DNA of 64,000 nucleotides, taken from the NCBI GenBank assembly GCA_963795125.1, contig CAWCGQ010000001.1, positions 407,024 through 471,023 on the forward strand, read 5' to 3'. A model generated the notes under the pieces. It was not told the DNA's origin, made no database searches, and saw only the letters and a program-made list of their open reading frames with translations. How positions within the stretch are numbered: the stretch's first letter is position 1; every line of letters starts with the position of its first letter. Source of the DNA: an uncultured Acidimicrobiia bacterium (lineage in GTDB: Bacteria > Acidobacteriota > Vicinamibacteria > Vicinamibacterales > UBA2999). The position numbers and the translations under genes are program-made. Below, piece by piece: positions 1-64,000 of the stretch.

Positions 1-279
1 GCGGAACAACGTCGCCACCGAGCGCGCCTCGATCACCTTGCGTTCGTTGAAGTCGGTGACGCAGTGAAAGGCGAGCGCCCCGGCGACGCGCGTCACCGGA
101 TCGAAGTCCATCGACTTGATGTGGCCGTTGCGGCGCACCAGCTCCTCGACCTGCTGCGGGGTCAGCTGCATCGGCACGTTGGCCGGCGCCGCGGCGGCCG
201 AATAGGGGTTGGGGATGCCGCCCTTGAGAAACGCTTTGCCGCTGGCGTCGAACTCGACCGGAAGGTTCTTGAAACACAT
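1..279 (-). CDS. [NiFe]-hydrogenase large subunit, first 93 codons (gene continues beyond the left edge)
   Basis: My reverse-strand translation from ATG at 279-277: MCFKNLPVEFDASGKAFLKGGIPNPYSAAAAPANVPMQLTPQQVEELVRRNGHIKSMDFDPVTRVAGALAFHCVTDFNERKVIEARSVATLFR. The DPVTR..G...(25 aa)...LFR(G) layout is the N-terminal layout of hydrogenase large subunits. GAGG lies a few nt upstream. It is absent from the ORF track because the window edge truncates it. Confidence 0.8.
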   Translation of the reverse strand, partial: MCFKNLPVEFDASGKAFLKGGIPNPYSAAAAPANVPMQLTPQQVEELVRRNGHIKSMDFDPVTRVAGALAFHCVTDFNERKVIEARSVATLFR

Positions 280-290
280 GTGCCGCTACC

Positions 291-552
291 TCAGAGACGA
301 AAGACGCGTGCGGCCGCGCCAAGATGACCGTCGACCACCTGGAGCGCGCCGGCGAGCGTGCCCAAGGCGCCGTTGATGGTGGCGAGTTTCTCGCCGACCG
401 GAACGGTGTGCGCGGCGACCGCTTCGAGCCCGTCGGCAATCGCGGCGACGCTGCGGCTGGCGTCGACGCAGCGCCCACGCGACCATCGAAAGGTACCCGG
501 CGAGCGCCACGACCACGAGGAACACGGTAATCAGCGTCAGGGTCAGCAGCAT
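291..552 (-). CDS. small single-pass membrane protein, paralog 5 of 5 between the hydrogenase S and L genes; one extra base near 466-470 as assembled
   Basis: N-terminus MLLTLTLITVFLVVVALAGYLSMVAWAL (TM helix) comes from the frame of ORF 286..753. Skipping one base near 468 gives VDASRSVAAIADGLEAVAAHTVPVGEKLATINGALGTLAGALQVVDGHLGAAARVFRL* (my translation). This parallels paralog 3 (LNDGLSQIAGGLGVVDGNLSQLAAAL). Its ATG overlaps the upstream stop (TGATG at 550-554). Confidence 0.6.
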
Positions 553-842
553 CACGCACGCTCCGCGCGGCGCGCCAGTGCGGCGGTCGCGCCGTTCAGT
601 TTCTGTTCGATCGCCGAGGCGGTGGTCAGGATGTCGACGGCGGTGGCAATGGTCGTGTCGAGCGCCGGGATGAGCGCGGTATTGCCGGCAATGCCAGCGG
701 CGGCCGTCAGCGCATCGCGCGCGTAGAGTTGAATCGCACGAGCGGCGCGCCACAGGCGATGCAATAGCGCCACCGAAAGCGGCACGAACACCAGCAGCGT
801 CACGGCCAGTCCCGCCGCCCAGATCAATTCAACGGTGGTCAT
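552..842 (-). CDS. small single-pass membrane protein, paralog 4 of 5
   Basis: ORF 552..842 (96 aa) has the N-terminal TM helix LIWAAGLAVTLLVFVPLSVALL, then a helical tail. Its AVDILTTASAIEQK matches AGDILETVQAIEQK of paralog 1. ATGA stop/start overlap at 839-842. Confidence 0.7.
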   Translation of the reverse strand: MTTVELIWAAGLAVTLLVFVPLSVALLHRLWRAARAIQLYARDALTAAAGIAGNTALIPALDTTIATAVDILTTASAIEQKLNGATAALARRAERA

Positions 843-1138
843 CGTCCCTCCTGCCGCTGCAGCGCCGCCGCGAGTTGAGAAAGATTGCCGTCGACCACGC
901 CCAGCCCGCCCGCTATTTGGGAGAGGCCGTCGTTCAGCCGCGGAACCTCATTGGGGATATAGGCGGTCTCGGCCTCAATCGCGCGCAGGCCCAGGCGAAT
1001 CTTGGCGAGGAAACTGGTCGGCGAGCCGCCGGCCGGTTCCAACTGCGCGAGGATCAGATGGAGGAAGATCGCCAGCGCAATGAACAGCGCCGACGCGGCG
1101 AGCACCGACGCAAGCGTCAACCAGGCAAGGGTCGTCAT
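839..1138 (-). CDS. small single-pass membrane protein, paralog 3 of 5
   Basis: From ORF 839..1171, using the internal ATG at 1138: MTTLAWLTLASVLAASALFIALAIFLHLILAQLEP.... That ATG overlaps the upstream stop as TGATG (1136-1140). The tail resembles paralog 5. Confidence 0.65.
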   Translation of the reverse strand: MTTLAWLTLASVLAASALFIALAIFLHLILAQLEPAGGSPTSFLAKIRLGLRAIEAETAYIPNEVPRLNDGLSQIAGGLGVVDGNLSQLAAALQRQEGR

Positions 1139-1464
1139 CACCGTCCTCCTGTGGCGTGTCCGATGACGCACCTGGGGCAGCCCGGACAGCCATTCGCGTG
1201 CGTGGCAATCGCGCCGGTCGCCGCGGCGACGCCGCCGGCAGATGTCAGGATTCGAGCCGCGACGTGATTGGTGTGATGCAGCAGCGACAGTTGAATGGTG
1301 TTGTTCGCCACCTTCTGGCCCGCCGTCCAGATCGCCGACACGCCGTCGTGAATCTGCGTCGAGGTCCGCAGGATCAACGTCAGCAGCGTGGCGACGACCA
1401 GCAGCACCACGACGAAGATGCCGAGCGACAGCAGCCAGATTTGGACGATGGTGTCCTCGGTCAT
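1138..1464 (-). CDS. small single-pass membrane protein, paralog 2 of 5, with C-terminal CPGCPRC motif
   Basis: ORF 1138..1464 (108 aa) has the TM helix IWLLSLGIFVVVLLVVATLLTLIL. It ends ...ATHANGCPGCPRCVIGHATGGR. ATGA overlap with the upstream gene at 1461-1464. Confidence 0.7.
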   Translation of the reverse strand: MTEDTIVQIWLLSLGIFVVVLLVVATLLTLILRTSTQIHDGVSAIWTAGQKVANNTIQLSLLHHTNHVAARILTSAGGVAAATGAIATHANGCPGCPRCVIGHATGGR

Positions 1465-1755
1465 CGCTTCAGCTCCTGCGCGGCGAGCGCGCCCGCGAGC
1501 AGGCCGCCCTTCTGTTCAATCGCCTGCACGGTCTCGAGGATGTCGCCGGCCACCTGATTGGTGTCCTGGAGGCCCCAGATCGGCTGGGTCTGTGTGCGAA
1601 TGGTCTCGACGGCGTGCAACGCGCGGACGGCATCGCCCAGGATCTGTTTTCGCCGTAAGCCAGATCGTGATCAGCAATCCCGCGGCGATCAGGATGACGA
1701 GCGTGGCCACGCCGATCCACAACCGCCACGCCGCCCAGAGATCCGCGTCGCTCAT
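1461..1755 (-). CDS. small single-pass membrane protein, paralog 1 of 5; one extra base in the T4/A4 run at 1647-1650 as assembled
   Basis: MSDADLWAAWRLWIGVATLVILIAAGLLITIWLTAK comes from ORF 1516..1833, internal ATG at 1755. Removing one A of AAAA gives QILGDAVRALHAVETIRTQTQPIWGLQDTNQVAGDILETVQAIEQKGGLLAGALAAQELKR* (my translation). ATGA overlap with the small-subunit stop at 1752-1755. Confidence 0.6.
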
Positions 1756-3066
1756 GATCGGCCTCCATCCTTCGTGACTGAATCGTCGAGGTAATCGCCC
1801 TTGGTCCCCGGACGGTCGGCGCCCCACAGCCACTCTTCCTCACCCGCGCGGCGCCCGGCCTTGCGCGAGCTCATGTGCTGCCACCGCTCGTAGAAAAAAT
1901 GAATCGTCTTGTCGATCGCCGTGGCCGGCTTGACGTGACCCCAGCCGCTCGGCACCTCGCCGAGGCGGTCCCAGCGGACTTCGCGGTTGCTCTCGCGATT
2001 GCTCAGGCGCCGCAGCCGCCGCACCACCGCCCCCACACTGCGCGACGCCAGCGTCGACACCGCCGCGCCCGGAGGGGTCTTGTAGAACGGCGTGAACTTG
2101 TCGGGAAAGCCCGGCATGGTGCAGCCGATGCACACCCCGCCGGCCTTCATGCAGCCGCCCATGTGATTGATGGCGCCGCGCTCGACGATGTTGCAGTTGA
2201 CGACCGGACCCCAGCAGCCGATCTCGACCAGGCACTCCGGGTCGCCGTACTCTTCGGCGAAGGTGCCTTCCTCGTAGTAGCCCGCGCGCGTGCACCCCTG
2301 GTGGACCGTCTTGCCGAACAGCCACGCCGGCCGGCCGAGCTCGTCGAACGCCGGCAGCGGGCCCAGGCCCTGCAGGAACAGCAGGATCGCGAACACCGTC
2401 TCGGTGAAGTTGTCGCCCACCGGCGCGCAGCCGGGGATGTTGATCACCGGCAGGCCGAACGCGCTGCGATAGTCCTTGCCAAGGGCGTCCATCACGCTCA
2501 TCGAGCCGGTGGGGTTGCCCTCGGCGGCCGGAACCCCGCCCCAGGTCGCGCAGGTGCCGATGGCAATGGTCGCCGCCGCGCCCGGCGCCATCGCCTTCAA
2601 CCAGGTCGCGGTCGGCTCGGGATGATGCTCGTAGTACGGTCCCGCGTCGTCCGGCACCGCCTCCACGCCCATGGCGGAAAAATACCCGCCGGTGCGCTGG
2701 GCGATCCGCTCGTCCGCCACGGAGCCTTCGAACACCAGCACGTACGGATCGGCGAGCTTGCCCTCCATGGCGTCGCGGAACGGCTGCACGAAGTCACGCG
2801 CCCGATTCGACGGCCAGGACCGGATGGTGCAGGACGACCTTGGGCATCGCCGGGACCACCCCAAGGAGCAGGCCCTCGATGCCTGGGTTGGTCGCGCCGG
2901 TCACGGCGATCGAACAGCCGTCGCAGCTCATGCCGGCGAGCCAGAAGACGTGGACGTTGCTGAGGGGACCGAGCGGGAGTCGTTCCTTCTTCTCCGCTTG
3001 TGTCACCGACGCTGGGATCGACGGCTGGCCGCCATGGACCTTGTCGCCACCAGGTGCTGCTGACAT
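1752..3066 (-). CDS. [NiFe]-hydrogenase small subunit, no twin-arginine signal; one extra base near 2801-2803 as assembled
   Basis: N-terminal part is in ORF 2794..3090 (VHVFWLAGMSCDGCSIAVTGATNPGIEGLL...HHPVLAVESG). The rest is in ORF 1752..2864 (GTCATWGG, PGCAPVGDN, HQGCTRAGYY, CLVEIGCWGPVVNCN, GGCMKAGGVCIGCTMPGFPD). These are the FeS-cluster Cys motifs of small subunits. ATG at 3066 follows GGAGAGGGG. No RRxF motif in the N-terminus. Confidence 0.9.
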
Positions 3067-3086
3067 CGTTGGGCCCCTCTCCGCAA

Positions 3087-4174
3087 TCAACAGATACGCG
3101 GTAACTGTTCACCGGCGAGCATCGGCACGATGCGACTGCCGCCGGCGACCGACTTCATGACCACCGTGCCGCGATGCTCGGCGACGACCTCGCCGATGAC
3201 CGCGGCGTCTCGGCCGAGCGGATGCGCGCGCATCGCCGCGCACCAGAGTCGTCGGCCTGCGCGGCGTCGACAATGGCGATCAACTTTCCCTCGTTGGCGA
3301 CGTAGAGCGGATCCAGGCCGAGAATTTCGCACGCCGCCTTCACCGAATCGCGAACCGGCAGGGCGCGCTCGTTCAGCTCGATGCCGACCTTCGACGCCGC
3401 CGCAATCTCGTTCAGCGCGCTCGACACACCGCCGCGGGTGGGATCGCGCATCGCGCGAATGCCGTCGCAACTCTGCAACATCAAGCCGGTCAGGCCGTTG
3501 AGCGCGGCGGTGTCGCTTTCAAGCGCGGTCTCGAATTCGAGGCCTTCGCGCACCGACATGATCGCCATGCCGTGGTCGCCGATGGTGCCGGATACGACAA
3601 TGCGGTCACCCGGACGCGCCGCCGCCACCGACAGCGCGACATCGTCCGCGATCAAACCAACGCCGGTTGTGGTGATGAAAATCTGATCGCCCTTGCCGCG
3701 ATCGACCACCTTGGTATCGCCCGCGACCACGGTGACGCCGGCTTCGTCCGCAGCCGCCTTCATCGACTCGGCGATGCGCCGCAGATCGTCGAGCGCCAGA
3801 CCTTCCTCGAGGATGAACGCCGCCGCGAGGAACATCGGCGTGGCGCCGCCGACGGCCAGATCGTTGACGGTGCCATGCACCGCAAGGCGGCCGATGTCGC
3901 CGCCCGGAAAAAAGATCGGCCGGACCACGAAACTGTCGGTGGTGATCGCCAGACGCGCGCGCCCGAGGCCGGGCAACGCGCACGACGCCTGATCTTCCAG
4001 CTGGTTGAGGACGTCGTTGCCGAGCGCCGGCAGGAACAGGCGCGACACCAGGTCCGCGCTCAGCCGCCCGCCGCTGCCGTGTCCGAGGAGGACGCGGTCA
4101 TAGCCGGCGAACGGCGCCGGGCAACTGCCGAGCAGTTCGCTGATGACGCCCTTGGCCACGGCCGACTCGCTCAT
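3087..4174 (-). CDS. hypE: hydrogenase maturation protein HypE; frame break near 3235-3250 (net +2/-1)
   Basis: MSESAVAKG...[31 protein letters not shown]...GDTKVV is in the frame of ORF 3155..5224. The C-terminus [19 protein letters not shown]...GEQLPRIC* is in ORF 3087..3470. ATGA overlap with the hypD stop at 4171-4174. Confidence 0.9.
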
Positions 4175-5283
4175 ACCGCCTCCGCGTGCGTCGTCTTGAG
4201 GCGGCCGTAGGCGAAGTAGGCGGCGCAGGCGCCTTCGGCGGAAACCATCGTCGCGCCCAACGGAGACTCGGGCGTACAGATCGTGCCGAACGCCGGGCAG
4301 TCGTGCGGCTTCTTCTGGCCGCGCAGGATCAACCCGCTGATGCAGATCGGTCGATTCGGCGGTGTCGATGGCGTGCACGTCGAAGCGCTTCTCGGCGTCG
4401 AAGGCGCGGTACTTGTCGCGCAGGCGCCACCCGCTTGCGGAATCGAGCCCGACGCCGCGCCACTTGCGATCGCATACCTCGAACACGTCGTCGATGAGCG
4501 CCACCGACGCGCGGTTGCCGCCGCGCGTCACGACGCGGCCGTATTGGTTTTCGAGCCGCGCCGCCCCGGTTTCGAGCTGCTCGACCGTGCGCAGGATGCC
4601 GTCGAGCATGTCCACCGGCTCGAAGCCGGTAATCACGATCGGCACCTGAAAGCGCTCGACCAGCGGCTCGTACTCTTCGAAGCCGACCACGGTGCACACG
4701 TGGCCGGGGCCGAGAAACGCCTGGACGCGATTGTCGGGCGCGTCGAGAATCGCGGCAATCGCCGGCGGCACCAGCACGTGCGAGACCAGCACGCTGAAAT
4801 TGGTGAGCCCGCGACGCGCTGCCAGGGAGACGGCCATCGCATTGGCCGGCGCCGTGGTTTCGAACCCGATGGCGAAGAACACCACCTCGCGCGCGGGGTT
4901 CGCGGCCGCGATCTGGACGGCGTCCAGCGGCGAATACACCACGCGAACGTCGGCGCCTTGCGACTTGAGCTGCAGCAGATCGCCGCGCGAGCCGGGCACG
5001 CGCAGCATGTCGCCGAACGAGCAGAAGGTCACCTCGGGGCGCGACGCGATCGCGTGGGCGCGATCGAGCACCTCGAGCGGCGTGACGCAGACCGGGCAGC
5101 CCGGGCCGTGCACCAGTTCGACTCCCGGGCGGCAGAATCTCGTCGATGCCGTATCTGACGATGGTGTGGGTCTGGCCGCCGCACACTTCCATGATCGTCC
5201 AGGGGCGGGTGACGCGGCCGGCAATCGCGCGCACCAGCTTGTTCGACGACGGCGCCGTCGCGGAATTCATCGAGGAACTTCAT
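4171..5283 (-). CDS. hypD: hydrogenase maturation protein HypD; three single-base frame breaks (about 5258, 5124, 4345)
   Basis: Four pieces: MKFLDEFRD (ORF 5029..5373 frame); [28 protein letters not shown] (ORF 4329..5270); [15 protein letters not shown]...[11 protein letters not shown]...ITGFEP (ORF 3155..5224). The fourth is my translation of the last stretch: [52 protein letters not shown]...*. Confidence 0.9.
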
Positions 5284-5518
5284 CGAGCTCCCCGAGTTGG
5301 TCCATGCCTTCGAGGAACGCGAATACGCGATGGGCCTCGACCTCGTCGATTTGCGCCAGCGCGAAACCGACATGGACGAGCACGTAGTCGCCGGGCTTCG
5401 CTTCGCGCACGTGGTCCATGCAGACGCGCTTGGACACCCCGCCGAAGTCGACCTTGCCCATCAGAATGCCGTGTTCGAGAAAGGTCTCGACGACTCGTCC
5501 CGGTATTCCCAAGCACAT
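5267..5518 (-). CDS. hypC: hydrogenase maturation chaperone HypC
   Basis: ORF 5267..5524. The canonical start is MCLGIPGRVV (Cys2) at 5518. The gene is small (83 aa) and sits directly between hypF and hypD. Confidence 0.9.
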   Translation of the reverse strand: MCLGIPGRVVETFLEHGILMGKVDFGGVSKRVCMDHVREAKPGDYVLVHVGFALAQIDEVEAHRVFAFLEGMDQLGELDEVPR

Positions 5519-5520
5519 CG

Positions 5521-7800
5521 TCAACGCCCCTTTACGCCAGTGAACCGCGCCGCGGCTACCGCTACCTGCCCGAGAGACAGACCGCCATCGCCGGGCGGCA
5601 TTTCCTGATGACGATACACCCTGAAACCCTCGGATACGAGTTGAGTTTCAACCTCGACCGTGAGGATGCCGTTGGCGAACACCCCACCCGATAAGGCGAT
5701 GTCTGCAATTCCCGTGCGGTCGCGCAGCGACCGCGCCACCGCCACCGCCGCCTGCGCCAGGGTGGTGTGGAAACGGCGGGCGATGACGGAGGGAGTAACG
5801 GCGTTGGTAACGTCCGTGTGCAGGGCGCGGACGAGCGGCCGCGTGTCGACGATGAGCGGCCACTCCAGGTCGTTCTCGACGCCGACCTGGTAGACCACAT
5901 CGTCGTCCGATTGCTCGGCGAGGGCTTCGAGCCACATCGCCGCCTGCCCTTCGAAGGTCATGACCGGCGCGGCGCCGCAGAGCGACGCGACGGCGTCGAA
6001 CAATCGTCCGACGCTCGAGGTCATCGGCGCGTTCAGACGCTGTTCGATCATCTGCCGCACCACGCCGCGCATCGATCGATCGAGTCCGGCGAGCGCGCGA
6101 TTGTCGTCGATGCCCGCATCGCGCAGATGGGAAAACGCCATCCGCCACGGCTCGCGTGCCGCCCGGTCGCCGCCTGGTTGGGCGACGTAGCGGAAGTGTG
6201 CCGCCCGCTCGAACCCCGCCCGATCGGCGATGAGGAATTCGCCGCCCCATACACAGCCGTCCGGCCCCCAGCCGGCGCCGTCCCACGCGAGCCCGATCAC
6301 CGGACCTTCGAGGCCATGCTCGGCCATGCACGACGCGACGTGGGCGTGATGGTGCTGGACGCCGATGATGTCAACGCCGGGGCGATCCAGCGCGAAGCGC
6401 GTCGACGCGTAGTCCGGGTGCAGGTCGTGCGCGACGATCGCCGGGGTCAGGTCGAACAGCTGCTCGTAGAGCGCGACGTCGCGCTCGAAGGCGTCGAATG
6501 CCGTCAGGTCGTCGAGGTCGCCGGCGTGGTGGCTGACGATGGCGGTGTGTCCGTGGGCCAGCGCGAAGGTGTTCTTCAGCTGGCCGCCGACCGCGAGGAT
6601 GGGTAGCGGGCAGTCAAACGACAGCGCGGTCGGGGCCGGCGCCCAGCCACGCGATCGCCGGATCACGATCGGCCGGCCGCCGGCGCGACGCACGACCGAG
6701 TCCTCGCAGCGAACGCGTATCTCGCGGTCGTGGAGTAGCCAGAGATCGGCAATGCCGCGCAGCCGAGCGATTGCCTCGGCGTTGTCGACGGCGATGGGCT
6801 CGTCGGATCGGTTGCCGCTCGTCATCACCAGGGGTCGCCCGCCTACCGCGCGCATCAGCAAATGATGCAGCGGGGTGTAGGGCAGCATGACGCCGAGCCG
6901 CGTGTGCTCGGGCGCCACCGCCGACGCGATTACCGCGGCCGCGTGGGCCCGCTGCTTCAGCAGGACAATCGGCCGGGCGCTCGATCCGAGCAGCGCGGCT
7001 TCCTCCTCTGAGAGCTCACAGAGCCGGTCGGCGTCCGCGCCGTCAGTCACCATGACGGCGAATGGCTTGTCGTCGCGATGCTTGCGCGATCGCAGGGCCG
7101 CGATTGCCTCGCTGTTGCCCGCATCGCAGGCGAGGTGGAAGCCGCCGAGCCCCTTGATGGCCACGATCTGCCCGGCGGAGAGGGCAGCGGCAGCGGCCGC
7201 GATCGGGTCGTCCACACCGCGGCCGTCAGCGTCGATCGCCTGGAGCGATGGACCACAAGCTGGGCAGGCAATCGGCTCGGCGTGAAACCGGCGGTTGCCT
7301 GGCGATTCGTATTCCGTCCGGCAATTCGCGCACATCTCGAACCGCGCCATCGTCGTTTGCGCGCGATCGTAGGGACTGCCGGTGATGATGGTCAGGCGCG
7401 GCCCGCAGGCGGTGCAGTTGATGAACGGATAGCGATATCGCCGGTCTGACGGATCGCCGAGTTCGTCGAGGCAGGCGTCGCAGGTCGCCGCGTCGGGCGG
7501 CACGAGCACCGCCGAGCCCGCCGCCGCGCCGCTGTCGGCAATCTGAAAGTGGGTGTCGCCGCGGATCTGCAGTTGCCGCGTGGCAATCGAGTGGATGCGC
7601 GCCAGTGGCGGCGCGCCGGCAATCAACTCGCGTTCGAACTCGGCCAGCGCGGACGGGTCGCCTTCCACTTCCACCGCCACCAGTCCGCCGTGATTGGCCA
7701 CGAAGCCGCGCAGAGCGAGCCGGGTGGCGACGCCATGAACGAACGGACGGAAGCCGACACCCTGCACCACGCCGCGGATGTCGAAGGCCCGGCGTTGCAT
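5521..7800 (-). CDS. hypF: carbamoyltransferase HypF
   Basis: ORF 5521..7893. Acylphosphatase-like N-terminus (FDIRGVVQGVGFRPFV), two Zn-finger motifs (CDACLDEL...YPFINCTACGPR; CANC...CPACGP), and YrdC and Kae1-like regions. The likely start is ATG at 7800, 3 nt after the permease stop. Confidence 0.9.
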   Translation of the reverse strand: MQRRAFDIRGVVQGVGFRPFVHGVATRLALRGFVANHGGLVAVEVEGDPSALAEFERELIAGAPPLARIHSIATRQLQIRGDTHFQIADSGAAAGSAVLVPPDAATCDACLDELGDPSDRRYRYPFINCTACGPRLTIITGSPYDRAQTTMARFEMCANCRTEYESPGNRRFHAEPIACPACGPSLQAIDADGRGVDDPIAAAAAALSAGQIVAIKGLGGFHLACDAGNSEAIAALRSRKHRDDKPFAVMVTDGADADRLCELSEEEAALLGSSARPIVLLKQRAHAAAVIASAVAPEHTRLGVMLPYTPLHHLLMRAVGGRPLVMTSGNRSDEPIAVDNAEAIARLRGIADLWLLHDREIRVRCEDSVVRRAGGRPIVIRRSRGWAPAPTALSFDCPLPILAVGGQLKNTFALAHGHTAIVSHHAGDLDDLTAFDAFERDVALYEQLFDLTPAIVAHDLHPDYASTRFALDRPGVDIIGVQHHHAHVASCMAEHGLEGPVIGLAWDGAGWGPDGCVWGGEFLIADRAGFERAAHFRYVAQPGGDRAAREPWRMAFSHLRDAGIDDNRALAGLDRSMRGVVRQMIEQRLNAPMTSSVGRLFDAVASLCGAAPVMTFEGQAAMWLEALAEQSDDDVVYQVGVENDLEWPLIVDTRPLVRALHTDVTNAVTPSVIARRFHTTLAQAAVAVARSLRDRTGIADIALSGGVFANGILTVEVETQLVSEGFRVYRHQEMPPGDGGLSLGQVAVAAARFTGVKGR

Positions 7801-7802
7801 CG

Positions 7803-8570
7803 TCAGCGCCGCCGCGTCGCGCCCTCGGCGACCAGGTTGCAGCCGAGCACGGTGAGGGTGATCGCCAGGCCTGGGAAGAGCGACATCCACCACGCCTCAC
7901 GCATGAACCGCAAGGCGCCGCCGAGCAGCGTCCCCCAGCTCATCACCGCCGAATCGCCGAGCCCCAGCAGGCTCAGCCCCGATTCAATCAGAATCGCGCC
8001 GCCGGCGTGATACGAAATCTGCGCGCCCATCACCGCCACCGATGCCGGGAGTACGTGCCGCCAGAGAATGGCCAGGTCGCCCGCGCCGGCGGCGCGCGAC
8101 GCCAGCACGAAATCGCGCTGCAGCGTGCCAAGGGCCTGCGCCCGGAACAACCGCGCGGTGATCGGCCACTCGGTAAGCCCGATGGCGAGGATGATCAATG
8201 CGAACGAGTGGCCGAACAGGCTGACGATGGTGACTACCAGGAGAAAGCGCGGCAGGGCCTGGAAAAAGTCGGTGGCCCGCATCAGCAGCTGATCGATCGC
8301 TCCGCCGCGAACCGCCGCGAGCCCGCCGACCAGCAGGCCCAGGCCCGCTGCGATCGCGGCCGCCGAGGCACCGGCGTAGAGCGAGGTGCGCGCGCCGTGC
8401 ACGACGCCGCTGAACACATCTCGTCCGAGGTCGTCGGTGCCAAACGGGTAGTCCCAGCCAGGCGGGAGCAGCGGTGGCGCTTGCGTCGAGAACGGGCTTC
8501 CCGGCGCCAGCCAGGACGCGCCGGCGGCGAGCGCGGCGAGCAGGACGAGGATGGCGACGCCTGGCTTCAT
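7803..8570 (-). CDS. ABC transporter permease, peptide/nickel (DppC/NikC-like) family
   Basis: ORF 7803..8570 (255 aa). It contains PFGTDDLGRDVFS and a binding-protein-dependent transport signature region (LASRAAGAGDLAILWRHVLP). Confidence 0.85.
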   Translation of the reverse strand: MKPGVAILVLLAALAAGASWLAPGSPFSTQAPPLLPPGWDYPFGTDDLGRDVFSGVVHGARTSLYAGASAAAIAAGLGLLVGGLAAVRGGAIDQLLMRATDFFQALPRFLLVVTIVSLFGHSFALIILAIGLTEWPITARLFRAQALGTLQRDFVLASRAAGAGDLAILWRHVLPASVAVMGAQISYHAGGAILIESGLSLLGLGDSAVMSWGTLLGGALRFMREAWWMSLFPGLAITLTVLGCNLVAEGATRRR

Positions 8571-8574
8571 GGCG

Positions 8575-9543
8575 TCATGCCAGCCTGACCCGCGGATCGA
8601 GCCAGGCGCATGCCGCGTCCGACAGCGCGTTGGCGCACACCACGGCGATCGAGATGAACAGGAAGGCCGACGTGACCAGCGGATAGTCGCGGTGCAGCGC
8701 CGCGTGCAGGATCACGTTGCCGAGGCCCGGCCAGCCGAACAGATATTCGGTGAACGCCGCGCCGCCGACGATTTGCGGCGCGTGCTGGCCTGCGAGCGTC
8801 GCCACCGCCGACAGCGCCTGCGGCCACGCGTGGCGGAGTAACAGTTGTCGCGCCGACAGGCCGCGCGCGCGCGCCGCCTGCATGAAGGTGTCGTCCATCG
8901 CCTCGAGCAGCGCCGCGCGCGTCACCCGCGCGACGACCGCCATGAACGGTATCGAGAGGGTGACCGCCGGCAGCACCAGATGCTGCAACACGTCGAAGGC
9001 GTAGTCCGCGCCAAACAGGGTTTCACGCGCGGTGGTGAGGCCGCCAACCGGAAGCAGGCGGAGCTTGACCGCGACGAGAAGAATCAGCACCTGGCCGGTC
9101 CAATAGATCGGCGCCGAATACATCAGCGCCGACGCCGAGCGAATCGCGCCATCCATCAGGCGCGAGCGCCACACCACCGACGCCGAGGCAAGCGCCGCGC
9201 CGCCGACGATCGACAACACCAGTGCCGTGGCGCCAAGCAGCAGCGAGGCCGGTGCGTATCGCGCCAGTACGGAGCCCACCGGCGCCTCGTAGGTGAACGA
9301 ATAGCCGAAGTCGCCGGTGAGGAGGGCGCGGGTGTAGCTGGCGAACTGCTCGGTGAGCGGCCGATCCAGCGCGAACTTCGCGCGCATGTCGTCGTAATAG
9401 GCCGGGCTGCCGCCGTCACCCGCGAGCAGGTACACCGGATCGCCCGGCGCCAGGTGGATCAACAGGAACGTCAGGACGGTAATGCCGACGACTACCGGCA
9501 CTGCCAGCACCAGCCGCCGCGCCGCCCAGTGCGCGAACGTCAC
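8575..9543 (-). CDS. ABC transporter permease, peptide/nickel (DppB/NikB-like) family
   Basis: ORF 8575..9582. The likely GTG start at 9543 overlaps the binding-protein stop (GTGA). LIHLAPGDPV near the N-terminus and ARARGLSARQLLLRHAWPQAL are typical of DppB-type permeases. Confidence 0.85.
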   Translation of the reverse strand: MTFAHWAARRLVLAVPVVVGITVLTFLLIHLAPGDPVYLLAGDGGSPAYYDDMRAKFALDRPLTEQFASYTRALLTGDFGYSFTYEAPVGSVLARYAPASLLLGATALVLSIVGGAALASASVVWRSRLMDGAIRSASALMYSAPIYWTGQVLILLVAVKLRLLPVGGLTTARETLFGADYAFDVLQHLVLPAVTLSIPFMAVVARVTRAALLEAMDDTFMQAARARGLSARQLLLRHAWPQALSAVATLAGQHAPQIVGGAAFTEYLFGWPGLGNVILHAALHRDYPLVTSAFLFISIAVVCANALSDAACAWLDPRVRLA

Positions 9544-11083
9544 CGCGCCTTCCGCACCGTTTCGGCAAAGGCGCCGGTCCACAGCCGGAAGCCGGTGAAC
9601 TCGGTGCGATACGCGCGCAGGCCTTCGGAATCGATCAGCCAGAAATAGGGCACCTCGTCGGCCAGGATCTTCTGGATCTCGACGTAGGCCCTGCGGCGCT
9701 CGGCGCGCTCCTGCGCCGCCGCGCCTTCGTCAAACAGCGCATCGACGCGCGCATTGCGATAGCCGGCGCCGTTCGAGAACGGATACGGGCCGATGTTCGA
9801 TGACACGTAAACGCGCCGAACCCCGATTTCCGGATCCGATCCGTTGCAGAACGAGGCCATGCCGAGGTCGAACGTCTTTCTTGACGAAGACCTGATCGAC
9901 CTGCGAGTTGAAATCCATCGACCGCAGATTGAGCGTGATGCCCGCGGCACTCAACTGGTCGCGCAGCGCCATCGCCAGCCGCTGCTGCGTTTGCGCATGC
10001 GTAAACGTGATCGCGATGCGCTCGCCGTTGGTCCCCGCTGTGAACCCGGCTTCGTCGAGCAGTCGGCGCGCTTCGCCGGCATCGTGGGCGTACTGCCGGA
10101 CATCCGGCGTGTAGGCCCACGCCAGCAGGTGACTGATCGGTCCGGTCGCCGGCTGGCCCTGGCCAAAGTACACGCGATCGACGATCGCCTGGCGGTCGAG
10201 CGCGTGTGCGAACGCGCGCCTCACGCGCAGATCGCTGAAGGGCGGTTTGGTCACGTTGGGAATCAGCACGTCCTGGCAGATTGAGCCGCCCGACCCCCCG
10301 GTCCCGGCAACGACGGCGATGCCGGGGGTCTGCTGGAGCCGCTGGATCTCTGGCCCCGAGACGCTGCCCGCGTAATCGATCTCGCCGCGCTCGAGCGCCG
10401 CGATTGCCGTGCTCGCTTCGGGCAGGATCTGGAACACCAGCCGATCGACGCCCGGGAGGTCCTTGCGGAAATAGTCGGGATTGCGCTCGAGGACGACCTG
10501 CGACCCCGGCGCGTAGCTCGCGAACCGGAACGGCCCGGTGCCGATGGGATGCGGCGGCCCCGACGCTTTCATCACGTCGAGTCCGGCGAACCTGTGCTTC
10601 GCAATGATCGACGCTTCGACGACGTCGAGCCGTTGGAGAAGCGCGCTGTACGGGTGCTTCAGCCGGAACACCACGGTGTGATCGTCAGGCGCGTCGATGC
10701 CGAGCATCAGGGGTTCGAGCGCCGCCCTGGTCCGGGAGTGGTACTTGAGCAGCGCCTCTTCGAACGTGAACTTGACGTCGGCGGCGGTGAATGGCGCGCC
10801 GTCGTGCCACCGCACGTCGCGACGCAGCCGGAATCGATAGGTGCGTCCCCCGTCCTCGGTGTCCCAGGCTTCGGCGAGTTCGGGAACCGGATTCAGATTC
10901 TCGTCGAGGCCAACGAGCCCGTTGAAGATCTGGTCCGTCACCGGGTGGGTGTTGCCCGATGTCGTCACGGCAGGATTGAGCGCGCCCAGGATCGCCGGCC
11001 TGCGAGACGACCAGCGTCGTTTGATTGGAAGGGGATCTGTCGCAGGCGACGCTTAACAGCAGCACGAACACCAGTCGGCGCAC
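9540..11083 (-). CDS. ABC transporter substrate-binding protein, family 5 (peptide/nickel type), exported; two single-base frame breaks (about 10980 and 9873)
   Basis: Signal/lipoprotein-like N-terminus MRRLVFVLLLSVAC (ORF 10685..11083). Core in ORF 9730..10968 (FNGLVGLDENLNPVPELAEAWD...TYRFRLRRDVRWHDG). C-terminus in ORF 9540..9950 (FDLGMASFCNG...VPYFWLI). Confidence 0.85.
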
Positions 11084-11178
11084 GCCGACACCCTATCAGG
11101 TTCCCTGGCCTTTCGGCCAACCCCCAGGTGTCCGCAGTCAATCGAGCGACCCCGGGTTTTCAGGTAGACTTGTTCGAG

Positions 11179-11565
11179 ATGCGGTCGGTCGCCGTCGTTC
11201 TGTGCGTAGCGCTCTTCGGTCTCAATGCCGAAGCGGCACTGCTGCACGTCCACGGCGGCGATGCCGACAGCGACCACCATCATCGTAGCGCTGCCGCGCA
11301 CGCTCACCAGATCCGGCTCGAGTTGCCGCCGGCGGATTCCGAGCTGCACGCCCCGGACGACGATCGTTCGGCTGTCGGGGTGGTCCTCGCGAAGGCCACC
11401 GCTTCGCAGCCCCATCACTGGCTCTCGGTGAGCCTGTCTGTCGTCGCGGTCGAGGCGCCCCCCTCAGCCCACGTCCCGCAGTTGGTCGTCACCCCACGGG
11501 CACACGGCCCTCCCCCCGGGCGCTCGTGCTCTCCACGCGCCCCGCCTCGTTCCAGCCTGCTCTGA
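11179..11565 (+). CDS. hypothetical small His-rich protein with N-terminal hydrophobic segment, upstream of the RND efflux operon
   Basis: Internal ATG of ORF 10549..11565: MRSVAVVLCVALFGLNAEAALLHVHGGDADSDHHHRSAAAHAH.... GC3 bias is strong in this frame. The C-terminal third is low-complexity, so the end is uncertain. Confidence 0.4.
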   Translation: MRSVAVVLCVALFGLNAEAALLHVHGGDADSDHHHRSAAAHAHQIRLELPPADSELHAPDDDRSAVGVVLAKATASQPHHWLSVSLSVVAVEAPPSAHVPQLVVTPRAHGPPPGRSCSPRAPPRSSLL

Positions 11566-11629
11566 AACCACGATCGGTTAGTCCGATCGTCGCGTCGCTT
11601 TTCGTACCCATTCTCAAGAGGTAGTTCGT

Positions 11630-12845
11630 ATGCGGACCCGTTACCGGGTTGCGCTGCGCCGCCGCCTGTATTGCGTGCAGCCCGCTCGGGTCGCAGGCTC
11701 AGGAGCGGACCGAGCAAGACATCGTCGAGCTGATTGTGCGCGAGAGCCCTCAGGCCAACGCCATTCGCGCGGCCGCTGAGACATCGACGGCTGAACAGTC
11801 CGCCAGGCGGGCGTTTCCCAACCCGGCGGTGAGCTACGCCCGCGAGGGTGCGGGCATCACCGAGTTCTACCAGATGGATCAGCCGCTGCCGGCATTTGGA
11901 CTTCGCAGCGCGCTGCGCCGTGTTGGTGTGGCCGCCCGCGAAGCCGCCGAAGCCGAGCGTGACGCACGCCTGTGGCAGTTACGGGTTGATGCGCAGATTG
12001 CCTTCGCGCGATGGCGAGCGGCAACAGAGCGCCTGGAAGCCACCAGGTCCGTCGAGCGGCTGGTCGAGCAGTTGATCGGCGTCCTGCTTACGCGCGAGCG
12101 AGAGGGTGAGGGATCGCGCTTCGACCGCGTCCGATCGGAACAGGATCTCGTCGACGCCAGGCAAGCCGTCGCGGTCGCGGAGATGGATCGACTCGCGGCC
12201 CGCGGCACCGTGTTCGCGATGTTGCCGCCGAACACGCCTCTGCCGGATGCCATCGCCGGCCGGTCCGCGACCACCGCTCCGGACCCAACCGAAGCGCTCG
12301 TTCAGAAAGCGTCAATGGGCCGAGCGGAACTGCGCGCCCTCGACAGCAGCGCCCGGCGATTCGCTCTCGAAGCGGAGGCGGCCAAACGGGCTGTCGGACC
12401 CGCGCTCACCCTCAGTGGCGGTGTCAAGCGGGCGGACGACAACGACGACATGCAAACCGGCGGCGTCGTCGGTGTCAGTGTCATCGTGCCATTCTTCAAC
12501 CGCGGCGGCCTGGAGGTGACACGCTGGAACGCCGAGCGAAGCCGCATTGAATTCGAGCGCGTGGTCGTTGACGCCGCGATCCGCGCGGAAGTGACGACCG
12601 CGGCGGCGATTGTGTCGTTGCGACGCCAGGTGGCAACGATGACCCGCGATGCGCGGGCCTCCGCCGACGATCTCGTGACGATGGCGGACGTCGCCTATCG
12701 CGAAGGCGAGGCCGGCATCCTGCAACTGCTCGATGCCTACCGAACCATGGGCCGGGCGCAGGAACGCGCCGCCATCGCAGCCCTGGAGCTTCGCCTCGGC
12801 GAGATCGCGCTCGAGCGCGCAGTAGGAGTGACGTTGTGGCCTTGA
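11630..12845 (+). CDS. outer-membrane efflux protein (TolC/CusC/CzcC family); probable extra base in GGG at 11646-11648
   Basis: ORF 11649..12845 (398 aa) has two-repeat OEP-like helical content. An ATG at 11630, preceded by AAGAGG 8 nt upstream, is one base out of frame. Removing one G gives the signal-like MRTRYRLRCAAACIACSPLGSQAQ. Confidence 0.8.
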
Positions 12846-14377
12846 AACATGCAGTGATGGTTTTGCTGACGGTGGTCTCGTTCGCCAGTTGCCGGCGTGG
12901 TGCTGAACCGACGCCGCCGCCCGACGACGGCCCGGAGCCGCTCAGCGTCACGCGCTGGACCGGGCGAACCGAGCTCTTCGCCGAATATCCATCGCTCGTC
13001 GCCGGCCAGACCTCGCGGTTTGCGATCCACCTCACGACGCTCAGTCCGTTCGAGGCGGTGACCGAGGGCACCGTCGAGGTGCAGCTCACCGACAGCACGG
13101 GACAGGCGCAATCCTTTTCCGTGGATGCCCCGTCACGACCGGGAATTTTCGGCGTCGACGTGAAGCCCGCGCGCGCGGGGAAGTTCGACTTGATCATCTT
13201 GTTACGCGGCAAGTCCATGACCGACACCCACACCGTCGGCGCCGTCGATGTCTTCAGCGACGCGGGGGCCGCGGCGTCTGCCGCGGCAGCGATGCCCGAG
13301 TCGGGGGCCGAGACATTCAGTTTCCTGAAGGAGCAGCAGTGGGTCCTCGACTTCGCAACAACTGTTGTGGAGCAACAGCGGCTGCGCGAGTCGATTCGAG
13401 TGCCGGGCGAAATTGTGCCGGCGCCAGGAGCCGAAGCCGACGTCTTCGCGCCGTTCGACGGACGCCTGGCCTCGGTCGTTTCCCTGGCGCCGGGTACTGC
13501 CGTCTCGGCCGGACAGGAACTGGCCCGGATTCAACCGCCGCCGGGGGCTGCAGCAGACTTGCCGCAGCTGGAACGCGGCCGGACACATGCCGCATCGGTG
13601 CTGGAGCAGGCATCGCGCGATCGCGAGCGGGCCGAACGGCTGGTGGCCGCGGGGGCGGCGCCCGAGCGGCGGCTCGACGACGCACGGGCGGCGGAAGCGC
13701 AGGCGGCTGCCGCTCTGAAGGCGGCGGAGGCGCAGCTTGCGCAGTTCAATGCGTCACGGTCGGCCGGCCCCGCCGGAGCGGCGGGGCAGTTCGTGATCCG
13801 CGCGCCGATTGGCGGCGTCATCGTCAACAGATCGGCGGCGGCCGGGATGAATGTCAGCGCCGGCACGGCGCTCTTCCACCTGGTGAACCCGTCGTCGATC
13901 CTGGTGGTCGGCCACATTCCCGAGGGACAGGTCGCGCGCGCGCGGTCCGTATCGGGCGCGCAGATTGAAGTGCCCGGCGCGGCATCCATGCGACCGGCGG
14001 GCAAACTGGTCTCGCTCGGCCGGGTTCTCGACCCTCAATCACGCACGCTGCCGATCACGTTCGCCGCCGACCTCGGGCTGCTGGGAGCGGCCGTGGGGCA
14101 AGCGGTGTTGGTGCAGCTGCTATTCGATCAGACGGCGGCGAGTGCGGTCGTGCCGGCGTCAGCGATTGTTGACGACGCCGGGAGCCCAATCGTGTTTGTG
14201 CAGGTGGAGGGTGAGGCCTTTGAACGCCGCGCGGTGACGCTTGGCACCCGCGAAGGCGAGCTCGTTCAAGTGATGGCGGGCGTGAGGCCAGGCGAACACA
14301 TCGTGGTGAGGGGTGCGTATCTGGTGCGGCTGGCATCGCTGTCGACGTCGGTGCCGGCGCACGGGCACGTGCATTGA
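12836..14377 (+). CDS. efflux RND periplasmic adaptor (CusB/CzcB/HlyD family) with extra N-terminal domain
   Basis: ORF 12836..14377 (513 aa). GTG start follows AGGAG. Lipobox-like LLTVVSFASC. Coiled-coil hairpin (AERLVAAGAAPERRLDDARAAEAQAAAALKAAEAQLAQ) and barrel regions typical of membrane-fusion proteins. Confidence 0.85.
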   Translation: MALKHAVMVLLTVVSFASCRRGAEPTPPPDDGPEPLSVTRWTGRTELFAEYPSLVAGQTSRFAIHLTTLSPFEAVTEGTVEVQLTDSTGQAQSFSVDAPSRPGIFGVDVKPARAGKFDLIILLRGKSMTDTHTVGAVDVFSDAGAAASAAAAMPESGAETFSFLKEQQWVLDFATTVVEQQRLRESIRVPGEIVPAPGAEADVFAPFDGRLASVVSLAPGTAVSAGQELARIQPPPGAAADLPQLERGRTHAASVLEQASRDRERAERLVAAGAAPERRLDDARAAEAQAAAALKAAEAQLAQFNASRSAGPAGAAGQFVIRAPIGGVIVNRSAAAGMNVSAGTALFHLVNPSSILVVGHIPEGQVARARSVSGAQIEVPGAASMRPAGKLVSLGRVLDPQSRTLPITFAADLGLLGAAVGQAVLVQLLFDQTAASAVVPASAIVDDAGSPIVFVQVEGEAFERRAVTLGTREGELVQVMAGVRPGEHIVVRGAYLVRLASLSTSVPAHGHVH

Positions 14378-14384
14378 GGCCGCG

Positions 14385-17300
14385 ATGATCGACGGGCTGA
14401 TTCGCTGGTCGCTTGGCCACCGCGCGCTCGTGCTCGCGGCGGCGGCGGCATTCTCGGTGTGGGGCCCCTGGTCGGCCTGGCACATGCCACTCGATGTGTT
14501 GCCCGATCTCACCGCGCCGGCGGTCACCATCCTGGTCGAAGCACCGGGCATGGATCCACTCGAAATCGAGTCGCTGGTGACCTTTCCGATTGAGTCGTCG
14601 CTCAACGGCGCCGCGGGCGTTCGCCGGGTGCGTTCGGCCACCGCGGTCGGCGTCGCGGTCATCTGGGTCGAGTTCGATTGGGGCCAGGATATTTCCCGGG
14701 CTCGTCAGATCGTCACCGAAAAACTGAGTCTCGTCTCGGCATCGTTGCCGGCTGGCGTGGGGCCGCCGTTTCTCGCGCCGGTCTCGTCAATCATGGGCGA
14801 GGTGCTGTTTGTCGGGCTCGAGTCCGATCGTCATTCCGGGATTGAGTTGCGCACCACGGCCGACACGGTGATCCGCCGCCGGCTGCTGGCGGTGCCGGGC
14901 GTGTCGCAGGTAATCGCGACCGGCGGAGAGCAGAAGCAGGTACGAAGTGGTCGTCGAACCGTCGCGGCTGCGTTCGTACGGGGTCACGCTGGCCGACGTC
15001 GAGCAGGCACTGTCTGCCGCCAATCGCAACGCCACCGCGGGATTCCAGGTGTCGGAAGGCCAGGAATACCTGATTCGCGGGCTGGGCCGTTTCACCAGCG
15101 TCGCCGACATCGGCGCGGTGGTGGTGCGCGCCAACGCCCAGACGCCGGTGCTCGTCCGGGATCTGGCGGCGGTGCGTGAAGGCGCCGGCATCAAACGTGG
15201 TGATGGCTCCCACAACGCGCGTCCGGCGGTGATTCTCGGGATCCAGAAGCAGCCGGGCGCCAACACCCTCGAACTCACGGAACGCATCGACACCACGCTG
15301 CTGGAGATTCAACAGGCGTTGCCCGAGGGGATGCAGATCCAGCCGAATCTGTTCCGCGGCGCGGACTTCATTCAACAGGCGTTGAGCAATCTGTTCCAGG
15401 CACTGCTCGAAGGCGCCGGTCTGGTGATGGTCGTTGTGATCGTGTTCCTGATGAACGCCCGTGCCGCCGGCATCACGCTCGTCGCGCTCCCGCTGTCCCT
15501 GATCGCCGCCGCCGTGGCGATGAACTGGTCGGGCGTCACGCTCAACACCATGAGCCTGGGCGGTCTGGCCATCGCGATCGGCGAGCTGGTGGACGATGCG
15601 ATCATCGATGTCGAGAACGTCGTCAGGCGGCTGCGCCAGAACGCGGCGCTGCCGCAGGCGGAGCGGACCAACACGCTGGCCGTCGTTTATCACGCCAGCA
15701 CCGAAGTGCGCGCGTCGGTGGTGTTCGCGACCGTCATCGTCGCGATCGTGTTCGTGCCGTTGTTCATGCTGGGCAGCGTCGAGGGCCGGCTGCTGCGACC
15801 GCTGGGCTTCGCCTACGTCGTGGCGCTGGTCGCGTCGCTGGTGGTGGCGCTGACCGTCACTCCGGTGTTGTGTTCACTGCTACTGCCCAAGGCGAAGTTG
15901 ATTGCGAGCGGCGCAGAACCCTGGCTGACGCGCCGGCTCAAACAGCTCTATGAGCCATGGCTGCAGCGCGCGGTCCGATCGTGGCGTGTGGTGATCACCG
16001 GCGCGACGGTGGCATTGATGGCCGCCCTGGTCGCCCTGTTCGCCGCCGGCCGTTCGTTCCTCCCTGCGTTCAATGAAGGTGCGCTGACCGTCAGCGCCGT
16101 GACGATCCCCGGCACGACGCTGGCAGACTCGAACGCGCTCGGCAATGCGCTGGAGCGGCTGCTGCTGAGCGTTCCGGAAGTGGCGTCCACGGCGCGGCGC
16201 ACCGGCCGCGCCGAGCTGGACGAACACGTGCAGGGGGTGGAGTCGTCGGAAATCGATGTGCGCCTCGAGATGCAAGACCGCTCCAAGGAAGAGGTCCTTC
16301 GCGACATCCGGGACAAGGTGTCGCTCCTGCCGGGCACGAACGTGACGGTGGGGCAGCCGATCTCGCATCGCATCGATCACATGCTGTCGGGCACGAGGGC
16401 CAATATCGCCGTGAAGATCTTCGGTGACGATCTCGCGGTTCTGCGATCGCTCGCGCAACAGGTCCAGGCGCAAATGGCGGGCGTGGACGGAGTGGTTGAC
16501 CTGTCGACCGAGATGCAGACGGAGATCCCGACGCTTCGGGTCAAGGTTGATCCGGAGTTGGCGTCGCGACATGGCCTGCCCGCCGGCGTGGTGGCCGAGA
16601 CGCTCCAGACGGCGCGTGTCGGCCGGCAGGTGGGGCAGGTGCTCGAAGGCCAGATCGGGTTTCCATTGATGGTCCGCTATGGATCCGAGGCATCGAGCGA
16701 TCTCGAGGCCATCGGCAACACCGAGATCGACACTCCAGGCGGCGCGCAGATTCCGCTGTCGGCCGTCGCGAGGATTCAACGCGATCGAGGGCCCAACTTC
16801 GTCATGCGCGAGAACGTGCAGCGGCGCATCGTGGTCCAGAGCAATGTTGCCGGGCGCGATCTGCGCAGCGTGGTCAGCGACATCCAGGCGGCGGTGGCGG
16901 CCAACGTCAAACTGCCTGCCGGCGTTCGCGTCGAGTACGGGGGCCAGTTCGAAAGCGAAGCCGCTGCCTCCCGCCAGCTGCTGTGGCTGTCGCTCGGCGT
17001 GGTGGTCGCGATTTTCTTCGTCCTGATGACGGCGTTCGGCTCCACGCGCGATGCCGTCCTGGTCATGCTGAACCTGCCGCTCGCCCTGATTGGCGGCGTC
17101 GCCGGCGTCTATTTGTCCGGCGGCGTGCTGTCGGTGGCCTCGATCGTCGGATTTATCACCCTGTTCGGCATCGCGACCCGCAACGGCATCATGCTGGTGT
17201 CCCACATCCGCCACCTTCAGCTGCACGAGGGCGTCACCGACTTCATGGCGGCGGTCGTCAGAGGTGCGACCGAGCGCCTGGTGCCAATTCTCATGACCGC

Positions 17301-17472
17301 CCTTGCGGCCGGGCTCGCGCTGGTGCCAATCGCGATGTCGGCGGGTGAGGCGGGCAGTGAAATCCAGGCGCCGATGGCCCTCGTGATCCTGTGCGGCCTG
17401 GCGAGCTCAACCGCCTTGAACATGATCGTCGTGCCGGTGCTGTACGCGCGTTTTGGCCGGCGGGTCAGCTGA
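14385..17472 (+). CDS. heavy-metal efflux RND pump (CusA/CzcA family); one extra G at about 14939-14940
   Basis: MIDGLIRWSL...PDLTAPAVTILVEAPGMDPLEIE is in ORF 14313..15179. It joins ORF 14947..17472 at GGEQKQ|YEVVVEPSRL once one G is removed. The TM4 region LAIAIGELVDDAIIDVENV is closer to the CusA-type pattern than to the CzcA DFG pattern. Confidence 0.9.
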
Positions 17473-18931
17473 TGTGAACTGCGCCCGCGTCGGTAACCAG
17501 CGGCCACCTGAGGATGAATTCCGATCCCCGTCCGGGGCCGTCACTGCGCGCGGTGATCGAGCCGCCGTGCATTTCGACCAGCCGCCTGGACACCGCCAGT
17601 CCGACACCCAGGCCGCCCGCGTCCGCGCTCGCGCGAACGAACAAGTCGAACAGGGTGCTCAACGTTTCCGGCGCCAGGCCGGTCCCGGTATCGGAGACGC
17701 GAATCACACCGGAGTCGCCTTCCCGCTCCACCACCACCGCGATCGAGCCTCCGGGCGGCGTGTAATTGATGGCGTTGTTGAGAACGTTGCCCAGCGTCTG
17801 GCTGAAGCGTTGGGTGTCGATGTCGATTTGGAGCAGGTCCGATCCCAGCGCAACGGACACGTCCTGCTGTTTGGTGTGCGCTGCCGCACGGATCTGTTCG
17901 ACGGCCTCGCCGGTGACATCGCGCAAGTCGACGCGCTGCTTGACCAGATCGATTGAGCCACGGATGACGCGGGATGCGTCCATCAGATCTTCGACGAGCG
18001 TGGTCATGTGGGCGAGTTGACGCTCCAATCGCGCGCGCACCCGATCCAACGCCTCCGGATTGGCCTTCAACACCGCGACCATCATCGTCGCGGCGTGCAA
18101 GGGCTGACGCAGCTCATGGGCGATCACCGCCAAGGCCTGGTCCTTGGTTCGATTGGCAAATTCCGCGGCGCGGCGAGCCGACTGTTCCGCCACCGTCGCG
18201 CGGTGCCGCTCGCGGGCGAGAATGGCCAGCTCCTCGTTCGCCTCGAGTAAATGCTGCTGGAGTTGGCGCTCGGACTCGTGCTCGGGTTCGCCGAGGAGGA
18301 AGCAATCCTCGCCCGTCAGCTGCAGCTGGCACGCGAGCGTCAACGGATGACCCTCGCCGTCGGTGAAATTGAGCAACAGTCGATCCGGCGGCGGTTCTCC
18401 GCCCAGAATCCGGCGCAAGCGCTCGGCATCCGCCTGCGTCAGGCGCGAAAAAATCGCGGTTCCGAGAAGGTCCCGCGTTTCAACGCCAAGGGCTCCCCTC
18501 ACCGCTTCGTTCGCGAAGAGCACCGTCCCATCCAACCTGACGCGAAGCACGTGAACGACCCGTGAGCGTTCCAACAGCCTGCCGATGAGGGCAGCCCGGT
18601 CGACCGCGAGGTTGAACATGTCCGGGCTGTCGCCGGACGACAGCCGCTCGAGCTCGACCAGCTTGGTGTAGGTCGGGTCCAACTTCAGGCCGGCGGGCAT
18701 CCAGGCGTGCGACGCTCGATGCGCGGGACTCGCATGCCAGGCCCGAAAAGTTGCCGAATCCGTCCAGCGGGTGACGAGATAAAAGACCGTCGGATCCGTG
18801 GTCTCCGTGAATGTTTCAAGCCCAAGAAAGCCCGGCCACGCGTCGACCAGTCGTGGCCGATTCTGGAATGCTGCGGCGACCTCGTTCTCGGTGGCATTCG
18901 CAACGCGGAAACGCGAGACGGCCAGGATCAT
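17465..18931 (-). CDS. cytosolic sensor histidine kinase with N-terminal ABM (IsdG/MhuD-like monooxygenase fold) domain, PAS, HisKA, HATPase_c
   Basis: ORF 17465..18988, likely start MILAVSRFRV at 18931. The ABM-like segment is ...PGFLGLETFTETTDPTVFYLVTRWTDSATFRAWHASPAHRASHA. H-box AHELRQPLH. ATPase motifs NVLNNAINYTPPGG, DTGTGL, GLGVGLAV. No TM segment. Confidence 0.8.
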   Translation of the reverse strand: MILAVSRFRVANATENEVAAAFQNRPRLVDAWPGFLGLETFTETTDPTVFYLVTRWTDSATFRAWHASPAHRASHAWMPAGLKLDPTYTKLVELERLSSGDSPDMFNLAVDRAALIGRLLERSRVVHVLRVRLDGTVLFANEAVRGALGVETRDLLGTAIFSRLTQADAERLRRILGGEPPPDRLLLNFTDGEGHPLTLACQLQLTGEDCFLLGEPEHESERQLQQHLLEANEELAILARERHRATVAEQSARRAAEFANRTKDQALAVIAHELRQPLHAATMMVAVLKANPEALDRVRARLERQLAHMTTLVEDLMDASRVIRGSIDLVKQRVDLRDVTGEAVEQIRAAAHTKQQDVSVALGSDLLQIDIDTQRFSQTLGNVLNNAINYTPPGGSIAVVVEREGDSGVIRVSDTGTGLAPETLSTLFDLFVRASADAGGLGVGLAVSRRLVEMHGGSITARSDGPGRGSEFILRWPLVTDAGAVHIS

Positions 18932-18938
18932 TGATCGA

Positions 18939-19967
18939 TCACTCCGCCAGCATCGCGACGGCAGACTGCACGTCGGCAGCATAACCATCGGCGCCAGTCA
19001 TCTGCCACTGGTGCTCGACGCGGAATGCCGCGCCGCCCACGACGATGCGCGGCGAGTGATCCAATGCGCGAACCGCGGCGACGAGGCCCGAAGCCTGGTG
19101 GAGGTTGAACAGCATGGTGACAGAGATCCCGAGCACATCCGGTTTGGCGTCTCGAACGGCGGCGATGATTGCCGGCAGCGGAAGGTTGCTCCCCAGGAAC
19201 TGCACGCGCCATCCCTGCGCTTCGAGCATGTCGCCCACCATCAGCGCGCCGACGTGATGAAGCTCCCCGGGGACACCGGTCAGGACGACCGAGCCCCGGT
19301 CGACATCCGGGCGTTCGATGCGCTCGAACAGCTGCGCCATCACGAACTGGGTCACGGCGGTTGCCATGTGTTCCTGCGCGACCGTAATCGCGTTTCGCTC
19401 CCACTGGCGGCCGACCTCGTAGAGGCCGTCCTGCAGGACGTCGCTGTAGACGGCTTCGATCGTCGCGCCGGTGCGCAGGGCTTCGGTCGCGATGGTCAGG
19501 GCCACTCGGCGATCGCCACGCACGGCCGCTTGCACGAACATCCGGCAGGTGAGCGCCAAGGGCCCGTCGGTTTGTCCCGTGGGCTGCTCGGCCTGTGGAT
19601 GTTCGTCGGGAAAGCACATGAAGCGGGCAACGACGTCCTGCTGTTCGTTGGACAGGAGTGCCGCTGCGGCATCCTGCACTTGCGATAAATTTTCGCGCAG
19701 AAAGCCCCGGTCGATACCGCGGGATTCGAGCACGCGTGTCGTCCACTGCACGTAGTCCTTGTAAGCTGCCGGCGAGTCGCTCTCGATTGCGGCGGCGAGA
19801 AACTGAATGTGGAACCGTGCGTCTTCGATCCCCGCCAGTCGCGCACGATCCCCGTAGCGCGCCACCCAGTCTGGATGACGTGTCAAGAACGCATCGGTGA
19901 CGGCCTCGGCGATATGCTGTTCTTCACGGCGCAGGGTACGGATCAAGGCAGAATTGCGGGAGATCAT
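18939..19967 (-). CDS. cobalamin (B12)-binding domain protein with N-terminal helical (globin/phycobilisome-like) domain
   Basis: ORF 18939..19967 (342 aa). Helical-bundle cap region (VYSDVLQDGLYEVGRQWERNAITVAQEHMATAV). Rossmann B12 region with GELHHVG (D/ExHxxG-type), ...GISVTM..., ...VVGGAAF. It ends 7 nt before the kinase start. Confidence 0.75.
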   Translation of the reverse strand: MISRNSALIRTLRREEQHIAEAVTDAFLTRHPDWVARYGDRARLAGIEDARFHIQFLAAAIESDSPAAYKDYVQWTTRVLESRGIDRGFLRENLSQVQDAAAALLSNEQQDVVARFMCFPDEHPQAEQPTGQTDGPLALTCRMFVQAAVRGDRRVALTIATEALRTGATIEAVYSDVLQDGLYEVGRQWERNAITVAQEHMATAVTQFVMAQLFERIERPDVDRGSVVLTGVPGELHHVGALMVGDMLEAQGWRVQFLGSNLPLPAIIAAVRDAKPDVLGISVTMLFNLHQASGLVAAVRALDHSPRIVVGGAAFRVEHQWQMTGADGYAADVQSAVAMLAE

Positions 19968-20048
19968 CAGTTCAGTGGGTGGAGCAGCGGCAGCCTCTAC
20001 AATGCCATCGCACCGCCGCGTTGTCCAATTGCCGGGACGCGTGAGTTC

Positions 20049-20993
20049 CTACTCCAGACCCGCCGCGGGCGGCACCGGCAGGCCGGCCGCCTGATGCCTG
20101 GCATTGACGATCTCGGAGTCCATCTCGGCGCCGATCAGGATGGCCAGCCCCGAGATGTAGAACCAGAGCAACACAATCATGATTCCCCCCACCGCGCCGT
20201 AGGTCGCGTTGTAGTCGGCAAACGACCGCACGTAGAACTTGAGGGCGAGCGAACTCACCAGCCACAGCGTGGTCGCGGTCAGCGCGCCGGGCGACAGCCA
20301 TACCCAGTCGTGATCGACATTGGGACCGAAGTGATAGATCAGGCCGATGGCGGTGGACACGAGCACGAAGGCCACGGGCCATTGCGCAATCTTCCAGGTC
20401 CACTCGAACGCCGTGCCGAAGCCAACCGTCTGCCCAAGATAGGTGGCGACCGAGGGGCCGGCGAGGATGAGGGAGAGCGACGTCAGCACGAAGAGCGCCA
20501 GCGAAAGGGTCAGCGCGATCGCGAGCAGCCGCATCTTCCACCAGGGCCGCGCTTCTTCCGCGTCGTACGCCTTGTTCAAGGTGTTGACGATGGCGACGAG
20601 CGCCGCCGAACTGCTCCAGATCGCACCGACCACTCCCATGGTGAGGATGCCGCTATTTTCGGAATCGCCCAGCCGGAGCATCTGGTCGCGGATGAATTCC
20701 CGCACTTCTACCGAGACAAACGGCGTCAGCAGCGAGGTCAGGTCGGCCGTGAGGTCCTGCAAGGGGAAAAAGCTCGCCACGGCGAGGAGGAAGAGCACCG
20801 CGGGGAACAGCGACAGGAAAAAATAGTACGCCAGCTGGGCAGCAAGGCTGAAACAGTCGTCGTCCAGCGTTTCGCGGCCCGTACGCTTGAGCAGTTCCCA
20901 CCACGAGATGGGCAGTGTGTACGCGGGTGGCAATGTTCGTCGCGTGGCGGGCAAAGTTCGGAACTGTCCTCTCGTGTGTGGCGATGAAGGCAC
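20049..20993 (-). CDS. YihY/BrkB family inner-membrane protein
   Basis: ORF 20049..20993 (314 aa). It has LAAQLAYYFFLSLFPAVLFLL and several TM segments ending in ...LLWFYISGLAILIGAEMD, typical of the YihY family. Confidence 0.8.
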   Translation of the reverse strand: MPSSPHTRGQFRTLPATRRTLPPAYTLPISWWELLKRTGRETLDDDCFSLAAQLAYYFFLSLFPAVLFLLAVASFFPLQDLTADLTSLLTPFVSVEVREFIRDQMLRLGDSENSGILTMGVVGAIWSSSAALVAIVNTLNKAYDAEEARPWWKMRLLAIALTLSLALFVLTSLSLILAGPSVATYLGQTVGFGTAFEWTWKIAQWPVAFVLVSTAIGLIYHFGPNVDHDWVWLSPGALTATTLWLVSSLALKFYVRSFADYNATYGAVGGIMIVLLWFYISGLAILIGAEMDSEIVNARHQAAGLPVPPAAGLE

Positions 20994-21141
20994 GTCTGCC
21001 CGCGATTAATGCAGGCTTCGGGCCGTTCTGGATTCTCGGTACGGTTCTTGCAGTCATTTCCACCTTCGTGAAAATGCGCCATTTTTCGGACACAACGCTG
21101 GGGGCCTCTTTGCACCCCCAACCCATCCCCCGAATGCCTGT

Positions 21142-24100
21142 TTGCCCGTAGTTCGCCGGGCCCTGCGCTGGGGCGGTCTCGCGATCGCGGTGGTGCTGCT
21201 TTTGACGGGTATCCTGCTGGCGCTCGCTCACTCATCGACCGGGCGCCGTTTCGTCGCATCGCAGCTCACTCGCATCCTGGCCGAGCAGCAGATCGAATTT
21301 CGTTCCGAGAACCTCAACTACAACCTGCTGGATCTCTCGTTCACCGTGCAGAACCTGACCGTCCGCAGCGCGGCCCGCCCGGACGCCCCGCCGTTCCTGG
21401 TGGCGGACCGACTGACCGCGGACATCGGACTCCTGGCGCTGTTGAGAGGCCGCTACGAAATCGAGTCGGGTCAGGCCTCGGGTCTCACCATCCACTATCT
21501 CGTCGAGGAAGACGGCCGCGACAACCTGCCGCGAACGCCGACCGACCCGAACGCGCCGAGCGAGCCGATCGATTTCCTGGTCGACGCCCTCCAGGTGTCG
21601 GATACCCGAGTGCGCTACGAGAACCGCGCGCAGCAGGTGGACGTGGTGATGCCCGTTGAGTCGCTGCTGGTCGACGGCAATCCGCTCACCGGGCGCCACG
21701 CCGTAGTCCTTCGCGCGAGCGGCGGCACCGCCCGCGCCCAGGGCCGGGAGGTGCGGCTTGATCGACTCACGGCCGACCTCAACCTGGGCGATGACGACGT
21801 CCGGTTCGAGACGGTGGCGCTTGAATCCGAAGGTTCGGGCGCCGAGCTCTCGGGCACGTTGACCGGCTTCGACCAGCCGACCCTCGATGTGCGCCTGCGA
21901 ACCGACCTGGACGTCGAACGCGCCGCGCGCCTCGGCGGCCTCGGCGATCCGGCAGGCGGCCGCCTGATCGTCGATGCAACCGCGACCGGGCTGATCGAAG
22001 CCCTGAAGGTGTCGGCTAAGATCTCGGGGCGCGAGCTGCGGTTCCGCGAGGTCGATCGGGTCGGGCTCGAGGCCGCGGCCCGCTTCGATGCGTCGACTGG
22101 AATGGCGGCGGCGGATTCCCTGAACATTACGGCGCCGTGGGGCGCGCTATCGGGCAGCGGCGTGGTCGCCACGAAAGACGGTGCCTCGCGTGTCAGCCTG
22201 CGCGCGGAGGGCGTCAACGCGGGTCAGCTGATGCGTGCGCTCGGGATGACGCAGACGGCGGCGACGCGCGTAAGCGGCTCCGTCGAGGCGCAGTGGCCGC
22301 TCCTCGACTATGCGCGGGCTTCGGGGACGGCCGACCTGTCGCTCGCGCCGACCGAGCGCCGGCCTTCGGCGTCGCGGATGCCGGTCGGCGGAAGAGTGCG
22401 GGTGCGGGCAGACGAGGGCCGCGTCGTCGCGCAGCTGTCCGGCGTGACCGCGGCCGGCGCGCGCGTCGATGGACAGCTGTCGCTTCGTGATCGGACCAAT
22501 ATTGGCGGCACGCTGTCGGCAGCCGTGCCGAGCGTTGCCGACACGACGGCGCTACTCGAAGCATTTCTCGGACGCCCTGCGGGCACGCTCTCGCCAGTGG
22601 CCCTGTCGGGGTCGCTCACGGCCGACGTGCGCGTGGGCGGCACCGTGTCCTTGCCGTCAGCGGCGGCGTCGATCTCGGCGCCGGCCCTTGGCGCCGGCGA
22701 TCTGAGAAATATCTCCCTGTCGGCCGAAGCCCGCTACACCACCGACGCCGTCGCGCTCGACGGTCTCGACATCGCCTGGGAGCACTCCCTTCTGAAGGCA
22801 TCGGGCCGCGTCGGCCTGACGGGCGCGCAGCCGATCGCGGCGCGCTTCGACGCGCAATCGCTCCGCATCCCCGACGTGCTGGCCGCGATCGGGCAAAGCG
22901 ACATTGCGGCAGGCGGCACCATTGCGATGAGCGGTACCGCCTCGGGCACCGTGGCTCGCCCGCGCGCGTCGGCCACTCTTCACGCCGTCGATCTGGTGGC
23001 GATGAACGAATCGCTCGGCACCCTCGAGGCCGGCGTCGATCTGGATGGCCGGCAGGTCACGATCGAACGGATGGTGCTCGACAAGCCTCAGCCCGGGACC
23101 GACGGTCAACTCACGGCGTCGGGCCACTACAACATCGACACCGGCGCTTACGATTTCACGCTCGACTCGCGCGACCTCTCGATCGTCGGATTGACGTTGG
23201 CCGACGGACGTCCGGTCCGCGGCGATGTCGCACTGAGCGGCGGCGGCGAGGGGACCACCGCCGACCCGGCCGCGCGACTCAAACTGGCGCTGACGGATCT
23301 TCGCCTCGCCGAGGACCTGCTGGGACGCGTCGAGATCAACGGTCAGGTCGCTCAGCGGGAAGCCGTGGTCGATCTCACCGCCGATCGATTCAACACCAGT
23401 GTGGATGCCCGGATCGGCATCGAGCAGCCCTATCCCACCACGCTCAAGGCGCGCTTATCGGGACTGGATCTCGCGGCGCTGCCCGTCCGCATCACCACGC
23501 CGCTCACCGGGACGGTAGTGGCCACCATCGATGCCGAGGGCGACCTTGCGGATGTGACCGGCGGTCGCGCCCGCGCCACGGTCACGGCGATGACCGGCAC
23601 ACTGAACGGGCAGCCGTTCGCACTGGACGGCCCCGCGGACCTGAGCTACGCGTCTGAACGACTCACGATCGATCGCCTGATCGTCACGGCGCGTGATTCG
23701 AACGTCTCGCTGAGCGGCTCGCTGCCGTTATCCGACACGGATGGTCCGGGCGTCATCAATCTCGATGCCCACGCCAATCTCGCCACGCTGGCCGAGTACG
23801 CGCCGCCGGAGACAGCGCTCGCGGCGCAAGGCGCGCTGGATATTTCCGGAACGCTACGCGGGACCTTCGCCAGGGTGGAACCCGACCTGACGCTGACGAT
23901 TGCCGACGGCTCGATCACCACCCCCGGCATGGCACCCGGTCTGTCCAATTTGTCGGCGCGCGCCCGCGTCATCAACGGTGCGGCATCGATCGAGCAGCTC
24001 ACGGCCAATTTCGGCGCCGCCCTGCTGGAATTGACCGCCCGACTGCCGCTCTCGCTCCTGCCGGAGCTGCCCGTGGCGATCCCGCGCGCCACCGGCGATG

Positions 24101-27100
24101 CACAGCTGACCGCTCGTGTCAGAGATTTCGATCTTGGCTCCGCCCCGGGGGCACCCGACGACCTGAGCGGCAAGATCAGCCTCACGGCCGACCTCTCGGC
24201 AGCGCGCCCCGAACTGCAGGCGATCACCGGTTCGATCTCGTTTCAGGATCTGTCGGTCACTTACCAGCGACTCGAACTGGCGCAGCAGGGTGTGTCCGCG
24301 GTGCAGCTCGCCGACGGCGTGGCGCGCATCTCGCAATTTGACCTGGCGGGTTCGGCCGGCAATCTCCGCGCGAGCGGCACCGTGGGGCTCAGCGACAACG
24401 CGCCGCTTGATGTCGCCGTCAACGGCGCGCTCGATGTCGGCGCGATCGGAAGCCTGAGCCAGGGCTTGCTGGCGGAGGGCAAGGCGGCGCTCGACATCGC
24501 CGCCCGCGGCACCTTGACCAAGCCGGACCTGAGCGGCTCCGTTGTGATGTCGGACGTCACCGTCGCGATGGACGATCCGGACATCGTGGTCGCAGGACTC
24601 GAGCTGCGAGCGGACCTGGCCGGCGATCGGATCACGCTGACGACGCTCGAAGGCGACCTGAACGGCGGCCGGATCTCGGGCGGTGGCGGTTTGGCAATCG
24701 GCAGCAACGGTCTTCGCGATGTCGACCTGCGCTTCACGGCGGACGACGTCGCCATGTCGGCGCCGCTGGATCTGCGCAGCCTCTCGACCGCCAACATCGA
24801 GGTCACCGAACGGGCGGGCAAAATCCTGGTCGGGGGCAAGGTCACGATCAAAGAAGCCGGCCTGACCGGCGACATCAAGATCGACTCCGACGTCATCGCC
24901 TCGCTCACCGGCCCGCGCACGCTCGACCTGACTGAAGAGCGTAACGAAACCCTGGAGCGGGTCGAGTTCAACGTGCAGATCGTCACCGATACGCCGATGG
25001 TGATCGACAACAACCTGGCCCGCGCCGAGGTCACGGCCAACTTGCGTCTGCTGGGGTCTCCGTACGAGTTTGGACTGTCCGGCCGGATGTCCATCCTCGA
25101 AGGGGGCGAGATCGTGCTGAACGAGCGAAGCTACCAGGTCGAGAGCGGCATGGTCACGTTCCTGGACGAGCGGCGCATCACCCCCTCGATGAACCTGCGG
25201 TTGACGACCTCCGCGAGCAACTACGACGTCACGCTCGCCGTCACCGGCGAACCGGGGAAGACCGAGACGAGCCTCACGTCGAGCCCGGTGCTGCCCGACA
25301 CGGACATCATGGCGCTGCTCGTCACCGGCCGGACGCTCGATGAGATGCGCGGCGAAGAAGGCGACGTGGCGAAGGAACAGGTGCTGTCGTACTTGAGCGG
25401 CCGCGTCGGGTCGCGCTTCGGACGCGGGTTGGAACGGGCCACCGGCCTCAGCGACGTGCGGATCGAGCCGAACCTGATCGCGAACGAGACCGATCCGAGC
25501 GCCCGGCTGACGATTGGCCAGGATCTGACCGACCGGCTGAAGCTGATCTACTCGACCGACCTCGCCGACAGCAGCGACCGGGTGCTGGCCGCACGCTACG
25601 ACGTGACGCGCCGGTTCCGGACCAACGCTGTCAACCAGAGCGACGGCAGCTACCGCTTCGACTTCCAGCACGATGTCCGCGCGGGCGGGCGGCCGGAGCC
25701 GGGCCGGCTGCCACGATCCCGGCCGACGATTTCCGCGATCGAGATCCCCGCGACCGACGGCCTGAGTGAAGCCGAGCTTCGCGAGCGGCTCGGCCTCGAG
25801 GTGGGGAAGGAATTCGATTATTTCTCGGCTCGCAAGGGCGTGGAACGGATCGAGAAGGCGCTCAGAGAACAGGGCCGTCTCGAGTCCCGGGTGCGCCTCG
25901 AACGCACGCCGACCGGCGACTCCGTCGCGATCGCATTGCGAGTGCGCTCGGGCCCGGTCGTGAACATCAGCTTCCTGGGCGTGACGCCGCCCTCGAAAAC
26001 TGCCGACGAAGTGACGCGTCAGTGGACGCGCGGGGTGTTCGACAACCAACGTGGCAGTGACGCGGCCGAGGCCCTGCGCGAGTGGCTCATTCGCGATGAC
26101 TACCTGGCGGCAAAGGTGGACTACCGAATAGAAGAAGCCGGCGCCGATGCGCGCCGGGTCGTCTTCACCGCGACCCCGGGCGGGCAGTTCGACACGGTCG
26201 AGACGGTCTTCGTTGGAGCGTCCGGCATCTCCCCGGATGTCCTCGACGACATCGTGGATGAGCAGAATCTCGAACTCGAGCTCTTCACCGACCCGGTCGT
26301 CGTGTCGGAACTCCTGCAGCGCTACTACCGGGAAGAGGGCTACCTGGTCGCGGAGGTCGACACCCCGCGCATCGAGTACGACGGCACCATCGCGCGGGCC
26401 GTGATCGCGGTGCGTGAAGGACCGAAGTTCACGGTGGGCACCGTGTCGGTGTCAGGGAACAGCGTGATCAACTCTTCCGTCTTGCTGGCCGACCTGCCGG
26501 TCGTGGCGGGGGAGCCGTTCCTGCCGCGGGCCGGCGCCAACGCGCAGGAACGCATTCGCGAGTTGTACTGGGATCGCGCCTACAACGGTGTGGACTCGGA
26601 CTACGAACTGCGGCCCAATCGGGACACCGGCCGGGTGGACGTCGCTTTCACGATCGAGGAGGGCCCCCAGTCGATCGTGGCCGGCGTGTTCATCGACGGC
26701 AACGACCGCACGAGCACCCGGCTGGTACGCGAGCAGGTGGCCCTCGAAACCGGCCAGCCGCTCGATCTGTCAATCCTCGGGCAGTCGCGTCGCCGGTTGT
26801 ACGACACCGGGGCGTATTCGATTGTCGACATCACGCGGACGCCGGTGACCGAGCCGGAGGCCGCCGCGCCGTCGCCCGAGTCTGCCACCAACGCCCCTGA
26901 GCCGCCGGCCGTGTCGGCGGGAGCCGAGAAGCCGGTGCGGCTTGATGTGGCCATCCGGGAGGTACAGCCGTTCCAGATTCGCTACGGCGCATCGTTCGAC
27001 ACGGAGAGCGGCCTCGGCGGCATTCTGGACGTGACCAACCACAATTCGCTGGGGAAGGGCCGCGAGATCGGCCTGAGAACGCGCTACGCGGCGAGACTGC

Positions 27101-27984
27101 GCGAGGCGCGGCTGTCCTTCGGCCAGCCCGCGTTGCGATATGCGCCGACCCAGACCTCGGGCAGCCTCTACTACCGCGAAGAGCGCAACACCGAAAGCGC
27201 CCTCGCCGATGCGTTCAACGTCGACCGCTTCGGCCTGTCGGTTCAGCGTGAGCGCAAGCTGAAGAACGCCTACGTCTGGAGCTACGGCTACCGCTACGAG
27301 CGGGCGCGCAAGTTCGGCGCCGCGGCCGACAGCCTGTTCGACAAGACGATTGCCGTCGCGCCGCTGACGAGCACCTTCACCCGCGAGGCGCGCGACGAGA
27401 TGCTCGACGCCTCGACCGGCTCGTTCACCGCGCACGCATTCTCGTTCTCCCCGAACTGGCTCGGGTCGGACGAGCCGTACCTGAAGTACTACGGCCAGTA
27501 CTTCCGCTACTTTCCGCTACGTGCGCCGGCGCGCAAGCGCTTCACCAACGAGATCCTGCGGCCCAGGTTCGTCTACGCGGTGGGCGCCAGGCTGGGTCTG
27601 GCACGCGGCGTTGGCGGGGAGGTGCCGGAGACCGAGAGCTTCTACGCCGGCGGCAGCACGACGCTGCGTGGATTCGAGCAGAACGCCGTCGGCCCAATCG
27701 GCCCGGATCGCATTCCGACCGGCGGCGACATGATGCTCGTGATCAACAACGAGCTCCGCTTTCCACTCGTCAGCATCGTCGACGGCGTCGGCTTCCTCGA
27801 CGTCGGCAACGTGTTCGACCAGGTCAAGGATTTCTCGTTCGCCGACATTCGCCGGACCGCCGGGGTGGGCCTGCGCGTGCGCACGCCGTGGCTGCTGATT
27901 CGCGGCGACTACGGCTTCGTGCTGGACCACCGGGCGGGTGAAGGACGAAGCCGCCTGTATTTCAGCATCGGCCAGGCCTTCTGA
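21142..27984 (+). CDS. single-ORF fusion: TamB/AsmA-like translocation-and-assembly protein (signal anchor + long beta-rich region + DUF490-like end) joined to POTRA repeats and an Omp85/BamA/TamA-type beta-barrel
   Basis: Uninterrupted 2280-aa ORF. N-terminal anchor LRWGGLAIAVVLLLTGILLALA. DUF490-like end ...PSARLTIGQDLTDRLKLIYSTDL...DGSYRFDFQHDVR (to about 25680). About 16-aa linker. POTRA-like units from ISAIEIPATDGLSEAELRERLGLEVGKEFD. Barrel ending ...FYAGGSTTLRGFE...GVGLRVRTPWLLIRGDYGFVL...RLYFSIGQAF*. Confidence 0.85.
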   Translation: MPVVRRALRWGGLAIAVVLLLTGILLALAHSSTGRRFVASQLTRILAEQQIEFRSENLNYNLLDLSFTVQNLTVRSAARPDAPPFLVADRLTADIGLLALLRGRYEIESGQASGLTIHYLVEEDGRDNLPRTPTDPNAPSEPIDFLVDALQVSDTRVRYENRAQQVDVVMPVESLLVDGNPLTGRHAVVLRASGGTARAQGREVRLDRLTADLNLGDDDVRFETVALESEGSGAELSGTLTGFDQPTLDVRLRTDLDVERAARLGGLGDPAGGRLIVDATATGLIEALKVSAKISGRELRFREVDRVGLEAAARFDASTGMAAADSLNITAPWGALSGSGVVATKDGASRVSLRAEGVNAGQLMRALGMTQTAATRVSGSVEAQWPLLDYARASGTADLSLAPTERRPSASRMPVGGRVRVRADEGRVVAQLSGVTAAGARVDGQLSLRDRTNIGGTLSAAVPSVADTTALLEAFLGRPAGTLSPVALSGSLTADVRVGGTVSLPSAAASISAPALGAGDLRNISLSAEARYTTDAVALDGLDIAWEHSLLKASGRVGLTGAQPIAARFDAQSLRIPDVLAAIGQSDIAAGGTIAMSGTASGTVARPRASATLHAVDLVAMNESLGTLEAGVDLDGRQVTIERMVLDKPQPGTDGQLTASGHYNIDTGAYDFTLDSRDLSIVGLTLADGRPVRGDVALSGGGEGTTADPAARLKLALTDLRLAEDLLGRVEINGQVAQREAVVDLTADRFNTSVDARIGIEQPYPTTLKARLSGLDLAALPVRITTPLTGTVVATIDAEGDLADVTGGRARATVTAMTGTLNGQPFALDGPADLSYASERLTIDRLIVTARDSNVSLSGSLPLSDTDGPGVINLDAHANLATLAEYAPPETALAAQGALDISGTLRGTFARVEPDLTLTIADGSITTPGMAPGLSNLSARARVINGAASIEQLTANFGAALLELTARLPLSLLPELPVAIPRATGDAQLTARVRDFDLGSAPGAPDDLSGKISLTADLSAARPELQAITGSISFQDLSVTYQRLELAQQGVSAVQLADGVARISQFDLAGSAGNLRASGTVGLSDNAPLDVAVNGALDVGAIGSLSQGLLAEGKAALDIAARGTLTKPDLSGSVVMSDVTVAMDDPDIVVAGLELRADLAGDRITLTTLEGDLNGGRISGGGGLAIGSNGLRDVDLRFTADDVAMSAPLDLRSLSTANIEVTERAGKILVGGKVTIKEAGLTGDIKIDSDVIASLTGPRTLDLTEERNETLERVEFNVQIVTDTPMVIDNNLARAEVTANLRLLGSPYEFGLSGRMSILEGGEIVLNERSYQVESGMVTFLDERRITPSMNLRLTTSASNYDVTLAVTGEPGKTETSLTSSPVLPDTDIMALLVTGRTLDEMRGEEGDVAKEQVLSYLSGRVGSRFGRGLERATGLSDVRIEPNLIANETDPSARLTIGQDLTDRLKLIYSTDLADSSDRVLAARYDVTRRFRTNAVNQSDGSYRFDFQHDVRAGGRPEPGRLPRSRPTISAIEIPATDGLSEAELRERLGLEVGKEFDYFSARKGVERIEKALREQGRLESRVRLERTPTGDSVAIALRVRSGPVVNISFLGVTPPSKTADEVTRQWTRGVFDNQRGSDAAEALREWLIRDDYLAAKVDYRIEEAGADARRVVFTATPGGQFDTVETVFVGASGISPDVLDDIVDEQNLELELFTDPVVVSELLQRYYREEGYLVAEVDTPRIEYDGTIARAVIAVREGPKFTVGTVSVSGNSVINSSVLLADLPVVAGEPFLPRAGANAQERIRELYWDRAYNGVDSDYELRPNRDTGRVDVAFTIEEGPQSIVAGVFIDGNDRTSTRLVREQVALETGQPLDLSILGQSRRRLYDTGAYSIVDITRTPVTEPEAAAPSPESATNAPEPPAVSAGAEKPVRLDVAIREVQPFQIRYGASFDTESGLGGILDVTNHNSLGKGREIGLRTRYAARLREARLSFGQPALRYAPTQTSGSLYYREERNTESALADAFNVDRFGLSVQRERKLKNAYVWSYGYRYERARKFGAAADSLFDKTIAVAPLTSTFTREARDEMLDASTGSFTAHAFSFSPNWLGSDEPYLKYYGQYFRYFPLRAPARKRFTNEILRPRFVYAVGARLGLARGVGGEVPETESFYAGGSTTLRGFEQNAVGPIGPDRIPTGGDMMLVINNELRFPLVSIVDGVGFLDVGNVFDQVKDFSFADIRRTAGVGLRVRTPWLLIRGDYGFVLDHRAGEGRSRLYFSIGQAF

Positions 27985-27990
27985 CCTCGT

Positions 27991-28488
27991 TCAGCGTTTG
28001 CCCTCGAGCTCGCTGATTAACGCCTTCATCTCGGCTATCTCGCGGCGCTGAGCCTCGACGATTTCCTCCGCCAGCTTGCGGACCCGAGGATCGGTGAGGT
28101 GCGCGCGTTCGCTCGTGACGAGGGCGATTGAATGGTGGGGAATCATCGCCTTCATCCAGGACACGTCTTCAACCGTCGCCTGGCTGCGCACGAGCCAGAG
28201 CGACACCGCGAAGACAATGATGCTGCCGCCGACGATGGCCAGGTTGGCGTTCGTGTTCTTGTACATGCCAGCCATGAAGCCGAGCATGATGATCGCCATC
28301 GCGGCTCCCATCACCAGCGCCATATAGGCACGGGTTTCGCTGAAGAAGACATGATCGAGCTGGTAGGTGTTCAGGTACATCAGCCCAAACATCACGACCG
28401 TCGACGTGACAATCATGGCGGCGAATCTGGGGTAACTGCTCATTTGGTGTCCCGTTCCAGGCGAGGCGTGGCCCTCATGGTGCGTCAT
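27991..28488 (-). CDS. membrane-anchored DUF305 family protein
   Basis: ORF 27991..28545. The likely start MTHHEGH at 28488 overlaps the msrA stop (ATGA). Three or four TM segments, then MKAMIPHHSIALVTSE, the DUF305 signature. Confidence 0.75.
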   Translation of the reverse strand: MTHHEGHASPGTGHQMSSYPRFAAMIVTSTVVMFGLMYLNTYQLDHVFFSETRAYMALVMGAAMAIIMLGFMAGMYKNTNANLAIVGGSIIVFAVSLWLVRSQATVEDVSWMKAMIPHHSIALVTSERAHLTDPRVRKLAEEIVEAQRREIAEMKALISELEGKR

Positions 28489-29109
28489 TGCGTCGGCGGC
28501 TTGCCCCACAGCTTTTCGAGGCGCTGCTCGCGCCCGCAGCTCCATTTGTAGAATTTGTAGCGCACCGGGTTCTTCTTGTAATAGTCCTGGTGATAGTCCT
28601 CGGCCGGGTAGAACTCGCCGGCGGCGACGATCTGCACCGGGATCGACTTGGCAAGCTGCGCGCCGACCCGCTCCTTGGAACTGTCGGCCTGCTGCTTTTG
28701 ATCAGCCGAGTGATAGAAGATCGCCGGCCGGTACTGCGGACCCCGGTCGCAAAATTGACCGCCGCCGTCGAGGGCATCGACGTTGCGCCAGAACACCTCG
28801 AGCAGGCGTGCGTAGGTCACCTTCGCCGGGTCGTAAACCACCTGCAGCGCTTCGGTGTGGCCGGTGTCGCCCGCTCGAGACCTGCTCGTAGGTCGGCGAC
28901 CTGGTTTCTCCGCCGGTATAGCCGGAGGTCGTGGAGATCACGCCATCAAGCTCGTCGAAGGGCGGCTCCATGCACCAGAAGCACCCGCCCGCGAATGTGG
29001 CCACCTCGGTTGCAGCCCCACCCGATTGAGCGGCGGAGTCAGATGAGCCGACGGTGAGGCACAAAACAACGAGCGCGCTGCAGGTGGCGAAACGAGGTGC
29101 GAAGTTCAT
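28485..29109 (-). CDS. msrA: exported peptide-methionine (S)-S-oxide reductase MsrA; one extra base in CCC/GGG at 28870-28872
   Basis: Signal peptide plus [12 protein letters not shown]...GYTGGE in ORF 28702..29109. [18 protein letters not shown]...[12 protein letters not shown] in ORF 28485..28841. Removing one G restores [21 protein letters not shown]. Confidence 0.9.
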
Positions 29110-29627
29110 CGGTCACCTTCCGACGCGGCCGGCTTGAAGCCCATCGCCACGCCATTGATGCAGTGCCGCTTGCCCGTCGGCGGCGGCCCGTCTTCGAAGA
29201 TGTGGCCCAGATGGCCGCCGCAACGCCGGCAGTGCACCTCGGTTCGGATGGCGAACAAACTCCGGTCCTCCGATGTACCGACAGCGTTCGGGAGCGCCGC
29301 CGTGAAGCTCGGCCAGCCGGTACCGCTCTCGAATTTGGTTTCGGATGCGTACACCGGCAGGTCGCAACCGGCGCAGTGAAACGTCCCCTTACGATGCTCG
29401 GCGTTGAGCGGACTGGAACCCGGCGGCTCGGTGCCCTGCTTACGGAGAATATTGAACTGGGCCGGCGTCAGAATCTTTCGCCATTCGGCCTCGGTCCTGG
29501 TCACCTCGAAGCCATCGGCAGGCGCCACCCCGGCGGTTCCGGCCGTTTGATCAGCGGCGGCCCCGCAGCCCGTTAGCACTGCGGGTGCGGCGCTGGCGAC
29601 GATGGTGAGGAACGTTCTTCGATCCAT
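29106..29627 (-). CDS. msrB: exported (Tat/lipoprotein-type signal) peptide-methionine (R)-S-oxide reductase MsrB
   Basis: ORF 29106..29627 (173 aa). [21 protein letters not shown] signal. [11 protein letters not shown]...GWPSF...[21 protein letters not shown] overlap with msrA. Confidence 0.9.
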
Positions 29628-29850
29628 CTCATGCCTCGTGCAAGAAGGGGACCCGGCGAGGCGGCGGTTTCGCTACCGCCGGGCTGGAAGCGCCGAACGC
29701 GCTTGGGGCCTGATTGCCAGACTCTGGCGACCGGAACCATTGACAGAAATTTGCGGTACCGATCATGCACGTGTGTGCCCGAGGTCCGGCGGGTCGGGCC
29801 AGCACATGTGTGCCCCGCAGACGCGCGGGCAAATCCTCCGGAGGTGTCCA

Positions 29851-30423
29851 TTGAACAGATTAATAACGCTGACGCTCGCATCGCTCTTCGCCGTTGCTTG
29901 TTCCTCGCAGAAGGAGCCGGCCCAGATGGCGGTCAATGGCCTCGAGAAATCCGCGGAGGCCGCCAGGCCCGAGATCGAGCGGTTCGCTGCCGATCGGATG
30001 GCCAACGTAGACGCTGCCGTCGCGGCCGTCAAAGCGAAGTTCGACGACGGCAACTTCGGAGGGGCGATGGCCGACGCGCCAGCGGCCACCAATATGGTCA
30101 CGGCGGCGGCGGAGGCAGCGGCCGCTCGCAAGGCGCAGCTGTCCACGGAGTGGGCGACGTTTGCCGGCATGCCGGCGGTGATCGGCCAGATCAAGGCGAA
30201 GATGGGGGAACTGGAGGCGATGCGGCGCCTGCCCAGAGGCATGGACAGGGCCAAGCTAAAGAGTGGCCAGTCGTCCATCGAATCGCTCACGACCCTTTGG
30301 GATGAAGCCACGAAGGCCCATGACGACGGCAACCTGGTTATCGCCGTGTCGAAGGCCAGGGACGCCAAACCGATCGCCGACTCGCTCTGGAGCGGCCTGG
30401 GCTTGGCTCCGCCCGCAATGTAG
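29851..30423 (+). CDS. hypothetical helical lipoprotein
   Basis: In-frame TTG at 29851, 6 nt after GGAGG (29840-29844), within ORF 29602..30423. Starts LNRLITLTLASLFAVACSSQ (lipobox). The remainder is Ala/Lys/Glu-rich and helical. Confidence 0.6.
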   Translation: MNRLITLTLASLFAVACSSQKEPAQMAVNGLEKSAEAARPEIERFAADRMANVDAAVAAVKAKFDDGNFGGAMADAPAATNMVTAAAEAAAARKAQLSTEWATFAGMPAVIGQIKAKMGELEAMRRLPRGMDRAKLKSGQSSIESLTTLWDEATKAHDDGNLVIAVSKARDAKPIADSLWSGLGLAPPAM

Positions 30424-30482
30424 GCTCCGGCCGCTAACGGCTCGAAGTATTCACGTCGACCTGCCAGTAGTGGCGTCCGCCG

Positions 30483-30509
30483 CACACGGCTCCCTTTCGG
30501 AGCCGTGTG
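30483..30509. terminator. GC-rich hairpin between convergent genes (possible bidirectional terminator)
   Basis: cacacggctcc-ctttc-ggagccgtgtg: 11-bp perfect stem, 5-nt loop. It lies between the lipoprotein stop (30423) and the ATPase stop (30574). No U-tract. Confidence 0.4.
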
Positions 30510-30573
30510 GCGGGCGCGACCACATAAGGGTATTCCCTGACGCAGGTTCGGCATTCGGGCGTCAAGCCGCCAG

Positions 30574-32942
30574 CTAGAGCTGAGCGCGCCGCAGTCGCAG
30601 GGCATTGGCGATTACGGACACCGAGCTGAATGTCATGGCGGCACTCGCGATCATGGGGCTCAGCAGGATGCCGAACCAGGGATAGAGCGCGCCGGCCGCC
30701 AGTGGCACGCCGAGGGTGTTGTAGACAAACGCGAAGAACAGATTCTGGCGGATGTTCTTCATCGTGGCTGCGCTCAAGCGGCGGGCGCGGACGATGCCCC
30801 TGAGGTCGCCCTTGATTAACGTGACCCCCGCGCTTTCCATCGCGACATCGGTTCCGGTGCCCATGGCGATGCCGACGTCGGCTTGCGCGAGCGCCGGCGC
30901 GTCGTTGATGCCATCGCCCGCCATGGCGACAACGGCGCCGGCGTCCTGGAGCCGCTTCACCACCTGGGCCTTCTGATCCGGCAGGACGTCGGCCTCGACC
31001 TGATCGATGCCGACACTTTTCGCAACCGCATCCGCGGTGGTGCGGTTGTCGCCGGTGAGCATCACCACCGTCACGCCTTGTTGTTGCAGTTCGCGAATGG
31101 CCTCGCGCGCGGTCTCCTTGATCGGGTCGGCGACGCCAATCAGGCCCGCCGGCTTGCCGTCAATGGCGATCAGCATCACCGTCTGGCCCTCGCGCCTCAA
31201 GGCGTCTGCCCGGTCGACGAGCGCCGGCGTGGCGATACCGAGGCTGTCCATGTGGCGGAGGTTGCCAATCGCCACCTTTCGGCCGTCGACCATGCCGGCG
31301 ACGCCCTTGCCGGTGCTCGACTCGAAGTCCGTGACCGTCGAGATCTGAATGTCCCTGTCGCGCGCCCCCGCGACGATCGCGGCGGCGAGTGGATGCTCGC
31401 TGACGTTTTCGAGGCTCGCGGTCAGCCCCAACACGGTCGCCTCATCGAACCCCGGCAGCGGTTCGATGGTCGTCAACTTCGGCTTGCCCTCGGTCAGCGT
31501 CCCGGTCTTGTCGACGACCAGCGTCGTGACCTTCTCGAGAATTTCCAGTGCCTCGGCGTTGCGAAGCAGCACGCCCAACTCCGCGCCGCGGCCCGTCCCG
31601 ACCATGATCGACATCGGCGTCGCCAGACCCAGCGCACAGGGGCAGGCGATGATCAACACCGCAACGGCGTTCACCAGCGCGTGCGCGAGCCGCGGCTCGG
31701 GACCGAAATAGGCCCACACCAGGAACGTCGCGACGGCCACGACGATCACGATCGGCACGAACCACCCGGACACCGTGTCGGCCAGGCGCTGAATCGGCGC
31801 GCGTGAGCGTTGAGCTTCGCTGACCATGCGGACGATCTGCGCGAGCAGGGTCTCGGCCCCGACTCGTTCGGCGGTCATGACGAACTGCGCCGGTGCCGTT
31901 GACCGTACCGCCGGTGACCTGCGCGCCGATGGTCTTCTCGACCGGGATTGGCTCGCCCGTCACCATCGACTCGTCGATCGTCGTGGTGCCCTCCGAGACG
32001 ACGCCATCGACCGGGATGCGCTCGCCGGGTCGGACCCTGAGGCGATCGCCCACCTGCACCTGCTCGAGCGGAACATCCTGTTCCGAGCCATCGGCGTTCA
32101 CCGTGCGCGCGGTCTTGGGCGCGAGGCCCAGCAGGTTGCGAATCGCGGAACTGGTTCGACTTCTCGCCCGCAGTTCGAGCACCTGGCCAAGCAGCACGAG
32201 CACGACGATCACCGCGGCCGGCTCGAAGTACACGGCGACCTGATCGCCCATGCGAAACGACGCTGGAAACAGGTCGGGGAAGATGGTCGCGACCACGCTG
32301 TAGCCGTACGCGGCGCCCACGCCCAGCGCGATCAGCGTGAACATGTTCAGATGGCCCGACGTGACCGAGGCCCAGCCGCGTTCGAAAAACGGCCGGCCGC
32401 CCCACAGCACCACCGGAGTGGCGAGGGCGAACTCGATCCAGTTCTGCCAGCCGGCGGGCAGCAGATGGAGCAGGTGCCCTGGGAGCATGTGCGCGACCAT
32501 GAAGGCGAGAATCGGCGCGGTCAGCGCGAGCGACCACCAGAAGCGCCGTGTCATGTCCGCCAGTTCTTCGTTCGGCTGCTCCTCGAGGGTGACGTTGACC
32601 GGCTCGAGCGCCATCCCGCAGATCGGGCAGGAGCCCGGGCCCCGTCTGGCGGATCTCCGGATGCATCGGGCAGGTGTATTCGGCGTCGGCATCCGCCGCC
32701 GCGGCCGGTGTCGCTCCGCCGAGAAACTCACCCGGGTTGGCTTGAAACCGCTCAAGGCACGAATCGCTGCAGAAGTGATACAGCTGACCGCCGTGTTCGA
32801 CGGTGCCCACCGCATCGGCGGGCGCTATCGTCATCCCGCAAACCGGGTCGGTCACGTCGTTCGAAGCTTGAGTCTCGTGTTGTTGATGATGCGTCGCCAC
32901 TGGCGGCCTCCACACTGATGAACGCGACGCCGGGGAGTTCAT
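30574..32942 (-). CDS. copA: copper-translocating P1B-type ATPase with N-terminal YHS/TRASH-like and CPMHPE-type metal-binding segments; two single-base frame breaks (about 32633 and 31885)
   Basis: N-terminus [35 protein letters not shown] and [15 protein letters not shown] (ORF 31875..32942). [11 protein letters not shown] plus TM/actuator domain (ORF 31442..32815). [44 protein letters not shown] (ORF 30574..31878). Confidence 0.9.
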
Positions 32943-32987
32943 TACGGGGCGCCGGGGCGCCGGGCGCGTGGCCCAGCGCCCGAGGCA

Positions 32988-33131
32988 TTACTTCGCAAAT
33001 TGAGCGGGACTGGCGTCGAACTTGGTCTTGCAGCCGGTCGAGCAGAAGTAATACGTCTTTTCCTGATACTGACTGGTCCCGGCGGCCTTGGCCGGATCAA
33101 CCTGCATACCGCACACCACGTCTTTTTCCAT
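32988..33131 (-). CDS. small YHS-domain metal-binding protein (47 aa, below ORF-track cutoff)
   Basis: My translation: MEKDVVCGMQVDPAKAAGTSQYQEKTYYFCSTGCKTKFDASPAQFAK*. AGGAGG lies 6-7 nt upstream of the ATG. It sits directly upstream of the ATPase. Confidence 0.7.
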   Translation of the reverse strand: MEKDVVCGMQVDPAKAAGTSQYQEKTYYFCSTGCKTKFDASPAQFAK

Positions 33132-33170
33132 GACACTACCTCCTGCGATTGATAACTTGCGCGTCGGCCC

Positions 33171-34557
33171 TCACACCGCGCCGGCCGACGGCAGCGTGAC
33201 GAGCGCGGTGGTACCGGCGCCGGCCTTGCTCTCGATCACGACCTGGCCGCCGTGCGCGTCGACGATGCGTTTGACGATTGCAAGTCCCAGGCCTGATCCC
33301 GCCGGAGCGCTGCCGGCATCTCGACCGTGCACGTGGCGATCGAAGACATGCGGCAGGAGGTCAGCCGCAATGCCCGAGCCGGTGTCCGAGACCGTCGCGA
33401 TGATCTGGCCGTGCTCGCTGGTGGCGGCAATCGTGATGCGACCGCCGGGCGGGGTGAACTTGACCGCGTTTTCGCCAAGGTTCAGCATCAACTGGCGCAA
33501 GCGCACGGCGCTGCCCCAGGCCTTCAGCCCCGGCTCGATCGACGTCTCGCACGACACCCCGTGCGCCTCGGCAAGCGCTCCCACCAGTTCGCCGGCCTCA
33601 GAGAATACGTCGCTGACGCTGACCGGGCCTTCGCGCGACACTGCCGAGTCGGCATCGGCCAGCGCCAGGTCGCGGAGGTCCTGCAGTGTGGCCGTCAACG
33701 CGTCGACCTCGTCGGAGAGTGTGTTCAACGCGGCTTGCTTGTCCGCCGGCGGGCGAGAGGCGAGCGGATTCGATCGTGCCCTTCATCACCGTCAGTGGTG
33801 TCTGGAGCTGGTGAGAGACATCCGCCGTGAACTCCTTCATCGTGCCGAACGACGTGCCCAGTCGATCGAGCAGCTGGTTGACCGACGAGGTCAGCCGCCT
33901 GACCTCGAGGTCCGGCGCGTGCGGGTCGACCCGACGTGCCAGGTCCGTGGCCTGAATCGACTCCAGCGCCGTCGCGATGGTGTCGATCGGCCTCAGCGCC
34001 CGCTTGGCGATCAGGAATCCGCCAAAGCTCGTGAGGACGATGACGAACGGAATCAACACCGCCGATGCCAGGGTGACGGCCTCCAGCATCATGCCGACGT
34101 CCCCGAGCGGCCGGCCGAGTTGCAGATAGGTTCCTTCAGGACTTGAAAGCGGAACGCACGTAAACCTGACCGGGCCGCGCGCCAGTTGAACGGTAAAGAA
34201 TTGCGGATACGTCACGCCGCTGGTCGCGGCATGGGTCAGCACTTCGTGCGCCCCGATATTGGGCTCGACCTTCGCCAGCTGCTCCGACCTGAACAGCATC
34301 TGGCCGTGCGAGTCGCGCACCATCACGTAGGGTGCCACGGCGCCTTGCTGCTCGAGCGCTTCAAGCGAGGCAATCGGGTCCGCGGTGGCGGCAACGGCGG
34401 TGACGACGCGTCGCGCATCCTCCTGCAAGTCGCCGTCGTGATGCGAATAGAGCGTGCGAGCCAGCCACGCGTACAGCAGCACCGCAAACAACGTCAGCGC
34501 GGACGCAATGACCAGCACGTTCCAGAACGTGGTGCGCGCTTTAAGAGTGGTGATCAT
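33171..34557 (-). CDS. membrane sensor histidine kinase (CusS/CopS-like); one frame break near 33745-33756
   Basis: Two TM segments flank a periplasmic domain, followed by a HAMP-like region and the H-box FTADVSHQLQTPLT (ORF 33598..34557). ATPase part NLGENAVKFTPPGG, DTGSGI, GSGLGLAIV (ORF 33171..33728). Confidence 0.85.
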
Positions 34558-35237
34558 CGGCGGTGTCGGGCCTGAGGACGTAGCCGACGCCCCGCACCGC
34601 GTGGATGAGGCGCGGCTCGCCGGCGTCTTCCAGCTTCTTTCGCAAATGATTGACGTAGACGTCGATCACATTCGTCATCCGGTCCCAGGTGAAGTCCCAG
34701 ACGTGTTCGCCGATCATCGCGCGGGTGAGCACCTGATCGACATTGCGCATCAGGTACTCGAGCAGCGCAAATTCCTTCTGCGTCAGCTCCACCTTGCGGG
34801 GGCCCCGATGCACCGTCCTCGCGACCGGATCGAGCTGAAGGTCGCCGACCGTCAGCGTCAGCGCCGTCGACCGGCGGCTGCCGCCGCAGCAGCGCCCTGA
34901 CGCGCGCGCTGAGCTCGGCGAACTCGAACGGCTTGGTCAGGTAGTCATCCGCGCCGCTATCCAACCCGCGCACGCGATCCTCGGTCACGCCCCGGGCCGA
35001 GAGCATCATGATCGGCGTCGTGACGTTGCGGCGGCGCAGTTCCCGGCAAATCGCGAATCCGTCAATCCCCGGGAGCACGACGTCCAGCACAATCAGTTCG
35101 AAGCTGTCGGCGAGCCCGGCCTCGAGCCCTGCCGTGCCCGTGTGTTCGACCCGCACCGCCAGGTTCAACTCCGACAGGTGCTGCGCGACCAGCGTCGCCA
35201 GCCGCACCTCGTCTTCGACGACGAGCACGCGGGGCAT
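34541..35237 (-). CDS. OmpR-family response regulator (CusR/CopR-like); one frame break near 34858-34865
   Basis: Receiver MPRVLVVEDE...ELIVLDVVLPGIDG...LTKPF (ORF 34554..35426, internal ATG at 35237). Winged-helix VELTQKEFALLEYLMRN...VIDVYVNHLRKKL (ORF 34541..34813). Confidence 0.85.
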
Positions 35238-35350
35238 GCGCGTCGGCCCGCCGGCCTGGCGTTCGTCCACCTCCTGATCTTTCAGGAGCGCGGCGGAACG
35301 AGGCATTAATTCCTGTTCATGATCGCCAGCAGCCACGGTAGGCGCGCCAT

Positions 35351-36589
35351 CTAGCGACTGGTGCTCAGCTTCGCCAGCTCGACCCGCGCGGTCGCGACCG
35401 TGGTCGGCGTTCCTGATTCCGTCCACGCAAACACCAGCTCCGCACCCGACTGCGCCATGCGCGGATAGCCACTCGCCCGGTTGGCGCTCAGTCCGGCTAC
35501 GGTGATGGCTGCCGAACGCTCACCTGAGGCGCTGACGCGACGCATCCGGAACTGCGCCTTGCCATCGGCAAACTCGATCCAGGTCGCCGCCGCCGACCCA
35601 TCGTCGAGCAGCGCCACATCGACACGACCGAGCGCGCTCGCGTCGTCCAGCTGGATCGGCTTGCCGAACGACTTGCCGCTGTCGGCCGAGAACGCGACGT
35701 AGGTGTGACCCTCGTCACCTTTGGCGGTGAACCAGGCCAGGGCCACGGTCTTGCCCTTGGCGCTCAAGGCAGGTCCGTTGACCGGGCACGCCGCGATCTG
35801 CCAGTTGTCGCGATGGACCGGAGCGGGCTCACTCCATTTACCCCCGACCAGCCGCGAGACGTAGATGTCGCGAATTTCAGACGGGCTCCGATCGCGATAG
35901 GCGACGATCGGCCCCTCGGCGGTCACCGCGGCCGCGGTGGGGCAGCATTCGCACACCCGCAGATCGATCGGCCCCTCCGAAATCTGCTTGCCTTTCTGAT
36001 CGTAGACGGCGCCGCGCACGCTCATCTCGCCGCCGCCGTGCTCCTCGTGACCACCCTTCATGGCGCGGCCGTCAAGCCACACCAGGCCGAGGCCCGCGCC
36101 GGGCATCTGGAACAGCGACGCAAATCCGTGCTCGGTCTTCGAGCCATCGTTGTGGGGCGTGAAGGAGGGCGCCCAGGTTTGGCCGTCGTCCAGGGAGCGC
36201 GCCAGTCGCACGTCATAGGCGTAGGTGTCGGCGCCGCTCTTCTGGAGCCAATGACCGTAAATCGATCCGTCTGCGAGACGGAGGACGGACGGCACGTCGG
36301 CCCAATTGACGAACCAGTCACGGCCGCTCGCAACCGTGCGGGCCGGCGTCCACCCGTCACCCTTGCGCTCGGAGAACTTCAACGTCGCGAGCTCGCCCGT
36401 TCGCTCGATCCAGCTGAGTAGTACGCCGCGGTCGGACACCGTCAGTTGCGGCTGCGCACTGCCGGGCCCCGCCGGGGAGGCAATCGCGACAATGTTTGTG
36501 GCGGCGGATTGCGCTCCAATTCCAGAACCAAGAAAGGCGGCGGAGATGGCCGCGAACAAGGCAACTGAGGCGTAACGCATCGTCGTCAT
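35351..36589 (-). CDS. secreted BNR/Asp-box beta-propeller protein (sialidase-like fold), function unknown
   Basis: ORF 35351..36589 (412 aa). Signal peptide. Asp-box-like SLDDGQTW and SADSGKSF. Repeated beta-strand pattern. Confidence 0.65.
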   Translation of the reverse strand: MTTMRYASVALFAAISAAFLGSGIGAQSAATNIVAIASPAGPGSAQPQLTVSDRGVLLSWIERTGELATLKFSERKGDGWTPARTVASGRDWFVNWADVPSVLRLADGSIYGHWLQKSGADTYAYDVRLARSLDDGQTWAPSFTPHNDGSKTEHGFASLFQMPGAGLGLVWLDGRAMKGGHEEHGGGEMSVRGAVYDQKGKQISEGPIDLRVCECCPTAAAVTAEGPIVAYRDRSPSEIRDIYVSRLVGGKWSEPAPVHRDNWQIAACPVNGPALSAKGKTVALAWFTAKGDEGHTYVAFSADSGKSFGKPIQLDDASALGRVDVALLDDGSAAATWIEFADGKAQFRMRRVSASGERSAAITVAGLSANRASGYPRMAQSGAELVFAWTESGTPTTVATARVELAKLSTSR

Positions 36590-36698
36590 GCGGTCGATGA
36601 TACCCCCGCCTCGCGCATTGACGCCAAGGTTAACGACTTTTAATCAGCCGTGATTGGCGCTCGGCGTACCGTGTAAAGGAGGTGTCCCGCCAGACCGC

Positions 36699-38506
36699 AT
36701 GATGAAGAGATTTCCCAGCCAGTTTTCGCGCCGCTCGTTCGTCAAGGGACTGGCCATTGGGGGAACGGCACTCGGGCTGCACGGCCTGCGCGTCTCTCCC
36801 GGCTACGCGCAGTCGGACCCACGCAAGCATCCCGAATTGCTCACCGGAACCGAGTTCGATCTTCGCATCGGCGAAATTCCGATCAACATCACCGGTGCGC
36901 CGCGCACGGCGTTTGCGGTCAACGGATCGGTGCCCGCACCGGCGCTGCGATGGAAGGAGGGCGACACGGTCACGCTGCGGGTCGCGAACACCCTCGACGA
37001 AGACGCCTCGATTCATTGGCACGGCATTCTGCTGCCTGCGAACATGGATGGTGTGCCCGGCTTGAGCTTTCATGGCATCCGGCCGCGTGAAACCTACACC
37101 TATCGCTTTGCCGTCAAGCAGGGTGGCACCTACTGGTACCACAGCCACTCCGGTTTCCAGGAACAGCAGGGCCTCTACGGCTCGCTGGTGATCGAGCCGC
37201 TCGCGCCGGAGCCGTTCCGGTTCGACCGCGAGCACGTGGTGCTGCTGAGCGACTGGACCGACGAGAATCCAGGGCGAGTCTTCGCCAAGCTCAAGAAACA
37301 GTCCGACTACTACAACTTCCACAAGCGGACCGTCGGCGATTTCATCCGCGACGCCCGCCAGCAGGGACTCAAGCGCACGCTCGACGATCGCCGGATGTGG
37401 GGTGACATGCGAATGAACCCCACCGACCTGGCCGACGTCTCCGGCCACACCTACACCTACCTGATGAACGGGATTTCGCCCGCGGCCAACTGGACCGGCC
37501 TGTTCAAGAGTGGCGAGCGCGTTCGGCTGCGCTTCATCAACGGCTCGGCGATGTCCTACTTCGACGTCCGCATCCCCGGGCTCAAGATGACGGTGGTCGC
37601 GGCCGACGGACAGTACGTGCATCCGGTCTCGGTTGACGAGTTTCGCATCGCCACGGCCGAGACCTACGACGTGATCGTCGAGCCGTCGGGGCAGGATGCG
37701 TTCACGATCTTCGCGCAGTCGATGGATCGGACCGGCTTCGCTGCCGGCACGCTGGCGGTTCGCGATGGGCTTCGCGCGCCGGTGCCGGCGCTGGATGCGC
37801 GCGCGCTGCTGACCATGGCCGATATGGGTCATGGCGGGATGGACCATGACATGGGCGCGAGCGAAGCGCGCCAGCCCGGCCCGGCGGCGCCGCGCCGATC
37901 CCCATGCCGGCCACACCATGCCCGCGCCCGGCGGCCGCGCCGGCCGATCCCCATGCCGGCCACAACATGTCGCCGGGAGGCATGCTGTCGCACCCGGAAT
38001 CGGAGGACGGCAATCCGCTCGTGGACATGCAGGCCATGTCACCAACGTCGCGCCTCGACGACCCCGGCATCGGCCTGCGCAACAACGGCCGCAAGGTGCT
38101 GACCTACAGCGATCTCAAGAGCGTGTTCGACGATCCGGATGGGCGCGAGCCGGGACGGACCATCGAGCTCCACCTGACCGGCCACATGGAGCGGTTCGCG
38201 TGGTCCTTCGACGGCATCAAGTTCTCCTCGGCGGATCCGCTGAAGCTGACCTACGGCGAACGGCTGCGGGTGGTGCTCGTCAACGACACCATGATGAGCC
38301 ATCCCATTCACCTGCACGGCATGTGGAGCGACCTCGAAGACGATGACGGCCGGTTCCAGGTCCGCAAGCACACGATTGATATGCCGCCGGGGACCCGGCG
38401 TTCGTACCGCGTGCGCGCCGATGCGCTGGGGCGGTGGGCCTTTCACTGCCACCTGCTCTTTCACATGGAATCGGGCATGTTCCGCGAAGTGCGAGTCGAA
38501 GAATGA
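36699..38506 (+). CDS. pcoA: copper-resistance multicopper oxidase (CopA/PcoA type), Tat signal; two single-base frame breaks within 37870-37943
   Basis: MMKRFPSQFSRRSFVKGLAIGG; HWHGILLP; WYHSHSG (ORF 36654..38102). Met/His-rich linker. HPIHLHGMW and HCHLLFHMESGM (ORF 37904..38506). Confidence 0.9.
37894..37964 (+). repeat. 22-nt direct repeat gccgatccccatgccggccaca (37894-37915 and 37943-37964), period 49 nt, inside the oxidase Met/His linker
   Basis: Both copies encode ADPHAGH(T/N)M, but only if read in two different frames. This pins one inserted base between the copies (true period 48 nt). Confidence 0.8.
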
Positions 38507-39356
38507 TCCGCCGCGCACTGGCCGCGACCGTTTGCTGTTTCATCGCCACCGCCGCGTTCGCGCAGGCGACGCCCGACCCGCACGCGGGCCACACCATGCC
38601 CCAGGCAGAGGCGAAGCAGCCTGCCGAACAGTCCCCGCAAGGTGGCGCGCCGGTGCCGCCGTTGACCGACGAGGATCGCGCGGCCGCGTTTCCCCAGGAC
38701 TTGCAGGGACATGCCGTGCACGATCGCGCGATCAACTATTTCGTGCTGTTCGATCAGCTCGAATGGCAAAAGGGCGGCGACGAGCAGGGGGCCAACTGGG
38801 ACCTGAAGGCCTGGATTGGCGGCGATCTCAACCGCATCTGGATCCATTCGGAAGGCGCGACCGACAACGAGCCGGCTTGAAGAGGCCGAAGTGCATGTGA
38901 CCTACGGGCGATCGTTCTCGCGCTGGTGGGATGTCGTCGCGGGCGTCCGCCGCGATGTCCGCCCGGGACCCGGTCAAACGTGGGGGACAGTCGGCATCCA
39001 GGGACTCGCGCCGATGTTTTTCGATATCCAGGCCACGCTCTACATTGGCGAATCGGCCGCGACGCTGGCGCGCTTTGAAGCGGAGTACGACCTGCTCGTG
39101 ACGAACCGGCTGGTCCTGCAGCCGCTGGCCGAGTTCAACATCTACGGCAAGAGCATTGCCGATCGCCGGCTCGGCGCCGGTCTCAGCTCGGCTGAAGCGG
39201 GCCTGCGGCTTCGCTACGAAGTTCGCCGCGAACTGGCGCCCTATGTCGGGTTGGTCTGGCACCGCCAGTTTGGCGCGAACCGCCGACTTCTCGCGCGCGG
39301 CGGGCGACGACATCGGTGGCTGGCGCCTGGCTGCCGGCATGCGAACCTGGTTTTAG
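38503..39356 (+). CDS. pcoB: copper-resistance outer-membrane protein CopB/PcoB type; two single-base frame breaks (about 38870 and 39275)
   Basis: MIRRALAATVCCFIATAAFAQATPDPHAGHTMP... (ORF 38434..38880; its ATG overlaps the oxidase stop as ATGA). Barrel part in ORF 38816..39382. End ...DDIGGWRLAAGMRTWF* in ORF 39156..39356. Confidence 0.85.
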
Positions 39357-39457
39357 ATCGACGACTGTACGGGAGATACTGAGTGATGCGCACCCGGTCC
39401 GCTCTCACCCTGCTCCTGACGTTGCCATCCCTGTCGACGGCGCGGTAGACGCGTTCC

Positions 39458-40231
39458 GTGTATCCCGTCCTGTTTCGCATCGGCAGCTTCGAGGTCACCA
39501 GCTTCGGCGCGTTGGTCGCCCTGGCCGCGCTGGCCGGCCTGTCGATCTTTCGACGGGAGTTGCGACGCTCCCGCCTTCCCGAATCGGCGTGGGACGTCGG
39601 CATCGCCGGACTCGTTGGCGGCCTGGCGGGCGCCAAGCTGCTGTGGGTGTCCGAGCATCTCGGCGAGGAACCGTTCTTCGATCTGTTGCTGTCGCGCGGC
39701 GGCATGAGCTGGTTCGGCGGGTTCGCCGGCGGGCTGCTCGCCGGCATCGTGCTGATTCACCGACGGCGGTTGCCGTTGATGGCGGTGCTCGCGGCGGCCA
39801 CGCCGGCGCTGCTCATCGGGCACGCGATCGGTCGCGTGGGGTGCTTCCTCGTCGGCGACGATTACGGACGGCCGAGCGACGTGCCCTGGGCCGTGGCCTT
39901 CCCCGAAGGGCTGCCGCCGACGCTCGAGCGCGTGCATCCGACGCAGATCTACGAAGCGCTGGCACTCATTCCGCTCGCGCTGATCGCGTGGCGGTGGCGG
40001 CAGCGGGCCCGGCCGGACTGGTTGGTGCTGGGCTGGTATCTCGTGTCGGCGGGAACGCTGCGATTTGCGATCGAGTTTCTTCGCGTCAACGTGCGTGTCG
40101 CCGGCCCCTTGACGGTGGCGCATCTCGCCGCGCTCGTCGTCGTCGCCGCGGGAGCAATCATGCTCGTGCGGGGCGGCAGCAACGTCGCCACTCCAGTGAA
40201 GCGACCGGCGCGGTCAGAGCGATTGCGGTGA
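39458..40231 (+). CDS. lgt: prolipoprotein diacylglyceryl transferase
   Basis: ORF 39458..40231 (257 aa). GGMSWFGGFAGG, HAIGRVGCFLVGDDYG, HPTQIYEAL. Confidence 0.9.
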   Translation: MYPVLFRIGSFEVTSFGALVALAALAGLSIFRRELRRSRLPESAWDVGIAGLVGGLAGAKLLWVSEHLGEEPFFDLLLSRGGMSWFGGFAGGLLAGIVLIHRRRLPLMAVLAAATPALLIGHAIGRVGCFLVGDDYGRPSDVPWAVAFPEGLPPTLERVHPTQIYEALALIPLALIAWRWRQRARPDWLVLGWYLVSAGTLRFAIEFLRVNVRVAGPLTVAHLAALVVVAAGAIMLVRGGSNVATPVKRPARSERLR

Positions 40232-40295
40232 TCCGCCGCGTTAGGTATGCTCATTCTGCTTTTCCGACTGCCACGCTCCAAAGGGGATTGAATCG

Positions 40296-40797
40296 ATGAA
40301 GATCCGAGATCTGTTTGTTTGCACCGCCATTGTCACCGCCGCGCTCGTTACCGCCACGCCGGGCTTTGCCCAGGGCCAGGCCCAGGCCAAGCCCAAGCCC
40401 ATGGACAACACCGATCCGCGGACGGCGCGTTTCGGGGTGTGGGACAACACCACCAATCCCAACAACGTCATGACCTACGAGGGCTTCGAGAAGGGTGGCA
40501 GCAAGCTCACCGTGAGCAATCCCAGCAATCCCGCGCAGCGACTGGAGCTACGTGACGATGTTCGACGGCCAGTTCCGTCCGGTCACCGGCCAGCCGGGTT
40601 CCGAGACCGCTGTCGAGATCATCAACCCGAAGAGCATCCGCATTTACAACAAGCGGGACGGCGTGGTCAACCAGGTGGTGATCAACACCTTGTCGGACGA
40701 CAACAACACCATCAGCAACGAGTACATCCGCATGGACAAGGATGGCAAGATCACCGGCGTCACCCATGTGACGTATGTCCGCCGCCAGAAGAAGTAA
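40296..40797 (+). CDS. secreted hypothetical protein (lipocalin-like size and pattern); one frame break near 40530
   Basis: Signal peptide MKIRDLFVCTAIVTAALVTATPGFAQG (ORF 40296..40943). It continues in ORF 40552..40797 (...DWSYVTMFDGQFRPVTG...ITGVTHVTYVRRQKK*). Confidence 0.6.
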
Positions 40798-40818
40798 CCG
40801 CGAAGATCCGCTCGCCGA

Positions 40819-40843
40819 CGGCCGCCGGCATCACCGGCGGCCG
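40819..40843. terminator. GC hairpin at a convergent gene junction
   Basis: cggccgccgg-catca-ccggcggccg: 10-bp stem, 5-nt loop. It lies just after the + strand stop (40797) and overlaps the - strand stop (40831). Confidence 0.35.
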
Positions 40844-41362
40844 CTTCGACGTATCCGCCACCACACGCCGGCGTTGTAGATCAGGTAGTAACCGATTACC
40901 ATCGCGCCGGCCGCCAGCGATTCGGGCACACCGAATGCCGTGACCAGGGCGGTGCCCGACATCCCCGCCCGCGCCACCGCCAGCGATCGCACGAGCCCGT
41001 ATACGAGCCGCGCCGAGACGATCAGCGTGAGCAGCAGCACCAGCCAGCTGTTCGGCGTGTAGAACAGCGTGCGGCCCGTTCGCTCCCACCGTGTGATTGC
41101 GAGGCCCAGTAAACCCAGCAGTAGCACCGGCGGCGATGCCCATCGCCGCGCCGGTCAGCGCACCCGGAATCCAGATCGTGGTCACCGCCGCGCTGATCAA
41201 CAGGAACACAGCGGAGAAACCCATCGCGACCAGGTTGAGCGTCGCCACCCATGGACGAGCCTCGCGCCTGGCGGTGCCCGCGCGGTAACGCTGGATGAGC
41301 AGCAGCGGCATCAGCGCGAAGACGACGATCGGCACGAGCACGACCAACAGGACGACGGGCAC
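40831..41362 (-). CDS. hypothetical polytopic membrane protein; one frame break near 41120-41128
   Basis: MPVVLLVVLVPIVVFALMPLLLIQRYRAG... (ORF 40760..41362). It continues as LLLGLLGLAITRWERTGRTLFYTPNSWLVLLLTLIV... (ORF 40831..41127). Confidence 0.6.
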
Positions 41363-41391
41363 GTCTGTAGCGTAGCAAGCAATATGACAGG

Positions 41392-43414
41392 ATGGGGATG
41401 ATGCGCCGCATGCTGGGTACGGATCGGAGCCGGGCGACGTATCTGCTGGTGGCGCTCATCATCGCCGCGGCGATCCCGTTCGGCTGGCTCGGCCAGGCAG
41501 AGCTACGCGGTCTACCGGCTCACGCGCGGCGTCGGCGACACCTGGTTCTACACCGCCGACGATCGCCGCTGGTTTCGGCTCGACGAGCAGCGGCACGACG
41601 TGCCGATCGCGCAGATCGCGCTCGATCTGCAGCACGCGTTTGTCGCCGTCGAGGATCACCGCTTCTTCCTGCATCCCGGCGTCGATCCGATCGCGCTCGG
41701 GCGCGCGGTGTTTCTCAACCTGCGCGACTCCGGACGGCCGCAGGGCGGCAGCACGCTGACCCAGCAGCTGGCGCGCACGCTGTTTCTGTCCAATCGCAAG
41801 AGCTACGGGCGCAAGGCGCGCGAGGCGGTGCTGGCGTTTCTGATCGAGGCGCAGCTCGGCAAGCAGCAGATCCTCGAGCTCTACCTGAATCGCATTTTTC
41901 TCGGCGCCGGCATCTACGGTGTCGAGGCGATGTCGCGAGCGCGTGTTCGGCAAGCCGGCCAGCCGCGCTGACGCTGGCCGAGAGCGCGCTGATCGCCGGA
42001 CTGGCGCGCGCGCCGGCGGCGCTGTCGCCGTGGTCGAATCTCGAGCAGGCTCGCGCCCGCAGCCACGTCGTGCTGGCGCGCATGCGCGACGAGCGCTTCA
42101 TCACCGAGCCGCAATATCGCGCGGCGCTGAAGGCGCCGCTGCGGTGCGTCCCTATCGAAGCGACAGCGACTCCCGTCACGGCTATGCGAAGGCGTATCTG
42201 CGCCAGCGGTTCCGCGATGAGTTCGGCGGCGATCATCCACCCGACTGGCGGGTGCAGACCACCTTCGTCGCCGCGCTGCAGGATGCGGCCGAGGCGGCGG
42301 TCGCCGACCGGCCTGAGGAAGACGGGCAAGCCGACACTGCAGGGCGCGCTGGTGGCGATCGATCCGGCGACCGGCAACATCCTCGCGCTGGTGGGTGGTC
42401 GCGACTATCAGCGATCGGCATTCAATCGCGCGAGCCGCAGCCGGCGCCAGCCCGGGTCCGCGTTCAAGCCGTTTGTGTTCGCCGCGGCGCTCGAGCGCGG
42501 CCGCTCGCCGGTCTCGACGCTGACGGGCCTCAGCCGCATGGCGCCGCAGGGCCCCGACGAATGGACGCCGCGCGACGCTCCATGATGACGCGCCGGACGA
42601 GCTGACGCTGCGGGCGGCGTTGGTCGAATCGAACAATCGCGCCGCCACGCTGCTGCAGCAACAGGTCGGCACCGGCCGGGTGTTGCGCGTGGCGTCGCGC
42701 GCCGGGCTCGACGACCTGCCCGACGTCCCGTCGCTCGCGCTCGGCTCGGGCCTGGTCACCCCGTTGGCGATCACCGCCGCGTTTGCGATGTTTCCGAACG
42801 GCGGCGTCGCGGTGCGGCCGCGTGACATCTGGCGGGTGCGCGATGCCGGCGGCGGCACCGCGTTCGAACAGACCGGTCGAGACCGACCGGGTGATCGCTC
42901 CCGAAGTGGCCTACCAGATGGTCTCGATGCTGCGCGACGCCGTCGATCGCGGCACCGGCTCGCCGGCGAGGCAACTCGGCATTCGCTTCCCGATCGGCGG
43001 CAAGACCGGGACGACCAACGAGTTCAAGGACGCGTGGTTCGTCGGCTTTTCGTCAGCCGTCGTGGCCGGCGTGTGGGTCGGCTACGATCAGCCGCAGACC
43101 GATCGGCGCCGAGGCTTACGGTTCGCGGTACGCGCTGCCGATCTGGGCCGACTTCATGCAGCGCGCGGCGCGCATCCGCCCGCCGGCGGAGTTCGATCGC
43201 CCCGCCGGTTTGCAGGACGAAACCCTCTGCGCCGATCAGCTATCGCAAGCCCGTCGAGGGCTGCCCGGTGTACACCGAGTATTTCAAGGCCGGCGACGAT
43301 GTGCCCGATCGCCTGTGCACCATTCATCGCGGCTCCATCCGCCAGCGTCTGACCCGGACCATGCAAGGGTGGGTGGCCGAGGCCGGCCGCCGCATTCGCG
43401 GCATCTTTCGCTGA
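41392..43414 (+). pseudogene. mrcA: class A penicillin-binding protein (PBP1A-type glycosyltransferase/transpeptidase), not translatable as assembled: about nine frame-break sites (net +10)
   Basis: The pieces hop cyclically between frames. They include the N-terminal anchor; GT51 motifs EDHRFFLHPGVD and GGSTLTQQLAR (ORF 41600..41971); VFGKPAS; LTLAESALIAGLARAP. Further pieces are GALVAIDPATGNILALVGGRDY...GSAFKPF (SxxK); ESNNRAATLL; GGKTGTTNE...AWFVGF; YALPIWADFM; and the C-terminal end. Confidence 0.8.
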
Positions 43415-43433
43415 CGCGAAGGGAGCCGGACGG

Positions 43434-44531
43434 CTATTGAGCGGCCGTCGTCACCGGCGCGGCGATCGCGAGCGGCAAATCGATCACGAACACGCAGCCG
43501 GTGCCCGGCAGATTGCGGAAGCTGAGGTCGCCCCCGTAAGTTCTGACGGCCTTGCGCGCAATCGACAGCCCGAGGCCGAGGCCGCTGCGATCCTGCTTCC
43601 GTCGATCGGTAAAAGCCTCGAAGGGATCGGCTGCCTGCTGGGCGATGCCGCCGCACTCGTCCTCGACTTCGATGTGGACGCGGTCGTTGGCGCGCAGGAC
43701 CCGCAGCGAAACGCGGCCGCCGGCGATGGTGTATTTGAAGGCGTTATTGAGCAGGTTCATCAAGGCCGAGGCCAGCAGCTGCGGGTCGGCGTCGACGGCC
43801 AGCAGCGGATCGACCGTGCCGACGTCGAATCGCACGTCGCGAAAATCGGCGTGCAGGTGTCCGGCGAGCGCGACTTCATCGAGGAACACCTTGATCGGTA
43901 TTCGCTCCTGCCTCGCGATGTCGGCCGACATCCGGATGTCCGACAAGGTGCTGTCCACTAGATCGCGCAGGTTCATCAAGCTGCGCCCCAGCACCGTGCC
44001 GGTGCTGCCATTGATGGCGACGGTGCCGCGCTTGAGGCTCTGGAAGGCGAGCAGCGCCGTATGCAGCAGGTCGCGAATTTCGTGAGCGAGCTGGCCGGAT
44101 CGTTCGATCTCCCCGGTCGAGCGCGACTCCGCGGTGATGCGCGCGTGCTCGGTCACGGCTCCGGCAATCGCGACGTCGAGGCAACGGTTCAGGATGTGGA
44201 ACTCCTCGGTCGTGACCGCGGCATTCTGCTCGACCGCGAGCTCGGTCACGGCCTGGCAGATATCGCCGTAATCGTGCACCACCTGGGAAATATTGAAACC
44301 GCGCGCCCGCAGATCGGCGCCGTGTTTCATGGCCGACGTGGCGATGACCGTGTCCGGGAACGGCATGTTGGTGGTTTCCCAGAGCAGCGTCTCGGACAGC
44401 TGCGTCAGGAACAGCGGCACCCCGTTCTCGAGTTCGCTGGTTGACACCAGCGGCCACGGGCGATCCGTCAGCTTCGACCGCGTCCTGGTGATAATTGCGT
44501 CGCGGTGAGTGGTGATGAATTCGTGGAGCAT
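43434..44531 (-). CDS. cytosolic sensor histidine kinase with RsbRD-like N-terminal helical domain
   Basis: ORF 43434..44531 (365 aa). H-box region LAHEIRDLLHTAL. ATPase motifs NLLNNAFKYT, RSGLGLGLSIA. Confidence 0.8.
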   Translation of the reverse strand: MLHEFITTHRDAIITRTRSKLTDRPWPLVSTSELENGVPLFLTQLSETLLWETTNMPFPDTVIATSAMKHGADLRARGFNISQVVHDYGDICQAVTELAVEQNAAVTTEEFHILNRCLDVAIAGAVTEHARITAESRSTGEIERSGQLAHEIRDLLHTALLAFQSLKRGTVAINGSTGTVLGRSLMNLRDLVDSTLSDIRMSADIARQERIPIKVFLDEVALAGHLHADFRDVRFDVGTVDPLLAVDADPQLLASALMNLLNNAFKYTIAGGRVSLRVLRANDRVHIEVEDECGGIAQQAADPFEAFTDRRKQDRSGLGLGLSIARKAVRTYGGDLSFRNLPGTGCVFVIDLPLAIAAPVTTAAQ

Positions 44532-44542
44532 GATCCTCCGAC

Positions 44543-44722
44543 CTAGAGGTCGTCGTTTCGCGTTGCCGGTGTCGGTGGGGGAGACGGCTGCGGGCAGGGC
44601 GTGGCCTCACACGCGCCTGCACGGTCGACCGGGGCATCGAGGCCGAGGGCTTTGGCCAGGACGGTCAGCGGCACTTGCTCGAAGTGGGTCCGCGGCGCCG
44701 CCGCAGATTTAGGTTTGGCCAT
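44543..44722 (-). CDS. possible 59-aa ORF immediately upstream of the kinase (below ORF-track cutoff)
   Basis: My translation: MAKPKSAAAPRTHFEQVPLTVLAKALGLDAPVDRAGACEATPCPQPSPPPTPATRNDDL*. GC3-rich. It stops 9 nt before the kinase RBS (GGAGGA). No clear SD of its own. Confidence 0.3.
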   Translation of the reverse strand: MAKPKSAAAPRTHFEQVPLTVLAKALGLDAPVDRAGACEATPCPQPSPPPTPATRNDDL

Positions 44723-44896
44723 GCGCCGATCGTAGAGTCTGGGAGCTTTTACGGGTCAGATCCTTTGACCGCCGTTCAACGGCGGTTAGTCTGGGCGATT
44801 GGGGCACTAAGGGTATATGCTTAGGTTCCTCGTAACGAGTGCCGTCGTTAGCGTCAGCGTTGTTTAACGTTAGTGTCGGCGCTTCCAGGAGCCAAC

Positions 44897-45178
44897 ATGC
44901 CAGTTGCAACCCATCACCTGCCCAGGAATTTCAAAGGGATGCTGCAAAGCGACGTTCCCCAGGGGCGCAACGGCAAGCACAAGGCAATCGTCACCAAAAT
45001 TCTTTCGGACCTCGATCAAATCGATCAGGGTGTGGCTCTGAAGGTGCCGTTGGCGCAGCTGACCGACACCAAGGAAAAAGTTCGTTCGGCATTGAATCGG
45101 GCGACGCGCAAGGATGGGCGTCACGTCGCCACCGCCAGCGATGGCAACTTCCTGTATGTCTGGAACGAGCCTGCCTAG
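44897..45178 (+). CDS. hypothetical 93-aa protein in a locally lower-GC patch
   Basis: ATG at 44897 follows CAGGAG. MPVATHHLPRNFKGMLQSDVPQGRNGKHKAIVTKILSDLDQIDQGVALKVPLAQL.... A/T-ending codons are noticeably more frequent than in neighbouring genes. Confidence 0.55.
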   Translation: MPVATHHLPRNFKGMLQSDVPQGRNGKHKAIVTKILSDLDQIDQGVALKVPLAQLTDTKEKVRSALNRATRKDGRHVATASDGNFLYVWNEPA

Positions 45179-45843
45179 CCCTCACGGCCGATGGGTGAGC
45201 GGTCCAACTGTCGAAGCAAGTCCCCGGGGCCGTCGTAGATTGCGATCGCGCCTTTCAGATCGTCGTCCTTCCAGCCGCCACTGCGAAACGCGATCGCGTT
45301 GACGCCGGCGCGCCGTGCTGCTTCGATGTCATATGGCGTATCGCCGATCATGATGGCCTCTGATGGGGAAGCGCCAGCCCGCCGCAACGCGGCCTCGACG
45401 ATGTCCGGCGCCGGCTTCGATTGATCCGCATCGTCGCTCGACGTCGCTGCGTCCATCAGCCACGCCGCTCCGGCAAGCTCGAGAAGCGCGCTCAGTTCAT
45501 CCTTTCGGGCGGAGCTTGCGGCGACGGCGGTGAGCCCGCGGGCCTTGATCGCCGCGACCAACGCACCCGCGTCGGTGAACGGCTTCAGCACCGGCAGAAA
45601 GTCGCGCGTGAAGATCTGGCCGCGGCGTTTCGCGATCGCCGACCCGGCCGGCGAATCAGCCTCGATGCCGCTCACGGCCGGCATTAGCTTGTCGCCGCCC
45701 ATGCCGATGCATCGACGCACCAGCGCCGGTACGACGCCGATGCCATGTTCTGTGAAGGCCTTTACCCACGCCGCTGCGTGCGCGTCGTTACTGTCGACCA
45801 GGGTTCCGTCGACATCAAACAGGATCGCCTTGAGGTGTTCCAC
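45175..45843 (-). CDS. HAD-superfamily phosphatase (phosphoglycolate-phosphatase-like)
   Basis: C-terminal 222 codons of ORF 45175..47898, starting at in-frame GTG 45843: VEHLKAILFDVDGTLVDS (motif I), ...SSARKD..., KPAPD, IMIGDTPYDIEAARRAG. Confidence 0.75.
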   Translation of the reverse strand: MEHLKAILFDVDGTLVDSNDAHAAAWVKAFTEHGIGVVPALVRRCIGMGGDKLMPAVSGIEADSPAGSAIAKRRGQIFTRDFLPVLKPFTDAGALVAAIKARGLTAVAASSARKDELSALLELAGAAWLMDAATSSDDADQSKPAPDIVEAALRRAGASPSEAIMIGDTPYDIEAARRAGVNAIAFRSGGWKDDDLKGAIAIYDGPGDLLRQLDRSPIGREG

Positions 45844-48340
45844 AGGTGAAGACCCTGCAAGATTGTGGCCCCGACATTCGCCCGGTCGATCCCGAGCCGA
45901 ATGCCGAGGCCGCACGGCTATCGGTACGGTGACGCTGCTCGTGTAGTTCGTGCTCGAGAGCAGGATGTCGAATCCACCGAAACGCGGGAGCGCCAGATCG
46001 GCGCGGCCATCGTTGTCGTAATCGATCGGCAGCGGACGGTCGGTCGCGGTGCCCCACAAGATGTCGAGGCTGGTCTGCATGTTTGTCGACGACAGCAGCA
46101 CGTGCCACCGCCCGGTCGCCGGCCGATACACCGCCAGGTCGGTGCGTCGGTCGCCGTCATAGTCGGCCGGTACTGGTATGTCGCTGCTGACGCCCCAGAC
46201 GACCGGATTGCCGACGACGAAGTTGCCGGCCGACGGCCATACGCGCCACTCGCCGGTCGATGGGCGATAGGTCGCGGGATCGGCGCGGCCATCGCCATCG
46301 AAGTCGCCGCGCACCGGCGTGTCCGTATCGCCGACCGACCAGCTGAACGTCCGGCTGTTGGACAGCGCACCGTCCGAGGCGGTCGCCACTATGCTCCACA
46401 CGCCGGCGCTGCTCGCGCTCAGTGTTCCGCTGATCAGGCCGGTCGAGGTGTTGATCGTCAGGCCCGGCGGTAGCCCGGTCGCCTGATACGTCACCGGCGT
46501 TAAGTCGGGGTCGCTGGCACTCAGCTGCAGCGACACGCTGCCGCTGGCTGCGCTCGTCTGATTGGCGGGTTGCACCAATACCGGCGCCCGGTTCGTGTTG
46601 GTGACCGTCCACGAGAATGTTTTCGTGTCGGAGAGCGAGCCGTCTGACACGCTCGCGGTGATCGCATAGGTGCCGGCGCTCGTGAACGTCGGCGTGCCCG
46701 AGATGAGCCCGCCTGTGCTGATCGTCAATCCGGCCGGTAATCCGGTGGCGGTGAACGTCAACGGGTGGCCGTCGGGATCCGCTGCGACCAGCGTGAGCGA
46801 CACCGCGCTGCCTTCCGCGCTGGTTTGATTGGCGGGTTGGGTGAGCGTCGGCGCGCGATTCGCCGCGACGTTGTTGACGTTGACCACAAGCGCCGTCGAC
46901 GTGGCGGAGTTGCCGGCGGCGTCGCGCGCGATGGCCGTCAGCACGTGACTCCCGTTCGAGGCCGTGGTGGTGTTCCACGCCATCGAATACGGCGCCGTCG
47001 TATCTTCCGCGCCCAGGTTCCCGCCGTCGAGCCGGAATTGAACGCCGACGACCCCGACCGCATCGGACGCGGTCGCCGACACCGTCACGCTCGAGCCTGA
47101 CACGGTGGCGTTGTTGACCGGCGCGCTCATCGCCACCACGGGCGCAGTGGTGTCGACCGATGTGCCTCCAGACGTGCCGGATAGCGTGTAGACAATCTGG
47201 AGCGATGGACGTTGTGCCGGCGTCGGGTTCTCCATGCTGGCGAAGTAACGGAACCGGTCGGCACCTTTTGTGGCGTCGGAGTTCAGCAGCAGGCCGTAAT
47301 TGGTTGACGGGGCGCTGCGCCACGCCTGCACCACCGGCAGCGCATCCCAGGTCTTCGGCCCAAGCGTCCGGTCGATCTGCGTCGTCGAGCGCGCCGGAGA
47401 AATATCGGCTTGCGCCATCGGGTAGTTGAGGTAGCAGCAGTTGATCGCGGTCCAGTTGGCCGAGCCATCCGCGCTCCTGCCGGTCGCTCGAGTCAGGTCG
47501 GGATTGCGGTTGATGATCTGGTGCAGCGACACGCTGTAGTTGGGATCGCTATTGCTGTCGGCCGCGATCAACGACAGTTGCAGCGTCGCCGATTGCACGG
47601 TGGCGTTTGCCGGGAGCTGCGACAGGTCGAATTTCATCAGGATCGCGTTGGCGACGCTGTTGGCAGGCCAGGTATAGGTGTACAGGCGCTGGTCGCCGCT
47701 GTAGTTGCTGGAGTCGAGGCCGAGCGAGGTGTCGACGGGCACAAGCGTGAGCGTGGTCGAGCCGCCTGCCTGCGCCACCGTCCAGGTAAACGCACGTGTC
47801 GCGCTCAGCGAGCCGTCGGACACAGACGCGTTGACCGTATAGGTGCCCGCCGTGGTGGCCGTGCCGGAGATCAGTCCGGTCGCCGCGTTCAACGTCAACC
47901 CCGGCGGTAGTCCCGACGCGCCGAAGGTTAGCGCCGCGCCCTCCGGATCGCTGCGCGGCGAGTGTCAACGAGGCCGCGGCGTGCTGCGCAGTGGATTGAT
48001 TGGCCGGCGGATTCAATGTCGGCGGCTGATTTTGCGCGGCCGGCGCGTCGTAAACAACCTCGGCTGATTTTGCGCTGAGAGCGCCGCTCGAGTCGATCGC
48101 CTGGACGACCACGTAATATCGTTGGCCCGGGGGTGGAAAGAATGCATAGCTGAGGACGTTGCCGACGTCGATGCTGGTGCCGTGAACGCCTGGCTGCGTC
48201 CCGTATGAGAGCCGGTAGCCAACCACGGTGGGCTCGGGGTTGCGATCCCAACTTGCCGTCGCGGCGTCTACCGGAAGCGCCAATCCCACAGACAAAACCA
48301 TCATCCAAAACGCGCGCACCAAACTCATGGGCCCCCTCAT
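45844..48340 (-). CDS. large secreted multi-domain protein: FN3-like domain, three ~89-aa putative-Ig/cadherin-like modules, DNRLRE-like domain, Ig-like domain, FG-GAP/VCBS-like repeats. One frame break near 47950; 3' end uncertain
   Basis: Signal peptide MRGPMSLVRAFWMMVLSVGLALPVDA (ORF 47549..48364). The rest is in ORF 45175..47898 (GLPPGLT.N..TGLISGT modules; GDFDGDGRADPATYRP / ADYDGDRRTDLAVYRP / IDYDNDGRADLALPRF). In the frame one base downstream a TAG lies at 45918-45920. Confidence 0.7.
46324..46860 (-). repeat. two tandem ~267-nt intragenic modules (46594-46860 and 46324-46593); a third, more distant copy at about 47776-48031
   Basis: Protein-level repeat: NRAP.L.QPANQTSA.GS.VSL.L.A.DPD..P.T..ATGLP.GLTI.T..GLISGT.....AG...I.A.SDG.LS....FSW.V. 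Confidence 0.75.
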
Positions 48341-48597
48341 AGCCGGCCGAGCGCGCGCGATCACCGCTTGCGACGCTCAGCGCTAAAGGGGGGATCCTCA
48401 GCGCAGACAACCGATACCTGTATTCCGAAACTGCAGAATCGTTGCCAAAAACGACCTTCTCATCCGCAACCAACGCGGCACGGTGTGAGCGTTTTCGCGA
48501 GTTGATGCGGTTTGGACGACGGCGGAGGCCACCACAACTTCGCCGGGAAGAAGGGCGCAGCTTCGGGCATGATAGAGGGACCGTATTGCACACCCCC

Positions 48598-51522
48598 ATG
48601 CATCGGCCCGATCGGTTACCGCTCTCTCTCGCTTCTACGGCCTCGCGCGTTACCCGGGCCGCAGATCTGCACGCGGCCTACGAGATGATCCGCGAGGACA
48701 TCTTCACGCAGCTGCTGGCGTCGTCGTCTGTACTTGAATGGACCGGCGATCGCTGGGTCCCGCTCACGGACGAGTTGCCGCAATTTCCGTTCATCGACTT
48801 CGCCGCCCGACGCCACTCGATTGCCGCCGGCGCGATTGAGTTCGGCGTGCACCGCGGTCCTCAGGGCAATACGACCGTGGTGCCGCTTGGCGGTGCCGAC
48901 GATCCGATCGTCGTGCTCGCCATCGAGGGCGATTGTTCGGAGCTTCGCGAACCGCTGGAGAGCGGCGCCGCGTCGTTGGTGCTCGCCCTGCAGGTGGTGC
49001 GCGAACGCGCCGCCAGACATGAGGCCGCGCGCCTGCTGGTCGACGGTTACGCGATGATCCGCAGGCTCAGCCGCCTGGGGAGTGTCGAAGCGGTGGCCGG
49101 CAGCGTCGTGCGGCACGTCGCCGAACTGCTCGGCGCCGAACGGGTGTCCCTCGCGCTCTACCGCGAGGCCGATGCCAGCCTCACCATCGAGGCCACGGAG
49201 GGCTTTCCGCTCACCGCGGTGAAGGGTGTGCGAATTCTGCCCGGCGACTGGGTGGTCGGGCACGTGTTCGCCTCACGACGGCCGGTGATTGTCCCGGATG
49301 TCAGGCTGCTGCCGAACCTTCGCGCCAACCCCACCAAGTACCGCACGTTTTCGTTCGCGGCCGTGCCGATGCTCGCGGGCAGCGAAGCCGTTGGCGTCAT
49401 CACCGTCACCGACAAACGCGGCAACACCGCGTTCACGCGGCAGGATGAGCTGGTGCTTCGCACCCTGGCCGCCGCCGCCGCGGTGGCACTGGTTGCGGCG
49501 CGTTCCGGCGACGAGGTGACGCGCCTGGCCTATGCCGCGACGATCGACGCGCTGACGGGCCTGCTCAATCGCCCGGGCTTCGACACCCGCCTGCACCAGG
49601 AAGTGGAGCGCAGCCGGCGGGAATCCGGCAACCTCGCGGTGCTGATGGCGGACGTCGACGACTTCAAGACCATCAACGACACGCGCGGGCACCAGGTGGG
49701 CGACGCGGTGCTGCGTCTGGTCGGCAGCGTCATCCGCTCGTCGGTGCGGGTCTTCGACGTGTGCGCGCGTTACGGTGGTGACGAGTTCGCCGTGGTGATG
49801 CCGAACAGCGATCGGGAAAGCGCCATCATGTGCGCCGAGCGGATCAGGCGGCGGATTGCGGAGCGCTCCGTCGACGACGATCTTCCCCCGCTGACGATGA
49901 GCATCGGGGTCGCGATCATTGCGCCCGGCGACAGCGCCGGCGACGTCATTCTCCGCGCCGATCAATGCCTCTATCTCGCCAAGGCCGACGGCAAGAACCT
50001 GGTGCGAGCGCAGCCCCCGGAACAGTTCGAGCCGCACGTCGAGGCGCGCGAACCCCGCGCCGGCGAGGCCCGCGTGATCGATATCCGTCACGGACGCGAC
50101 GAGGTTGCCGCCGTGGCCGGGACCGCCGGGGCCACGGAATTGCGCTATGTGCTGCTGGTGGATGCCGACGCCGAGCGCGCCGGTGTGTGCCTCGACGCCG
50201 TGGCGCCGTTTCGGGTGGGATTCCTGGTGGCGCGCGACGGCGTGCAGGCTACCGGCATCATCGACCGGTTCGGCCCGCCGCTTCTGCTGGTCGTTGATCT
50301 GGCGCGCTCCGGCAACAACGGCTTCGAGCTGATCGAGATGCTCCGCCACCGCCACCACCTGCGCACCGAGGTGATTGCCTGGTGCGCGTCGCGTGAACTG
50401 CGTGAGTACGCCTCCGCACGGCTGAGCGGGCACGACGTCCATGTGCTGGCGAGCACGGCCGCGCCGTCGACCATCCGCGGCGCGATCGAGCACTCGCTCG
50501 AGCGCAGGGAGGTCGTCCCTCCCGACCCGGAGCCGGCGCCCGCCGCGGAGCCCGACCCCGCGCCGTCCTCTCGCTGGGCTGCGGATGAATTGCAGCGGGT
50601 GATGTCGGAGCTGACCTACAACGCCAAGCAGATCGTCAACCTTCCCGGGGTCGCCGTCTACATGCACGCCCCAGGCGATCGTGCGTATCGCGCGTCCTTC
50701 TCCTGGAACTCCCAGAACCTGATGCCTCACTCGCCGTGCCATCTCCCACAGGCGTTCGACGAGATTGCCCTGAGTGGGCGGGTGGTGATTGAGCGGGATT
50801 TCGCGAACGCGCCGAATACCGCCGACCAGGACTCGCGCGACGCGGTCAGGGGCCTCGCGGGTTTTCCGGTGGTGTCAAACGGCGAGATCCTCGGCGCACT
50901 GTGCGTGTTCGACGTCGCGCCCCTGGAGATCACCGACCAGCACCTGTCCGCTCTCGAGACCCTGGCCCGCACCGCCGTTGAGGAACCCGGTCGCCGCCGC
51001 GGCGACGCGCGACTCGAGCCGCGCCCGACCGTCGTCGCCGCACTGGTCGAGGACCGCTCGCTCGCGACCATCACCTCCGGTCCGCTCGACTGGCCGCCGG
51101 CATTACTGGAACGGGTCGGCGGTGAGTTCGCGGTGGCTCGCGAACTGGCGCGCGCGCGCCGCGATGGCAAGGAGCTCAGCGTCATCCTGTTCGAGATTGC
51201 GCCGTTGACGGCGGAAACCGATCTCGACGAGTCCGTGCGACACGTCAGCGAGACCCTCCTGAGGGCGATCCGCCAATCGGACCTGCCGATTCGCTGGAGC
51301 GGGCGCGAGTTTCTGGTGGTGTTGCCGGGGCTGACCGGGAGTTCCGCACGGACCGTGGCGGAGCGCGTCCGCGCCGCGCTGCAGGCCGGGACCCGTCACC
51401 GCGTCGCCGTCGCCGGCGGGGTGGCCGAACTGGTGGACGAGGAGGGCTTCGGCGAGGTCGTGAACCGGGCTCGCGAACGGGTCAGCCTCGCGCGCGGCCG
51501 CGGTCACAACCGCATCCTGTAA
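48598..51522 (+). CDS. multidomain diguanylate cyclase: GAF - GGDEF (intact) - receiver-like - GAF - degenerate GGDEF
   Basis: ORF 48442..51522, likely ATG at 48598. First cyclase domain LTGLLNRPGF...RYGGDEFAVVM. REC-like LLVDAD...LLLVVDLARSGNNGFELIEML. Second domain has SGREF in place of GGDEF. Confidence 0.85.
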   Translation: MHRPDRLPLSLASTASRVTRAADLHAAYEMIREDIFTQLLASSSVLEWTGDRWVPLTDELPQFPFIDFAARRHSIAAGAIEFGVHRGPQGNTTVVPLGGADDPIVVLAIEGDCSELREPLESGAASLVLALQVVRERAARHEAARLLVDGYAMIRRLSRLGSVEAVAGSVVRHVAELLGAERVSLALYREADASLTIEATEGFPLTAVKGVRILPGDWVVGHVFASRRPVIVPDVRLLPNLRANPTKYRTFSFAAVPMLAGSEAVGVITVTDKRGNTAFTRQDELVLRTLAAAAAVALVAARSGDEVTRLAYAATIDALTGLLNRPGFDTRLHQEVERSRRESGNLAVLMADVDDFKTINDTRGHQVGDAVLRLVGSVIRSSVRVFDVCARYGGDEFAVVMPNSDRESAIMCAERIRRRIAERSVDDDLPPLTMSIGVAIIAPGDSAGDVILRADQCLYLAKADGKNLVRAQPPEQFEPHVEAREPRAGEARVIDIRHGRDEVAAVAGTAGATELRYVLLVDADAERAGVCLDAVAPFRVGFLVARDGVQATGIIDRFGPPLLLVVDLARSGNNGFELIEMLRHRHHLRTEVIAWCASRELREYASARLSGHDVHVLASTAAPSTIRGAIEHSLERREVVPPDPEPAPAAEPDPAPSSRWAADELQRVMSELTYNAKQIVNLPGVAVYMHAPGDRAYRASFSWNSQNLMPHSPCHLPQAFDEIALSGRVVIERDFANAPNTADQDSRDAVRGLAGFPVVSNGEILGALCVFDVAPLEITDQHLSALETLARTAVEEPGRRRGDARLEPRPTVVAALVEDRSLATITSGPLDWPPALLERVGGEFAVARELARARRDGKELSVILFEIAPLTAETDLDESVRHVSETLLRAIRQSDLPIRWSGREFLVVLPGLTGSSARTVAERVRAALQAGTRHRVAVAGGVAELVDEEGFGEVVNRARERVSLARGRGHNRIL

Positions 51523-51524
51523 CG

Positions 51525-51881
51525 CTACGCGATTCGCAGTGGAGACGCCAGCCGCCGCAGCGCCGGGTTCTCGGCGGCGATACCGACGGTGTAGCGCAAG
51601 GAGCGCTCGGGCTCGCTGCGCGTCAACTCGACGGGGCTGTCTTCTTTTCGCGCGAAGCTGAACGCCGTCCAATAGAGTTTCGGCGCCGAGCCGAAGGCAG
51701 ACAGGGGCTTGTGCCCGTGCCTGATGTCATAGGCAATGTGGGCATCGGCAATCTTTACCAGGGTATCCAGGGCGGCCTCGGCGGTGCGACCCGCCGCGGC
51801 CAGGTCGTGCTCCAGGGACCTCGCCGTCCAGGTCTTGGGGGTCTCGGGGAAGACCACGATCCTCAGGCTCGAGCAGGACAT
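51525..51881 (-). CDS. hypothetical protein (weak resemblance to HicB-like/UPF0150 fold)
   Basis: ORF 51525..51881 (118 aa): LRIVVFPETPKTWTARSLEHDLAAAGRTAEAALDTLVKI.... The function call is tentative. Confidence 0.45.
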   Translation of the reverse strand: MSCSSLRIVVFPETPKTWTARSLEHDLAAAGRTAEAALDTLVKIADAHIAYDIRHGHKPLSAFGSAPKLYWTAFSFARKEDSPVELTRSEPERSLRYTVGIAAENPALRRLASPLRIA

Positions 51882-51951
51882 GACAACGGGGTTATCGGAT
51901 GGTGCCCCGCGCGACAGTATCCCCGGCCGGGAGTGGCGGCCGACCGGGAAG

Positions 51952-53157
51952 TTAGTTGGAAAATGCCGCGATCCCCGTCTGGGCGCGGCCGAGGATCAAC
52001 GCATGCACGTCATGCGTGCCCTCGTAGGTGTTGACCACTTCGAGATTCACCAGGTGCCGGATCACGCCGAATTCGTCGACGATGCCGTTGCCGCCGAGCA
52101 TGTCGCGCGCCTCACGGGCGATGGCGAGCGCCTTGCCGCATGAGTTGCGCTTCAGCATCGAGGTGATCTCGGGCGACGCGGTGCCCTCGTCCTTCATCCG
52201 CCCGAGGCGCAGGCACGCGTTCAAGCCGAGCGCGATCTCGGTCTGCATGTCGGCCAGCTTCTTCTGAATCAACTGATTCGCGGCGAGCGGGCGTCCGAAC
52301 TGCTTGCGCTCGAGGACGTAATTGCGCGCGCGATGCCAGCAGTCTTCCGCCGCGCCCATCGCGCCCCAGCAGATTCCGTAGCGCGCGCTGTTCAGGCACG
52401 TGAACGGACCCTTCAATCCGCGCACGTCCGGGAAGGCGTTGTCTTCCGGACAGAACACGCCGTCCATCACCACTTCGCCGGTCAGGCTGGTGCGCAGGCC
52501 GACCTTGCCGTGAATCGGCGGCGCGCTGAGTCCCTTCATGTCCTTCTCGAGGATGAATCCGCGAATCGCGTCGGCATCATCCTTGGCCCAGATGATGAAC
52601 ACGTCCGCGATCGGGCTGTTGCTGATCCACGACTTCGTTCCGGTGAGGGAGTAGCCGCCCTCGACCTTCTTGGCGCGCGTCGTCATGCCGCCGGGGTCGG
52701 AGCCGTGCCCCGGTTCGGTCAGTCCGAAGCAGCCGATGAACTCGCCGGTCGCCAGCTTCGGGAGGAATTTCTGCTTCTGCGCTTCGGTGCCGAACTCGTT
52801 GATTGGCACCATCACCAGCGAGCCCTGCACGCTCATCATCGAGCGGAAACCGGAATCGACGCGCTCGATCTCGCGCGCGATCAGTCCGTAGCTCACGTAG
52901 TTGAACCCGGCGCCGCCGTATTGCTCGGGAATCACCACCCCGAGCAGATCGAGCGCACCCATCTCGCGAAAGATCGACGGATCGGTCTTCTCGTGCCGGA
53001 ACATCTCCAGCACCCGCGGCGTCAGCCGGTCCTGGGCGTAGGCGCGCGCCGTCTCGCGCACCATCTGTTCCTCGTGAGTCAACTGCTGGTCGAGGAGCAG
53101 CGGATCGCTCCAGTTGAAACGGCTGTCGGCGCTCTTGGACATCTCGACCGAAATCAT
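51952..53157 (-). CDS. gcdH: glutaryl-CoA dehydrogenase (acyl-CoA dehydrogenase family)
   Basis: ORF 51952..53157 (401 aa). [61 protein letters not shown]. Confidence 0.9.
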
Positions 53158-53179
53158 GACACGAGCGTCGGCCGGATGC

Positions 53180-55498
53180 CTAAAACCGCGCCGTCACGGC
53201 GAATTTCACGGCGCGGGGCGAGCCGGGCAGGATGTTGTTGTTGCTGTGCGCCGACACGAAGTAGCCGGCGTCGAACAGATTCTCGACGTTGACCTGGGCG
53301 AGGAGCCTGGTCGTGGCCTTCCAGAACAGCGCGCCATCCACCCGCGTGAAGGCGGGAAGCGTCACGAGGTTGTCGGTCGCCGCGAAGCTGTCGCCCCGAT
53401 AGATCACGCCGACACCGGCGCCGATCGTCGCCGCCACGTCGTACCTGTTCCACAACGACAGCGAGTGGCGCGGCAGCTGGGCGGGCCGCGCGCCGGCCTG
53501 CGCGGTGGCGGAAATCGAGCGGGTGATGCGGCCCTGTTGGAACGCATAGCCGCCGGTCATGGTCCAGCGTGTCGTCACCCGCCCATCGATGCCGGCCTCG
53601 ACGCCGGTCGTGCGCTGCGCGTCGACGAGGATCGATCGCGCCGGATCGGCGGGGTCGGCCACCGCGACGTTGCCGCGGTCGAGGCGATAGGTCGCGACCG
53701 ACAGCGCCAGCTCGCGGATATCCCATTTCGCGCCGACCTCGTAGTTGCGGAACTCCTCCGGATCGAGCGCCTGGTTACTCAACGACAGCGACGACAGCTG
53801 ATCGCCCGCGCGCGGCACGTAGGCGAGGCCGTAGCTGGCGTAAATCGAAACCGGCGCGACCGGCTTGTAGATCAGTCCCGCCCTGGGCGAGACCAGGCCG
53901 TCGTGGCTGGTGAAGCTGGCGCCGGAGCGCAGGTTGCGAAAGTCCACGCTGAAGCTGTCGAACCGCAGCCCGACCACCGCTTGCACGTGCTCCGACAGTG
54001 CGATCTGATCCTGCGCATACACCGCGGCAATCGTCGCGGCGCCTGAGTTGGCGGCATCGGTTGCGTTCTGGCGGAACTCGACCGGCAGCGCGATGGTTGG
54101 ATTGGTGAGCGGCACTGCCGTCGACGTCACGCCGGCCCCCAGGGTGCTGAAATACGCCGTGCGCCGGAAGTTGTCGGTGCTTTGCCGGCCCACCTCGATG
54201 CCGGCCAGGATGACGTGGCCGACACGGCCGGTGCGGCGAGCAACGATCAGGTCCGTCTGGTTGAACAGATTCTGGCGGCCGGTGGTGTTGTCGTAGCCGG
54301 ACAGCGTCACGCGGTCGCCGGTGACGGCACCCGGAAAGATGTTCTGGTAGTGCTTGTCGTATGCGCCCCAGTGGGTGCGGCTGCGCACGGTGATGCCGAG
54401 CCCGGGATTGTGCTCGACGGTGGCGCTCGCCATGTTCACGTCGGCGCGGCTGATGCTTTGATCGGGGTCGCCAAAGAACGTCGACCGCTCGGTGTCGACG
54501 GGACGGCCGTCACGCGATGGGATGCCGCGGTCGGCGGTGCGGCGATCGTGAAAAAATTCGTAGCTCGCGCGCAGTGTCGTGTGGCGTCCGAGCCGCACGG
54601 CCACGGTCGGGTTGATCCCCTCGCGTTCGAGGCCCACGCCGTCCCGATACGAGTCGGAGTTCTCGTAGACGCCGGTGACCCGGGCGGCCACGGCAGGGTG
54701 GACCGCCACGCCGAGATCAGCGGAGAAGCGGCGGTCTTCGTGCGACCCGAACTGCGCCTCGATCTGACGCACCGGCGCCCACTCGGCCTGCCGGGTGACC
54801 CGGTTGATCACGCCGCCGGCGCCGCCGCGTCCGAAGATCATCGCGTTCGGTCCCTTCAATGCTTCGACGCGATCGACGTTGTAGGTGTCGCGAAAATACT
54901 GCGCATCGTCGCGAACCCCGTCAACGTAGAAGTCGCCGGTCGAACTGTTGCCGCGGACAATCGGTGTATCGCGGTTGCCTTCCCCTTGCGCCATCCCGAC
55001 GCCGGGCATGTAGCGAACCACGTCGGCCATGCTCTGCAGTCGCTGCTCGGCGATCAATGACGCCGGCACCACGCTGACCGACTGGGGAACGTCGCGCAGC
55101 AGCGTCGGGGTCCTGGTGGCGCTGCCGACCGCGGCGACGCGGTCGAGCGCCGCGACGGCGACGCGCACGAGCTCAGTGACGCCGGCGACCTGCAGCGTGA
55201 ACACGCGCGGCCGGCCCATCGTCATGGTCGCGACCAGGCGTTCGGAGGTGTCGGCAAATCCGTCCGAGACGATCGTCACGTGGTACGCACGGGGTTCGAG
55301 GGCGAGTCGAAACTCACCCCGCGCATCGCTCACGGCCGTGACCGCGGTGCCCGGCGGGTCCGGCACCGCCGTAACCGTCGCACCGGCGATTGCGCCGCCG
55401 GCGGAATCGACGACCCGGCCGGCGAGTGCCGTTTGAGAGGCGCGTGAGGGCTGGGGAATCAAGCAAACGAGCAGAGCAGCGGCGAGGATACGAATCAC
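53180..55498 (-). CDS. TonB-dependent outer-membrane receptor (siderophore-receptor type) with N-terminal carboxypeptidase-regulatory-like domain
   Basis: ORF 53180..55540. The likely GTG start at 55498 lies 7-8 nt after AGGAG ([22 protein letters not shown] signal). Plug motifs ([19 protein letters not shown]). Terminal ...[10 protein letters not shown]. Confidence 0.85.
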
Positions 55499-55518
55499 GA
55501 AATGAGCTCCTGAAAGTT

Positions 55519-55545
55519 CGAAGTTGAGAATCAATCTCAACTTCG
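55519..55545. promoter_or_regulatory. 27-bp AT-rich perfect palindrome (11-bp arms, 5-nt centre) 21-47 nt upstream of the receptor start; Fur-family-like operator candidate or 5'-UTR hairpin
   Basis: cgaagttgaga-atcaa-tctcaacttcg. The core TGAGAAT-c-AATCTCA matches the TGATAAT-n-ATTATCA Fur 7-1-7 pattern at 11 of 14 positions by my alignment. Confidence 0.4.
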
Positions 55546-55603
55546 TTCAAAGCTTAATCCGACCTTTTTGGTCGGTCAAGTGTTGTTTGAGAGTGGCCAA
55601 ACG

Positions 55604-55617
55604 GTTGAGAATCAATC
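55604..55617. promoter_or_regulatory. second copy of the 14-mer gttgagaatcaatc, 81 nt from the first (55523-55536)
   Basis: Exact 14-nt direct repeat in the divergent intergenic region, embedded in aaacg-N13-cgttt. Confidence 0.35.
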
Positions 55618-55738
55618 GTTTGCGGGCTTCTAGCCTTGACTAAGGCGACCGTAGGTCCGCATAATGACCGCAGCACCGGACGTAAGCGCGCACCCCAGCC
55701 GCTGACTGTGTCCCTCGTTGGCCCGTTCGGGCCGAGAC

Positions 55739-56728
55739 ATGACAATGTCGTTTGAAGAGCGCATTCGATCCACCGTCGATCAGGCGGTTGTTCCCATGGT
55801 TCAACGGCTGCTCGAGGCTTCGGCCGCCGAGCGTGAGGAAGCGGTCCGCCTGGCCAGGGTCACGATCCACGAGGAGGCCGAGCAGGCCACGCTCAGTCGC
55901 ATTGCCGCCGCCGAGGCGGCGATTCGCGCGACCCTGGATGAGCAGATTGCACAGGCCCGAACCGCGGAGCGGGAAGTCGCGGCACGAGAGATTCGCACCC
56001 AGTTCGACGCGGAAGTCGATCGGAAGATGCACGCGGCCCTCACCGATGCCGAGAGCCGCATGCGCGCGGCGCTTGCCGACGGTGAGGCGAGAGCCGCCGG
56101 CGAGCTGCAGGCCGCCGTTGCCGACGCCTGCGTCAAGCAACGCGAGATCGAAATGGCCGGCGTCAGCCGCCTGTTGGAGAGCGTTCGCGGCCTCGATGGC
56201 GCGACCTCGTTGAGTGAGGTCCTGGACGCCTTGGCGCTCGCGGCGGCGCGCGAAGCCGCCCGGGCAGCCGTCGTCGTGGTGCGCAACGACCGCATTCATG
56301 GGTGGCGCATCTCGGGCTTCGGAACCCGGGACACTCAGCCGAAGTCCATCGACCTGGCGCTCGCCGAAGCCGGGCTGATCGGCCTGGCGGTCGGTGCCGC
56401 TCGCGTCGTGACCAGCCGCGACACTGCGGCCGCCGCGGCCGGACCCGGATTCGAAACCTTGCCGGCGGATCGGATGGGCCTCGCGGTGCCCGTGATCGTG
56501 GCCGGCCGCGTCGTCGCGGTGGTGTACGCCGACGCCGTCGCCGCCGATGGACAGAAACGGCCGGTGCCGAGCAGCTGGCCCGAGTTGATCGAAGTGCTCG
56601 CGCGCCATGCCGGCCGCTGCCTCGAAGCCCTGACGACACAGAAGGCGGCAACGCGCAGTTCTTCGGGCACAGCAAGCGTGGGCACGCACCAGCGGGGCTG
56701 GCTGCCGTCGGCCGTGCCCGGCTCATAG
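55739..56728 (+). CDS. hypothetical protein: N-terminal Ala/Glu/Arg-rich coiled coil plus C-terminal GAF-like domain
   Basis: ORF 55718..56728, ATG at 55739 or 55745. The C-terminal half (SLSEVLDALALAAAREAARAAVVVVRNDRIHGWRISGFG...AVPVIVAGRVVAVVYAD) resembles a GAF fold. Confidence 0.6.
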   Translation: MTMSFEERIRSTVDQAVVPMVQRLLEASAAEREEAVRLARVTIHEEAEQATLSRIAAAEAAIRATLDEQIAQARTAEREVAAREIRTQFDAEVDRKMHAALTDAESRMRAALADGEARAAGELQAAVADACVKQREIEMAGVSRLLESVRGLDGATSLSEVLDALALAAAREAARAAVVVVRNDRIHGWRISGFGTRDTQPKSIDLALAEAGLIGLAVGAARVVTSRDTAAAAAGPGFETLPADRMGLAVPVIVAGRVVAVVYADAVAADGQKRPVPSSWPELIEVLARHAGRCLEALTTQKAATRSSSGTASVGTHQRGWLPSAVPGS

Positions 56729-56808
56729 TGCGATGAGGCGGATTACCGATAGTTCGAGGTCGGCGCTCGCGGGCGAGAATGCGGCGCTGTCAGGAGATCT
56801 GGTCTGAA

Positions 56809-58934
56809 ATGAAGGTTCCATCGATTGTCATGGGAGTGACGCTCCTGGCGGGCGTCGCGCTGACGGCGGCCCAACTCGTCGTGCCGGGCCGTGCCGGTAT
56901 CGTCACGCCGGCCAGTCTCTCGCCCACGCCGCATCCACCGGTGCCCGGCGATCTCGCCTCGATGTGGCTGGTCCCCGAACAGAGCGGCAAGCTCGGGTCG
57001 GCGATGACCAACTTCGTCCGCGGCGTTCGCCTGCTCGAAGAAGACGGGAGTGCCGCCGCGGCGTTGCCGCTGGTCAGTGACGGCGCGCTCTCGACGACGC
57101 CGGTGGCCGACTACGCGCGCTACTACACCGGCCTCGCGCTGATGAAGCTCGATCGCTATGCCGAAGCCGACCGCGTCTTCGCCGATCTGGCGTCACGCCC
57201 GATCGCCGGACACCTGCCGGAGGATGCGGCGTTTCGTCTTGGCCGAGGTGCGCGAGACGCGGAAGGACTACAAAGGCGCGGTCGCTGTTTACGAACACGC
57301 TGGTCGCGAAAGACGCTGGCGCAGCCGCAGGTGGCGTGGCTGCGGCTCGGCCTGGCCGCGGATCTCGCCGGCTTGCCGATGCGATCCGTCGAAGCTTTGC
57401 AGCGCGCCTATTACGACTATCCCACCAGCGGCCGAAGCCGATCGCGCGGGCGAAGCGCTCGACAAGCAGGATGTCGACCTCGAGGCGGCGTTGGCGCCGA
57501 AGGAACTGGCCCGCGCGGAAACGCTGTTTCAGGCGCGCCGCTGGAGCGCCGCGCAGTGCGTCGTACGATCGCGTCAGGACGTTTGTCACCGGCACCGATC
57601 GCGATCGCGTGACGATGCGGCTCGCCGCCGCCGACATCGCGCTCGGACGTCATCGCGAAGGCCGCGATGCGCTGCGCCCGCACCTGAATGGCGCGCTGGC
57701 CGACGAGGCGAACTTTCACTTCGTCACCGCCACGCGCGGGCTGAAGCTGAACGACGAACACATCACGCTGTCGCACGCGTTCGTCGAGAAGTTCCCGGCC
57801 AGTCCGTTCGCCGACGAGGTGCTCAACGGCCTGGCGTCCGCCTACATCATCGACAATCGCGATGCCGAGGCGCGACCAGGTGTTCGCGAGGTACTCAGCC
57901 GCTATCCGTCGGGCCGCTTCGCCGAGCGCGCGGCGTGGAAAGCGGGATGGTGGGCCTATCGGCAGGGGCGGTTCCGCGATGCGCTGCAGTATTTCGACAA
58001 GGGCGCCGCGCAGTTCCCGCGCTCCGACTACCGGCCGTCGTGGCTCTACTGGTCGGGACGTGCGGCGCAGCAGGCCGGTGACGTCGAAACCGGCGTCGCG
58101 CGCCTGCGGCTGACCGCCACCGATTATCACAACTCGTATTACGGCCGGCTCGCCGTGAAGCGCCTCGACGGCGGGCGCGGCGGCGCGGTCGCGCCGACGC
58201 TGCATCGCCAGCCGGCCGCCGAGCCGGCGATCCCGACCGCCGGGCAGATCGCGTCGCTGTTGTCGGTCGGCCTCAATCGCGAAGCGATGAACGAGCTGCA
58301 GTACGCGCAGCGGGTGTGGGGCGATTCGCCGCAGCTGCAGGCCACCATCGCGCTCACGCACCGGCGGCTCGGCAACGTTCGCGCCGGCATCAACGCGATG
58401 AAGCGCGCGTATCCGCAGTATCTCGCCGCCGGCGGCGAAACCCTGCCGGCCGCCATTCTGCAGGTCATTTTCCCGGTCGACTACTGGCCGCTGCTGCAGC
58501 GGTATGCCAAGGACCGCAACCTCGATCCCTACCTGGTGGCGGCGCTGGTCGCGCAGGAATCGAATTTCGATCCGGTGGTGGTCTCGCCGGCCAACGCCTA
58601 TGGCCTGATGCAGATCCTGCCGAGCACCGGGCGCAGTTACGCGCGCAAGCTGGGCGTCTCGCCGTTCTCGACCAAACGCCTGACCGAAGCCGATCTCAAC
58701 GTGCGGCTCGGCACCCAGATCTTCGCCGACGATATCCGCAAGTTCGGCGGAGTGCATTTCGCGCTCGCCGCCTATAACGCCGGCGGCAGCCGCGTGTTCG
58801 CGTGGCGCCGCGACAAGCCCGGGCTGCCACAGGACGAGTTCATCGACGACATTCCCTTTCCGGAAACGCAGAACTACGTGAAGCGTATTCTCGGAACCGC
58901 CGAAGATTATCGATCCTTGTATAGCGGCCGCTGA
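56809..58934 (+). CDS. slt: soluble lytic murein transglycosylase (Slt70-like: superhelical N-domain + GH23 SLT domain); five single-base frame breaks between about 57240 and 57560
   Basis: Signal MKVPSIVMGVTLLAGVALTAA (ORF 56779..57612). The pieces cycle through frames 56779 / 57158 / 57336. Catalytic region VAQESNFDP...AYGLMQILPSTG...LAAYNAGG is in ORF 57336..58934. Confidence 0.85.
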
Positions 58935-58966
58935 ACGGTCTACGCTCGTAGCGCCACCCTGGAACC

Positions 58967-60181
58967 ATGTCCAAGATTCGTTCCGCTCGTCGTGTGTCCT
59001 CGTTCGCCGATTCGGTATTCGGCGAGATGACGAGGCTGGCCAGGCTTCATCACGCCGTCAACCTCTCGCAGGGCTTTCCCGACTTCGAGGCGCCGCAGGC
59101 CATCAAGGACGCGGCCTGTGCCGCGATCCAGGCCGAGCAGAACCAATACGCGCCGCCTTACGGCACGCAGGCCTTTCGCGACACGATTGCCGCGGACTTC
59201 ACCCGCCGCCACGGTGTGCCGGTGATAGCCGATGAGCAGGTGACGGTGTGCTGCGGCTCCACCGAGGCGATGATGGCGGCAATGCTGGCATGCGTCGACC
59301 CCGGCGATGAGGTGATCGTCTTTGAACCGTTTTACGAGAACTACGGCCCCGACGCCATCATCGCCGGCGCCCAGCCCCGCTACGTGCGACTGCGCGAGCC
59401 GGACTGGAATTTCGATGCCGACGAGCTGGCCGGGGCGTTCACCAACCGCACGCGCGCCATCGTCATCAATTCTCCAAACAATCCCACCGGCAAGGTGTTC
59501 ACACGCGACGAGCTGCAGCTGATTGCCGATCTCTGCCAGCGCTGGGACGTGCTCGCCATCTCTGACGAGATCTACGAACGCATCGTCTATGCGGGCTACC
59601 GGCATGTGCCGATGGCGTCGATCCCCGGCATGGCCGAGCGCACCATCACCACCAACGGCTTGTCGAAAACCTACAGCGTAACCGGGTGGCGCATCGGCTG
59701 GGCGATCTCGCCGCCGTCGCTGACCGGCGGCATCCGCAAGATGCACGATTTTCTGACCGTGGCCGCCCCGACGCCATTTCACGCCGCCGGCGTGGCGGCG
59801 ATGTCCCTGCCCGAGCACTTCTACACGCAGCTCGCGGCCGACTATCAAGCCAAGCGCGATCTGATGGTCGATATCCTGGACCGGCACGGCTTTGCCAGCT
59901 ATCGGCCGGGCGGAGCGTATTACATCATGGCGGACGTCGGCCGCTTCGGGTTCGCATCCGACTCGGAGTTCGCGCATTATCTGGTGAAAGAGATTGGCGT
60001 GGCGACGGTGCCTGGCAGCAGCTTCTACATCGATCCCGCGGCGGCGCCGAAGACGGTGCGGTTTTGCTTCTCGAAGCGCGACGACACCTTGCGCGAAGCC
60101 GACCGCCGGCTCGCGAACCTGTCGGTCCGCCCTGGCCCGGAAGCCGCCGCCGAGGCCGCGGCGGACAAGTCGGGACGGTAG
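58967..60181 (+). CDS. class I/II PLP-dependent aminotransferase (YbdL/kynurenine-aminotransferase-like)
   Basis: ORF 58967..60181 (404 aa). NLSQGFPDF, NSPNNPTGKVF, NGLSKTYSVTGWRIGW. Confidence 0.85.
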   Translation: MSKIRSARRVSSFADSVFGEMTRLARLHHAVNLSQGFPDFEAPQAIKDAACAAIQAEQNQYAPPYGTQAFRDTIAADFTRRHGVPVIADEQVTVCCGSTEAMMAAMLACVDPGDEVIVFEPFYENYGPDAIIAGAQPRYVRLREPDWNFDADELAGAFTNRTRAIVINSPNNPTGKVFTRDELQLIADLCQRWDVLAISDEIYERIVYAGYRHVPMASIPGMAERTITTNGLSKTYSVTGWRIGWAISPPSLTGGIRKMHDFLTVAAPTPFHAAGVAAMSLPEHFYTQLAADYQAKRDLMVDILDRHGFASYRPGGAYYIMADVGRFGFASDSEFAHYLVKEIGVATVPGSSFYIDPAAAPKTVRFCFSKRDDTLREADRRLANLSVRPGPEAAAEAAADKSGR

Positions 60182-60182
60182 G

Positions 60183-61805
60183 TCATTTCAGGCGATAGAG
60201 CCTGATTCCCTCTTCGTCGGTCAGCAGCTCGAGCGCCGGGACGGTATCGACCGCCCCGAGTCGGGCCTCGCCATAGCGGCTCGCGAACGCACGCGTGTGC
60301 ACCGTGACATGCGTGACCCTCGCGGCGCGCAGTTCAGCGAGCGCGCCTTCATCGGGGAAAGTGCTGAGCGCGCGGCCGCGCGCCTCGAATGACGCCGGAT
60401 GGAAGCTGCTGTAGCCATTCAACAGCGGCTTGAAGTAGCGCGTGTTGGCGAGAACGTACGGCCCGTTGAGACTGACGCTCGCGCCCGAATAGAACGGGAA
60501 CTCGGCGAGCACGAGTTGGGACTGCGCGGCGAGACGATCGTAGAGGCGCGGGATGCCGTCGAAGCGGGTGAAGCCGACGGGCGTGCGCATGGCTTCGATG
60601 GTGGCCAGCGCGCCAATCAGGATCGGCAGCCATCGTCCCACCTTCGCCAAGGCTACGGCGGGCAAGCCCCTCTCGCCCAGGCGCTCGAGGGCGGCGACGC
60701 CGAATCCCGCGAGGATGGCGACGGCGGCCAGCGCCAGCCAGCCCCATCGCGCCACGTTGCGCAGTCCGCTCACCAGAGGCAGCGTCTGGTGGAGTACGGC
60801 GTATCCCGGCAGCGACGTGCCGAAGGACAACGCCACGCCGAGCACGCCGATGGCCAGGGCCATTCGCGCCCGTGGGTCGCGCACCGCCCGGCCAGTGGCG
60901 ATCGTCACGGCGGCGAGCAGCATCGCCACCACGCCAGGAAACAGCGCCGTCCGCCCCTCGTAAAAAAGATGGCTCCACCAGCCGTAATGCAGGCGGCCTC
61001 CGGTGACCAGGTAGTCGCGCCACCCGGCGCTGTAGCGGGTGACGACGGTGACGTCACGAGCCAGGCCCTGTGCCTGGTCGACCTGGTAATAGGGCCAGAG
61101 GAAGGGCGCCATCGCCACGACACTCGCCACCCCCGCGGCCGCCAGCAGCAGCCAGGCGGGCCTGCGCAGTTCCCGCCATCGCACCAGCACCGCCGCCGCC
61201 AGTGCATAGGTCGCGAACACCAGCAGGTAGTTGCTGCAGAGCGACTGCAGGACGAACGCCGCCGCGAGCAGGGCCGCGTGGCGTGGGCGCCGGTCGACGA
61301 TCACGCGATCGAGCGCGTACAGCATCAGCGGGAAGAACTCGACATGCTGGGCCTGCAGGTGCACGAATCGCGTCAGCACGTGCGCGTTGAAGGCGTACAG
61401 CAGGCCGGCAATCATTCCCGCCGCCACGCTGCCGGTCCAGCGCGCCATCAGCAGATACATCGCCCATCCGGACAGCGCCAGGCCCGCCATGATCAGCAGG
61501 TTGTAGACCAGCACCGGCGAGGCGCCGAGCCACAAGAGCGGCGCGCCCATCAGCGACGGCACCAGCATGTGCTCGGAGAAGGCCAGTGAGTGCGGTTCCG
61601 GATACAGGATCGGCGCTTCGAACAGGCTCAGGGGAGCGCGCGGCAGGATGTGCGCGACCCATGCCACGATCCAGGTGTTGAGCTCGGCGTCATGGTTGTC
61701 GAGCCTCGCGAGGTGGACCGGGTCGCTGGCGAGCGGCCACGAGTGCAGCACCGCCATCGCCAGGAAGAAGGCTAGCGCGGCCAGGTGACGATTTCGTAGA
61801 GCCAT
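60183..61805 (-). CDS. polytopic membrane protein, GT-C-like (putative glycosyltransferase) paralog B
   Basis: ORF 60183..61805 (540 aa). About 10+ TM segments, a first-loop acidic motif LDNHDAELNTW, and a C-terminal soluble domain. Clearly paralogous to the upstream gene. Confidence 0.6.
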   Translation of the reverse strand: MALRNRHLAALAFFLAMAVLHSWPLASDPVHLARLDNHDAELNTWIVAWVAHILPRAPLSLFEAPILYPEPHSLAFSEHMLVPSLMGAPLLWLGASPVLVYNLLIMAGLALSGWAMYLLMARWTGSVAAGMIAGLLYAFNAHVLTRFVHLQAQHVEFFPLMLYALDRVIVDRRPRHAALLAAAFVLQSLCSNYLLVFATYALAAAVLVRWRELRRPAWLLLAAAGVASVVAMAPFLWPYYQVDQAQGLARDVTVVTRYSAGWRDYLVTGGRLHYGWWSHLFYEGRTALFPGVVAMLLAAVTIATGRAVRDPRARMALAIGVLGVALSFGTSLPGYAVLHQTLPLVSGLRNVARWGWLALAAVAILAGFGVAALERLGERGLPAVALAKVGRWLPILIGALATIEAMRTPVGFTRFDGIPRLYDRLAAQSQLVLAEFPFYSGASVSLNGPYVLANTRYFKPLLNGYSSFHPASFEARGRALSTFPDEGALAELRAARVTHVTVHTRAFASRYGEARLGAVDTVPALELLTDEEGIRLYRLK

Positions 61806-63406
61806 ACATCGCCGCTCTTCTCGAGCGGCCGGAGGTAATCGGCGTAGTCGCCATCGAGACGGCGAACCATGCGGTCGCGCGCCTCGGCGTTCATCAGATC
61901 GAGATGGACGACCACGTAGCGCGCAGCCAGCGGCTCGAGAATCGCGAACGCCTCGCGGCTTGGAAATGTGTTCAGCGTCGGCGCGGCGTCACGAAAGTTC
62001 TGGGGAATGTGATCGCTGTAGCCGTTGACGAGCGGCTGCCAGTGCGCGGTCGAGGCCAGCATGTATTCCGCATGGCGATGATACTCGGGACTGGTCGCCC
62101 AGAATGGCAGCTCGATCGTCGGCGCGGTCGGAAGGTCGGCCAATACGCGGTAGGCCTGCGGCAGCGGCGGCGCCTCGCGCAGTCGCAGCGGCGCGCGATA
62201 AGTGTCGGCGACCGCCAGGACGAGCAGCACCAGGAACGCGGCGTTGACCGCCTTGCGCCGCATCAGCCCGGCAAGGGCCGGCGCGGCGAGCACCACCAGG
62301 CATAACGTCACGACAATTCCAGCCCGCGACGGCGCCCGCAGGAACGAGAACACCGGAATCGTGTAATAGAGCAGCGAGTACAGGCCGGCACTCGGTCCCA
62401 GCGTGAGCCAGAACGCGAACACCGCCAGTCCAACGTAGTAGATGGTTTCGTCGCGCCTGAGTCCCACGCCGTCCCGTTCGCGCACCAGGGTCGCGCCCCA
62501 GCAGCCGAGGACGATCGCCAGGATCCCGGGAAAGAGCACTTCGCTCGGGCTCGACAGATACGGCGCCCACCAGCGGTGGGCCCATGCCGATGAGATGAGC
62601 CACGCGCCAAGGTTGGCGGAATACTGACCGCTCAGCGATCGCTCGAAGCCGGTGGATTCCTGCATCTGCAGGTAGGGCAGGAAGAACGGCACGATGGTCC
62701 CGATGCACACCGCGGCGGCGACGCCAACCAGTCCCCAGTACTTGACATCCTTCCAGCGCTGCCGGGAGATCGCGAACCAGATGCTCGCGAAGGCCACCAT
62801 CCCGCCCGCGAAGATTCCGTAGTAGGCGCACGCCAGCCCGGTCACGCTCAGCACCAGGCCGAGTTCAATTGCGCGGGCGAGCGTCGTGCGGTCCATGAAG
62901 CGATGCCAGGCAAGCAGGGCCCAGGGCAGGAACCCGATCATCAACAGCTGCACGTGCGCCTGCCTCGCAAACGCGAACGGGCAGAACGCGAACAGGATCC
63001 CGGCGATGATCGCGGCGCGGCGATCCCCGGTGAGGCGGCGAATCAGGTAATACGTCGCGACGAACGACAACGCGAACGAACACAGGAACACGAAATTGTG
63101 GGTGGCGTACGGGTTCCTGGTCAGCAGCCACACCGGCGCGCCGATCACGCCTTCCACGATGTTGCCCTCCGAGAAGGCCAGCGCGTTGGGGTGGGGATAG
63201 AAGATGTTGGCGCCGAACAGCTGCGATGGCGCCGTGGTCAGCGCGTGCGCGACCCACGACACCACCCAGATGCTCCAGCGGCCGTCATTGGTATCCAGAC
63301 GCCCGGCGCTACCGAAGAGAGCGATGTAGGGCGGCGTGAAGGCACATGCGAGGAACACGGCGCCGAGCACGACGGCCGTGGCCTCAACGGATCCGCGGAA
63401 GCGCAT
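61772..63406 (-). CDS. polytopic membrane protein, GT-C-like (putative glycosyltransferase) paralog A
   Basis: ORF 61772..63406 (544 aa). LDTNDGRWSIWVVSWVAHAL...FGANIFYPHPNALAFSEGNIV aligns with LDNHDAELNTWIVAWVAHIL...FEAPILYPEPHSLAFSEHMLV of paralog B. 34-nt overlap with B. Confidence 0.6.
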   Translation of the reverse strand: MRFRGSVEATAVVLGAVFLACAFTPPYIALFGSAGRLDTNDGRWSIWVVSWVAHALTTAPSQLFGANIFYPHPNALAFSEGNIVEGVIGAPVWLLTRNPYATHNFVFLCSFALSFVATYYLIRRLTGDRRAAIIAGILFAFCPFAFARQAHVQLLMIGFLPWALLAWHRFMDRTTLARAIELGLVLSVTGLACAYYGIFAGGMVAFASIWFAISRQRWKDVKYWGLVGVAAAVCIGTIVPFFLPYLQMQESTGFERSLSGQYSANLGAWLISSAWAHRWWAPYLSSPSEVLFPGILAIVLGCWGATLVRERDGVGLRRDETIYYVGLAVFAFWLTLGPSAGLYSLLYYTIPVFSFLRAPSRAGIVVTLCLVVLAAPALAGLMRRKAVNAAFLVLLVLAVADTYRAPLRLREAPPLPQAYRVLADLPTAPTIELPFWATSPEYHRHAEYMLASTAHWQPLVNGYSDHIPQNFRDAAPTLNTFPSREAFAILEPLAARYVVVHLDLMNAEARDRMVRRLDGDYADYLRPLEKSGDVWLYEIVTWPR

Positions 63407-63458
63407 GTGTGACGCTAGAATAGCATCCTGACAAATCAGCTGCGGGCTGAATCATCCA

Positions 63459-64000
63459 GTGGATCGCCTACTTGAACTGACCTATCGGGCCGAGCAGTCG
63501 CACTTTTGGTTTCGGGGTTTTCGTCAATACATGAAACCGGCGCTGGCGCGCGCCACCGCCGGCGTGCCGCGCGCGCGTATTCTTGATTGCGGCTGCGGGA
63601 CCGGATCGAATCTCGACATGCTGCGGCCGTATGGCGAGGCCGTCGGCTTCGACCTGACGCGCATTGGCCCCGAATTCGCCAGGGCGCACGGCCACCGGGT
63701 CGCGCAGGCGAGCATCAGCGATATCCCGTTTGCCGGCGGCAGCTTCGACCTGGTGACGTCGTTCGACGTGTTTCAGACGCTGCCCGATGCGGTCGAGCGC
63801 GCGGCCATCGTCGAGATCGCGCGCGTGCTGAAACCGCGCGGCTACGTGCTGCTGCATGTGGCCGCGCTCGAGATCCTTCACGGCAGGCACTCGGTGTTGT
63901 CGGAAGAGACGCGCCGCTATACGCCGGCGTCCCTGCGATCGCTGGTCGAAGGCGCCGGCCTGACGATCGAGCGGCTGACTTTCGACCACCTGAGCCTGCT
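63459..64000 (+). CDS. class I SAM-dependent methyltransferase, truncated by the right edge
   Basis: My translation from GTG 63459: VDRLLELTYRAEQSHFWFRGFRQYMKPALARATAGVPRARILDCGCGTGSNLDML...SFDLVTSFDVFQTLPD...LKPRGYVLLHV. Motif I is LDCGCGTG. It is absent from the ORF track because it is open-ended. Confidence 0.8.
   Translation, partial: MDRLLELTYRAEQSHFWFRGFRQYMKPALARATAGVPRARILDCGCGTGSNLDMLRPYGEAVGFDLTRIGPEFARAHGHRVAQASISDIPFAGGSFDLVTSFDVFQTLPDAVERAAIVEIARVLKPRGYVLLHVAALEILHGRHSVLSEETRRYTPASLRSLVEGAGLTIERLTFDHLSL

Follow-up and report, generated by a model that had tools for sequence, protein, structure and literature searches.

Nearly one-directional single-base frame breaks in 19 genes of a 64-kb metagenomic window and their probable origin as consensus errors

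Conserved genes in the window, i.e., the whole 64-kb stretch of DNA analysed here, are interrupted by 39 frame breaks distributed over 19 genes. The breaks were identified by frameshift-aware alignment to intact orthologues together with DNA alignment to four collinear relatives. All but one (38 of 39) consist of one extra base (+1), the exception being a one-base deficit (-1) in the PBP1A gene (42143-42145). They are very probably errors that remained uncorrected in the consensus of a long-read metagenome assembly, most of them in places where few reads, or reads of several strains, supported the sequence. No biological importance is indicated; the breaks are almost certainly not a real feature of the genome and serve as a caution for its annotation.

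Number, direction and spacing of the frame breaks

The breaks (Table 1) correspond to a density of 0.6 per kb, and the lesion spectrum comprises 38 insertions, one deletion and no stop codons. An earlier note, made from the sequence alone, had counted about 37 or more breaks in about 19 genes, nearly all shifting the frame by +1, and both the tally and the direction (38:1) hold. Its counts for hypD (three), the substrate-binding protein, the ATPase, the oxidase and CopB (two each) and slt (five) agree with ours. Single breaks lie in two small membrane proteins, the hydrogenase small subunit, the outer-membrane efflux protein, the RND pump, msrA, the histidine kinase, the response regulator, the small secreted protein and the DUF1453 protein. 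For PBP1A, where about eight +1 events had been proposed, alignment to orthologues gives eight plus one -1 event, the latter a true one-base deficit near 42144 that had been placed near 42140. The other site regarded as +2/-1, in hypE near 3240, turned out to be two single-base insertions 11 nt apart. Two +1 events in a large Ig/FG-GAP protein, at 47953 and 45923-45924, are new. The final list was taken from the orthologue alignment because a codon-usage HMM, which alone caught most of the breaks, overlooked the 47953 break and places where the frame is lost only briefly (hypD 4350, PBP1A 41937/41966, and the slt pair), and mislabelled 282-468.

The direction and clustering statistics were computed on 38 events, prior to the discovery of the 45923 site. 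For this set, the direction is 37:1 (binomial p = 3e-10), event counts per 2-kb bin have a variance/mean ratio of 2.2 (p = 4e-4), the occurrence of at least nine events in any 2-kb span has p = 4e-4, and the longest stretches without events measure 13.9 kb (p = 0.003) and 9.3 kb (p = 0.002). Clustering is significant and extends over distances from a few kilobases up to about 10 kb, and the uneven distribution remarked on previously is borne out by the ratio and the gaps. Dense spots are PBP1A, with nine breaks in 2 kb, and slt, with five in 0.32 kb.

Several other candidates were rejected. A putative +1 event at 56687 is unsupported, since it falls in the tail of a GAF protein that is poorly conserved and differs in length between L003, L167 and L168. 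The marks at 3067, 5285, 12764/12805, 14380 and 36615 lie at the edges of genes or ahead of start codons and are alignment effects, not breaks, as is the 12522/12562 pair in an OMP alignment of 35% identity.

Table 1. Frame breaks in the 64-kb window; bracketed letters mark the inserted base.
Gene or product	Position	Strand	Shift	Evidence and remarks
Small membrane protein (86-aa orthologue), last of five small genes between hydrogenase subunits	465-467	-	+1	Single-base gap vs L009, L169, L170; frameshift-aware alignment; sense CTGCG[T]CGAC
Small membrane protein (97-aa orthologue)	1646-1650	-	+1	Single-base gap vs L009, L169, L170; orthologue scoring prefers 1646
NiFe hydrogenase small subunit	2796-2803	-	+1	L009 protein; single-base DNA gap; best positions 2799-2800
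hypE, downstream member of pair	3234-3241	-	+1	Two separate 1-nt gaps vs L170; net +2 vs L009 and L169
hypE, upstream member of pair	3244-3248	-	+1	GACGA[C]TCTGG vs L170 GACGA-TCTGG
hypD, immediately ahead of C-x-C-G (CISG) motif	4347-4352	-	+1	Six HypD orthologues; DNA gaps vs L009, L169, L170
hypD	5122-5130	-	+1	HypD orthologues; DNA gaps
hypD, N-terminal part	5241-5251	-	+1	HypD orthologues; DNA gaps
ABC substrate-binding protein (family 5)	9876-9883	-	+1	Seven orthologues; sense AAGAAA[G]ACGTTCGA vs L170; SBP_bac_5 match crosses junction
Substrate-binding protein, past signal peptide	10984-10988	-	+1	Orthologues; DNA alignment
Outer-membrane efflux protein, within signal peptide	11646-11660	+	+1	Position ambiguous; reading frames; weak orthologue (35% identity); least secure event
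RND efflux pump	14939-14940	+	+1	G to GG; orthologue alignment
msrA, between VSSG and DTGH	28869-28872	-	+1	Reading frames; PMSR profile crosses junction in repaired protein
Copper P-type ATPase	31885-31889	-	+1	Orthologues; 434-aa fragment downstream is a called protein
P-type ATPase, N-terminal metal-binding region	32636-32652	-	+1	Orthologue alignment
Histidine kinase	33745-33759	-	+1	L088, L093; 7-nt gap in DNA alignment, taken as two codons and an additional base
OmpR-type response regulator, between receiver and DNA-binding domains	34867-34872	-	+1	Orthologue; DNA alignment
Multicopper oxidase, Met/His-rich region	37860-37872	+	+1	Orthologue; DNA alignment ambiguous, region length-variable
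Multicopper oxidase	37921-37936	+	+1	Orthologue; DNA alignment
CopB	38861-38869	+	+1	Three orthologues; DNA alignment
CopB, close to C-terminus	39276-39278	+	+1	Orthologue; DNA alignment
Small secreted protein (163-aa orthologue)	40535-40539	+	+1	Alignment to L168
DUF1453 membrane protein	41124-41126	-	+1	Orthologue; DNA alignment
PBP1A, event 1	41490-41497	+	+1	25 orthologues; DNA vs L168
PBP1A, event 2	41935-41937	+	+1	25 orthologues; DNA vs L168; TCGC[G]AGC
PBP1A, event 3	41959-41967	+	+1	25 orthologues; DNA vs L168
PBP1A, sole deletion found	42143-42145	+	-1	All 25 orthologues; CTGCG-GTGCGT vs L168 CTGCGTGTTCGA
PBP1A, event 4	42302-42309	+	+1	25 orthologues; DNA vs L168
PBP1A, event 5	42577-42581	+	+1	25 orthologues; DNA vs L168; GACG[C]TCC
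PBP1A, event 6	42871-42876	+	+1	25 orthologues; DNA vs L168
PBP1A, event 7	43097-43102	+	+1	25 orthologues; DNA vs L168; CAG[A]CCGATCGG, both flanks as in L168
PBP1A, event 8	43232-43235	+	+1	25 orthologues; DNA vs L168
Ig/FG-GAP protein, one codon ahead of stop	45923-45924	-	+1	GTA[C]CGATAG; one orthologue only (P0450)
Ig/FG-GAP protein, first repeat	47953-47954	-	+1	P0396, P0398, P0399; reading frames; 223-aa N-terminal ORF split off
slt, event 1	57237-57242	+	+1	Orthologue; single-base gaps vs L167 and L168
slt, event 2	57294-57299	+	+1	Orthologue; gaps vs L167 and L168
slt, event 3	57304-57315	+	+1	Orthologue; gaps vs L167 and L168
slt, event 4	57428-57431	+	+1	Orthologue; gaps vs L167 and L168
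slt, event 5	57555-57557	+	+1	Orthologue; gaps vs L167 and L168; near CAG[T]GCG

Condition of the interrupted genes and their orthologues

In the repaired alignments all of the repaired genes read through without a stop codon. PBP1A and slt share 81-84% nucleotide identity with L168, as compared with 75-89% for their intact neighbours; judged from these alignments, the broken genes are no more diverged than the intact ones and relaxed constraint is not apparent. The frame is uninterrupted at the break positions in the collinear loci L009, L088, L167, L168, L169 and L170, and, in the genes compared, these single bases are the only frameshifting indels that separate the window from the four collinear relatives. 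Comparison with orthologous loci, a check that the earlier note had proposed, found intact orthologues throughout, and among the 120 matches listed for each of PBP1A, slt and the binding protein essentially all are full length, the exception being P0348. The locus around the PBP1A orthologue P0052 lacks collinearity with the window and was of no use for the other genes. An exact look-up of an intact window protein returned a single further record of the species, a 1.5-kb Logan contig (ERR12037361); its 91-aa tail of PBP1A says nothing about the breaks, since that frame is open in the window as well.

Positions 1-5600 share 84% nucleotide identity with L169 and L170 and include nine extra bases within coding sequence, while two extra bases were found relative to the relatives in positions 5500-11100. 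At the DNA level, PBP1A has eight extra bases and one missing base relative to L168, and slt has five extra bases relative to both L167 and L168. No frameshifting indels relative to the relatives were seen in hypF and the GT-C pair, in accordance with their earlier description as free of breaks, nor in either of the two permeases. The TamB-Omp85 ORF, the GGDEF gene and the receptor each have a single coding frame end to end according to the codon-usage HMM. In the case of the Ig/FG-GAP protein, removal of one C at 45923-45924 yields the terminus ...SVTVR*, which can be compared with ...SVSVR* in the orthologue P0450. The stop codon is lost at this site, and the ORF therefore continues into the HAD hydrolase gene.

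Sequence context of the inserted bases

Tabulation of the insertion contexts, also proposed previously, was carried out for 35 sites and revealed the same mix of contexts as in simulated random insertions. The view that the inserted base extends a short run or duplicates a neighbour is not a general rule. Runs of at least three bases make up 10% of the window, few of the break sites can be placed in such a run, and no concentration of errors in homopolymers was found when the break sites were tested against the simulation. Orthologue scoring is best solved at 10 of the 35 sites by a base whose flanking bases differ from it, and by a duplicated base at four (14939, 41963, 42308, and 57294). Insertions outside runs include CAG[A]CCG at 43098, GACG[C]TCC at 42578, AAGAAA[G]ACG at 9876 (sense strand), and CAG[T]GCG or CGC[A]GTG at 57555-57557. 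Among the bases that had been pinned to runs, GG at 14939-14940 is supported, and GGG at 28870-28872 and at 11646-11648 is a possible, not a unique, solution; for the two remaining assignments, the orthologue scores point to non-run bases, at 1646 and 2799-2800. The insertions are not the classic homopolymer-length error. A link to GATC or methylation motifs was hinted at by four early sites and failed over the full list.

Origin of the breaks and consequences for annotation

The reading as a sequencing, polishing or assembly artefact, advanced in the earlier note, is better supported than any other, by breaks that are single bases, nearly one-directional, and located in genes otherwise undamaged and conserved whose orthologues are intact. 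The window comes from a 2.62-Mb contig of an uncultured Vicinamibacterales (Acidobacteriota) genome. A long-read assembly is suggested by the recovery of a contig of this length from a soil metagenome, and we infer both the sequencing platform and the dependence of the breaks on local coverage or on a mixture of strains. Where local reads were thin or strain-mixed, consensus building or polishing would leave single spurious bases, each of which would shift the frame by +1 and cause gene callers to output truncated or run-on proteins. The alternation of clean 9-14 kb stretches with dense ones fits the scale of long-read coverage fluctuation. Indels left in consensus sequences from long reads (Nanopore or PacBio) are known to fragment gene calls, a problem measured by the IDEEL test, and Nanopore-only metagenome bins below about 40x coverage require further polishing (PMC9262707). 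The breaks resemble such errors in that they are single-base indels in otherwise intact conserved ORFs, yield truncated proteins where orthologues are full length, and lie at varying density along a contig that is very long and derives from a complex community in soil. In contrast, the published errors are mainly of homopolymer length and often deletions (PMC9262707), whereas here insertions predominate 38:1 in random-like contexts.

One form of consensus artefact would write both alleles in series at strain SNPs (CT[C/G], AA[A/G], CA[G/A]), producing a +1 shift. It would account for the insertion-only bias and for clustering in strain-variable segments, and many sites do look like a codon in which two alternatives for the third base follow one another. 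For example, the relatives differ at 466 (CGC vs CTC) where the window has CGTC, have GAG or GAC at 5241 where the window has GAAC, and have S or A at 57555 where the window has (T/G)CG. Moreover, at 21 of the 35 real sites (60%) either of two neighbouring, non-identical bases solves the alignment equally well, as compared with 44% of the simulated ones. However, this surplus relative to random insertions does not reach significance (p = 0.09), nearly any non-homopolymer insertion can be so read, and a duplicated base fits best at the four sites named above; we regard this form as rather unlikely. Synthetic insertions, placed in the window on purpose after download, would also agree with contexts that resemble random placement. 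The source contig (2,622,034 bp), however, is available from NCBI and ENA, and the genes called on it include fragments truncated at the breaks, i.e., P0348, a 412-aa binding-protein fragment with 100% identity, and the ATPase fragment (Table 1). Furthermore, among the matches listed, that contig contributes no intact copy of PBP1A, Slt or the binding protein, and the best matches are 85-87% identical. Since the publicly deposited sequence already contains the breaks, the window was not altered afterwards; the deliberate perturbation that had been entertained is excluded, and we assign it a negligible probability.

Real decay produces insertions, deletions and stops in mixture, together with raised divergence. 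That the window derives from a decaying or hypermutating lineage with true pseudogenes would be in keeping with breaks that stand in the deposited sequence, which by itself holds no proof that the reads disagree, and with frameshifted copies of genes intact in relatives, as in reductive evolution. Unlike pseudogenes of that kind, the genes in the window exhibit no deletion over one base, no stops and no excess divergence, their identity to orthologues is normal, and single genes carry several breaks. Nine breaks in one otherwise undamaged 2-kb gene would all have to be extremely recent if real, and 0.6 per kb, extrapolated genome-wide, would break most genes. Such a density is incompatible with life, and the functions affected are essential or expensive ones (PBP1A, hydrogenase maturation, the RND pump, and the P-type ATPase). 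We consider true pseudogenes very unlikely. It is more improbable still that the extra bases are truly in the DNA of the living population, through segment-wise insertion-biased mutation or with expression that tolerates +1 shifts, such that 19 genes including PBP1A would be decoded regardless. Programmed +1 ribosomal frameshifting or transcriptional slippage would restore the proteins, and all shifts but one do share a direction, as recoding requires and as read-through in prfB/RF2-type frameshifting needs. Unlike in that system, there is no conserved site, the diverse contexts have no slippery or stimulatory motif in common, up to nine sites occur within one gene, and the shift sites are conserved in none of the orthologues, the relatives all having an uninterrupted frame. 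On the strength of the intact orthologue sequences, recoding is effectively refuted and its likelihood is close to nil.

If the breaks are consensus errors, annotation of the genome would yield numerous false pseudogenes, proteins cut short and one or more false fusions (the Ig/FG-GAP protein into the HAD gene), and such calls would skew completeness, metabolic and pangenome analyses. Were the rate in the window to hold genome-wide, the errors would number in the thousands. Their signature, i.e., nearly insertions only, outside homopolymers and in kilobase-scale clusters, is unusual and may trace to one particular step of consensus building or polishing, perhaps triggered by strain mixture. 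Because the insertions lie outside homopolymers, homopolymer-aware correction would not remove them. Large Nanopore-only sets of soil MAGs, with a single Medaka round, have been deposited in ENA and NCBI (PMC12313526). Many MFD bins, which are soil MAGs of this kind, are among the genome matches of a HypE scan of GTDB.

Frame breaks in conserved genes

Segmentation of all six frames with a codon-usage model, for which the window's own long ORFs served as training set, revealed many same-strand frame switches within conserved proteins. Because this model overlooks short out-of-frame stretches, a frameshift-tolerant protein-to-DNA aligner was written for use with intact orthologues. A second line of evidence was direct DNA alignment to relatives with matching gene order: L009 (Luteitalea sp.) for 1–5 kb, L169 (an NCBI MAG) and L170 (a JGI contig) for 1–11.1 kb, L088 for 33.2–39.4 kb, and L167 and L168 (megahit contigs) for 40.3–64 kb. 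The orthologue and DNA alignments give 39 events in 19 genes, i.e., 38 extra bases (+1) and one missing base (-1), and so bear out the frame breaks that the earlier note had described.

Single-base frame breaks by gene
Gene	Position in window	Events	Remarks
PBP1A	41383–43414	eight +1, one -1	same places in all 25 orthologues tested
slt		five +1	against both L167 and L168
hypD	~5242, 5130, 4350	three +1	DNA alignment to L169, L170
hypE	3248, 3237	two +1	DNA alignment to L169, L170
Hydrogenase small subunit	~2797	one +1	DNA alignment to L169, L170
Two small membrane proteins	1646 and 466	one +1 each	DNA alignment to L169, L170
Binding protein (5500–11100)	9876, 10987	two +1	
ATPase	31886, ~32645	two +1	metal-resistance block
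Histidine kinase	~33750	one +1	metal-resistance block
Response regulator	34868	one +1	metal-resistance block
Multicopper oxidase	~37869, 37927	two +1	metal-resistance block
CopB	38864, 39276	two +1	metal-resistance block
RND pump	14939–14940	one +1	
Efflux outer-membrane protein	~11650	one +1	weakest case of all
msrA	28869–28872	one +1	
Small secreted protein	~40537	one +1	
DUF1453 protein	41125	one +1	
Ig/FG-GAP protein	47953	one +1	
Ig/FG-GAP protein	45923–45924	second +1	one codon ahead of stop

Past the start codon of PBP1A, the only in-gene indels relative to L168 (83.5% nucleotide identity) are the eight extra bases and the one missing base. The slt gene shows no further indel against L167 and L168 over 2.1 kb beyond its N-terminal start region; a -1 called there by the aligner at 57302 was rejected, being actually two +1 events 15 nt apart. 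In window 1–5600, the coding indels against L169 and L170 (84% identity) are single extra bases, and the hypE site previously read as a +2 shift is really two +1 events. Deletion of one C from the end of the Ig/FG-GAP gene yields ...SVTVR*, the orthologue P0450 ending in ...SVSVR*, while the ORF as deposited continues into the HAD hydrolase gene. Within 5500–11100, hypF and both permeases are clean. No shifts were found against the related loci L168, L088 or L097 in the histidine kinase at 43434–44531, the HAD hydrolase, the acyl-CoA dehydrogenase, the aminotransferase, both GT-C genes, the methyltransferase, lgt, and the gene at 35354–36589.

Single-base differences from the relatives also occur between genes, at 3072–3083 (between hypE and the small-subunit gene) and at 280 (just upstream of the large-subunit start), where they are indistinguishable from natural variation. 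The window may therefore contain more insertion errors than 39, a count that covers coding sequence only.

Direction, clustering and sequence context

All statistics refer to the 38 events known when they were run, not to the full 39. The direction bias is 37:1 (p = 3e-10). The uneven distribution proposed in the earlier note was confirmed by the variance-to-mean ratio of counts in 2-kb bins (2.2; p = 4e-4), by nine events within one 2-kb span (p = 4e-4), by event-free gaps of 13.9 kb (p = 0.003) and 9.3 kb (p = 0.002), and by five adjacent pairs at most 60 nt apart, where 1.3 would be expected (p = 0.008). Breaks are found at 0.4–5.3 kb, 9.8–15 kb, 28.8–43.3 kb and 57.2–57.6 kb, among other places, whereas 15–28.8 kb and 48–57.2 kb are clean. 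The alternation spans distances of a few hundred bases up to about 14 kb; long reads, and shifts in coverage or strain composition within metagenome assemblies, have similar dimensions.

The earlier note also took the inserted base, where it could be pinned, to lengthen a run or copy its neighbour, which did not hold as a rule. For 35 insertions, each base around the site was deleted in turn and the repaired protein scored against orthologues. The best solution was a base flanked by different bases at 10 of the 35 sites, e.g., TCGC[G]AGC at 41937 and GACG[C]TCC at 42578; CAG[A]CCG at 43098, with both flanks identical to L168, was added by DNA alignment. A doubled base was the best solution at only four sites, and few sites were compatible with a run of at least three bases; such runs make up 10% of the window. 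The same pipeline was applied to 140 composition-matched random bases put into intact window genes. Of the real insertions, 29% had a single-position solution (34% of the simulated ones), 11% a same-base-run solution (23%), and 60% a tie between neighbouring bases that differ (44%; p = 0.09). In this respect the real insertions thus resemble randomly placed ones, not homopolymer-length errors.

Origin of the breaks

After repair, no stop codon is found in any alignment, the broken genes match their intact neighbours in similarity to orthologues, and every orthologue is full length. Nine independent frameshifts in PBP1A, a cell-wall synthase without other lesion, cannot be old, and 0.6 breaks per kb, if extended to the whole genome, is incompatible with life. 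Genome decay is rejected, having failed on both lesion spectrum and divergence. Programmed recoding is likewise excluded, since the break sites share no motif and no orthologue carries a shift.

The intact window proteins trace, by exact look-up, to one public NCBI/ENA contig of 2,622,034 bp. Clustered at 90% identity, its proteins are almost all singletons, which indicates a new species represented by a single, very long contig, and from this we infer a long-read metagenome assembly. The G+C content of the window is 67%, and homologues of PBP1A, Slt and the ABC binding protein come overwhelmingly from soil metagenomes and Vicinamibacterales MAGs. A histidine kinase with 100% identity to that of the window is present in sample ERR12037361. 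The binding-protein search matched P0348, a 412-aa fragment from the same contig (100% identity), which corresponds exactly to the shortened ORF lying between that gene's two breaks and runs out of frame to a false stop. Similarly, a 434-aa ATPase fragment starting just past the 31886 break is a called protein of the source contig. For PBP1A, Slt and the binding protein, the collection has no intact copy from this contig, the best matches being 85–87% identical. Because the public fragments are truncated at the same breaks, later manipulation of the window is rejected; the errors lie in the deposited assembly and are not a biological feature. The artefact interpretation of the earlier note is thereby supported, with the corrections concerning hypE and base context.

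Gene calls are fragmented here in the same way as by long-read consensus indels, and the window is filed with that known class, with the caveat that the homopolymer feature of the class was looked for and not found. Long-read consensus errors are usually described as homopolymer-length errors (PMC9262707), whereas the window events resemble random insertions. A possible cause is that, where strains differ by a SNP, the consensus sometimes contains the two alleles one after the other. A number of sites have this appearance, including position 466, where the window reads CGTC and two relatives CGC and CTC, and position 57555, where it reads (T/G)CG and relatives encode S or A; however, the excess of adjacent-different-base ties over chance is not significant. 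ENA contains unannotated Nanopore-only soil MAGs from Flye assembly followed by a single round of Medaka polishing (PMC12313526), and it is known that bins with less than about 40x coverage require additional polishing (PMC9262707). Many such bins (MFD...) are among the genome matches, and the source contig may be one of them. The result calls for caution among users of the source genome, and the insertion-only, non-homopolymer signature poses a small methodological puzzle.

Neighbouring genes

At 21142–27984 (+), one ORF of 2280 aa contains a TamB-like protein, whose end resembles ...GSYRFDFQHDVR, followed by a short linker rich in Pro and Arg and then by POTRA repeats with an Omp85 barrel. 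The join could be a real fusion or a run-on from an error at the junction, the latter being conceivable because the +1 at 45923 demonstrably removed the Ig/FG-GAP stop. An intact msrB (29106–29627, -), rated non-coding by the codon-usage model, adjoins the broken msrA.

The small- and large-subunit genes of the NiFe hydrogenase are separated by five tandem small genes (294–1760, -), an insert unusual for a hydrogenase operon. The five genes also occur in L169 (13709–15171), L170 (19212–20674) and L009, with order kept in all three; in these relatives they encode 97, 108, 99–100, 96 and 86 aa. The five window proteins have one N-terminal hydrophobic helix each and appear paralogous, and the two scanned gave no Pfam match.

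The spacer between the histidine kinase and HAD hydrolase genes (44532–45189) has 658 nt and no convincing ORF, against 82 nt in L168. Between its HAD hydrolase and acyl-CoA dehydrogenase genes (45835–51954), the window has about 6 kb of DNA that the collinear relatives L168 (5519–7420) and L003 lack; this DNA contains the genes for the Ig/FG-GAP repeat protein and for a GAF-GGDEF protein of 1026 aa, together with a small ORF.

Follow-up and report, generated by a model that had tools for sequence, protein, structure and literature searches.

The window, a stretch of 64,000 nucleotides, carries on its minus strand five small genes (P1 to P5) between the stop codon of hylS (TGA 1754-1752) and the start codon of hylL (ATG 279-277), which encode the small and large subunits of a [NiFe]-hydrogenase. 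A hypFCDE block (3087..7893, minus strand) is located directly upstream of hylS on the same strand. In order of transcription, the genes are as follows:

7893-5521, minus strand: hypF, assigned by synteny and by Pfam in the relatives L083/L086
5524-5267, minus strand: hypC, assigned by synteny and by Pfam in L083/L086
about 5284-4172, boundaries approximate, minus strand: hypD, containing three extra bases; assigned by synteny and by Pfam in L083/L086
about 4175-3087, boundaries approximate, minus strand: hypE, containing two extra bases; assigned by synteny and by Pfam in L083/L086
1752..3066, minus strand: hylS, group 1l [NiFe]-hydrogenase small subunit, 437 aa after removal of one extra base at about 2796
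1461..1755, minus strand: P1, probably HylTM5, class A, frameshifted as given; 97 aa after one A is dropped from the AAAA run at 1646-1650
1138..1464, minus strand: P2, probably HylTM4, class A, 108 aa, intact, with exactly the same protein in the public collection
839..1138, minus strand: P3, probably HylTM3, class B, 99 aa, intact
552..842, minus strand: P4, probably HylTM2, class A, 96 aa, intact
291..552, minus strand: P5, probably HylTM1, class B, frameshifted as given; 86 aa after removal of one extra base at about 465-466 (CGT-C-GAC)
1..279, minus strand: hylL, large subunit, of which the first 93 codons (5' end) lie in the window and the remainder past its left edge; matched by tblastn to HylL of all related loci

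The genes are chained by ATGA overlaps at 1755-1752, 1464-1461 and 842-839 and by TGATG overlaps at 1140-1136 and 554-550, and an SD-like GGAG(G) precedes all five HylTM starts. When re-read on the minus strand, the five stop/start overlaps listed in a preliminary description of this DNA were exact in position. That description had also counted five ORFs of 87-108 aa. Five genes are indeed present, but P1 and P5 are not intact and the corrected sizes are 86-108 aa. The corrected lengths of P1 to P5 (97, 108, 99, 96 and 86 codons) equal those of the genes called in the close relatives L081-L086.

Relative to intact relatives, P1, P5 and hylS contain one extra base each. The frame changes within the AAAA run of P1 (extra base at about 1648; orthologues in L081-L086 have 97 aa), at CGT-C-GAC in P5 (about 466) and at GCG-T-GAC in hylS (about 2796). 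Hence, the peptides previously quoted for P1 and P5 hold only after one-base frame corrections that had been made silently. Together with hypD and hypE, eight frameshifting single-base insertions occur in 5.3 kb, all of them +1; those in hypE are at about 3241 and 3248, and those in hypD at about 4350, 5125 and 5243. Programmed frameshifting was rejected, as relatives are in frame at every site. It was likewise rejected that the frameshifts are confined to the window copy, as the public protein collection lists the split HylS products (90 aa and 338 aa) from the same 2.62-Mb contig; copies of corrected P1, P5 or HylS were not found there. A link between the indel sites and methylation-type motifs (TCGA, GTCGAC, GATC and others) was not significant.

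Real inactivating mutations in hylS, P1, P5, hypD and hypE, i.e., a decaying pseudogene cluster, could account for the number of insertions within 5.3 kb, for their presence in the public record, and for their uneven spread, which follows from the intactness of hypF (2.4 kb) and of a 6.8-kb ORF elsewhere in the window. This explanation is nevertheless very unlikely. No deletion or premature stop is found among the eight frame-breaking changes at the hyl/hyp locus, and the amino-acid sequences are otherwise strongly constrained (dN/dS 0.05-0.36). Genes of the housekeeping type elsewhere in the window are split as well: one for a class A PBP, one for an AcrB-like RND pump and one for a histidine kinase. 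The source contig of 2.6 Mb is from a MAG and typical of long-read assembly, and P1 is also split in L028, another long-read MAG locus. Since the orthologues from short-read assemblies are intact and of identical lengths, the +1 insertions in hylS, P1 and P5 most likely stem from errors in the consensus of a long-read MAG and not from biology. If they were real, the enzyme of this organism would be dead. A practical consequence is that hylS, P1 and P5 appear in the public record as split genes or are missing from the gene calls.

Group 1l of the [NiFe]-hydrogenases has been defined by TM ORFs between the genes of the small and large subunits (Ortiz et al. 2020/21; bioRxiv 10.1101/2020.08.06.239558), in agreement with the short TM genes that the preliminary description had mentioned for this group. 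In the same study, the proteins were named HylTM1-5, a role as anchor or electron relay was proposed, and a tri-Cys motif was reported for HylTM4 (Supplementary Note 1). The five genes of the window are these published HylTM1-5 genes. The published numbering probably starts next to hylL, in which case P1 to P5 would correspond to HylTM5 to HylTM1.

The translated hylS contains the Pfam domains Oxidored_q6 and NiFe_hyd_SSU_C. The closest solved structure for both subunits is that of the group 1h enzyme (Hhy/Hof) of C. necator (PDB 5AA5; E 8e-108 and 5e-153). HylS matched chain 5AA5_A best, with residues 31-366 of 437 aligned up to residue 339 of 351 of the chain, and the hylL orthologue of L081 (630 aa, PF00374) matched 5AA5_C best. 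Like the 1h enzymes, those of group 1l are cytosolic, Tat-less and of the O2-tolerant type, and have a Rieske/NifU-like partner (HhyE/HylE). The two groups differ in that the 1h genes for the small and large subunits are adjacent and TM genes are absent, whereas the window has five TM ORFs at this position (two of them after one-base correction). Furthermore, the 1h small subunit has CDGD with an Asp ligand: in the HMMER alignment, 5AA5_A reads GLGCDGDS where HylS has the four-Cys proximal motif GMSCDGCS. HylS also carries a C-terminal extension, absent from 1h, of about 70 aa relative to that group, in keeping with the extension of about 100 aa that characterises group 1l; plasmid-borne 1h homologues cover HylS only to residue 338-370. 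In the plasmid collection, an annotated 1l locus was not found and only group 1h was matched. Finally, HylS is 47-49% identical to 1h small subunits as compared to 60-83% inside the TM-linked clade, which fits a group that is sister to 1h yet clearly distinct from it, and the tri-Cys motif is present in one HylTM protein of the window.

The N-terminus of HylS, MSAAPGGDKVHGGQPSIPASVTQAEKKERLPLGPLSNVHVFW, lacks an RR/RRxF motif, and a TAT_signal Pfam match was not obtained. Since the small subunit has no twin-arginine signal, the enzyme is set apart from Tat-exported periplasmic uptake hydrogenases. A cytochrome b gene is not present at the locus. Thus, both absences noted in the preliminary description were confirmed.

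Each of P1 to P5 has one strong hydrophobic segment within the first 32 residues (Kyte-Doolittle 2.4-3.1) and none further on, as expected from the single N-terminal TM helix described before. The N-termini of P1, P2 and P4 are acidic, as had been stated. Basic residues after the TM helix, previously ascribed to all but P3, were found in P1, P2, P4 and P5 and are least clear in P3. An N-out/C-in topology, proposed earlier, was also returned by topology prediction, and a positive-inside charge bias was seen across 43-54 orthologues per HylTM family; this topology is thus predicted from sequence. Charged residues are few in the tails, which abound in small and apolar ones.

The five proteins had been regarded as paralogs. 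The similarities of P1 to P4 and of P3 to P5 are real, but the proteins fall into two clear classes, A (P1, P2, P4) and B (P3, P5), with weak similarity between them. Alignment of only the tails of P3 and P5 by hhalign gave 96.8% and an E value of 2.8e-10. P2 ends in the motif H-x3-C-x2-C-x2-C (H89, C93, C96, C99; CPGCPRC at residues 93-99), which is present in 52 of 54 five-gene-type P2 orthologues and includes an invariant His four residues before the tri-Cys motif. In P4, LLHRxWRAA is conserved where the TM helix enters the cytoplasm, and so is a GNT turn. The AF2 monomer models are all-helical, with tails of differing shape: P4 (pLDDT 85.7) is modelled as a hairpin (helix 3-54, turn, helix 59-95), and P2 as a single unbroken helix of 90 residues. 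No conserved His was found within the TM segments of the orthologues, nor was a quinone site recognisable there. Haem is not expected in the HylTM proteins because the TM helices lack conserved His pairs.

Pfam and NCBIfam searches yielded no match for any of the five proteins, and the matches from PDB profile searches and from a Foldseek search using the P4 model were helical hairpins without significance. Not one of the 348 homologues of P4 (E<=1e-3) bears a Pfam domain or has an informative name. Domain fusions (‘Rosetta stone’) were sought among 427 class-A representatives, and the few long matches were dismissed as frameshifted or fused gene calls and one eukaryotic repeat protein.

The preliminary description had called for a search for hydrogenase gene pairs separated by TM ORFs. 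Homologues of the five genes were found alongside this hydrogenase clade in about 60 loci, which belong to about 10 phyla, and, in an envelope-based census of gene arrangement, were linked to it in about 62 of the 63 loci where both subunit genes were seen. The linkage persists where the cluster has been relocated upstream or placed divergently (Blastocatellia, Actinomycetota). A homologous five-gene cluster occurs in the Bacteroidota MAG L075, and the hylL fragment of the window is 76-80% identical to hylL of the Mackay Glacier MAGs L001 and L003. Some relatives possess a four-gene variant of the order ABAB. In Chloroflexota, Blastocatellia and Actinomycetota, the four-gene variants lack the Cys/His motif, and a cluster borne by P2 is therefore not essential to the core function of the family. 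In the relatives L016 and L075, genes for the Rieske/NifU-like protein HylE and a HupD endopeptidase follow hylL.

All five HylTM genes are under purifying selection and do not evolve neutrally, in accordance with a second check proposed earlier. The dN/dS values were 0.13-0.26 for P1, 0.14-0.27 for P2, 0.10-0.28 for P3, 0.09-0.36 for P4 and 0.05-0.10 for P5. P5 is the most conserved, with 82-91% amino-acid identity to Vicinamibacterales orthologues, and its constraint is as strong as that on HylS. That the ORFs are spurious products of GC-rich DNA was rejected: about 60 loci carry homologues, and both the GC3 signal and dN/dS speak against it.

The locus shares with the published group 1l locus the order hylS, five single-pass TM genes, hylL; the tri-Cys motif in the second gene after hylS; the Tat-less HylS with its extension and four-Cys proximal motif; and the neighbourhood of hypF/C/D/E and ABC-transporter genes. 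Direct homologues (60-91% amino-acid identity) are held by MAGs of the Ortiz study, including L001 (MGR_bin286), L003, L006 and L034. Nothing essential differs; the window copy has frameshifts in P1, P5 and hylS. Since HylTM1-5 were named by Ortiz et al. and an AlphaFold3 model appeared in 2026 (PMC13554262), both the synteny and the hypothesis on its role are already known. The window adds nothing fundamentally new, being one more, error-containing copy of the published arrangement. Small additions beyond the published work are the two classes, the four-gene ABAB variant, the relocated clusters and the invariant His before the tri-Cys motif. These features, including the lack of the Cys motif from the ABAB variant, the divergent clusters and the constraint on P5, are useful for characterisation of the complex.

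The same presumed role, membrane attachment and electron transfer to quinone, is fulfilled by the cytochrome b anchors HyaC/HoxZ (PF01292). These are, however, single four-helix di-haem proteins, encoded after the large subunit and serving a periplasmic, Tat-exported enzyme, whereas the HylTM module consists of five single-pass proteins without a conserved haem-ligand His, encoded between the subunit genes of a cytoplasmic enzyme. None of the PF01292 hallmarks (four TM helices, His pairs, the Ni_hydr_CYTB domain) was found in the HylTM proteins, which have one TM helix each and no Pfam match. HucM of group 2a Huc is a helical, membrane-associated scaffold for a cytosolic hydrogenase oxidising atmospheric H2. 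According to cryo-EM work, it is reportedly a single protein that forms a homo-oligomeric stalk, possibly a quinone conduit. HylTM may resemble HucM by analogy as such a scaffold, but it comprises five different single-pass proteins instead of one homo-oligomer, and sequence similarity to HucM (M. smegmatis, PDB 7UTD/7UUS) was not detectable.

HylTM1-5 quite probably act as accessory subunits of a cytoplasm-facing, Tat-independent group 1l uptake hydrogenase. They would be co-transcribed and translationally coupled with hylS and hylL, and each would span the membrane by one N-out/C-in helix and extend into the cytoplasm with a helical, Ala/Gly/Thr-rich tail about 60 residues long. The five tails may assemble into a helical bundle, a hetero-oligomer made up of two A/B-type pairs and an extra A-type subunit. 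Close to the distal [4Fe-4S] cluster, this bundle might dock on the C-terminal extension that is specific to HylS of group 1l, by which the soluble (HylLS)2 core would be held at the inner face of the membrane. In the AlphaFold3 model, HylTM1-5 scaffold a cytosolic (HylLS)2 core to the membrane, and the distal clusters lie beside the TM domains, near the membrane (PMC13554262). The tether suggested in the preliminary description is well supported at the sequence level by the predicted topology, the absence of a Tat signal, the HylS extension and four-Cys proximal motif, the clade linkage and purifying selection, and it agrees with this model. Electron or quinone coupling, the other part of that suggestion, is a hypothesis, as it is in the publications. 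More speculatively, the module could hand electrons to the quinone pool, either with the H-x3-C-x2-C-x2-C motif of P2 (HylTM4) holding a metal or Fe-S site or with the bundle carrying quinone to the distal cluster. The HylTM proteins are prime candidates for the link of group 1l to the respiratory chain. It appears rather doubtful that they form an unrecognised respiratory coupling module, in which an ancestral four-gene A-B-A-B set of two ancient classes was expanded to a pseudo-symmetric A-A-B-A-B bundle by adding P2 (HylTM4), whose His(Cys)3-ligated Fe-S cluster at the tail end would wire the enzyme to quinone without cytochrome b.

The bundle might also be an anchor only, with electrons leaving through soluble HylE, as proposed for HhyE of 1h, and with the P2 motif as a structural Zn site. 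The Rieske and NifU-like protein HylE is conserved downstream of hylL in relatives and is part of the published group 1l cluster (bioRxiv 10.1101/2020.08.06.239558); it could be the real electron acceptor, which counts against a relay through HylTM. A mere anchor would also fit the four-gene variants without the Cys motif and TM helices devoid of a haem or quinone motif. However, the placement of the distal clusters beside the TM domains in the published model, the resemblance of the P2 motif, invariant in the five-gene type, to ligand sets of the His(Cys)3 or ferredoxin type, and the number of subunits, elaborate for a simple tether, leave it a tenable though minority explanation. The continuous P2 helix, the apolar tails with few charges and the ‘tube-like structures’ described for the AlphaFold3 model (PMC13554262) would suit a hydrophobic tube of extended tails that raises membrane quinone to the distal cluster, an analogue but not a homologue of HucM. 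Such a stalk is unlikely, given that P4 is modelled as a hairpin and that no PDB chain, those of Huc among them, is similar in sequence. That the small proteins are required only transiently, for membrane targeting or cofactor insertion, is suggested by the operon shared with hypFCDE and, in relatives, with the HupD protease. A role in assembly or maturation is nonetheless highly improbable: translational coupling between two structural genes suggests stoichiometric co-production, P5 is constrained as HylS is, and the AlphaFold3 model predicts a stable complex.

Two marine isolates with group 1l enzymes showed no H2 consumption, which counts against HylTM1-5 as accessory subunits of an uptake hydrogenase. 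In Antarctic desert soils, hydrogenases of group 1l reportedly dominate, and they occur in many phyla (bioRxiv 10.1101/2020.08.06.239558; PMC13554262), and H. roseosalivarius, which bears one, oxidises atmospheric H2 (PMC13554262).

The genes hypF, hypC, hypD, hypE, hylS (small subunit), P1-P5 (the five short membrane-protein genes, numbered from the hylS side) and the start of hylL (large subunit) followed one another on the minus strand, with 93 codons of hylL inside the window. The stop/start junctions claimed in the preliminary description were all confirmed at the exact positions given there; they are listed below with the P5/hylL spacer, and each start was preceded at 6-10 nt by GGAG or AGGAGG.

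7893-5521, minus strand: hypF
5524-5267, minus strand: hypC
stop TGA 1754-1752, start ATG 1755-1753, minus strand: hylS/P1, ATGA overlap
stop 1463-1461, start 1464-1462, minus strand: P1/P2, ATGA overlap
stop 1140-1138, start 1138-1136, minus strand: P2/P3, TGATG overlap
stop 841-839, start 842-840, minus strand: P3/P4, ATGA overlap
stop 554-552, start 552-550, minus strand: P4/P5, TGATG overlap
stop 293-291, start ATG 279-277, minus strand: P5/hylL, 11-nt spacer; hylL leaves the window at its left edge

Neither a sigma-70-like promoter nor a convincing terminator was found within 1-8200. Directly upstream of hypF (7803-10968, minus strand), genes for two BPD_transp_1 permeases and one SBP_bac_5 solute-binding protein were present, a neighbourhood that recurred in the close relative L086. 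Since SBP family 5 includes NikA, these genes may encode a nickel importer for hydrogenase maturation. PF00528 is listed in the figure legend of the published 1l cluster.

The five ORFs are real genes. With HylS as query, a scan covering one genome for each species returned 80 loci, and homologues of the five proteins were detected by tblastn and family HMMs in essentially every locus with enough flank. In a large protein collection, P2 had 229 homologues and P4 had 348 (E<=1e-3), the latter all about 95-110 aa, none of them informatively named or assigned a Pfam domain. An exhaustive class-A profile HMM search (P1, P2, P4) yielded, out of 1.84 billion, just 427 cluster representatives; nearly all were about 100 aa long, and none was a genuine domain fusion. 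Purifying selection on the five ORFs was borne out by dN/dS values of 0.05-0.36.

dN/dS by Nei-Gojobori against five relatives (dS 0.45-2.1)
P1: 0.13-0.26
P2: 0.14-0.27
P3: 0.10-0.28
P4: 0.09-0.36
P5: 0.05-0.10
HylS: 0.06-0.09

The earlier observation of the gene set was real, but imperfectly read: the five ORFs had been taken as intact, and it was overlooked that the reading frames of P1, P5 and hylS are not open as the sequence stands. P1 runs as MSDADLWAAW...ITIWLTAK and continues in another frame as QILGDAVRALHAVETIRTQ...ELKR; P5 changes from MLLTLTLITVFLVVVALAGYLSMVAWALR to DASRSVAAIADGLEAV...RVFRL, and hylS from ...HHPVLAVESGA to DFVQPFRDAMEG.... Alignment of the window to intact relatives located the extra bases, and all eight frameshifting events at the hydrogenase locus were +1 insertions.

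1646-1650: P1, extra base in an AAAA run
465-466: P5, extra base, CGT-C-GAC
2796: hylS, extra base, GCG-T-GAC
about 5243, 5125 and 4350: hypD, three extra bases
3248 and 3241: hypE, two extra bases

Both HylS halves (90 aa and 338 aa) are entries of the protein collection and share their 2,622,034-bp contig with exact P2, P3 and P4, so the frameshifts belong to the public record; corrected P1, P5 and HylS were not found in that collection. Besides those in P1, P5 and hylS, many single-base frameshifts were located at 3087-5284 (hypD, hypE), 14313-17472, 33171-34557 and 41392-43414. A class A PBP (Transgly and Transpeptidase) was broken into three or more parts, a histidine kinase was cut off inside HisKA, and an AcrB-like RND pump began at Pfam profile position 187. 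In the short-read assemblies L081-L086, close relatives of the window, all genes were intact (hypD 369 aa, hypE 361, hylS 437/438, hylL 630 aa; TM genes after hylS 97, 108, 99, 96 and 86 aa), and P1 was split likewise (7272-7448) in L028, a long-read MFD MAG. Consensus errors in a long-read MAG most likely account for the frameshifts, and the split genes across the window suggest assembly-wide indel noise typical of such MAGs; therefore, the frame of every gene call in the window needs checking. Real, recent pseudogenisation is kept as a minor possibility because the frameshifts are unevenly spread, with none in hypF or in a 6.8-kb ORF. Among related loci, L061 (Sphingomicrobium MAG, 8089-8289) had a P2 without the Cys motif and a truncated P4, and L066 had an in-frame stop directly before the Cys motif (about 7800).

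HylS comprised Oxidored_q6 and NiFe_hyd_SSU_C domains. The best solved relative of HylS and of the orthologous large subunit was the group 1h enzyme 5AA5 (E 8e-108 and 5e-153, respectively); no group 1l structure was present among the PDB entries searched. In the alignment to 5AA5, HylS has CDGC whereas group 1h has CDGD, and it runs about 70 residues past the end; plasmid-borne group 1h small subunits (47-49% identity to HylS) lack this C-terminal extension. No RR Tat motif was found in HylS, in agreement with the reported lack of a twin-arginine signal. In relatives, hylL was followed by two unknown ORFs, a Rieske (+NifU-like) protein and a HycI/HupD protease. Group 1l was defined by this set of features in Ortiz et al. 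(bioRxiv 10.1101/2020.08.06.239558), and the closest loci include several MAGs of that study (L001, i.e., MGR_bin286, L003, L006, L034, L040 and L044).

The earlier tentative statement that group 1l carries short TM genes between its structural genes proved correct: Ortiz et al. described five such ORFs, HylTM1-5, with 12-30% mutual identity. Numbering from the hylL side is suggested by their accession order (HylL SMB94678, HylS SMB94698) and by where the tri-Cys protein lies; P1 to P5 would then correspond to HylTM5 to HylTM1. In an AlphaFold3 model (PMC13554262, Nat Commun 2026), HylTM1-5 form intertwined, tube-like scaffolds that anchor a cytosolic (HylLS)2 core with its distal clusters near the membrane. 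HylTM proteins were mentioned only in these two papers in the literature searched, where experimental work on them was not found. No H2 was consumed by two marine isolates that carry 1l enzymes. Synteny and hypothesis are already known and hold no novelty; class structure and arrangement variants are modest additions to the published picture.

As described previously, each protein has one N-terminal TM helix: a single hydrophobic 19-mer (Kyte-Doolittle 2.4-3.1) lay inside the first 32 residues of each of P1-P5, with no second comparable stretch further along. Orthologues (43-54 per family) had 0-0.7 Lys+Arg and no more than 1.65 Asp+Glu in the short N-flank, and 1.5-3.1 Lys+Arg in the 15 residues after the helix. 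By the positive-inside rule, the proposed N-out/C-in topology is therefore supported, least clearly for P3; the tails would thus be cytoplasmic, consistent with an enzyme that lacks a Tat signal. AlphaFold2 monomers were all-helical, P4 (pLDDT 85.7) with helix 3-54, a turn at the conserved GNT and helix 59-95, and P2 (pLDDT 82) with one helix 3-92 and then a Cys loop; the tails may thus form either a hairpin, as modelled for P4, or an extended stalk, as modelled for P2. Of 54 five-gene-type orthologues, 52 kept the C-terminal P2 motif H-x3-C-x2-C-x2-C (H89, C93, C96, C99), among them members of Bacteroidota and Planctomycetota. Within P2 (1138-1464), residues 89-99 read H-A-x2-C-P-G-C-P-x-C, an invariant His four residues upstream of the published tri-Cys, giving four potential metal ligands in 11 residues. 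A profile search gave a weak, non-significant match to polyferredoxin subunit 7bkb_L (E 2.6).

Profile-profile comparison restricted to the tails, with reversed-sequence controls, resolved class A (P1, P2, P4; probability 94-98%, E 1e-14 to 8e-8) and class B (P3, P5; 96.8%, E 3e-10). The pairs P1/P4 and P3/P5 noticed by eye were confirmed, each within one class. The claimed paralogy of all five was only partly borne out; similarity between A and B was weak (23-44%, E 2e-4 to 9e-4; controls at least 7e-3).

Arrangement in 63 loci in which both hylS and hylL were seen
S-[1-2-3-4-5]-L, as in the window: about 42 loci; Vicinamibacterales, Gemmatimonadota, Methylomirabilota, Planctomycetota, Bacteroidota, some Proteobacteria
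Four genes A-B-A-B between S and L: 5 loci (plus L069, L not reached); Chloroflexota
Same-strand four-gene A-B-A-B set, about 2 kb upstream of hylS; S next to L: 8-11 loci; Blastocatellia/Pyrinomonadaceae
Four genes upstream, divergent: 4 loci; Actinomycetota/Thermoleophilia
No TM genes seen: 1 locus (L065), upstream flank cut off

The upstream cluster lay at about 3500-5100 in L052, L055, L057, L058, L067, L068, L070 and L073, and the divergent one at about 2500-5800 on the opposite strand in L062, L072, L074 and L077; four genes between S and L occurred in L069, L071, L076 and L078-L080. From the census, the TM genes are obligate companions of this hydrogenase clade, but they do not always separate its structural genes. 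The five-gene form has the appearance of a four-gene form to which an A-type gene has been added.

The five proteins are probably membrane-anchoring subunits: their cytoplasmic helices would bundle, and the bundle would dock on the HylS C-terminal extension, anchoring the enzyme at the membrane. The earlier interpretation as a membrane tether and/or coupling module was judged sound, with electron or quinone coupling a putative part. The proteins may also conduct electrons via a P2-borne His(Cys)3 site, but the Cys motif is missing from the four-gene variants, whose first A-type protein had no Cys in the Chloroflexota and Blastocatellia loci examined; this speaks against a P2 Fe-S site as the core function. 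The five proteins may instead guide quinone in the manner of HucM in the Huc complex, or they may merely tether the enzyme while HylE, the Rieske/NifU-like protein, carries the electrons.

Elsewhere in the window, two neighbouring ORFs of 540 and 544 codons (60183-63406, minus strand) showed strong coding signal and matched no Pfam family at E<=1e-4. In a single uninterrupted 2,280-codon ORF (21142-27984, plus strand), TamB-like regions (DUF748, YhdP, TamB) spanned residues 5-1508, a POTRA domain 1764-1841 and an Omp85 barrel 1968-2280. Because TamA and TamB usually occur as two proteins, this ORF is either a genuine fusion or the result of a stop codon lost by assembly error. A histidine kinase (HisKA and HATPase_c; 17465-18988, minus strand) carried an N-terminal ABM (antibiotic biosynthesis monooxygenase-like) domain, an uncommon sensor architecture.

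Follow-up and report, generated by a model that had tools for sequence, protein, structure and literature searches.

How phospholipids, together with some proteins, are brought to the outer membrane of bacteria is a long-standing question in which TAM and AsmA-like bridges are central. In Escherichia coli TAM is encoded by two genes in the order tamA-tamB. TamB comprises an N-terminal anchor, a long beta-taco and a DUF490 domain with helices, six strands and a beta-signal, and its Omp85 partner TamA has three POTRA domains and a 16-strand barrel. According to two structural reports the last TamB strand pairs with beta1 of TamA, and the two proteins dock mainly through this hybrid barrel, together with coupling-loop contacts to the POTRA domains (PMC12800296, PMC13119328). 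It is debated whether the TamB-Omp85 hybrid barrel works as a stable form or exists only transiently. In Borrelia burgdorferi TamB (BB0794) and the sole and essential BamA (BB0795), which has five POTRA domains, are encoded in the order tamB then bamA and are described as a hybrid BAM-TAM of two separate proteins (PMC5582053, PMC11361582, PMC13382580). In the AF3 model of the last of these reports six TamB strands are positioned on beta1 of BamA, and POTRA1 comes near POTRA5.

Among Acidobacteria, Heinz et al. (2015) described a canonical BamA and a second, TamB-associated BamA copy encoded by separate genes in the order bamA-tamB, and proposed this TamB-dedicated paralogue as the evolutionary origin of TAM (PMC4494059). 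Their study contains no mention of a fusion and refers only to a few TamB sequences "of very long length". Lineage-specific TamB proteins with a different Omp85-family partner are also known as TamL-TamB of Bacteroidota, in which TamL is a lipoprotein (PMC12045153), and as TIC236-TOC75 of plastids; these are separate polypeptides, and no fusion is reported. A single chain with an N-terminal functional region, POTRA and a C-terminal 16-strand Omp85 barrel is found in the type Vd protein PlpD, which carries a patatin as its passenger, a single POTRA domain and a signal peptide that is cleaved off.

The window analysed here, a stretch of 64,000 nucleotides taken as a whole, encodes a TamB protein and an Omp85 protein in one polypeptide. 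The initial annotation had described the gene as one uninterrupted ORF, and this was borne out: no internal stop was found over 2280 residues, GC3 was 0.85 as is typical of coding sequence in the window, and the protein was 100% identical to the database protein P0001 from a 2.62-Mb contig. The sequence landmarks LKLIYSTDL (25537-25563), YRFDFQHDVR (25651-25680) and YFSIGQAF were all located where they had been placed. The gene is monocistronic, as both flanking genes are on the opposite strand. Instead of a two-subunit tamA-tamB operon the locus thus has one ORF in which TamB precedes Omp85, the order of the two Borrelia genes and the reverse of that in the acidobacterial bamA-tamB pair. An HMM search of the window in six-frame translation revealed no second Omp85 or TamB gene, and neither the tRNA nor the Rfam scan gave any hit there. 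The features of the locus are collected in the table.

Table. Features of the TamB-Omp85 fusion gene, its product and the neighbouring genes, in window coordinates.
Feature	Residues	Position	Strand	Remarks
BrkB/YihY gene		20049-20993	minus	divergent, upstream of the fusion ORF
TamB-Omp85 fusion ORF	2280 in total	21142-27984	+	complete, TTG start, stop included
N-terminal signal anchor, GGLAIAVVLLLTGILLALA	11-29	21172-21228	+	after an RR..R stretch
AsmA/TamB-type beta-rich region	30-1170	21229-24651	+	upstream of DUF490
DUF490 / TamB C-terminal domain	1171-1508	24652-25665	+	Pfam PF04357, AF2, Foldseek
Helical segment in DUF490	~1386-1422	25297-25407	+	AF2 secondary structure, partly low confidence
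Six terminal amphipathic beta-strands	1438-1514	25453-25683	+	AF2 secondary structure
Arg/Pro/Gly-rich linker (~14 residues)	1515-1528	25684-25725	+	AF2: no secondary structure
POTRA1	1529-1602	25726-25947	+	AF2, beta-alpha-alpha-beta-beta
POTRA2	1606-1678	25957-26175	+	AF2
POTRA3	1685-1758	26194-26415	+	AF2; collinear with E. coli BamA from residue 224
POTRA4	1764-1839	26431-26658	+	AF2; best Pfam POTRA stretch 1764-1841
POTRA5	1843-1940	26668-26961	+	AF2; includes Pro/Ala-rich disordered beta2-beta3 loop
16-strand Omp85 barrel	1944-2280	26971-27981	+	PF01103, AF2, Foldseek
L6 motif (V/L)RG(F/Y)		27655-27675	+	within the Omp85 barrel
Barrel C-terminal beta-signal YFSIGQAF		27958-27981	+	end of protein
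DUF305 gene		27991-28545	minus	convergent, downstream of the fusion ORF

Proteins of TamB length with C-terminal POTRA and Omp85 domains were searched for in the databases. The family search returned 110 clusters and then about 100 further ones, each of 2,100-2,400 residues and of the same architecture, at 25-79% identity; more than 215 full-length homologues share it. All of the best 150 representatives at 50% identity (150/150) match without interruption from DUF490 through the linker into Omp85. A genome scan was run with the junction alignment of the closer clade, the alignment over both clades being too divergent. It confirmed 118 loci. Each of the 80 that were kept spans the junction; they belong to Vicinamibacteria, Luteitalea, Bryobacterales, Solibacter, Sulfopaludibacter and Terriglobia MAGs. 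Six-frame HMM mapping placed both halves on a junction-spanning ORF in every locus but the heavily fragmented L028. Thus in the orthologues, too, the junction carries no stop codon followed by a separate start. Named sources were all Acidobacteriota, and the window was most like sequences of Vicinamibacteria. The distant clade was outside the genome scan, so that its taxonomy comes from a few NCBI names only. Over 23,005 pairs the pairwise identities of the TamB half and of the Omp85 half were correlated with r = 0.957, which fits one old fusion. We concluded from these comparisons that the gene is a genuine, conserved and anciently fused gene of Acidobacteriota, and that the fusion is not accidental. 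Acidobacteriota are among the most abundant phyla in soil. A natural TamB-Omp85 fusion was not mentioned in the literature searched (TAM evolution, a TAM review, TamAB structures, TamL and Borrelia), and seems never to have been described before.

Both domain assignments of the initial annotation were upheld, as the Pfam TamB/DUF490, POTRA and Omp85 models all scored above their gathering thresholds. The proposed N-terminal signal anchor also stood: residues 11-29 are the sole strongly hydrophobic 19-residue window in the whole protein (Kyte-Doolittle 2.59, the top value), and the layout agrees with that of E. coli TamB. A comparable N-terminal hydrophobic segment was found in 91% of 215 family members. 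The anchor presumably stays uncleaved. Residues 30-1170 gave weak Pfam matches to DUF748, YhdP and AsmA, all under their cutoffs, and an NCBIfam TamB match over residues 530-921; TamB_N, DUF748 and YhdP matches occur across the family in precomputed annotations. From these similarities we presume that the region forms a continuous beta-taco groove. The whole TamB part comprises about 1,515 residues, compared with 1,259 in E. coli TamB.

The DUF490 domain was recognized by PF04357 with 109.5 bits against a cutoff of 22.4 (E 3e-31) over profile positions 5-381 of 381. A phmmer search of the TamB half against PDB sequences gave no match, hence structure comparison was needed for this half. AF2 models of DUF490 show beta-taco strands, and the best Foldseek matches of the model were all E. 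coli TamB: 9xdc_B (E 2.7e-13), 9xdd_B (1.4e-11) and 5vtg (1.2e-5). The first two are from cryo-EM structures of E. coli TamAB (PMC12800296). The helical segment is placed as the TamB helices are, ahead of the terminal strands, and this architecture of helices followed by strands is described for EcTamB and BbTamB in two reports (PMC13382580, PMC13119328). Beta-taco, helices and six strands are thus all present in the models. The proteobacterial TamB equivalog NF047952 was far from its cutoff (54.2 bits vs 825).

The six terminal strands are homologous to the TamB strands that enter the TamA or BamA barrel. The final one (residues 1504-1514, YRFDFQHDVRA) is the retained beta-signal, which has become internal. 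In TamB as described by Heinz et al. (2015) DUF490 is the last domain and the chain finishes with an OMP-like beta-signal whose terminal residue is aromatic; here 766 further residues follow the beta-signal. The motif in the family is [YF]-[DE]-F-R-H-[DE]-[VLI]-x-F-G-G, with Phe at the terminal aromatic position in 133 of 215 members and Ala in the window protein. The acidic residues equivalent to EcTamB D1200 and D1252 were conserved in a manual alignment. When DUF490 was modelled alone the six strands had pLDDT values of 73-83, compared with 72-89 in the context of residues 1171-2280, and the last strand comprised 7 residues at about 82 alone and 11 residues at about 88 in context. This difference is at most a weak hint of a barrel contact in the model.

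At the junction the linker of 16 residues given by the initial annotation was confirmed as AGGRPEPGRLPRSRPT at 25681-25728, and residues 1515-1528 within it were unstructured in the AF2 prediction. The model of residues 1171-2280 (pLDDT 81.5) consists of beta-taco, helical segment, six strands, linker, five POTRA domains and barrel, so that DUF490 strands, linker and POTRA1 follow each other in that order. The pLDDT of the linker was low to moderate, with residues 351-354 of the modelled fragment below 50. The absence of an in-frame start codon and of a signal peptide at the junction, claimed earlier, was verified as well: no in-frame ATG, GTG or TTG was present between residues 1488 and 1554, and in no frame did the junction contain a hydrophobic segment or a start with a cleavable signal peptide for a separate Omp85 or BamA protein.

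The POTRA model PF07244 scored 91.7 bits against a gathering score of 21.3, and AF2 predicted five beta-alpha-alpha-beta-beta units, the number found in BamA. The Pro/Ala-rich stretch lies at about 26848-26934 as annotated, but it is not a spacer before the barrel. In the AF2 model it belongs to the beta2-beta3 loop within POTRA5, where fragment residues 735-756 had a pLDDT below 50 between strands 722-731 and 759-770; the length of this loop ranges from 8 to 62 residues across the family. The barrel is a complete Omp85 barrel: PF01103 matched residues 1968-2280 with 148.4 bits (cutoff 24, E 4.5e-43), R and G of the L6 motif were invariant in 215/215 family members, and the protein ends in an aromatic residue, the C-terminal F being kept in 213/215.

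The initial annotation had placed POTRA repeats and a complete barrel in this half, which held. The half is not TamA-like. Its top NCBIfam match was the BamA equivalog TIGR03303, with 253.6 bits below the cutoff of 297.15, while the TamA equivalog NF047950 reached 55.7 bits of the required 625 and TamL 65.9 bits. The number of POTRA domains is not the three of TamA. Foldseek returned full-length BamA chains (E ~1e-42, with about 785 residues of the BamA chain aligned), and the Omp85 half is collinear with E. coli BamA residues 224-506. The Omp85 half is thus BamA-like but is not called a canonical orthologue. Compared with the E. coli system the fusion shares the arrangement of the TamB part and an Omp85 partner with POTRA domains and a 16-strand barrel, and differs by its single polypeptide, its five-POTRA BamA-like part and its internal beta-signal. 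With Borrelia it shares TamB and a five-POTRA BamA, in one chain instead of two. With the acidobacterial second BamA it shares the phylum and a BamA-like paralogue dedicated to TamB.

Taken together, we consider it probable that the gene encodes TAM as a single chain, that is, an unprocessed bridge from the inner to the outer membrane with the DUF490 strands docked in the barrel of the same molecule. The product would be exported by Sec and stay fixed in the inner membrane through the one signal anchor at its N-terminus, from which about 1,500 residues of TamB-type beta-taco groove would span the periplasm. Through the short linker the chain would run into the five POTRA domains and the barrel, and the latter would be inserted in the outer membrane by the BAM machinery of the cell, using its own C-terminal beta-signal. 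By homology to E. coli TamAB and to the modelled Borrelia BamA-TamB, the six terminal strands may dock at or in the lateral gate of their own barrel, and the POTRA array would then close the loop from the last TamB strand to barrel strand beta1. POTRA1 near POTRA5, as in the Borrelia AF3 model, is the geometry which a linker of about 14 residues requires. Such a bridge across the envelope would be permanent, with both partners at 1:1, and would serve phospholipid transfer, outer-membrane-protein assembly or both. The intact ORF, the domain identities, the conserved fusion and the retained motifs are directly established, and on these a covalent bridge between the membranes is reasonable but unproven; the unprocessed chain, the intramolecular hybrid barrel and the transported substrate we infer. 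The partner interaction had been described earlier as docking through DUF490 and POTRA. From the E. coli structures, contacts to POTRA are retained through the coupling loop, and a simple DUF490-POTRA docking is replaced mainly by the hybrid barrel. Against the single-chain TAM count the Ala at the terminal position of the beta-signal in the window protein and the lack of conservation of TamA K283, the partner of TamB D1252; in a manual comparison with E. coli TamA the fusion was BamA-like at this position.

A natural fusion, kept in hundreds of Acidobacteriota sequences, would imply that the partners can work at a fixed 1:1 stoichiometry and need never separate, and that the TamB beta-signal needs no free C-terminus; it also constrains models such as that of the Borrelia BAM-TAM complex. 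Polypeptides embedded in both membranes are rare, and this protein would be one of them. It is also relevant to the proposal that a BamA duplicate in an ancestor of Acidobacteria and Proteobacteria gave rise to TAM. For structural and biochemical work the conserved TamB-BamA-like fusion offers a two-protein machine that is already joined in a single chain. The fusion joins two known partners, an event of the Rosetta-stone type, and its members are already in the databases with generic names, which makes the finding moderately and not fundamentally surprising.

The first alternative to the unprocessed bridge is a fused precursor, in which a single chain would secure co-export and 1:1 stoichiometry and would then be cleaved in the linker into a two-subunit TamB and Omp85. 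The closer clade has a conserved PRRxPRxRP pattern in the linker, given for the Vicinamibacteria and Bryobacterales clade as the basic pattern GG-x-P-x-P-R-R-x-x-R-x-R-P; such an Arg/Pro pattern could be a processing or binding site instead of a passive tether. In addition, the Phe of the beta-signal followed by Gly-Gly lies exactly at the expected end of an unfused TamB, and an unfused TamB paralogue from the same order has a free aromatic C-terminus (..FFFSY). Over the 16-residue span the family linkers measure 15-30 residues (mode 16) and are rich in R, P, G and A, but the distant clade has not kept the sequence itself, its linkers being Ala/Ser/Pro-rich with 15-30 residues. The linker showed no recognizable protease or autoprocessing motif, and the TAM literature consulted gave no precedent for a cleaved precursor. 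Cleavage is therefore unlikely in our judgement.

Secondly, the fused Omp85 could be the principal or only BamA of the organism, a core insertase covalently tethered to the inner membrane like a fused version of the Borrelia BAM-TamB and not an accessory TAM. If true, an essential insertase would be permanently tethered by the TamB lipid bridge, with one polypeptide anchored in the inner membrane by an alpha-helix and in the outer by a beta-barrel, and outer-membrane-protein insertion and phospholipid delivery would be coupled at fixed trans-envelope sites. The five POTRA domains, the collinearity with E. coli BamA and a BamA score far above those of TamA and TamL are in line with this. Besides the lack of another Omp85 gene in the window, none was found in 82 related loci up to 10 kb from the fusion; as the inspection covered only about 20 kb per genome, the lack of a nearby second Omp85 means little. 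The BamA score stayed under the equivalog cutoff, and the canonical BamA beside a TamB-associated copy in Acidobacteria, described in PMC4494059, speaks against a sole BamA. So does the stand-alone TamB paralogue in Vicinamibacterales, which points to another Omp85 partner acting in trans; at one locus a stand-alone TamB was present without an adjacent Omp85. The C-terminus of the L020 TamB paralogue, used as a query for a separate BamA or an unfused TamB beside the fusion in one genome, returned short fragments only. We regard the role as main BamA as decidedly unlikely.

Thirdly, a secretion system resembling type V was considered, in which the POTRA/Omp85 module would export the N-terminal beta-rich region as its passenger and the hydrophobic segment would be a cleaved signal peptide. 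The order passenger-POTRA-Omp85 is formally like that of type Vd autotransporters (PMC6604945), and LALA-HS after the hydrophobic segment could suit an AxA signal-peptidase site. However, the would-be passenger is a genuine TamB that has DUF490 and ends like TamB, the N-terminus has the layout of a TamB-type anchor, five BamA-like POTRA domains are present instead of one, and Pfam detected no patatin or adhesin domain. This makes export of a passenger very improbable.

The caveat that the assembly is indel-prone was justified, as a frameshift near 14,920 interrupts an RND pump gene of the window and a P-type ATPase is truncated, yet the fusion ORF is intact. An indel that merged adjacent tamB and Omp85 genes into one frame is hardly credible and was rejected, for although broken copies of the fusion occur at several related long-read MAG loci, these breaks lie at scattered positions away from the junction, no separate Omp85 start codon or signal peptide exists in any frame, and more than 215 independent homologues, with identities as low as 25%, have an uninterrupted junction, as do the representatives and kept genome loci. 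One database entry, P0083 (locus L081), had the appearance of a two-gene orthologue, with a TamB of 1,527 residues and an overlapping Omp85 gene of 770 residues. This candidate was rejected; in the DNA of L081 the junction is intact, and a single frameshift lies about 50 codons upstream of it.

The TamB-Omp85 fusion is real, and its domain content is conserved among its relatives. In the window it was encoded by one unbroken reading frame, as the initial annotation had described, and all the sequence landmarks quoted there were recovered (see table). The third-position GC of the ORF was 0.85, typical for genes of the window (67% GC). No start-like codon was found in frame at residues 1488-1554, nor any start with signal peptide at the junction (DUF490 end, linker, first POTRA) in the two alternative frames; the earlier claim that the Omp85 half has no start or signal peptide of its own thus held in all frames. 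Residues 11-29 formed the sole transmembrane-like hydrophobic segment in the whole protein. The gene stands alone, with a DUF305 gene convergent downstream and a BrkB/YihY gene divergent upstream. Synteny was only local, since at the more distant loci L081 and L082 the neighbours differed.

Coordinates of the fusion gene, its parts and other features (window positions unless a locus or residues are named)
Feature	Location	Strand	Remark
TamB-Omp85 fusion ORF	21142-27984	+	TTG start, 2,280 codons, uninterrupted
TamB/DUF490	residues 1171-1508		Pfam E 3e-31
POTRA, best stretch	residues 1764-1841		Pfam E 5e-26
Omp85	residues 1968-2280		Pfam E 4.5e-43
DUF490 end YRFDFQHDVR	25651-25680	+	from sequence
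Arg/Pro/Gly stretch, 16 residues	25681-25728	+	from sequence
Pro/Ala-rich stretch	26848-26934	+	from sequence
Terminal YFSIGQAF	27958-27981	+	from sequence
BrkB/YihY-family membrane protein gene	20,049-20,993	-	divergent, upstream of fusion gene
BrkB/YihY-family membrane protein gene	L002 4,223-5,392	-	divergent, upstream of fusion in nearest relative (Vicinamibacteraceae MAG)
Unfused TamB paralogue	L020 2-628	+	ends ~4.9 kb upstream of fusion gene
Unfused TamB paralogue	L024 2-559	+	ends ~4.9 kb upstream of fusion gene
Unfused TamB paralogue	L084 6,039-10,384	+	stands alone, no adjacent Omp85 gene
CusA/AcrB-type RND efflux pump gene	~14,390-17,472	+	split by frameshift near 14,920
P-type ATPase fragment	30,574-31,878	-	E1-E2_ATPase profile from position 84 and HAD hydrolase domain; without N-terminal part

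The window's protein was identical to a database protein on a 2.62-Mb contig. Homology searches, in line with the database check suggested in the initial annotation, gave over 215 distinct proteins, full-length at 2,100-2,396 residues, whose architecture was the same (79% down to approx. 25% identity). An exhaustive HMMER search covered 1.84 billion cluster representatives, and each of the best 150 matches listed either aligned over DUF490, linker and Omp85 as one stretch or was itself only a fragment of a protein with this layout. When one genome per GTDB species was scanned with a junction profile, 118 loci were confirmed and 80 kept, all 80 with a contiguous junction. HMMs of the two halves were mapped onto the six-frame ORFs of 82 loci; the junction-spanning ORF carried both halves in all except the heavily fragmented L028, and the breaks, confined to long-read MAGs, were scattered. 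The lone candidate for a two-gene orthologue, database protein P0083 in L081, was rejected, as its junction FRHDLRFGGAPAPRRMPRSRPTITAVEV is intact and the frameshift lies ~50 codons upstream of it. With this candidate explained and the junction continuous in every set, an assembly artefact merging two genes is excluded. Pairwise identities of the two halves were correlated (r = 0.957, 23,005 pairs), the pattern expected of a single old fusion inherited as a unit. In the MFD-series long-read MAGs (L004-L009, L012, L016, L028, L031, L081) the gene was in 2-8 pieces, with frameshifts at scattered positions; gene callers therefore report 'TamB' and 'Omp85' as two proteins, so that automated surveys could miss the fusion.

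All source names with taxonomy were Acidobacteriota (Vicinamibacteria, Vicinamibacterales, Luteitalea, Bryobacterales, Bryobacter, Solibacter, Sulfopaludibacter, Terriglobia), apart from two oddly labelled MAG contigs. The nearest relatives shared 72-76% identity with the window's protein, among them the Vicinamibacteraceae MAG that likewise has BrkB upstream. The two contigs, labelled Gemmatimonadales (L001, JBBQHX010000262.1) and Bifidobacteriaceae (L032, CAZDLW010000008.1), carried close copies (junction identity 76% and 52%), and most likely are mis-binned or mislabelled rather than evidence of the fusion outside Acidobacteriota.

The TamB/DUF490 and Omp85 identities proposed for the two halves were confirmed by Pfam matches above gathering scores and by structure matches. 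The N-terminal part gave weak AsmA, DUF748 and YhdP signals. The top NCBIfam match was the BamA equivalog (253.6 bits, cutoff 297) and TamA, TamB and TamL were far under their cutoffs; thus no curated family spans the whole protein. An AlphaFold2 model of residues 1171-2280 (35 aligned sequences, pLDDT 81.5, pTM 0.63) opened with beta-taco strands and a helical segment. Six more strands followed, the last one ending at residue 1514, and after an unstructured linker of ~14 residues came five POTRA units (beta-alpha-alpha-beta-beta) and a 16-strand barrel. The Pro/Ala-rich stretch, earlier read as a spacer, was modelled instead as a disordered insertion within the beta2-beta3 loop of POTRA5, a loop of 8 to 62 residues across the family. 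The Omp85 part is collinear with BamA in sequence and matched full-length E. coli BamA chains over ~785 residues. Modelled separately, the DUF490 part best matched E. coli TamB as seen in the TamAB cryo-EM structures (chain 9xdc_B, E 2.7e-13), followed by 9xdd_B and 5vtg.

Among 215 proteins the last DUF490 strand retained an OMP-type beta-signal, [YF]-[DE]-F-R-H-[DE]-[VLI]-x-F, followed by G-G (His in 196, first Gly in 210, Phe in 133); the window's protein has Ala in place of this Phe. From the Phe position to POTRA1 there were 15-30 residues (mode 16), rich in Arg/Pro/Gly/Ala. The linker reads approximately GG-x-P-x-P-R-R-x-x-R-x-R-P in the closer clade (Vicinamibacteria and Bryobacterales) and is Ala/Ser/Pro-rich and variable in the distant clade (~25-30% identity). 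In a by-eye alignment with TamA and TamB of E. coli MG1655, acidic residues equivalent to EcTamB D1200 (in 'ETDPSARLT') and D1252 (position -7) were conserved. D1252 pairs with EcTamA K283, which was not conserved because the fusion is BamA-like at that site. In the barrel, both the invariant L6 RG(F/Y) motif and a C-terminal Phe of its own are retained; judged by these motifs, the barrel should be a normal BAM substrate.

The closest systems are all two-protein, whereas here there is one chain: E. coli TamAB, Borrelia BamA-TamB and the acidobacterial bamA2-tamB gene pair (Heinz et al. 2015, PMC4494059). In E. coli a hybrid barrel forms by pairing of TamA beta1 with the last strand of TamB, and a coupling loop also binds POTRA domains (PMC12800296; PMC13119328). 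The Borrelia AF3 model has six TamB strands on beta1 of a five-POTRA BamA, with POTRA1 near POTRA5 (PMC13382580). All these docking elements are present in the fusion in identical order, and by analogy a single-chain TAM is the best-supported reading. The N-terminal anchor would hold the chain in the inner membrane, the TamB groove of ~1,500 residues would span the periplasm, and the chain would terminate in a BamA-like barrel of its own, at whose gate the six DUF490 strands may dock. The five POTRA domains would make a closed loop from the last TamB strand to beta1. We infer an unprocessed chain, an intramolecular hybrid barrel and, as cargo, phospholipid and/or outer-membrane proteins. Six-strand confidence was 73-83 with DUF490 modelled alone versus 72-89 in context, and the last strand had 7 versus 11 residues, at most a hint of barrel contact in the models.

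Besides the fusion, Vicinamibacterales genomes have a TamB paralogue of the conventional, unfused kind, whose C-terminus is a free aromatic beta-signal (...GIDVIFFFSY, then stop). Its existence implies a second TamB system needing a partner in trans. This free terminus, together with the basic linker pattern conserved in one clade, would suit a precursor cleaved in the linker, but the pattern is absent from the distant clade and we consider cleavage unlikely. That the fused Omp85 is the organism's only BamA is favoured by its BamA-like character but is unlikely: it scores under the equivalog cutoff, Heinz et al. report two BamA copies in Acidobacteria, one canonical and one additional, and the stand-alone paralogue implies another partner. 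Type Vd-like secretion of the N-terminal region does not fit its TamB identity and the five POTRA domains.

Public annotation names the proteins 'TamB domain-containing protein', 'BamA/TamA family outer membrane protein' or 'YaeT'. Heinz et al. describe no fusion, noting only a few TamB sequences 'of very long length'. The bacterial DUF490 length classes in a survey from 2026 extend only up to 1,650-1,700 residues, and a 2024 TAM review, the TamL paper (PMC12045153), the AsmA review and two 2026 structure papers make no mention of a natural TamB-Omp85 fusion. A description was not found in openly available full-text literature; as far as searched, the sequences are in databases but not described. 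The fusion joins known partners, yet occurs widely within a major phylum of soil bacteria, is topologically unusual, and is directly useful for current TAM and BAM mechanism questions.

The caveat of an indel-prone assembly proved justified by the RND pump gene. Its N-terminal ~180 residues (MIDGLIRWSLGH...) are out of frame with the 841-residue ORF 14947-17472, whose ACR_tran match begins only at profile position 187, confirming indels in the assembly, or genome. The P-type ATPase fragment probably represents a further gene with a frameshift or truncation. No tRNA genes or Rfam families at gathering threshold were found across window 1-64,000. An unusual sensor pairing lies at 17,465-19,967 (-): next to a B12-binding-domain protein is a histidine kinase whose N-terminus carries an ABM (antibiotic biosynthesis monooxygenase-like) domain.
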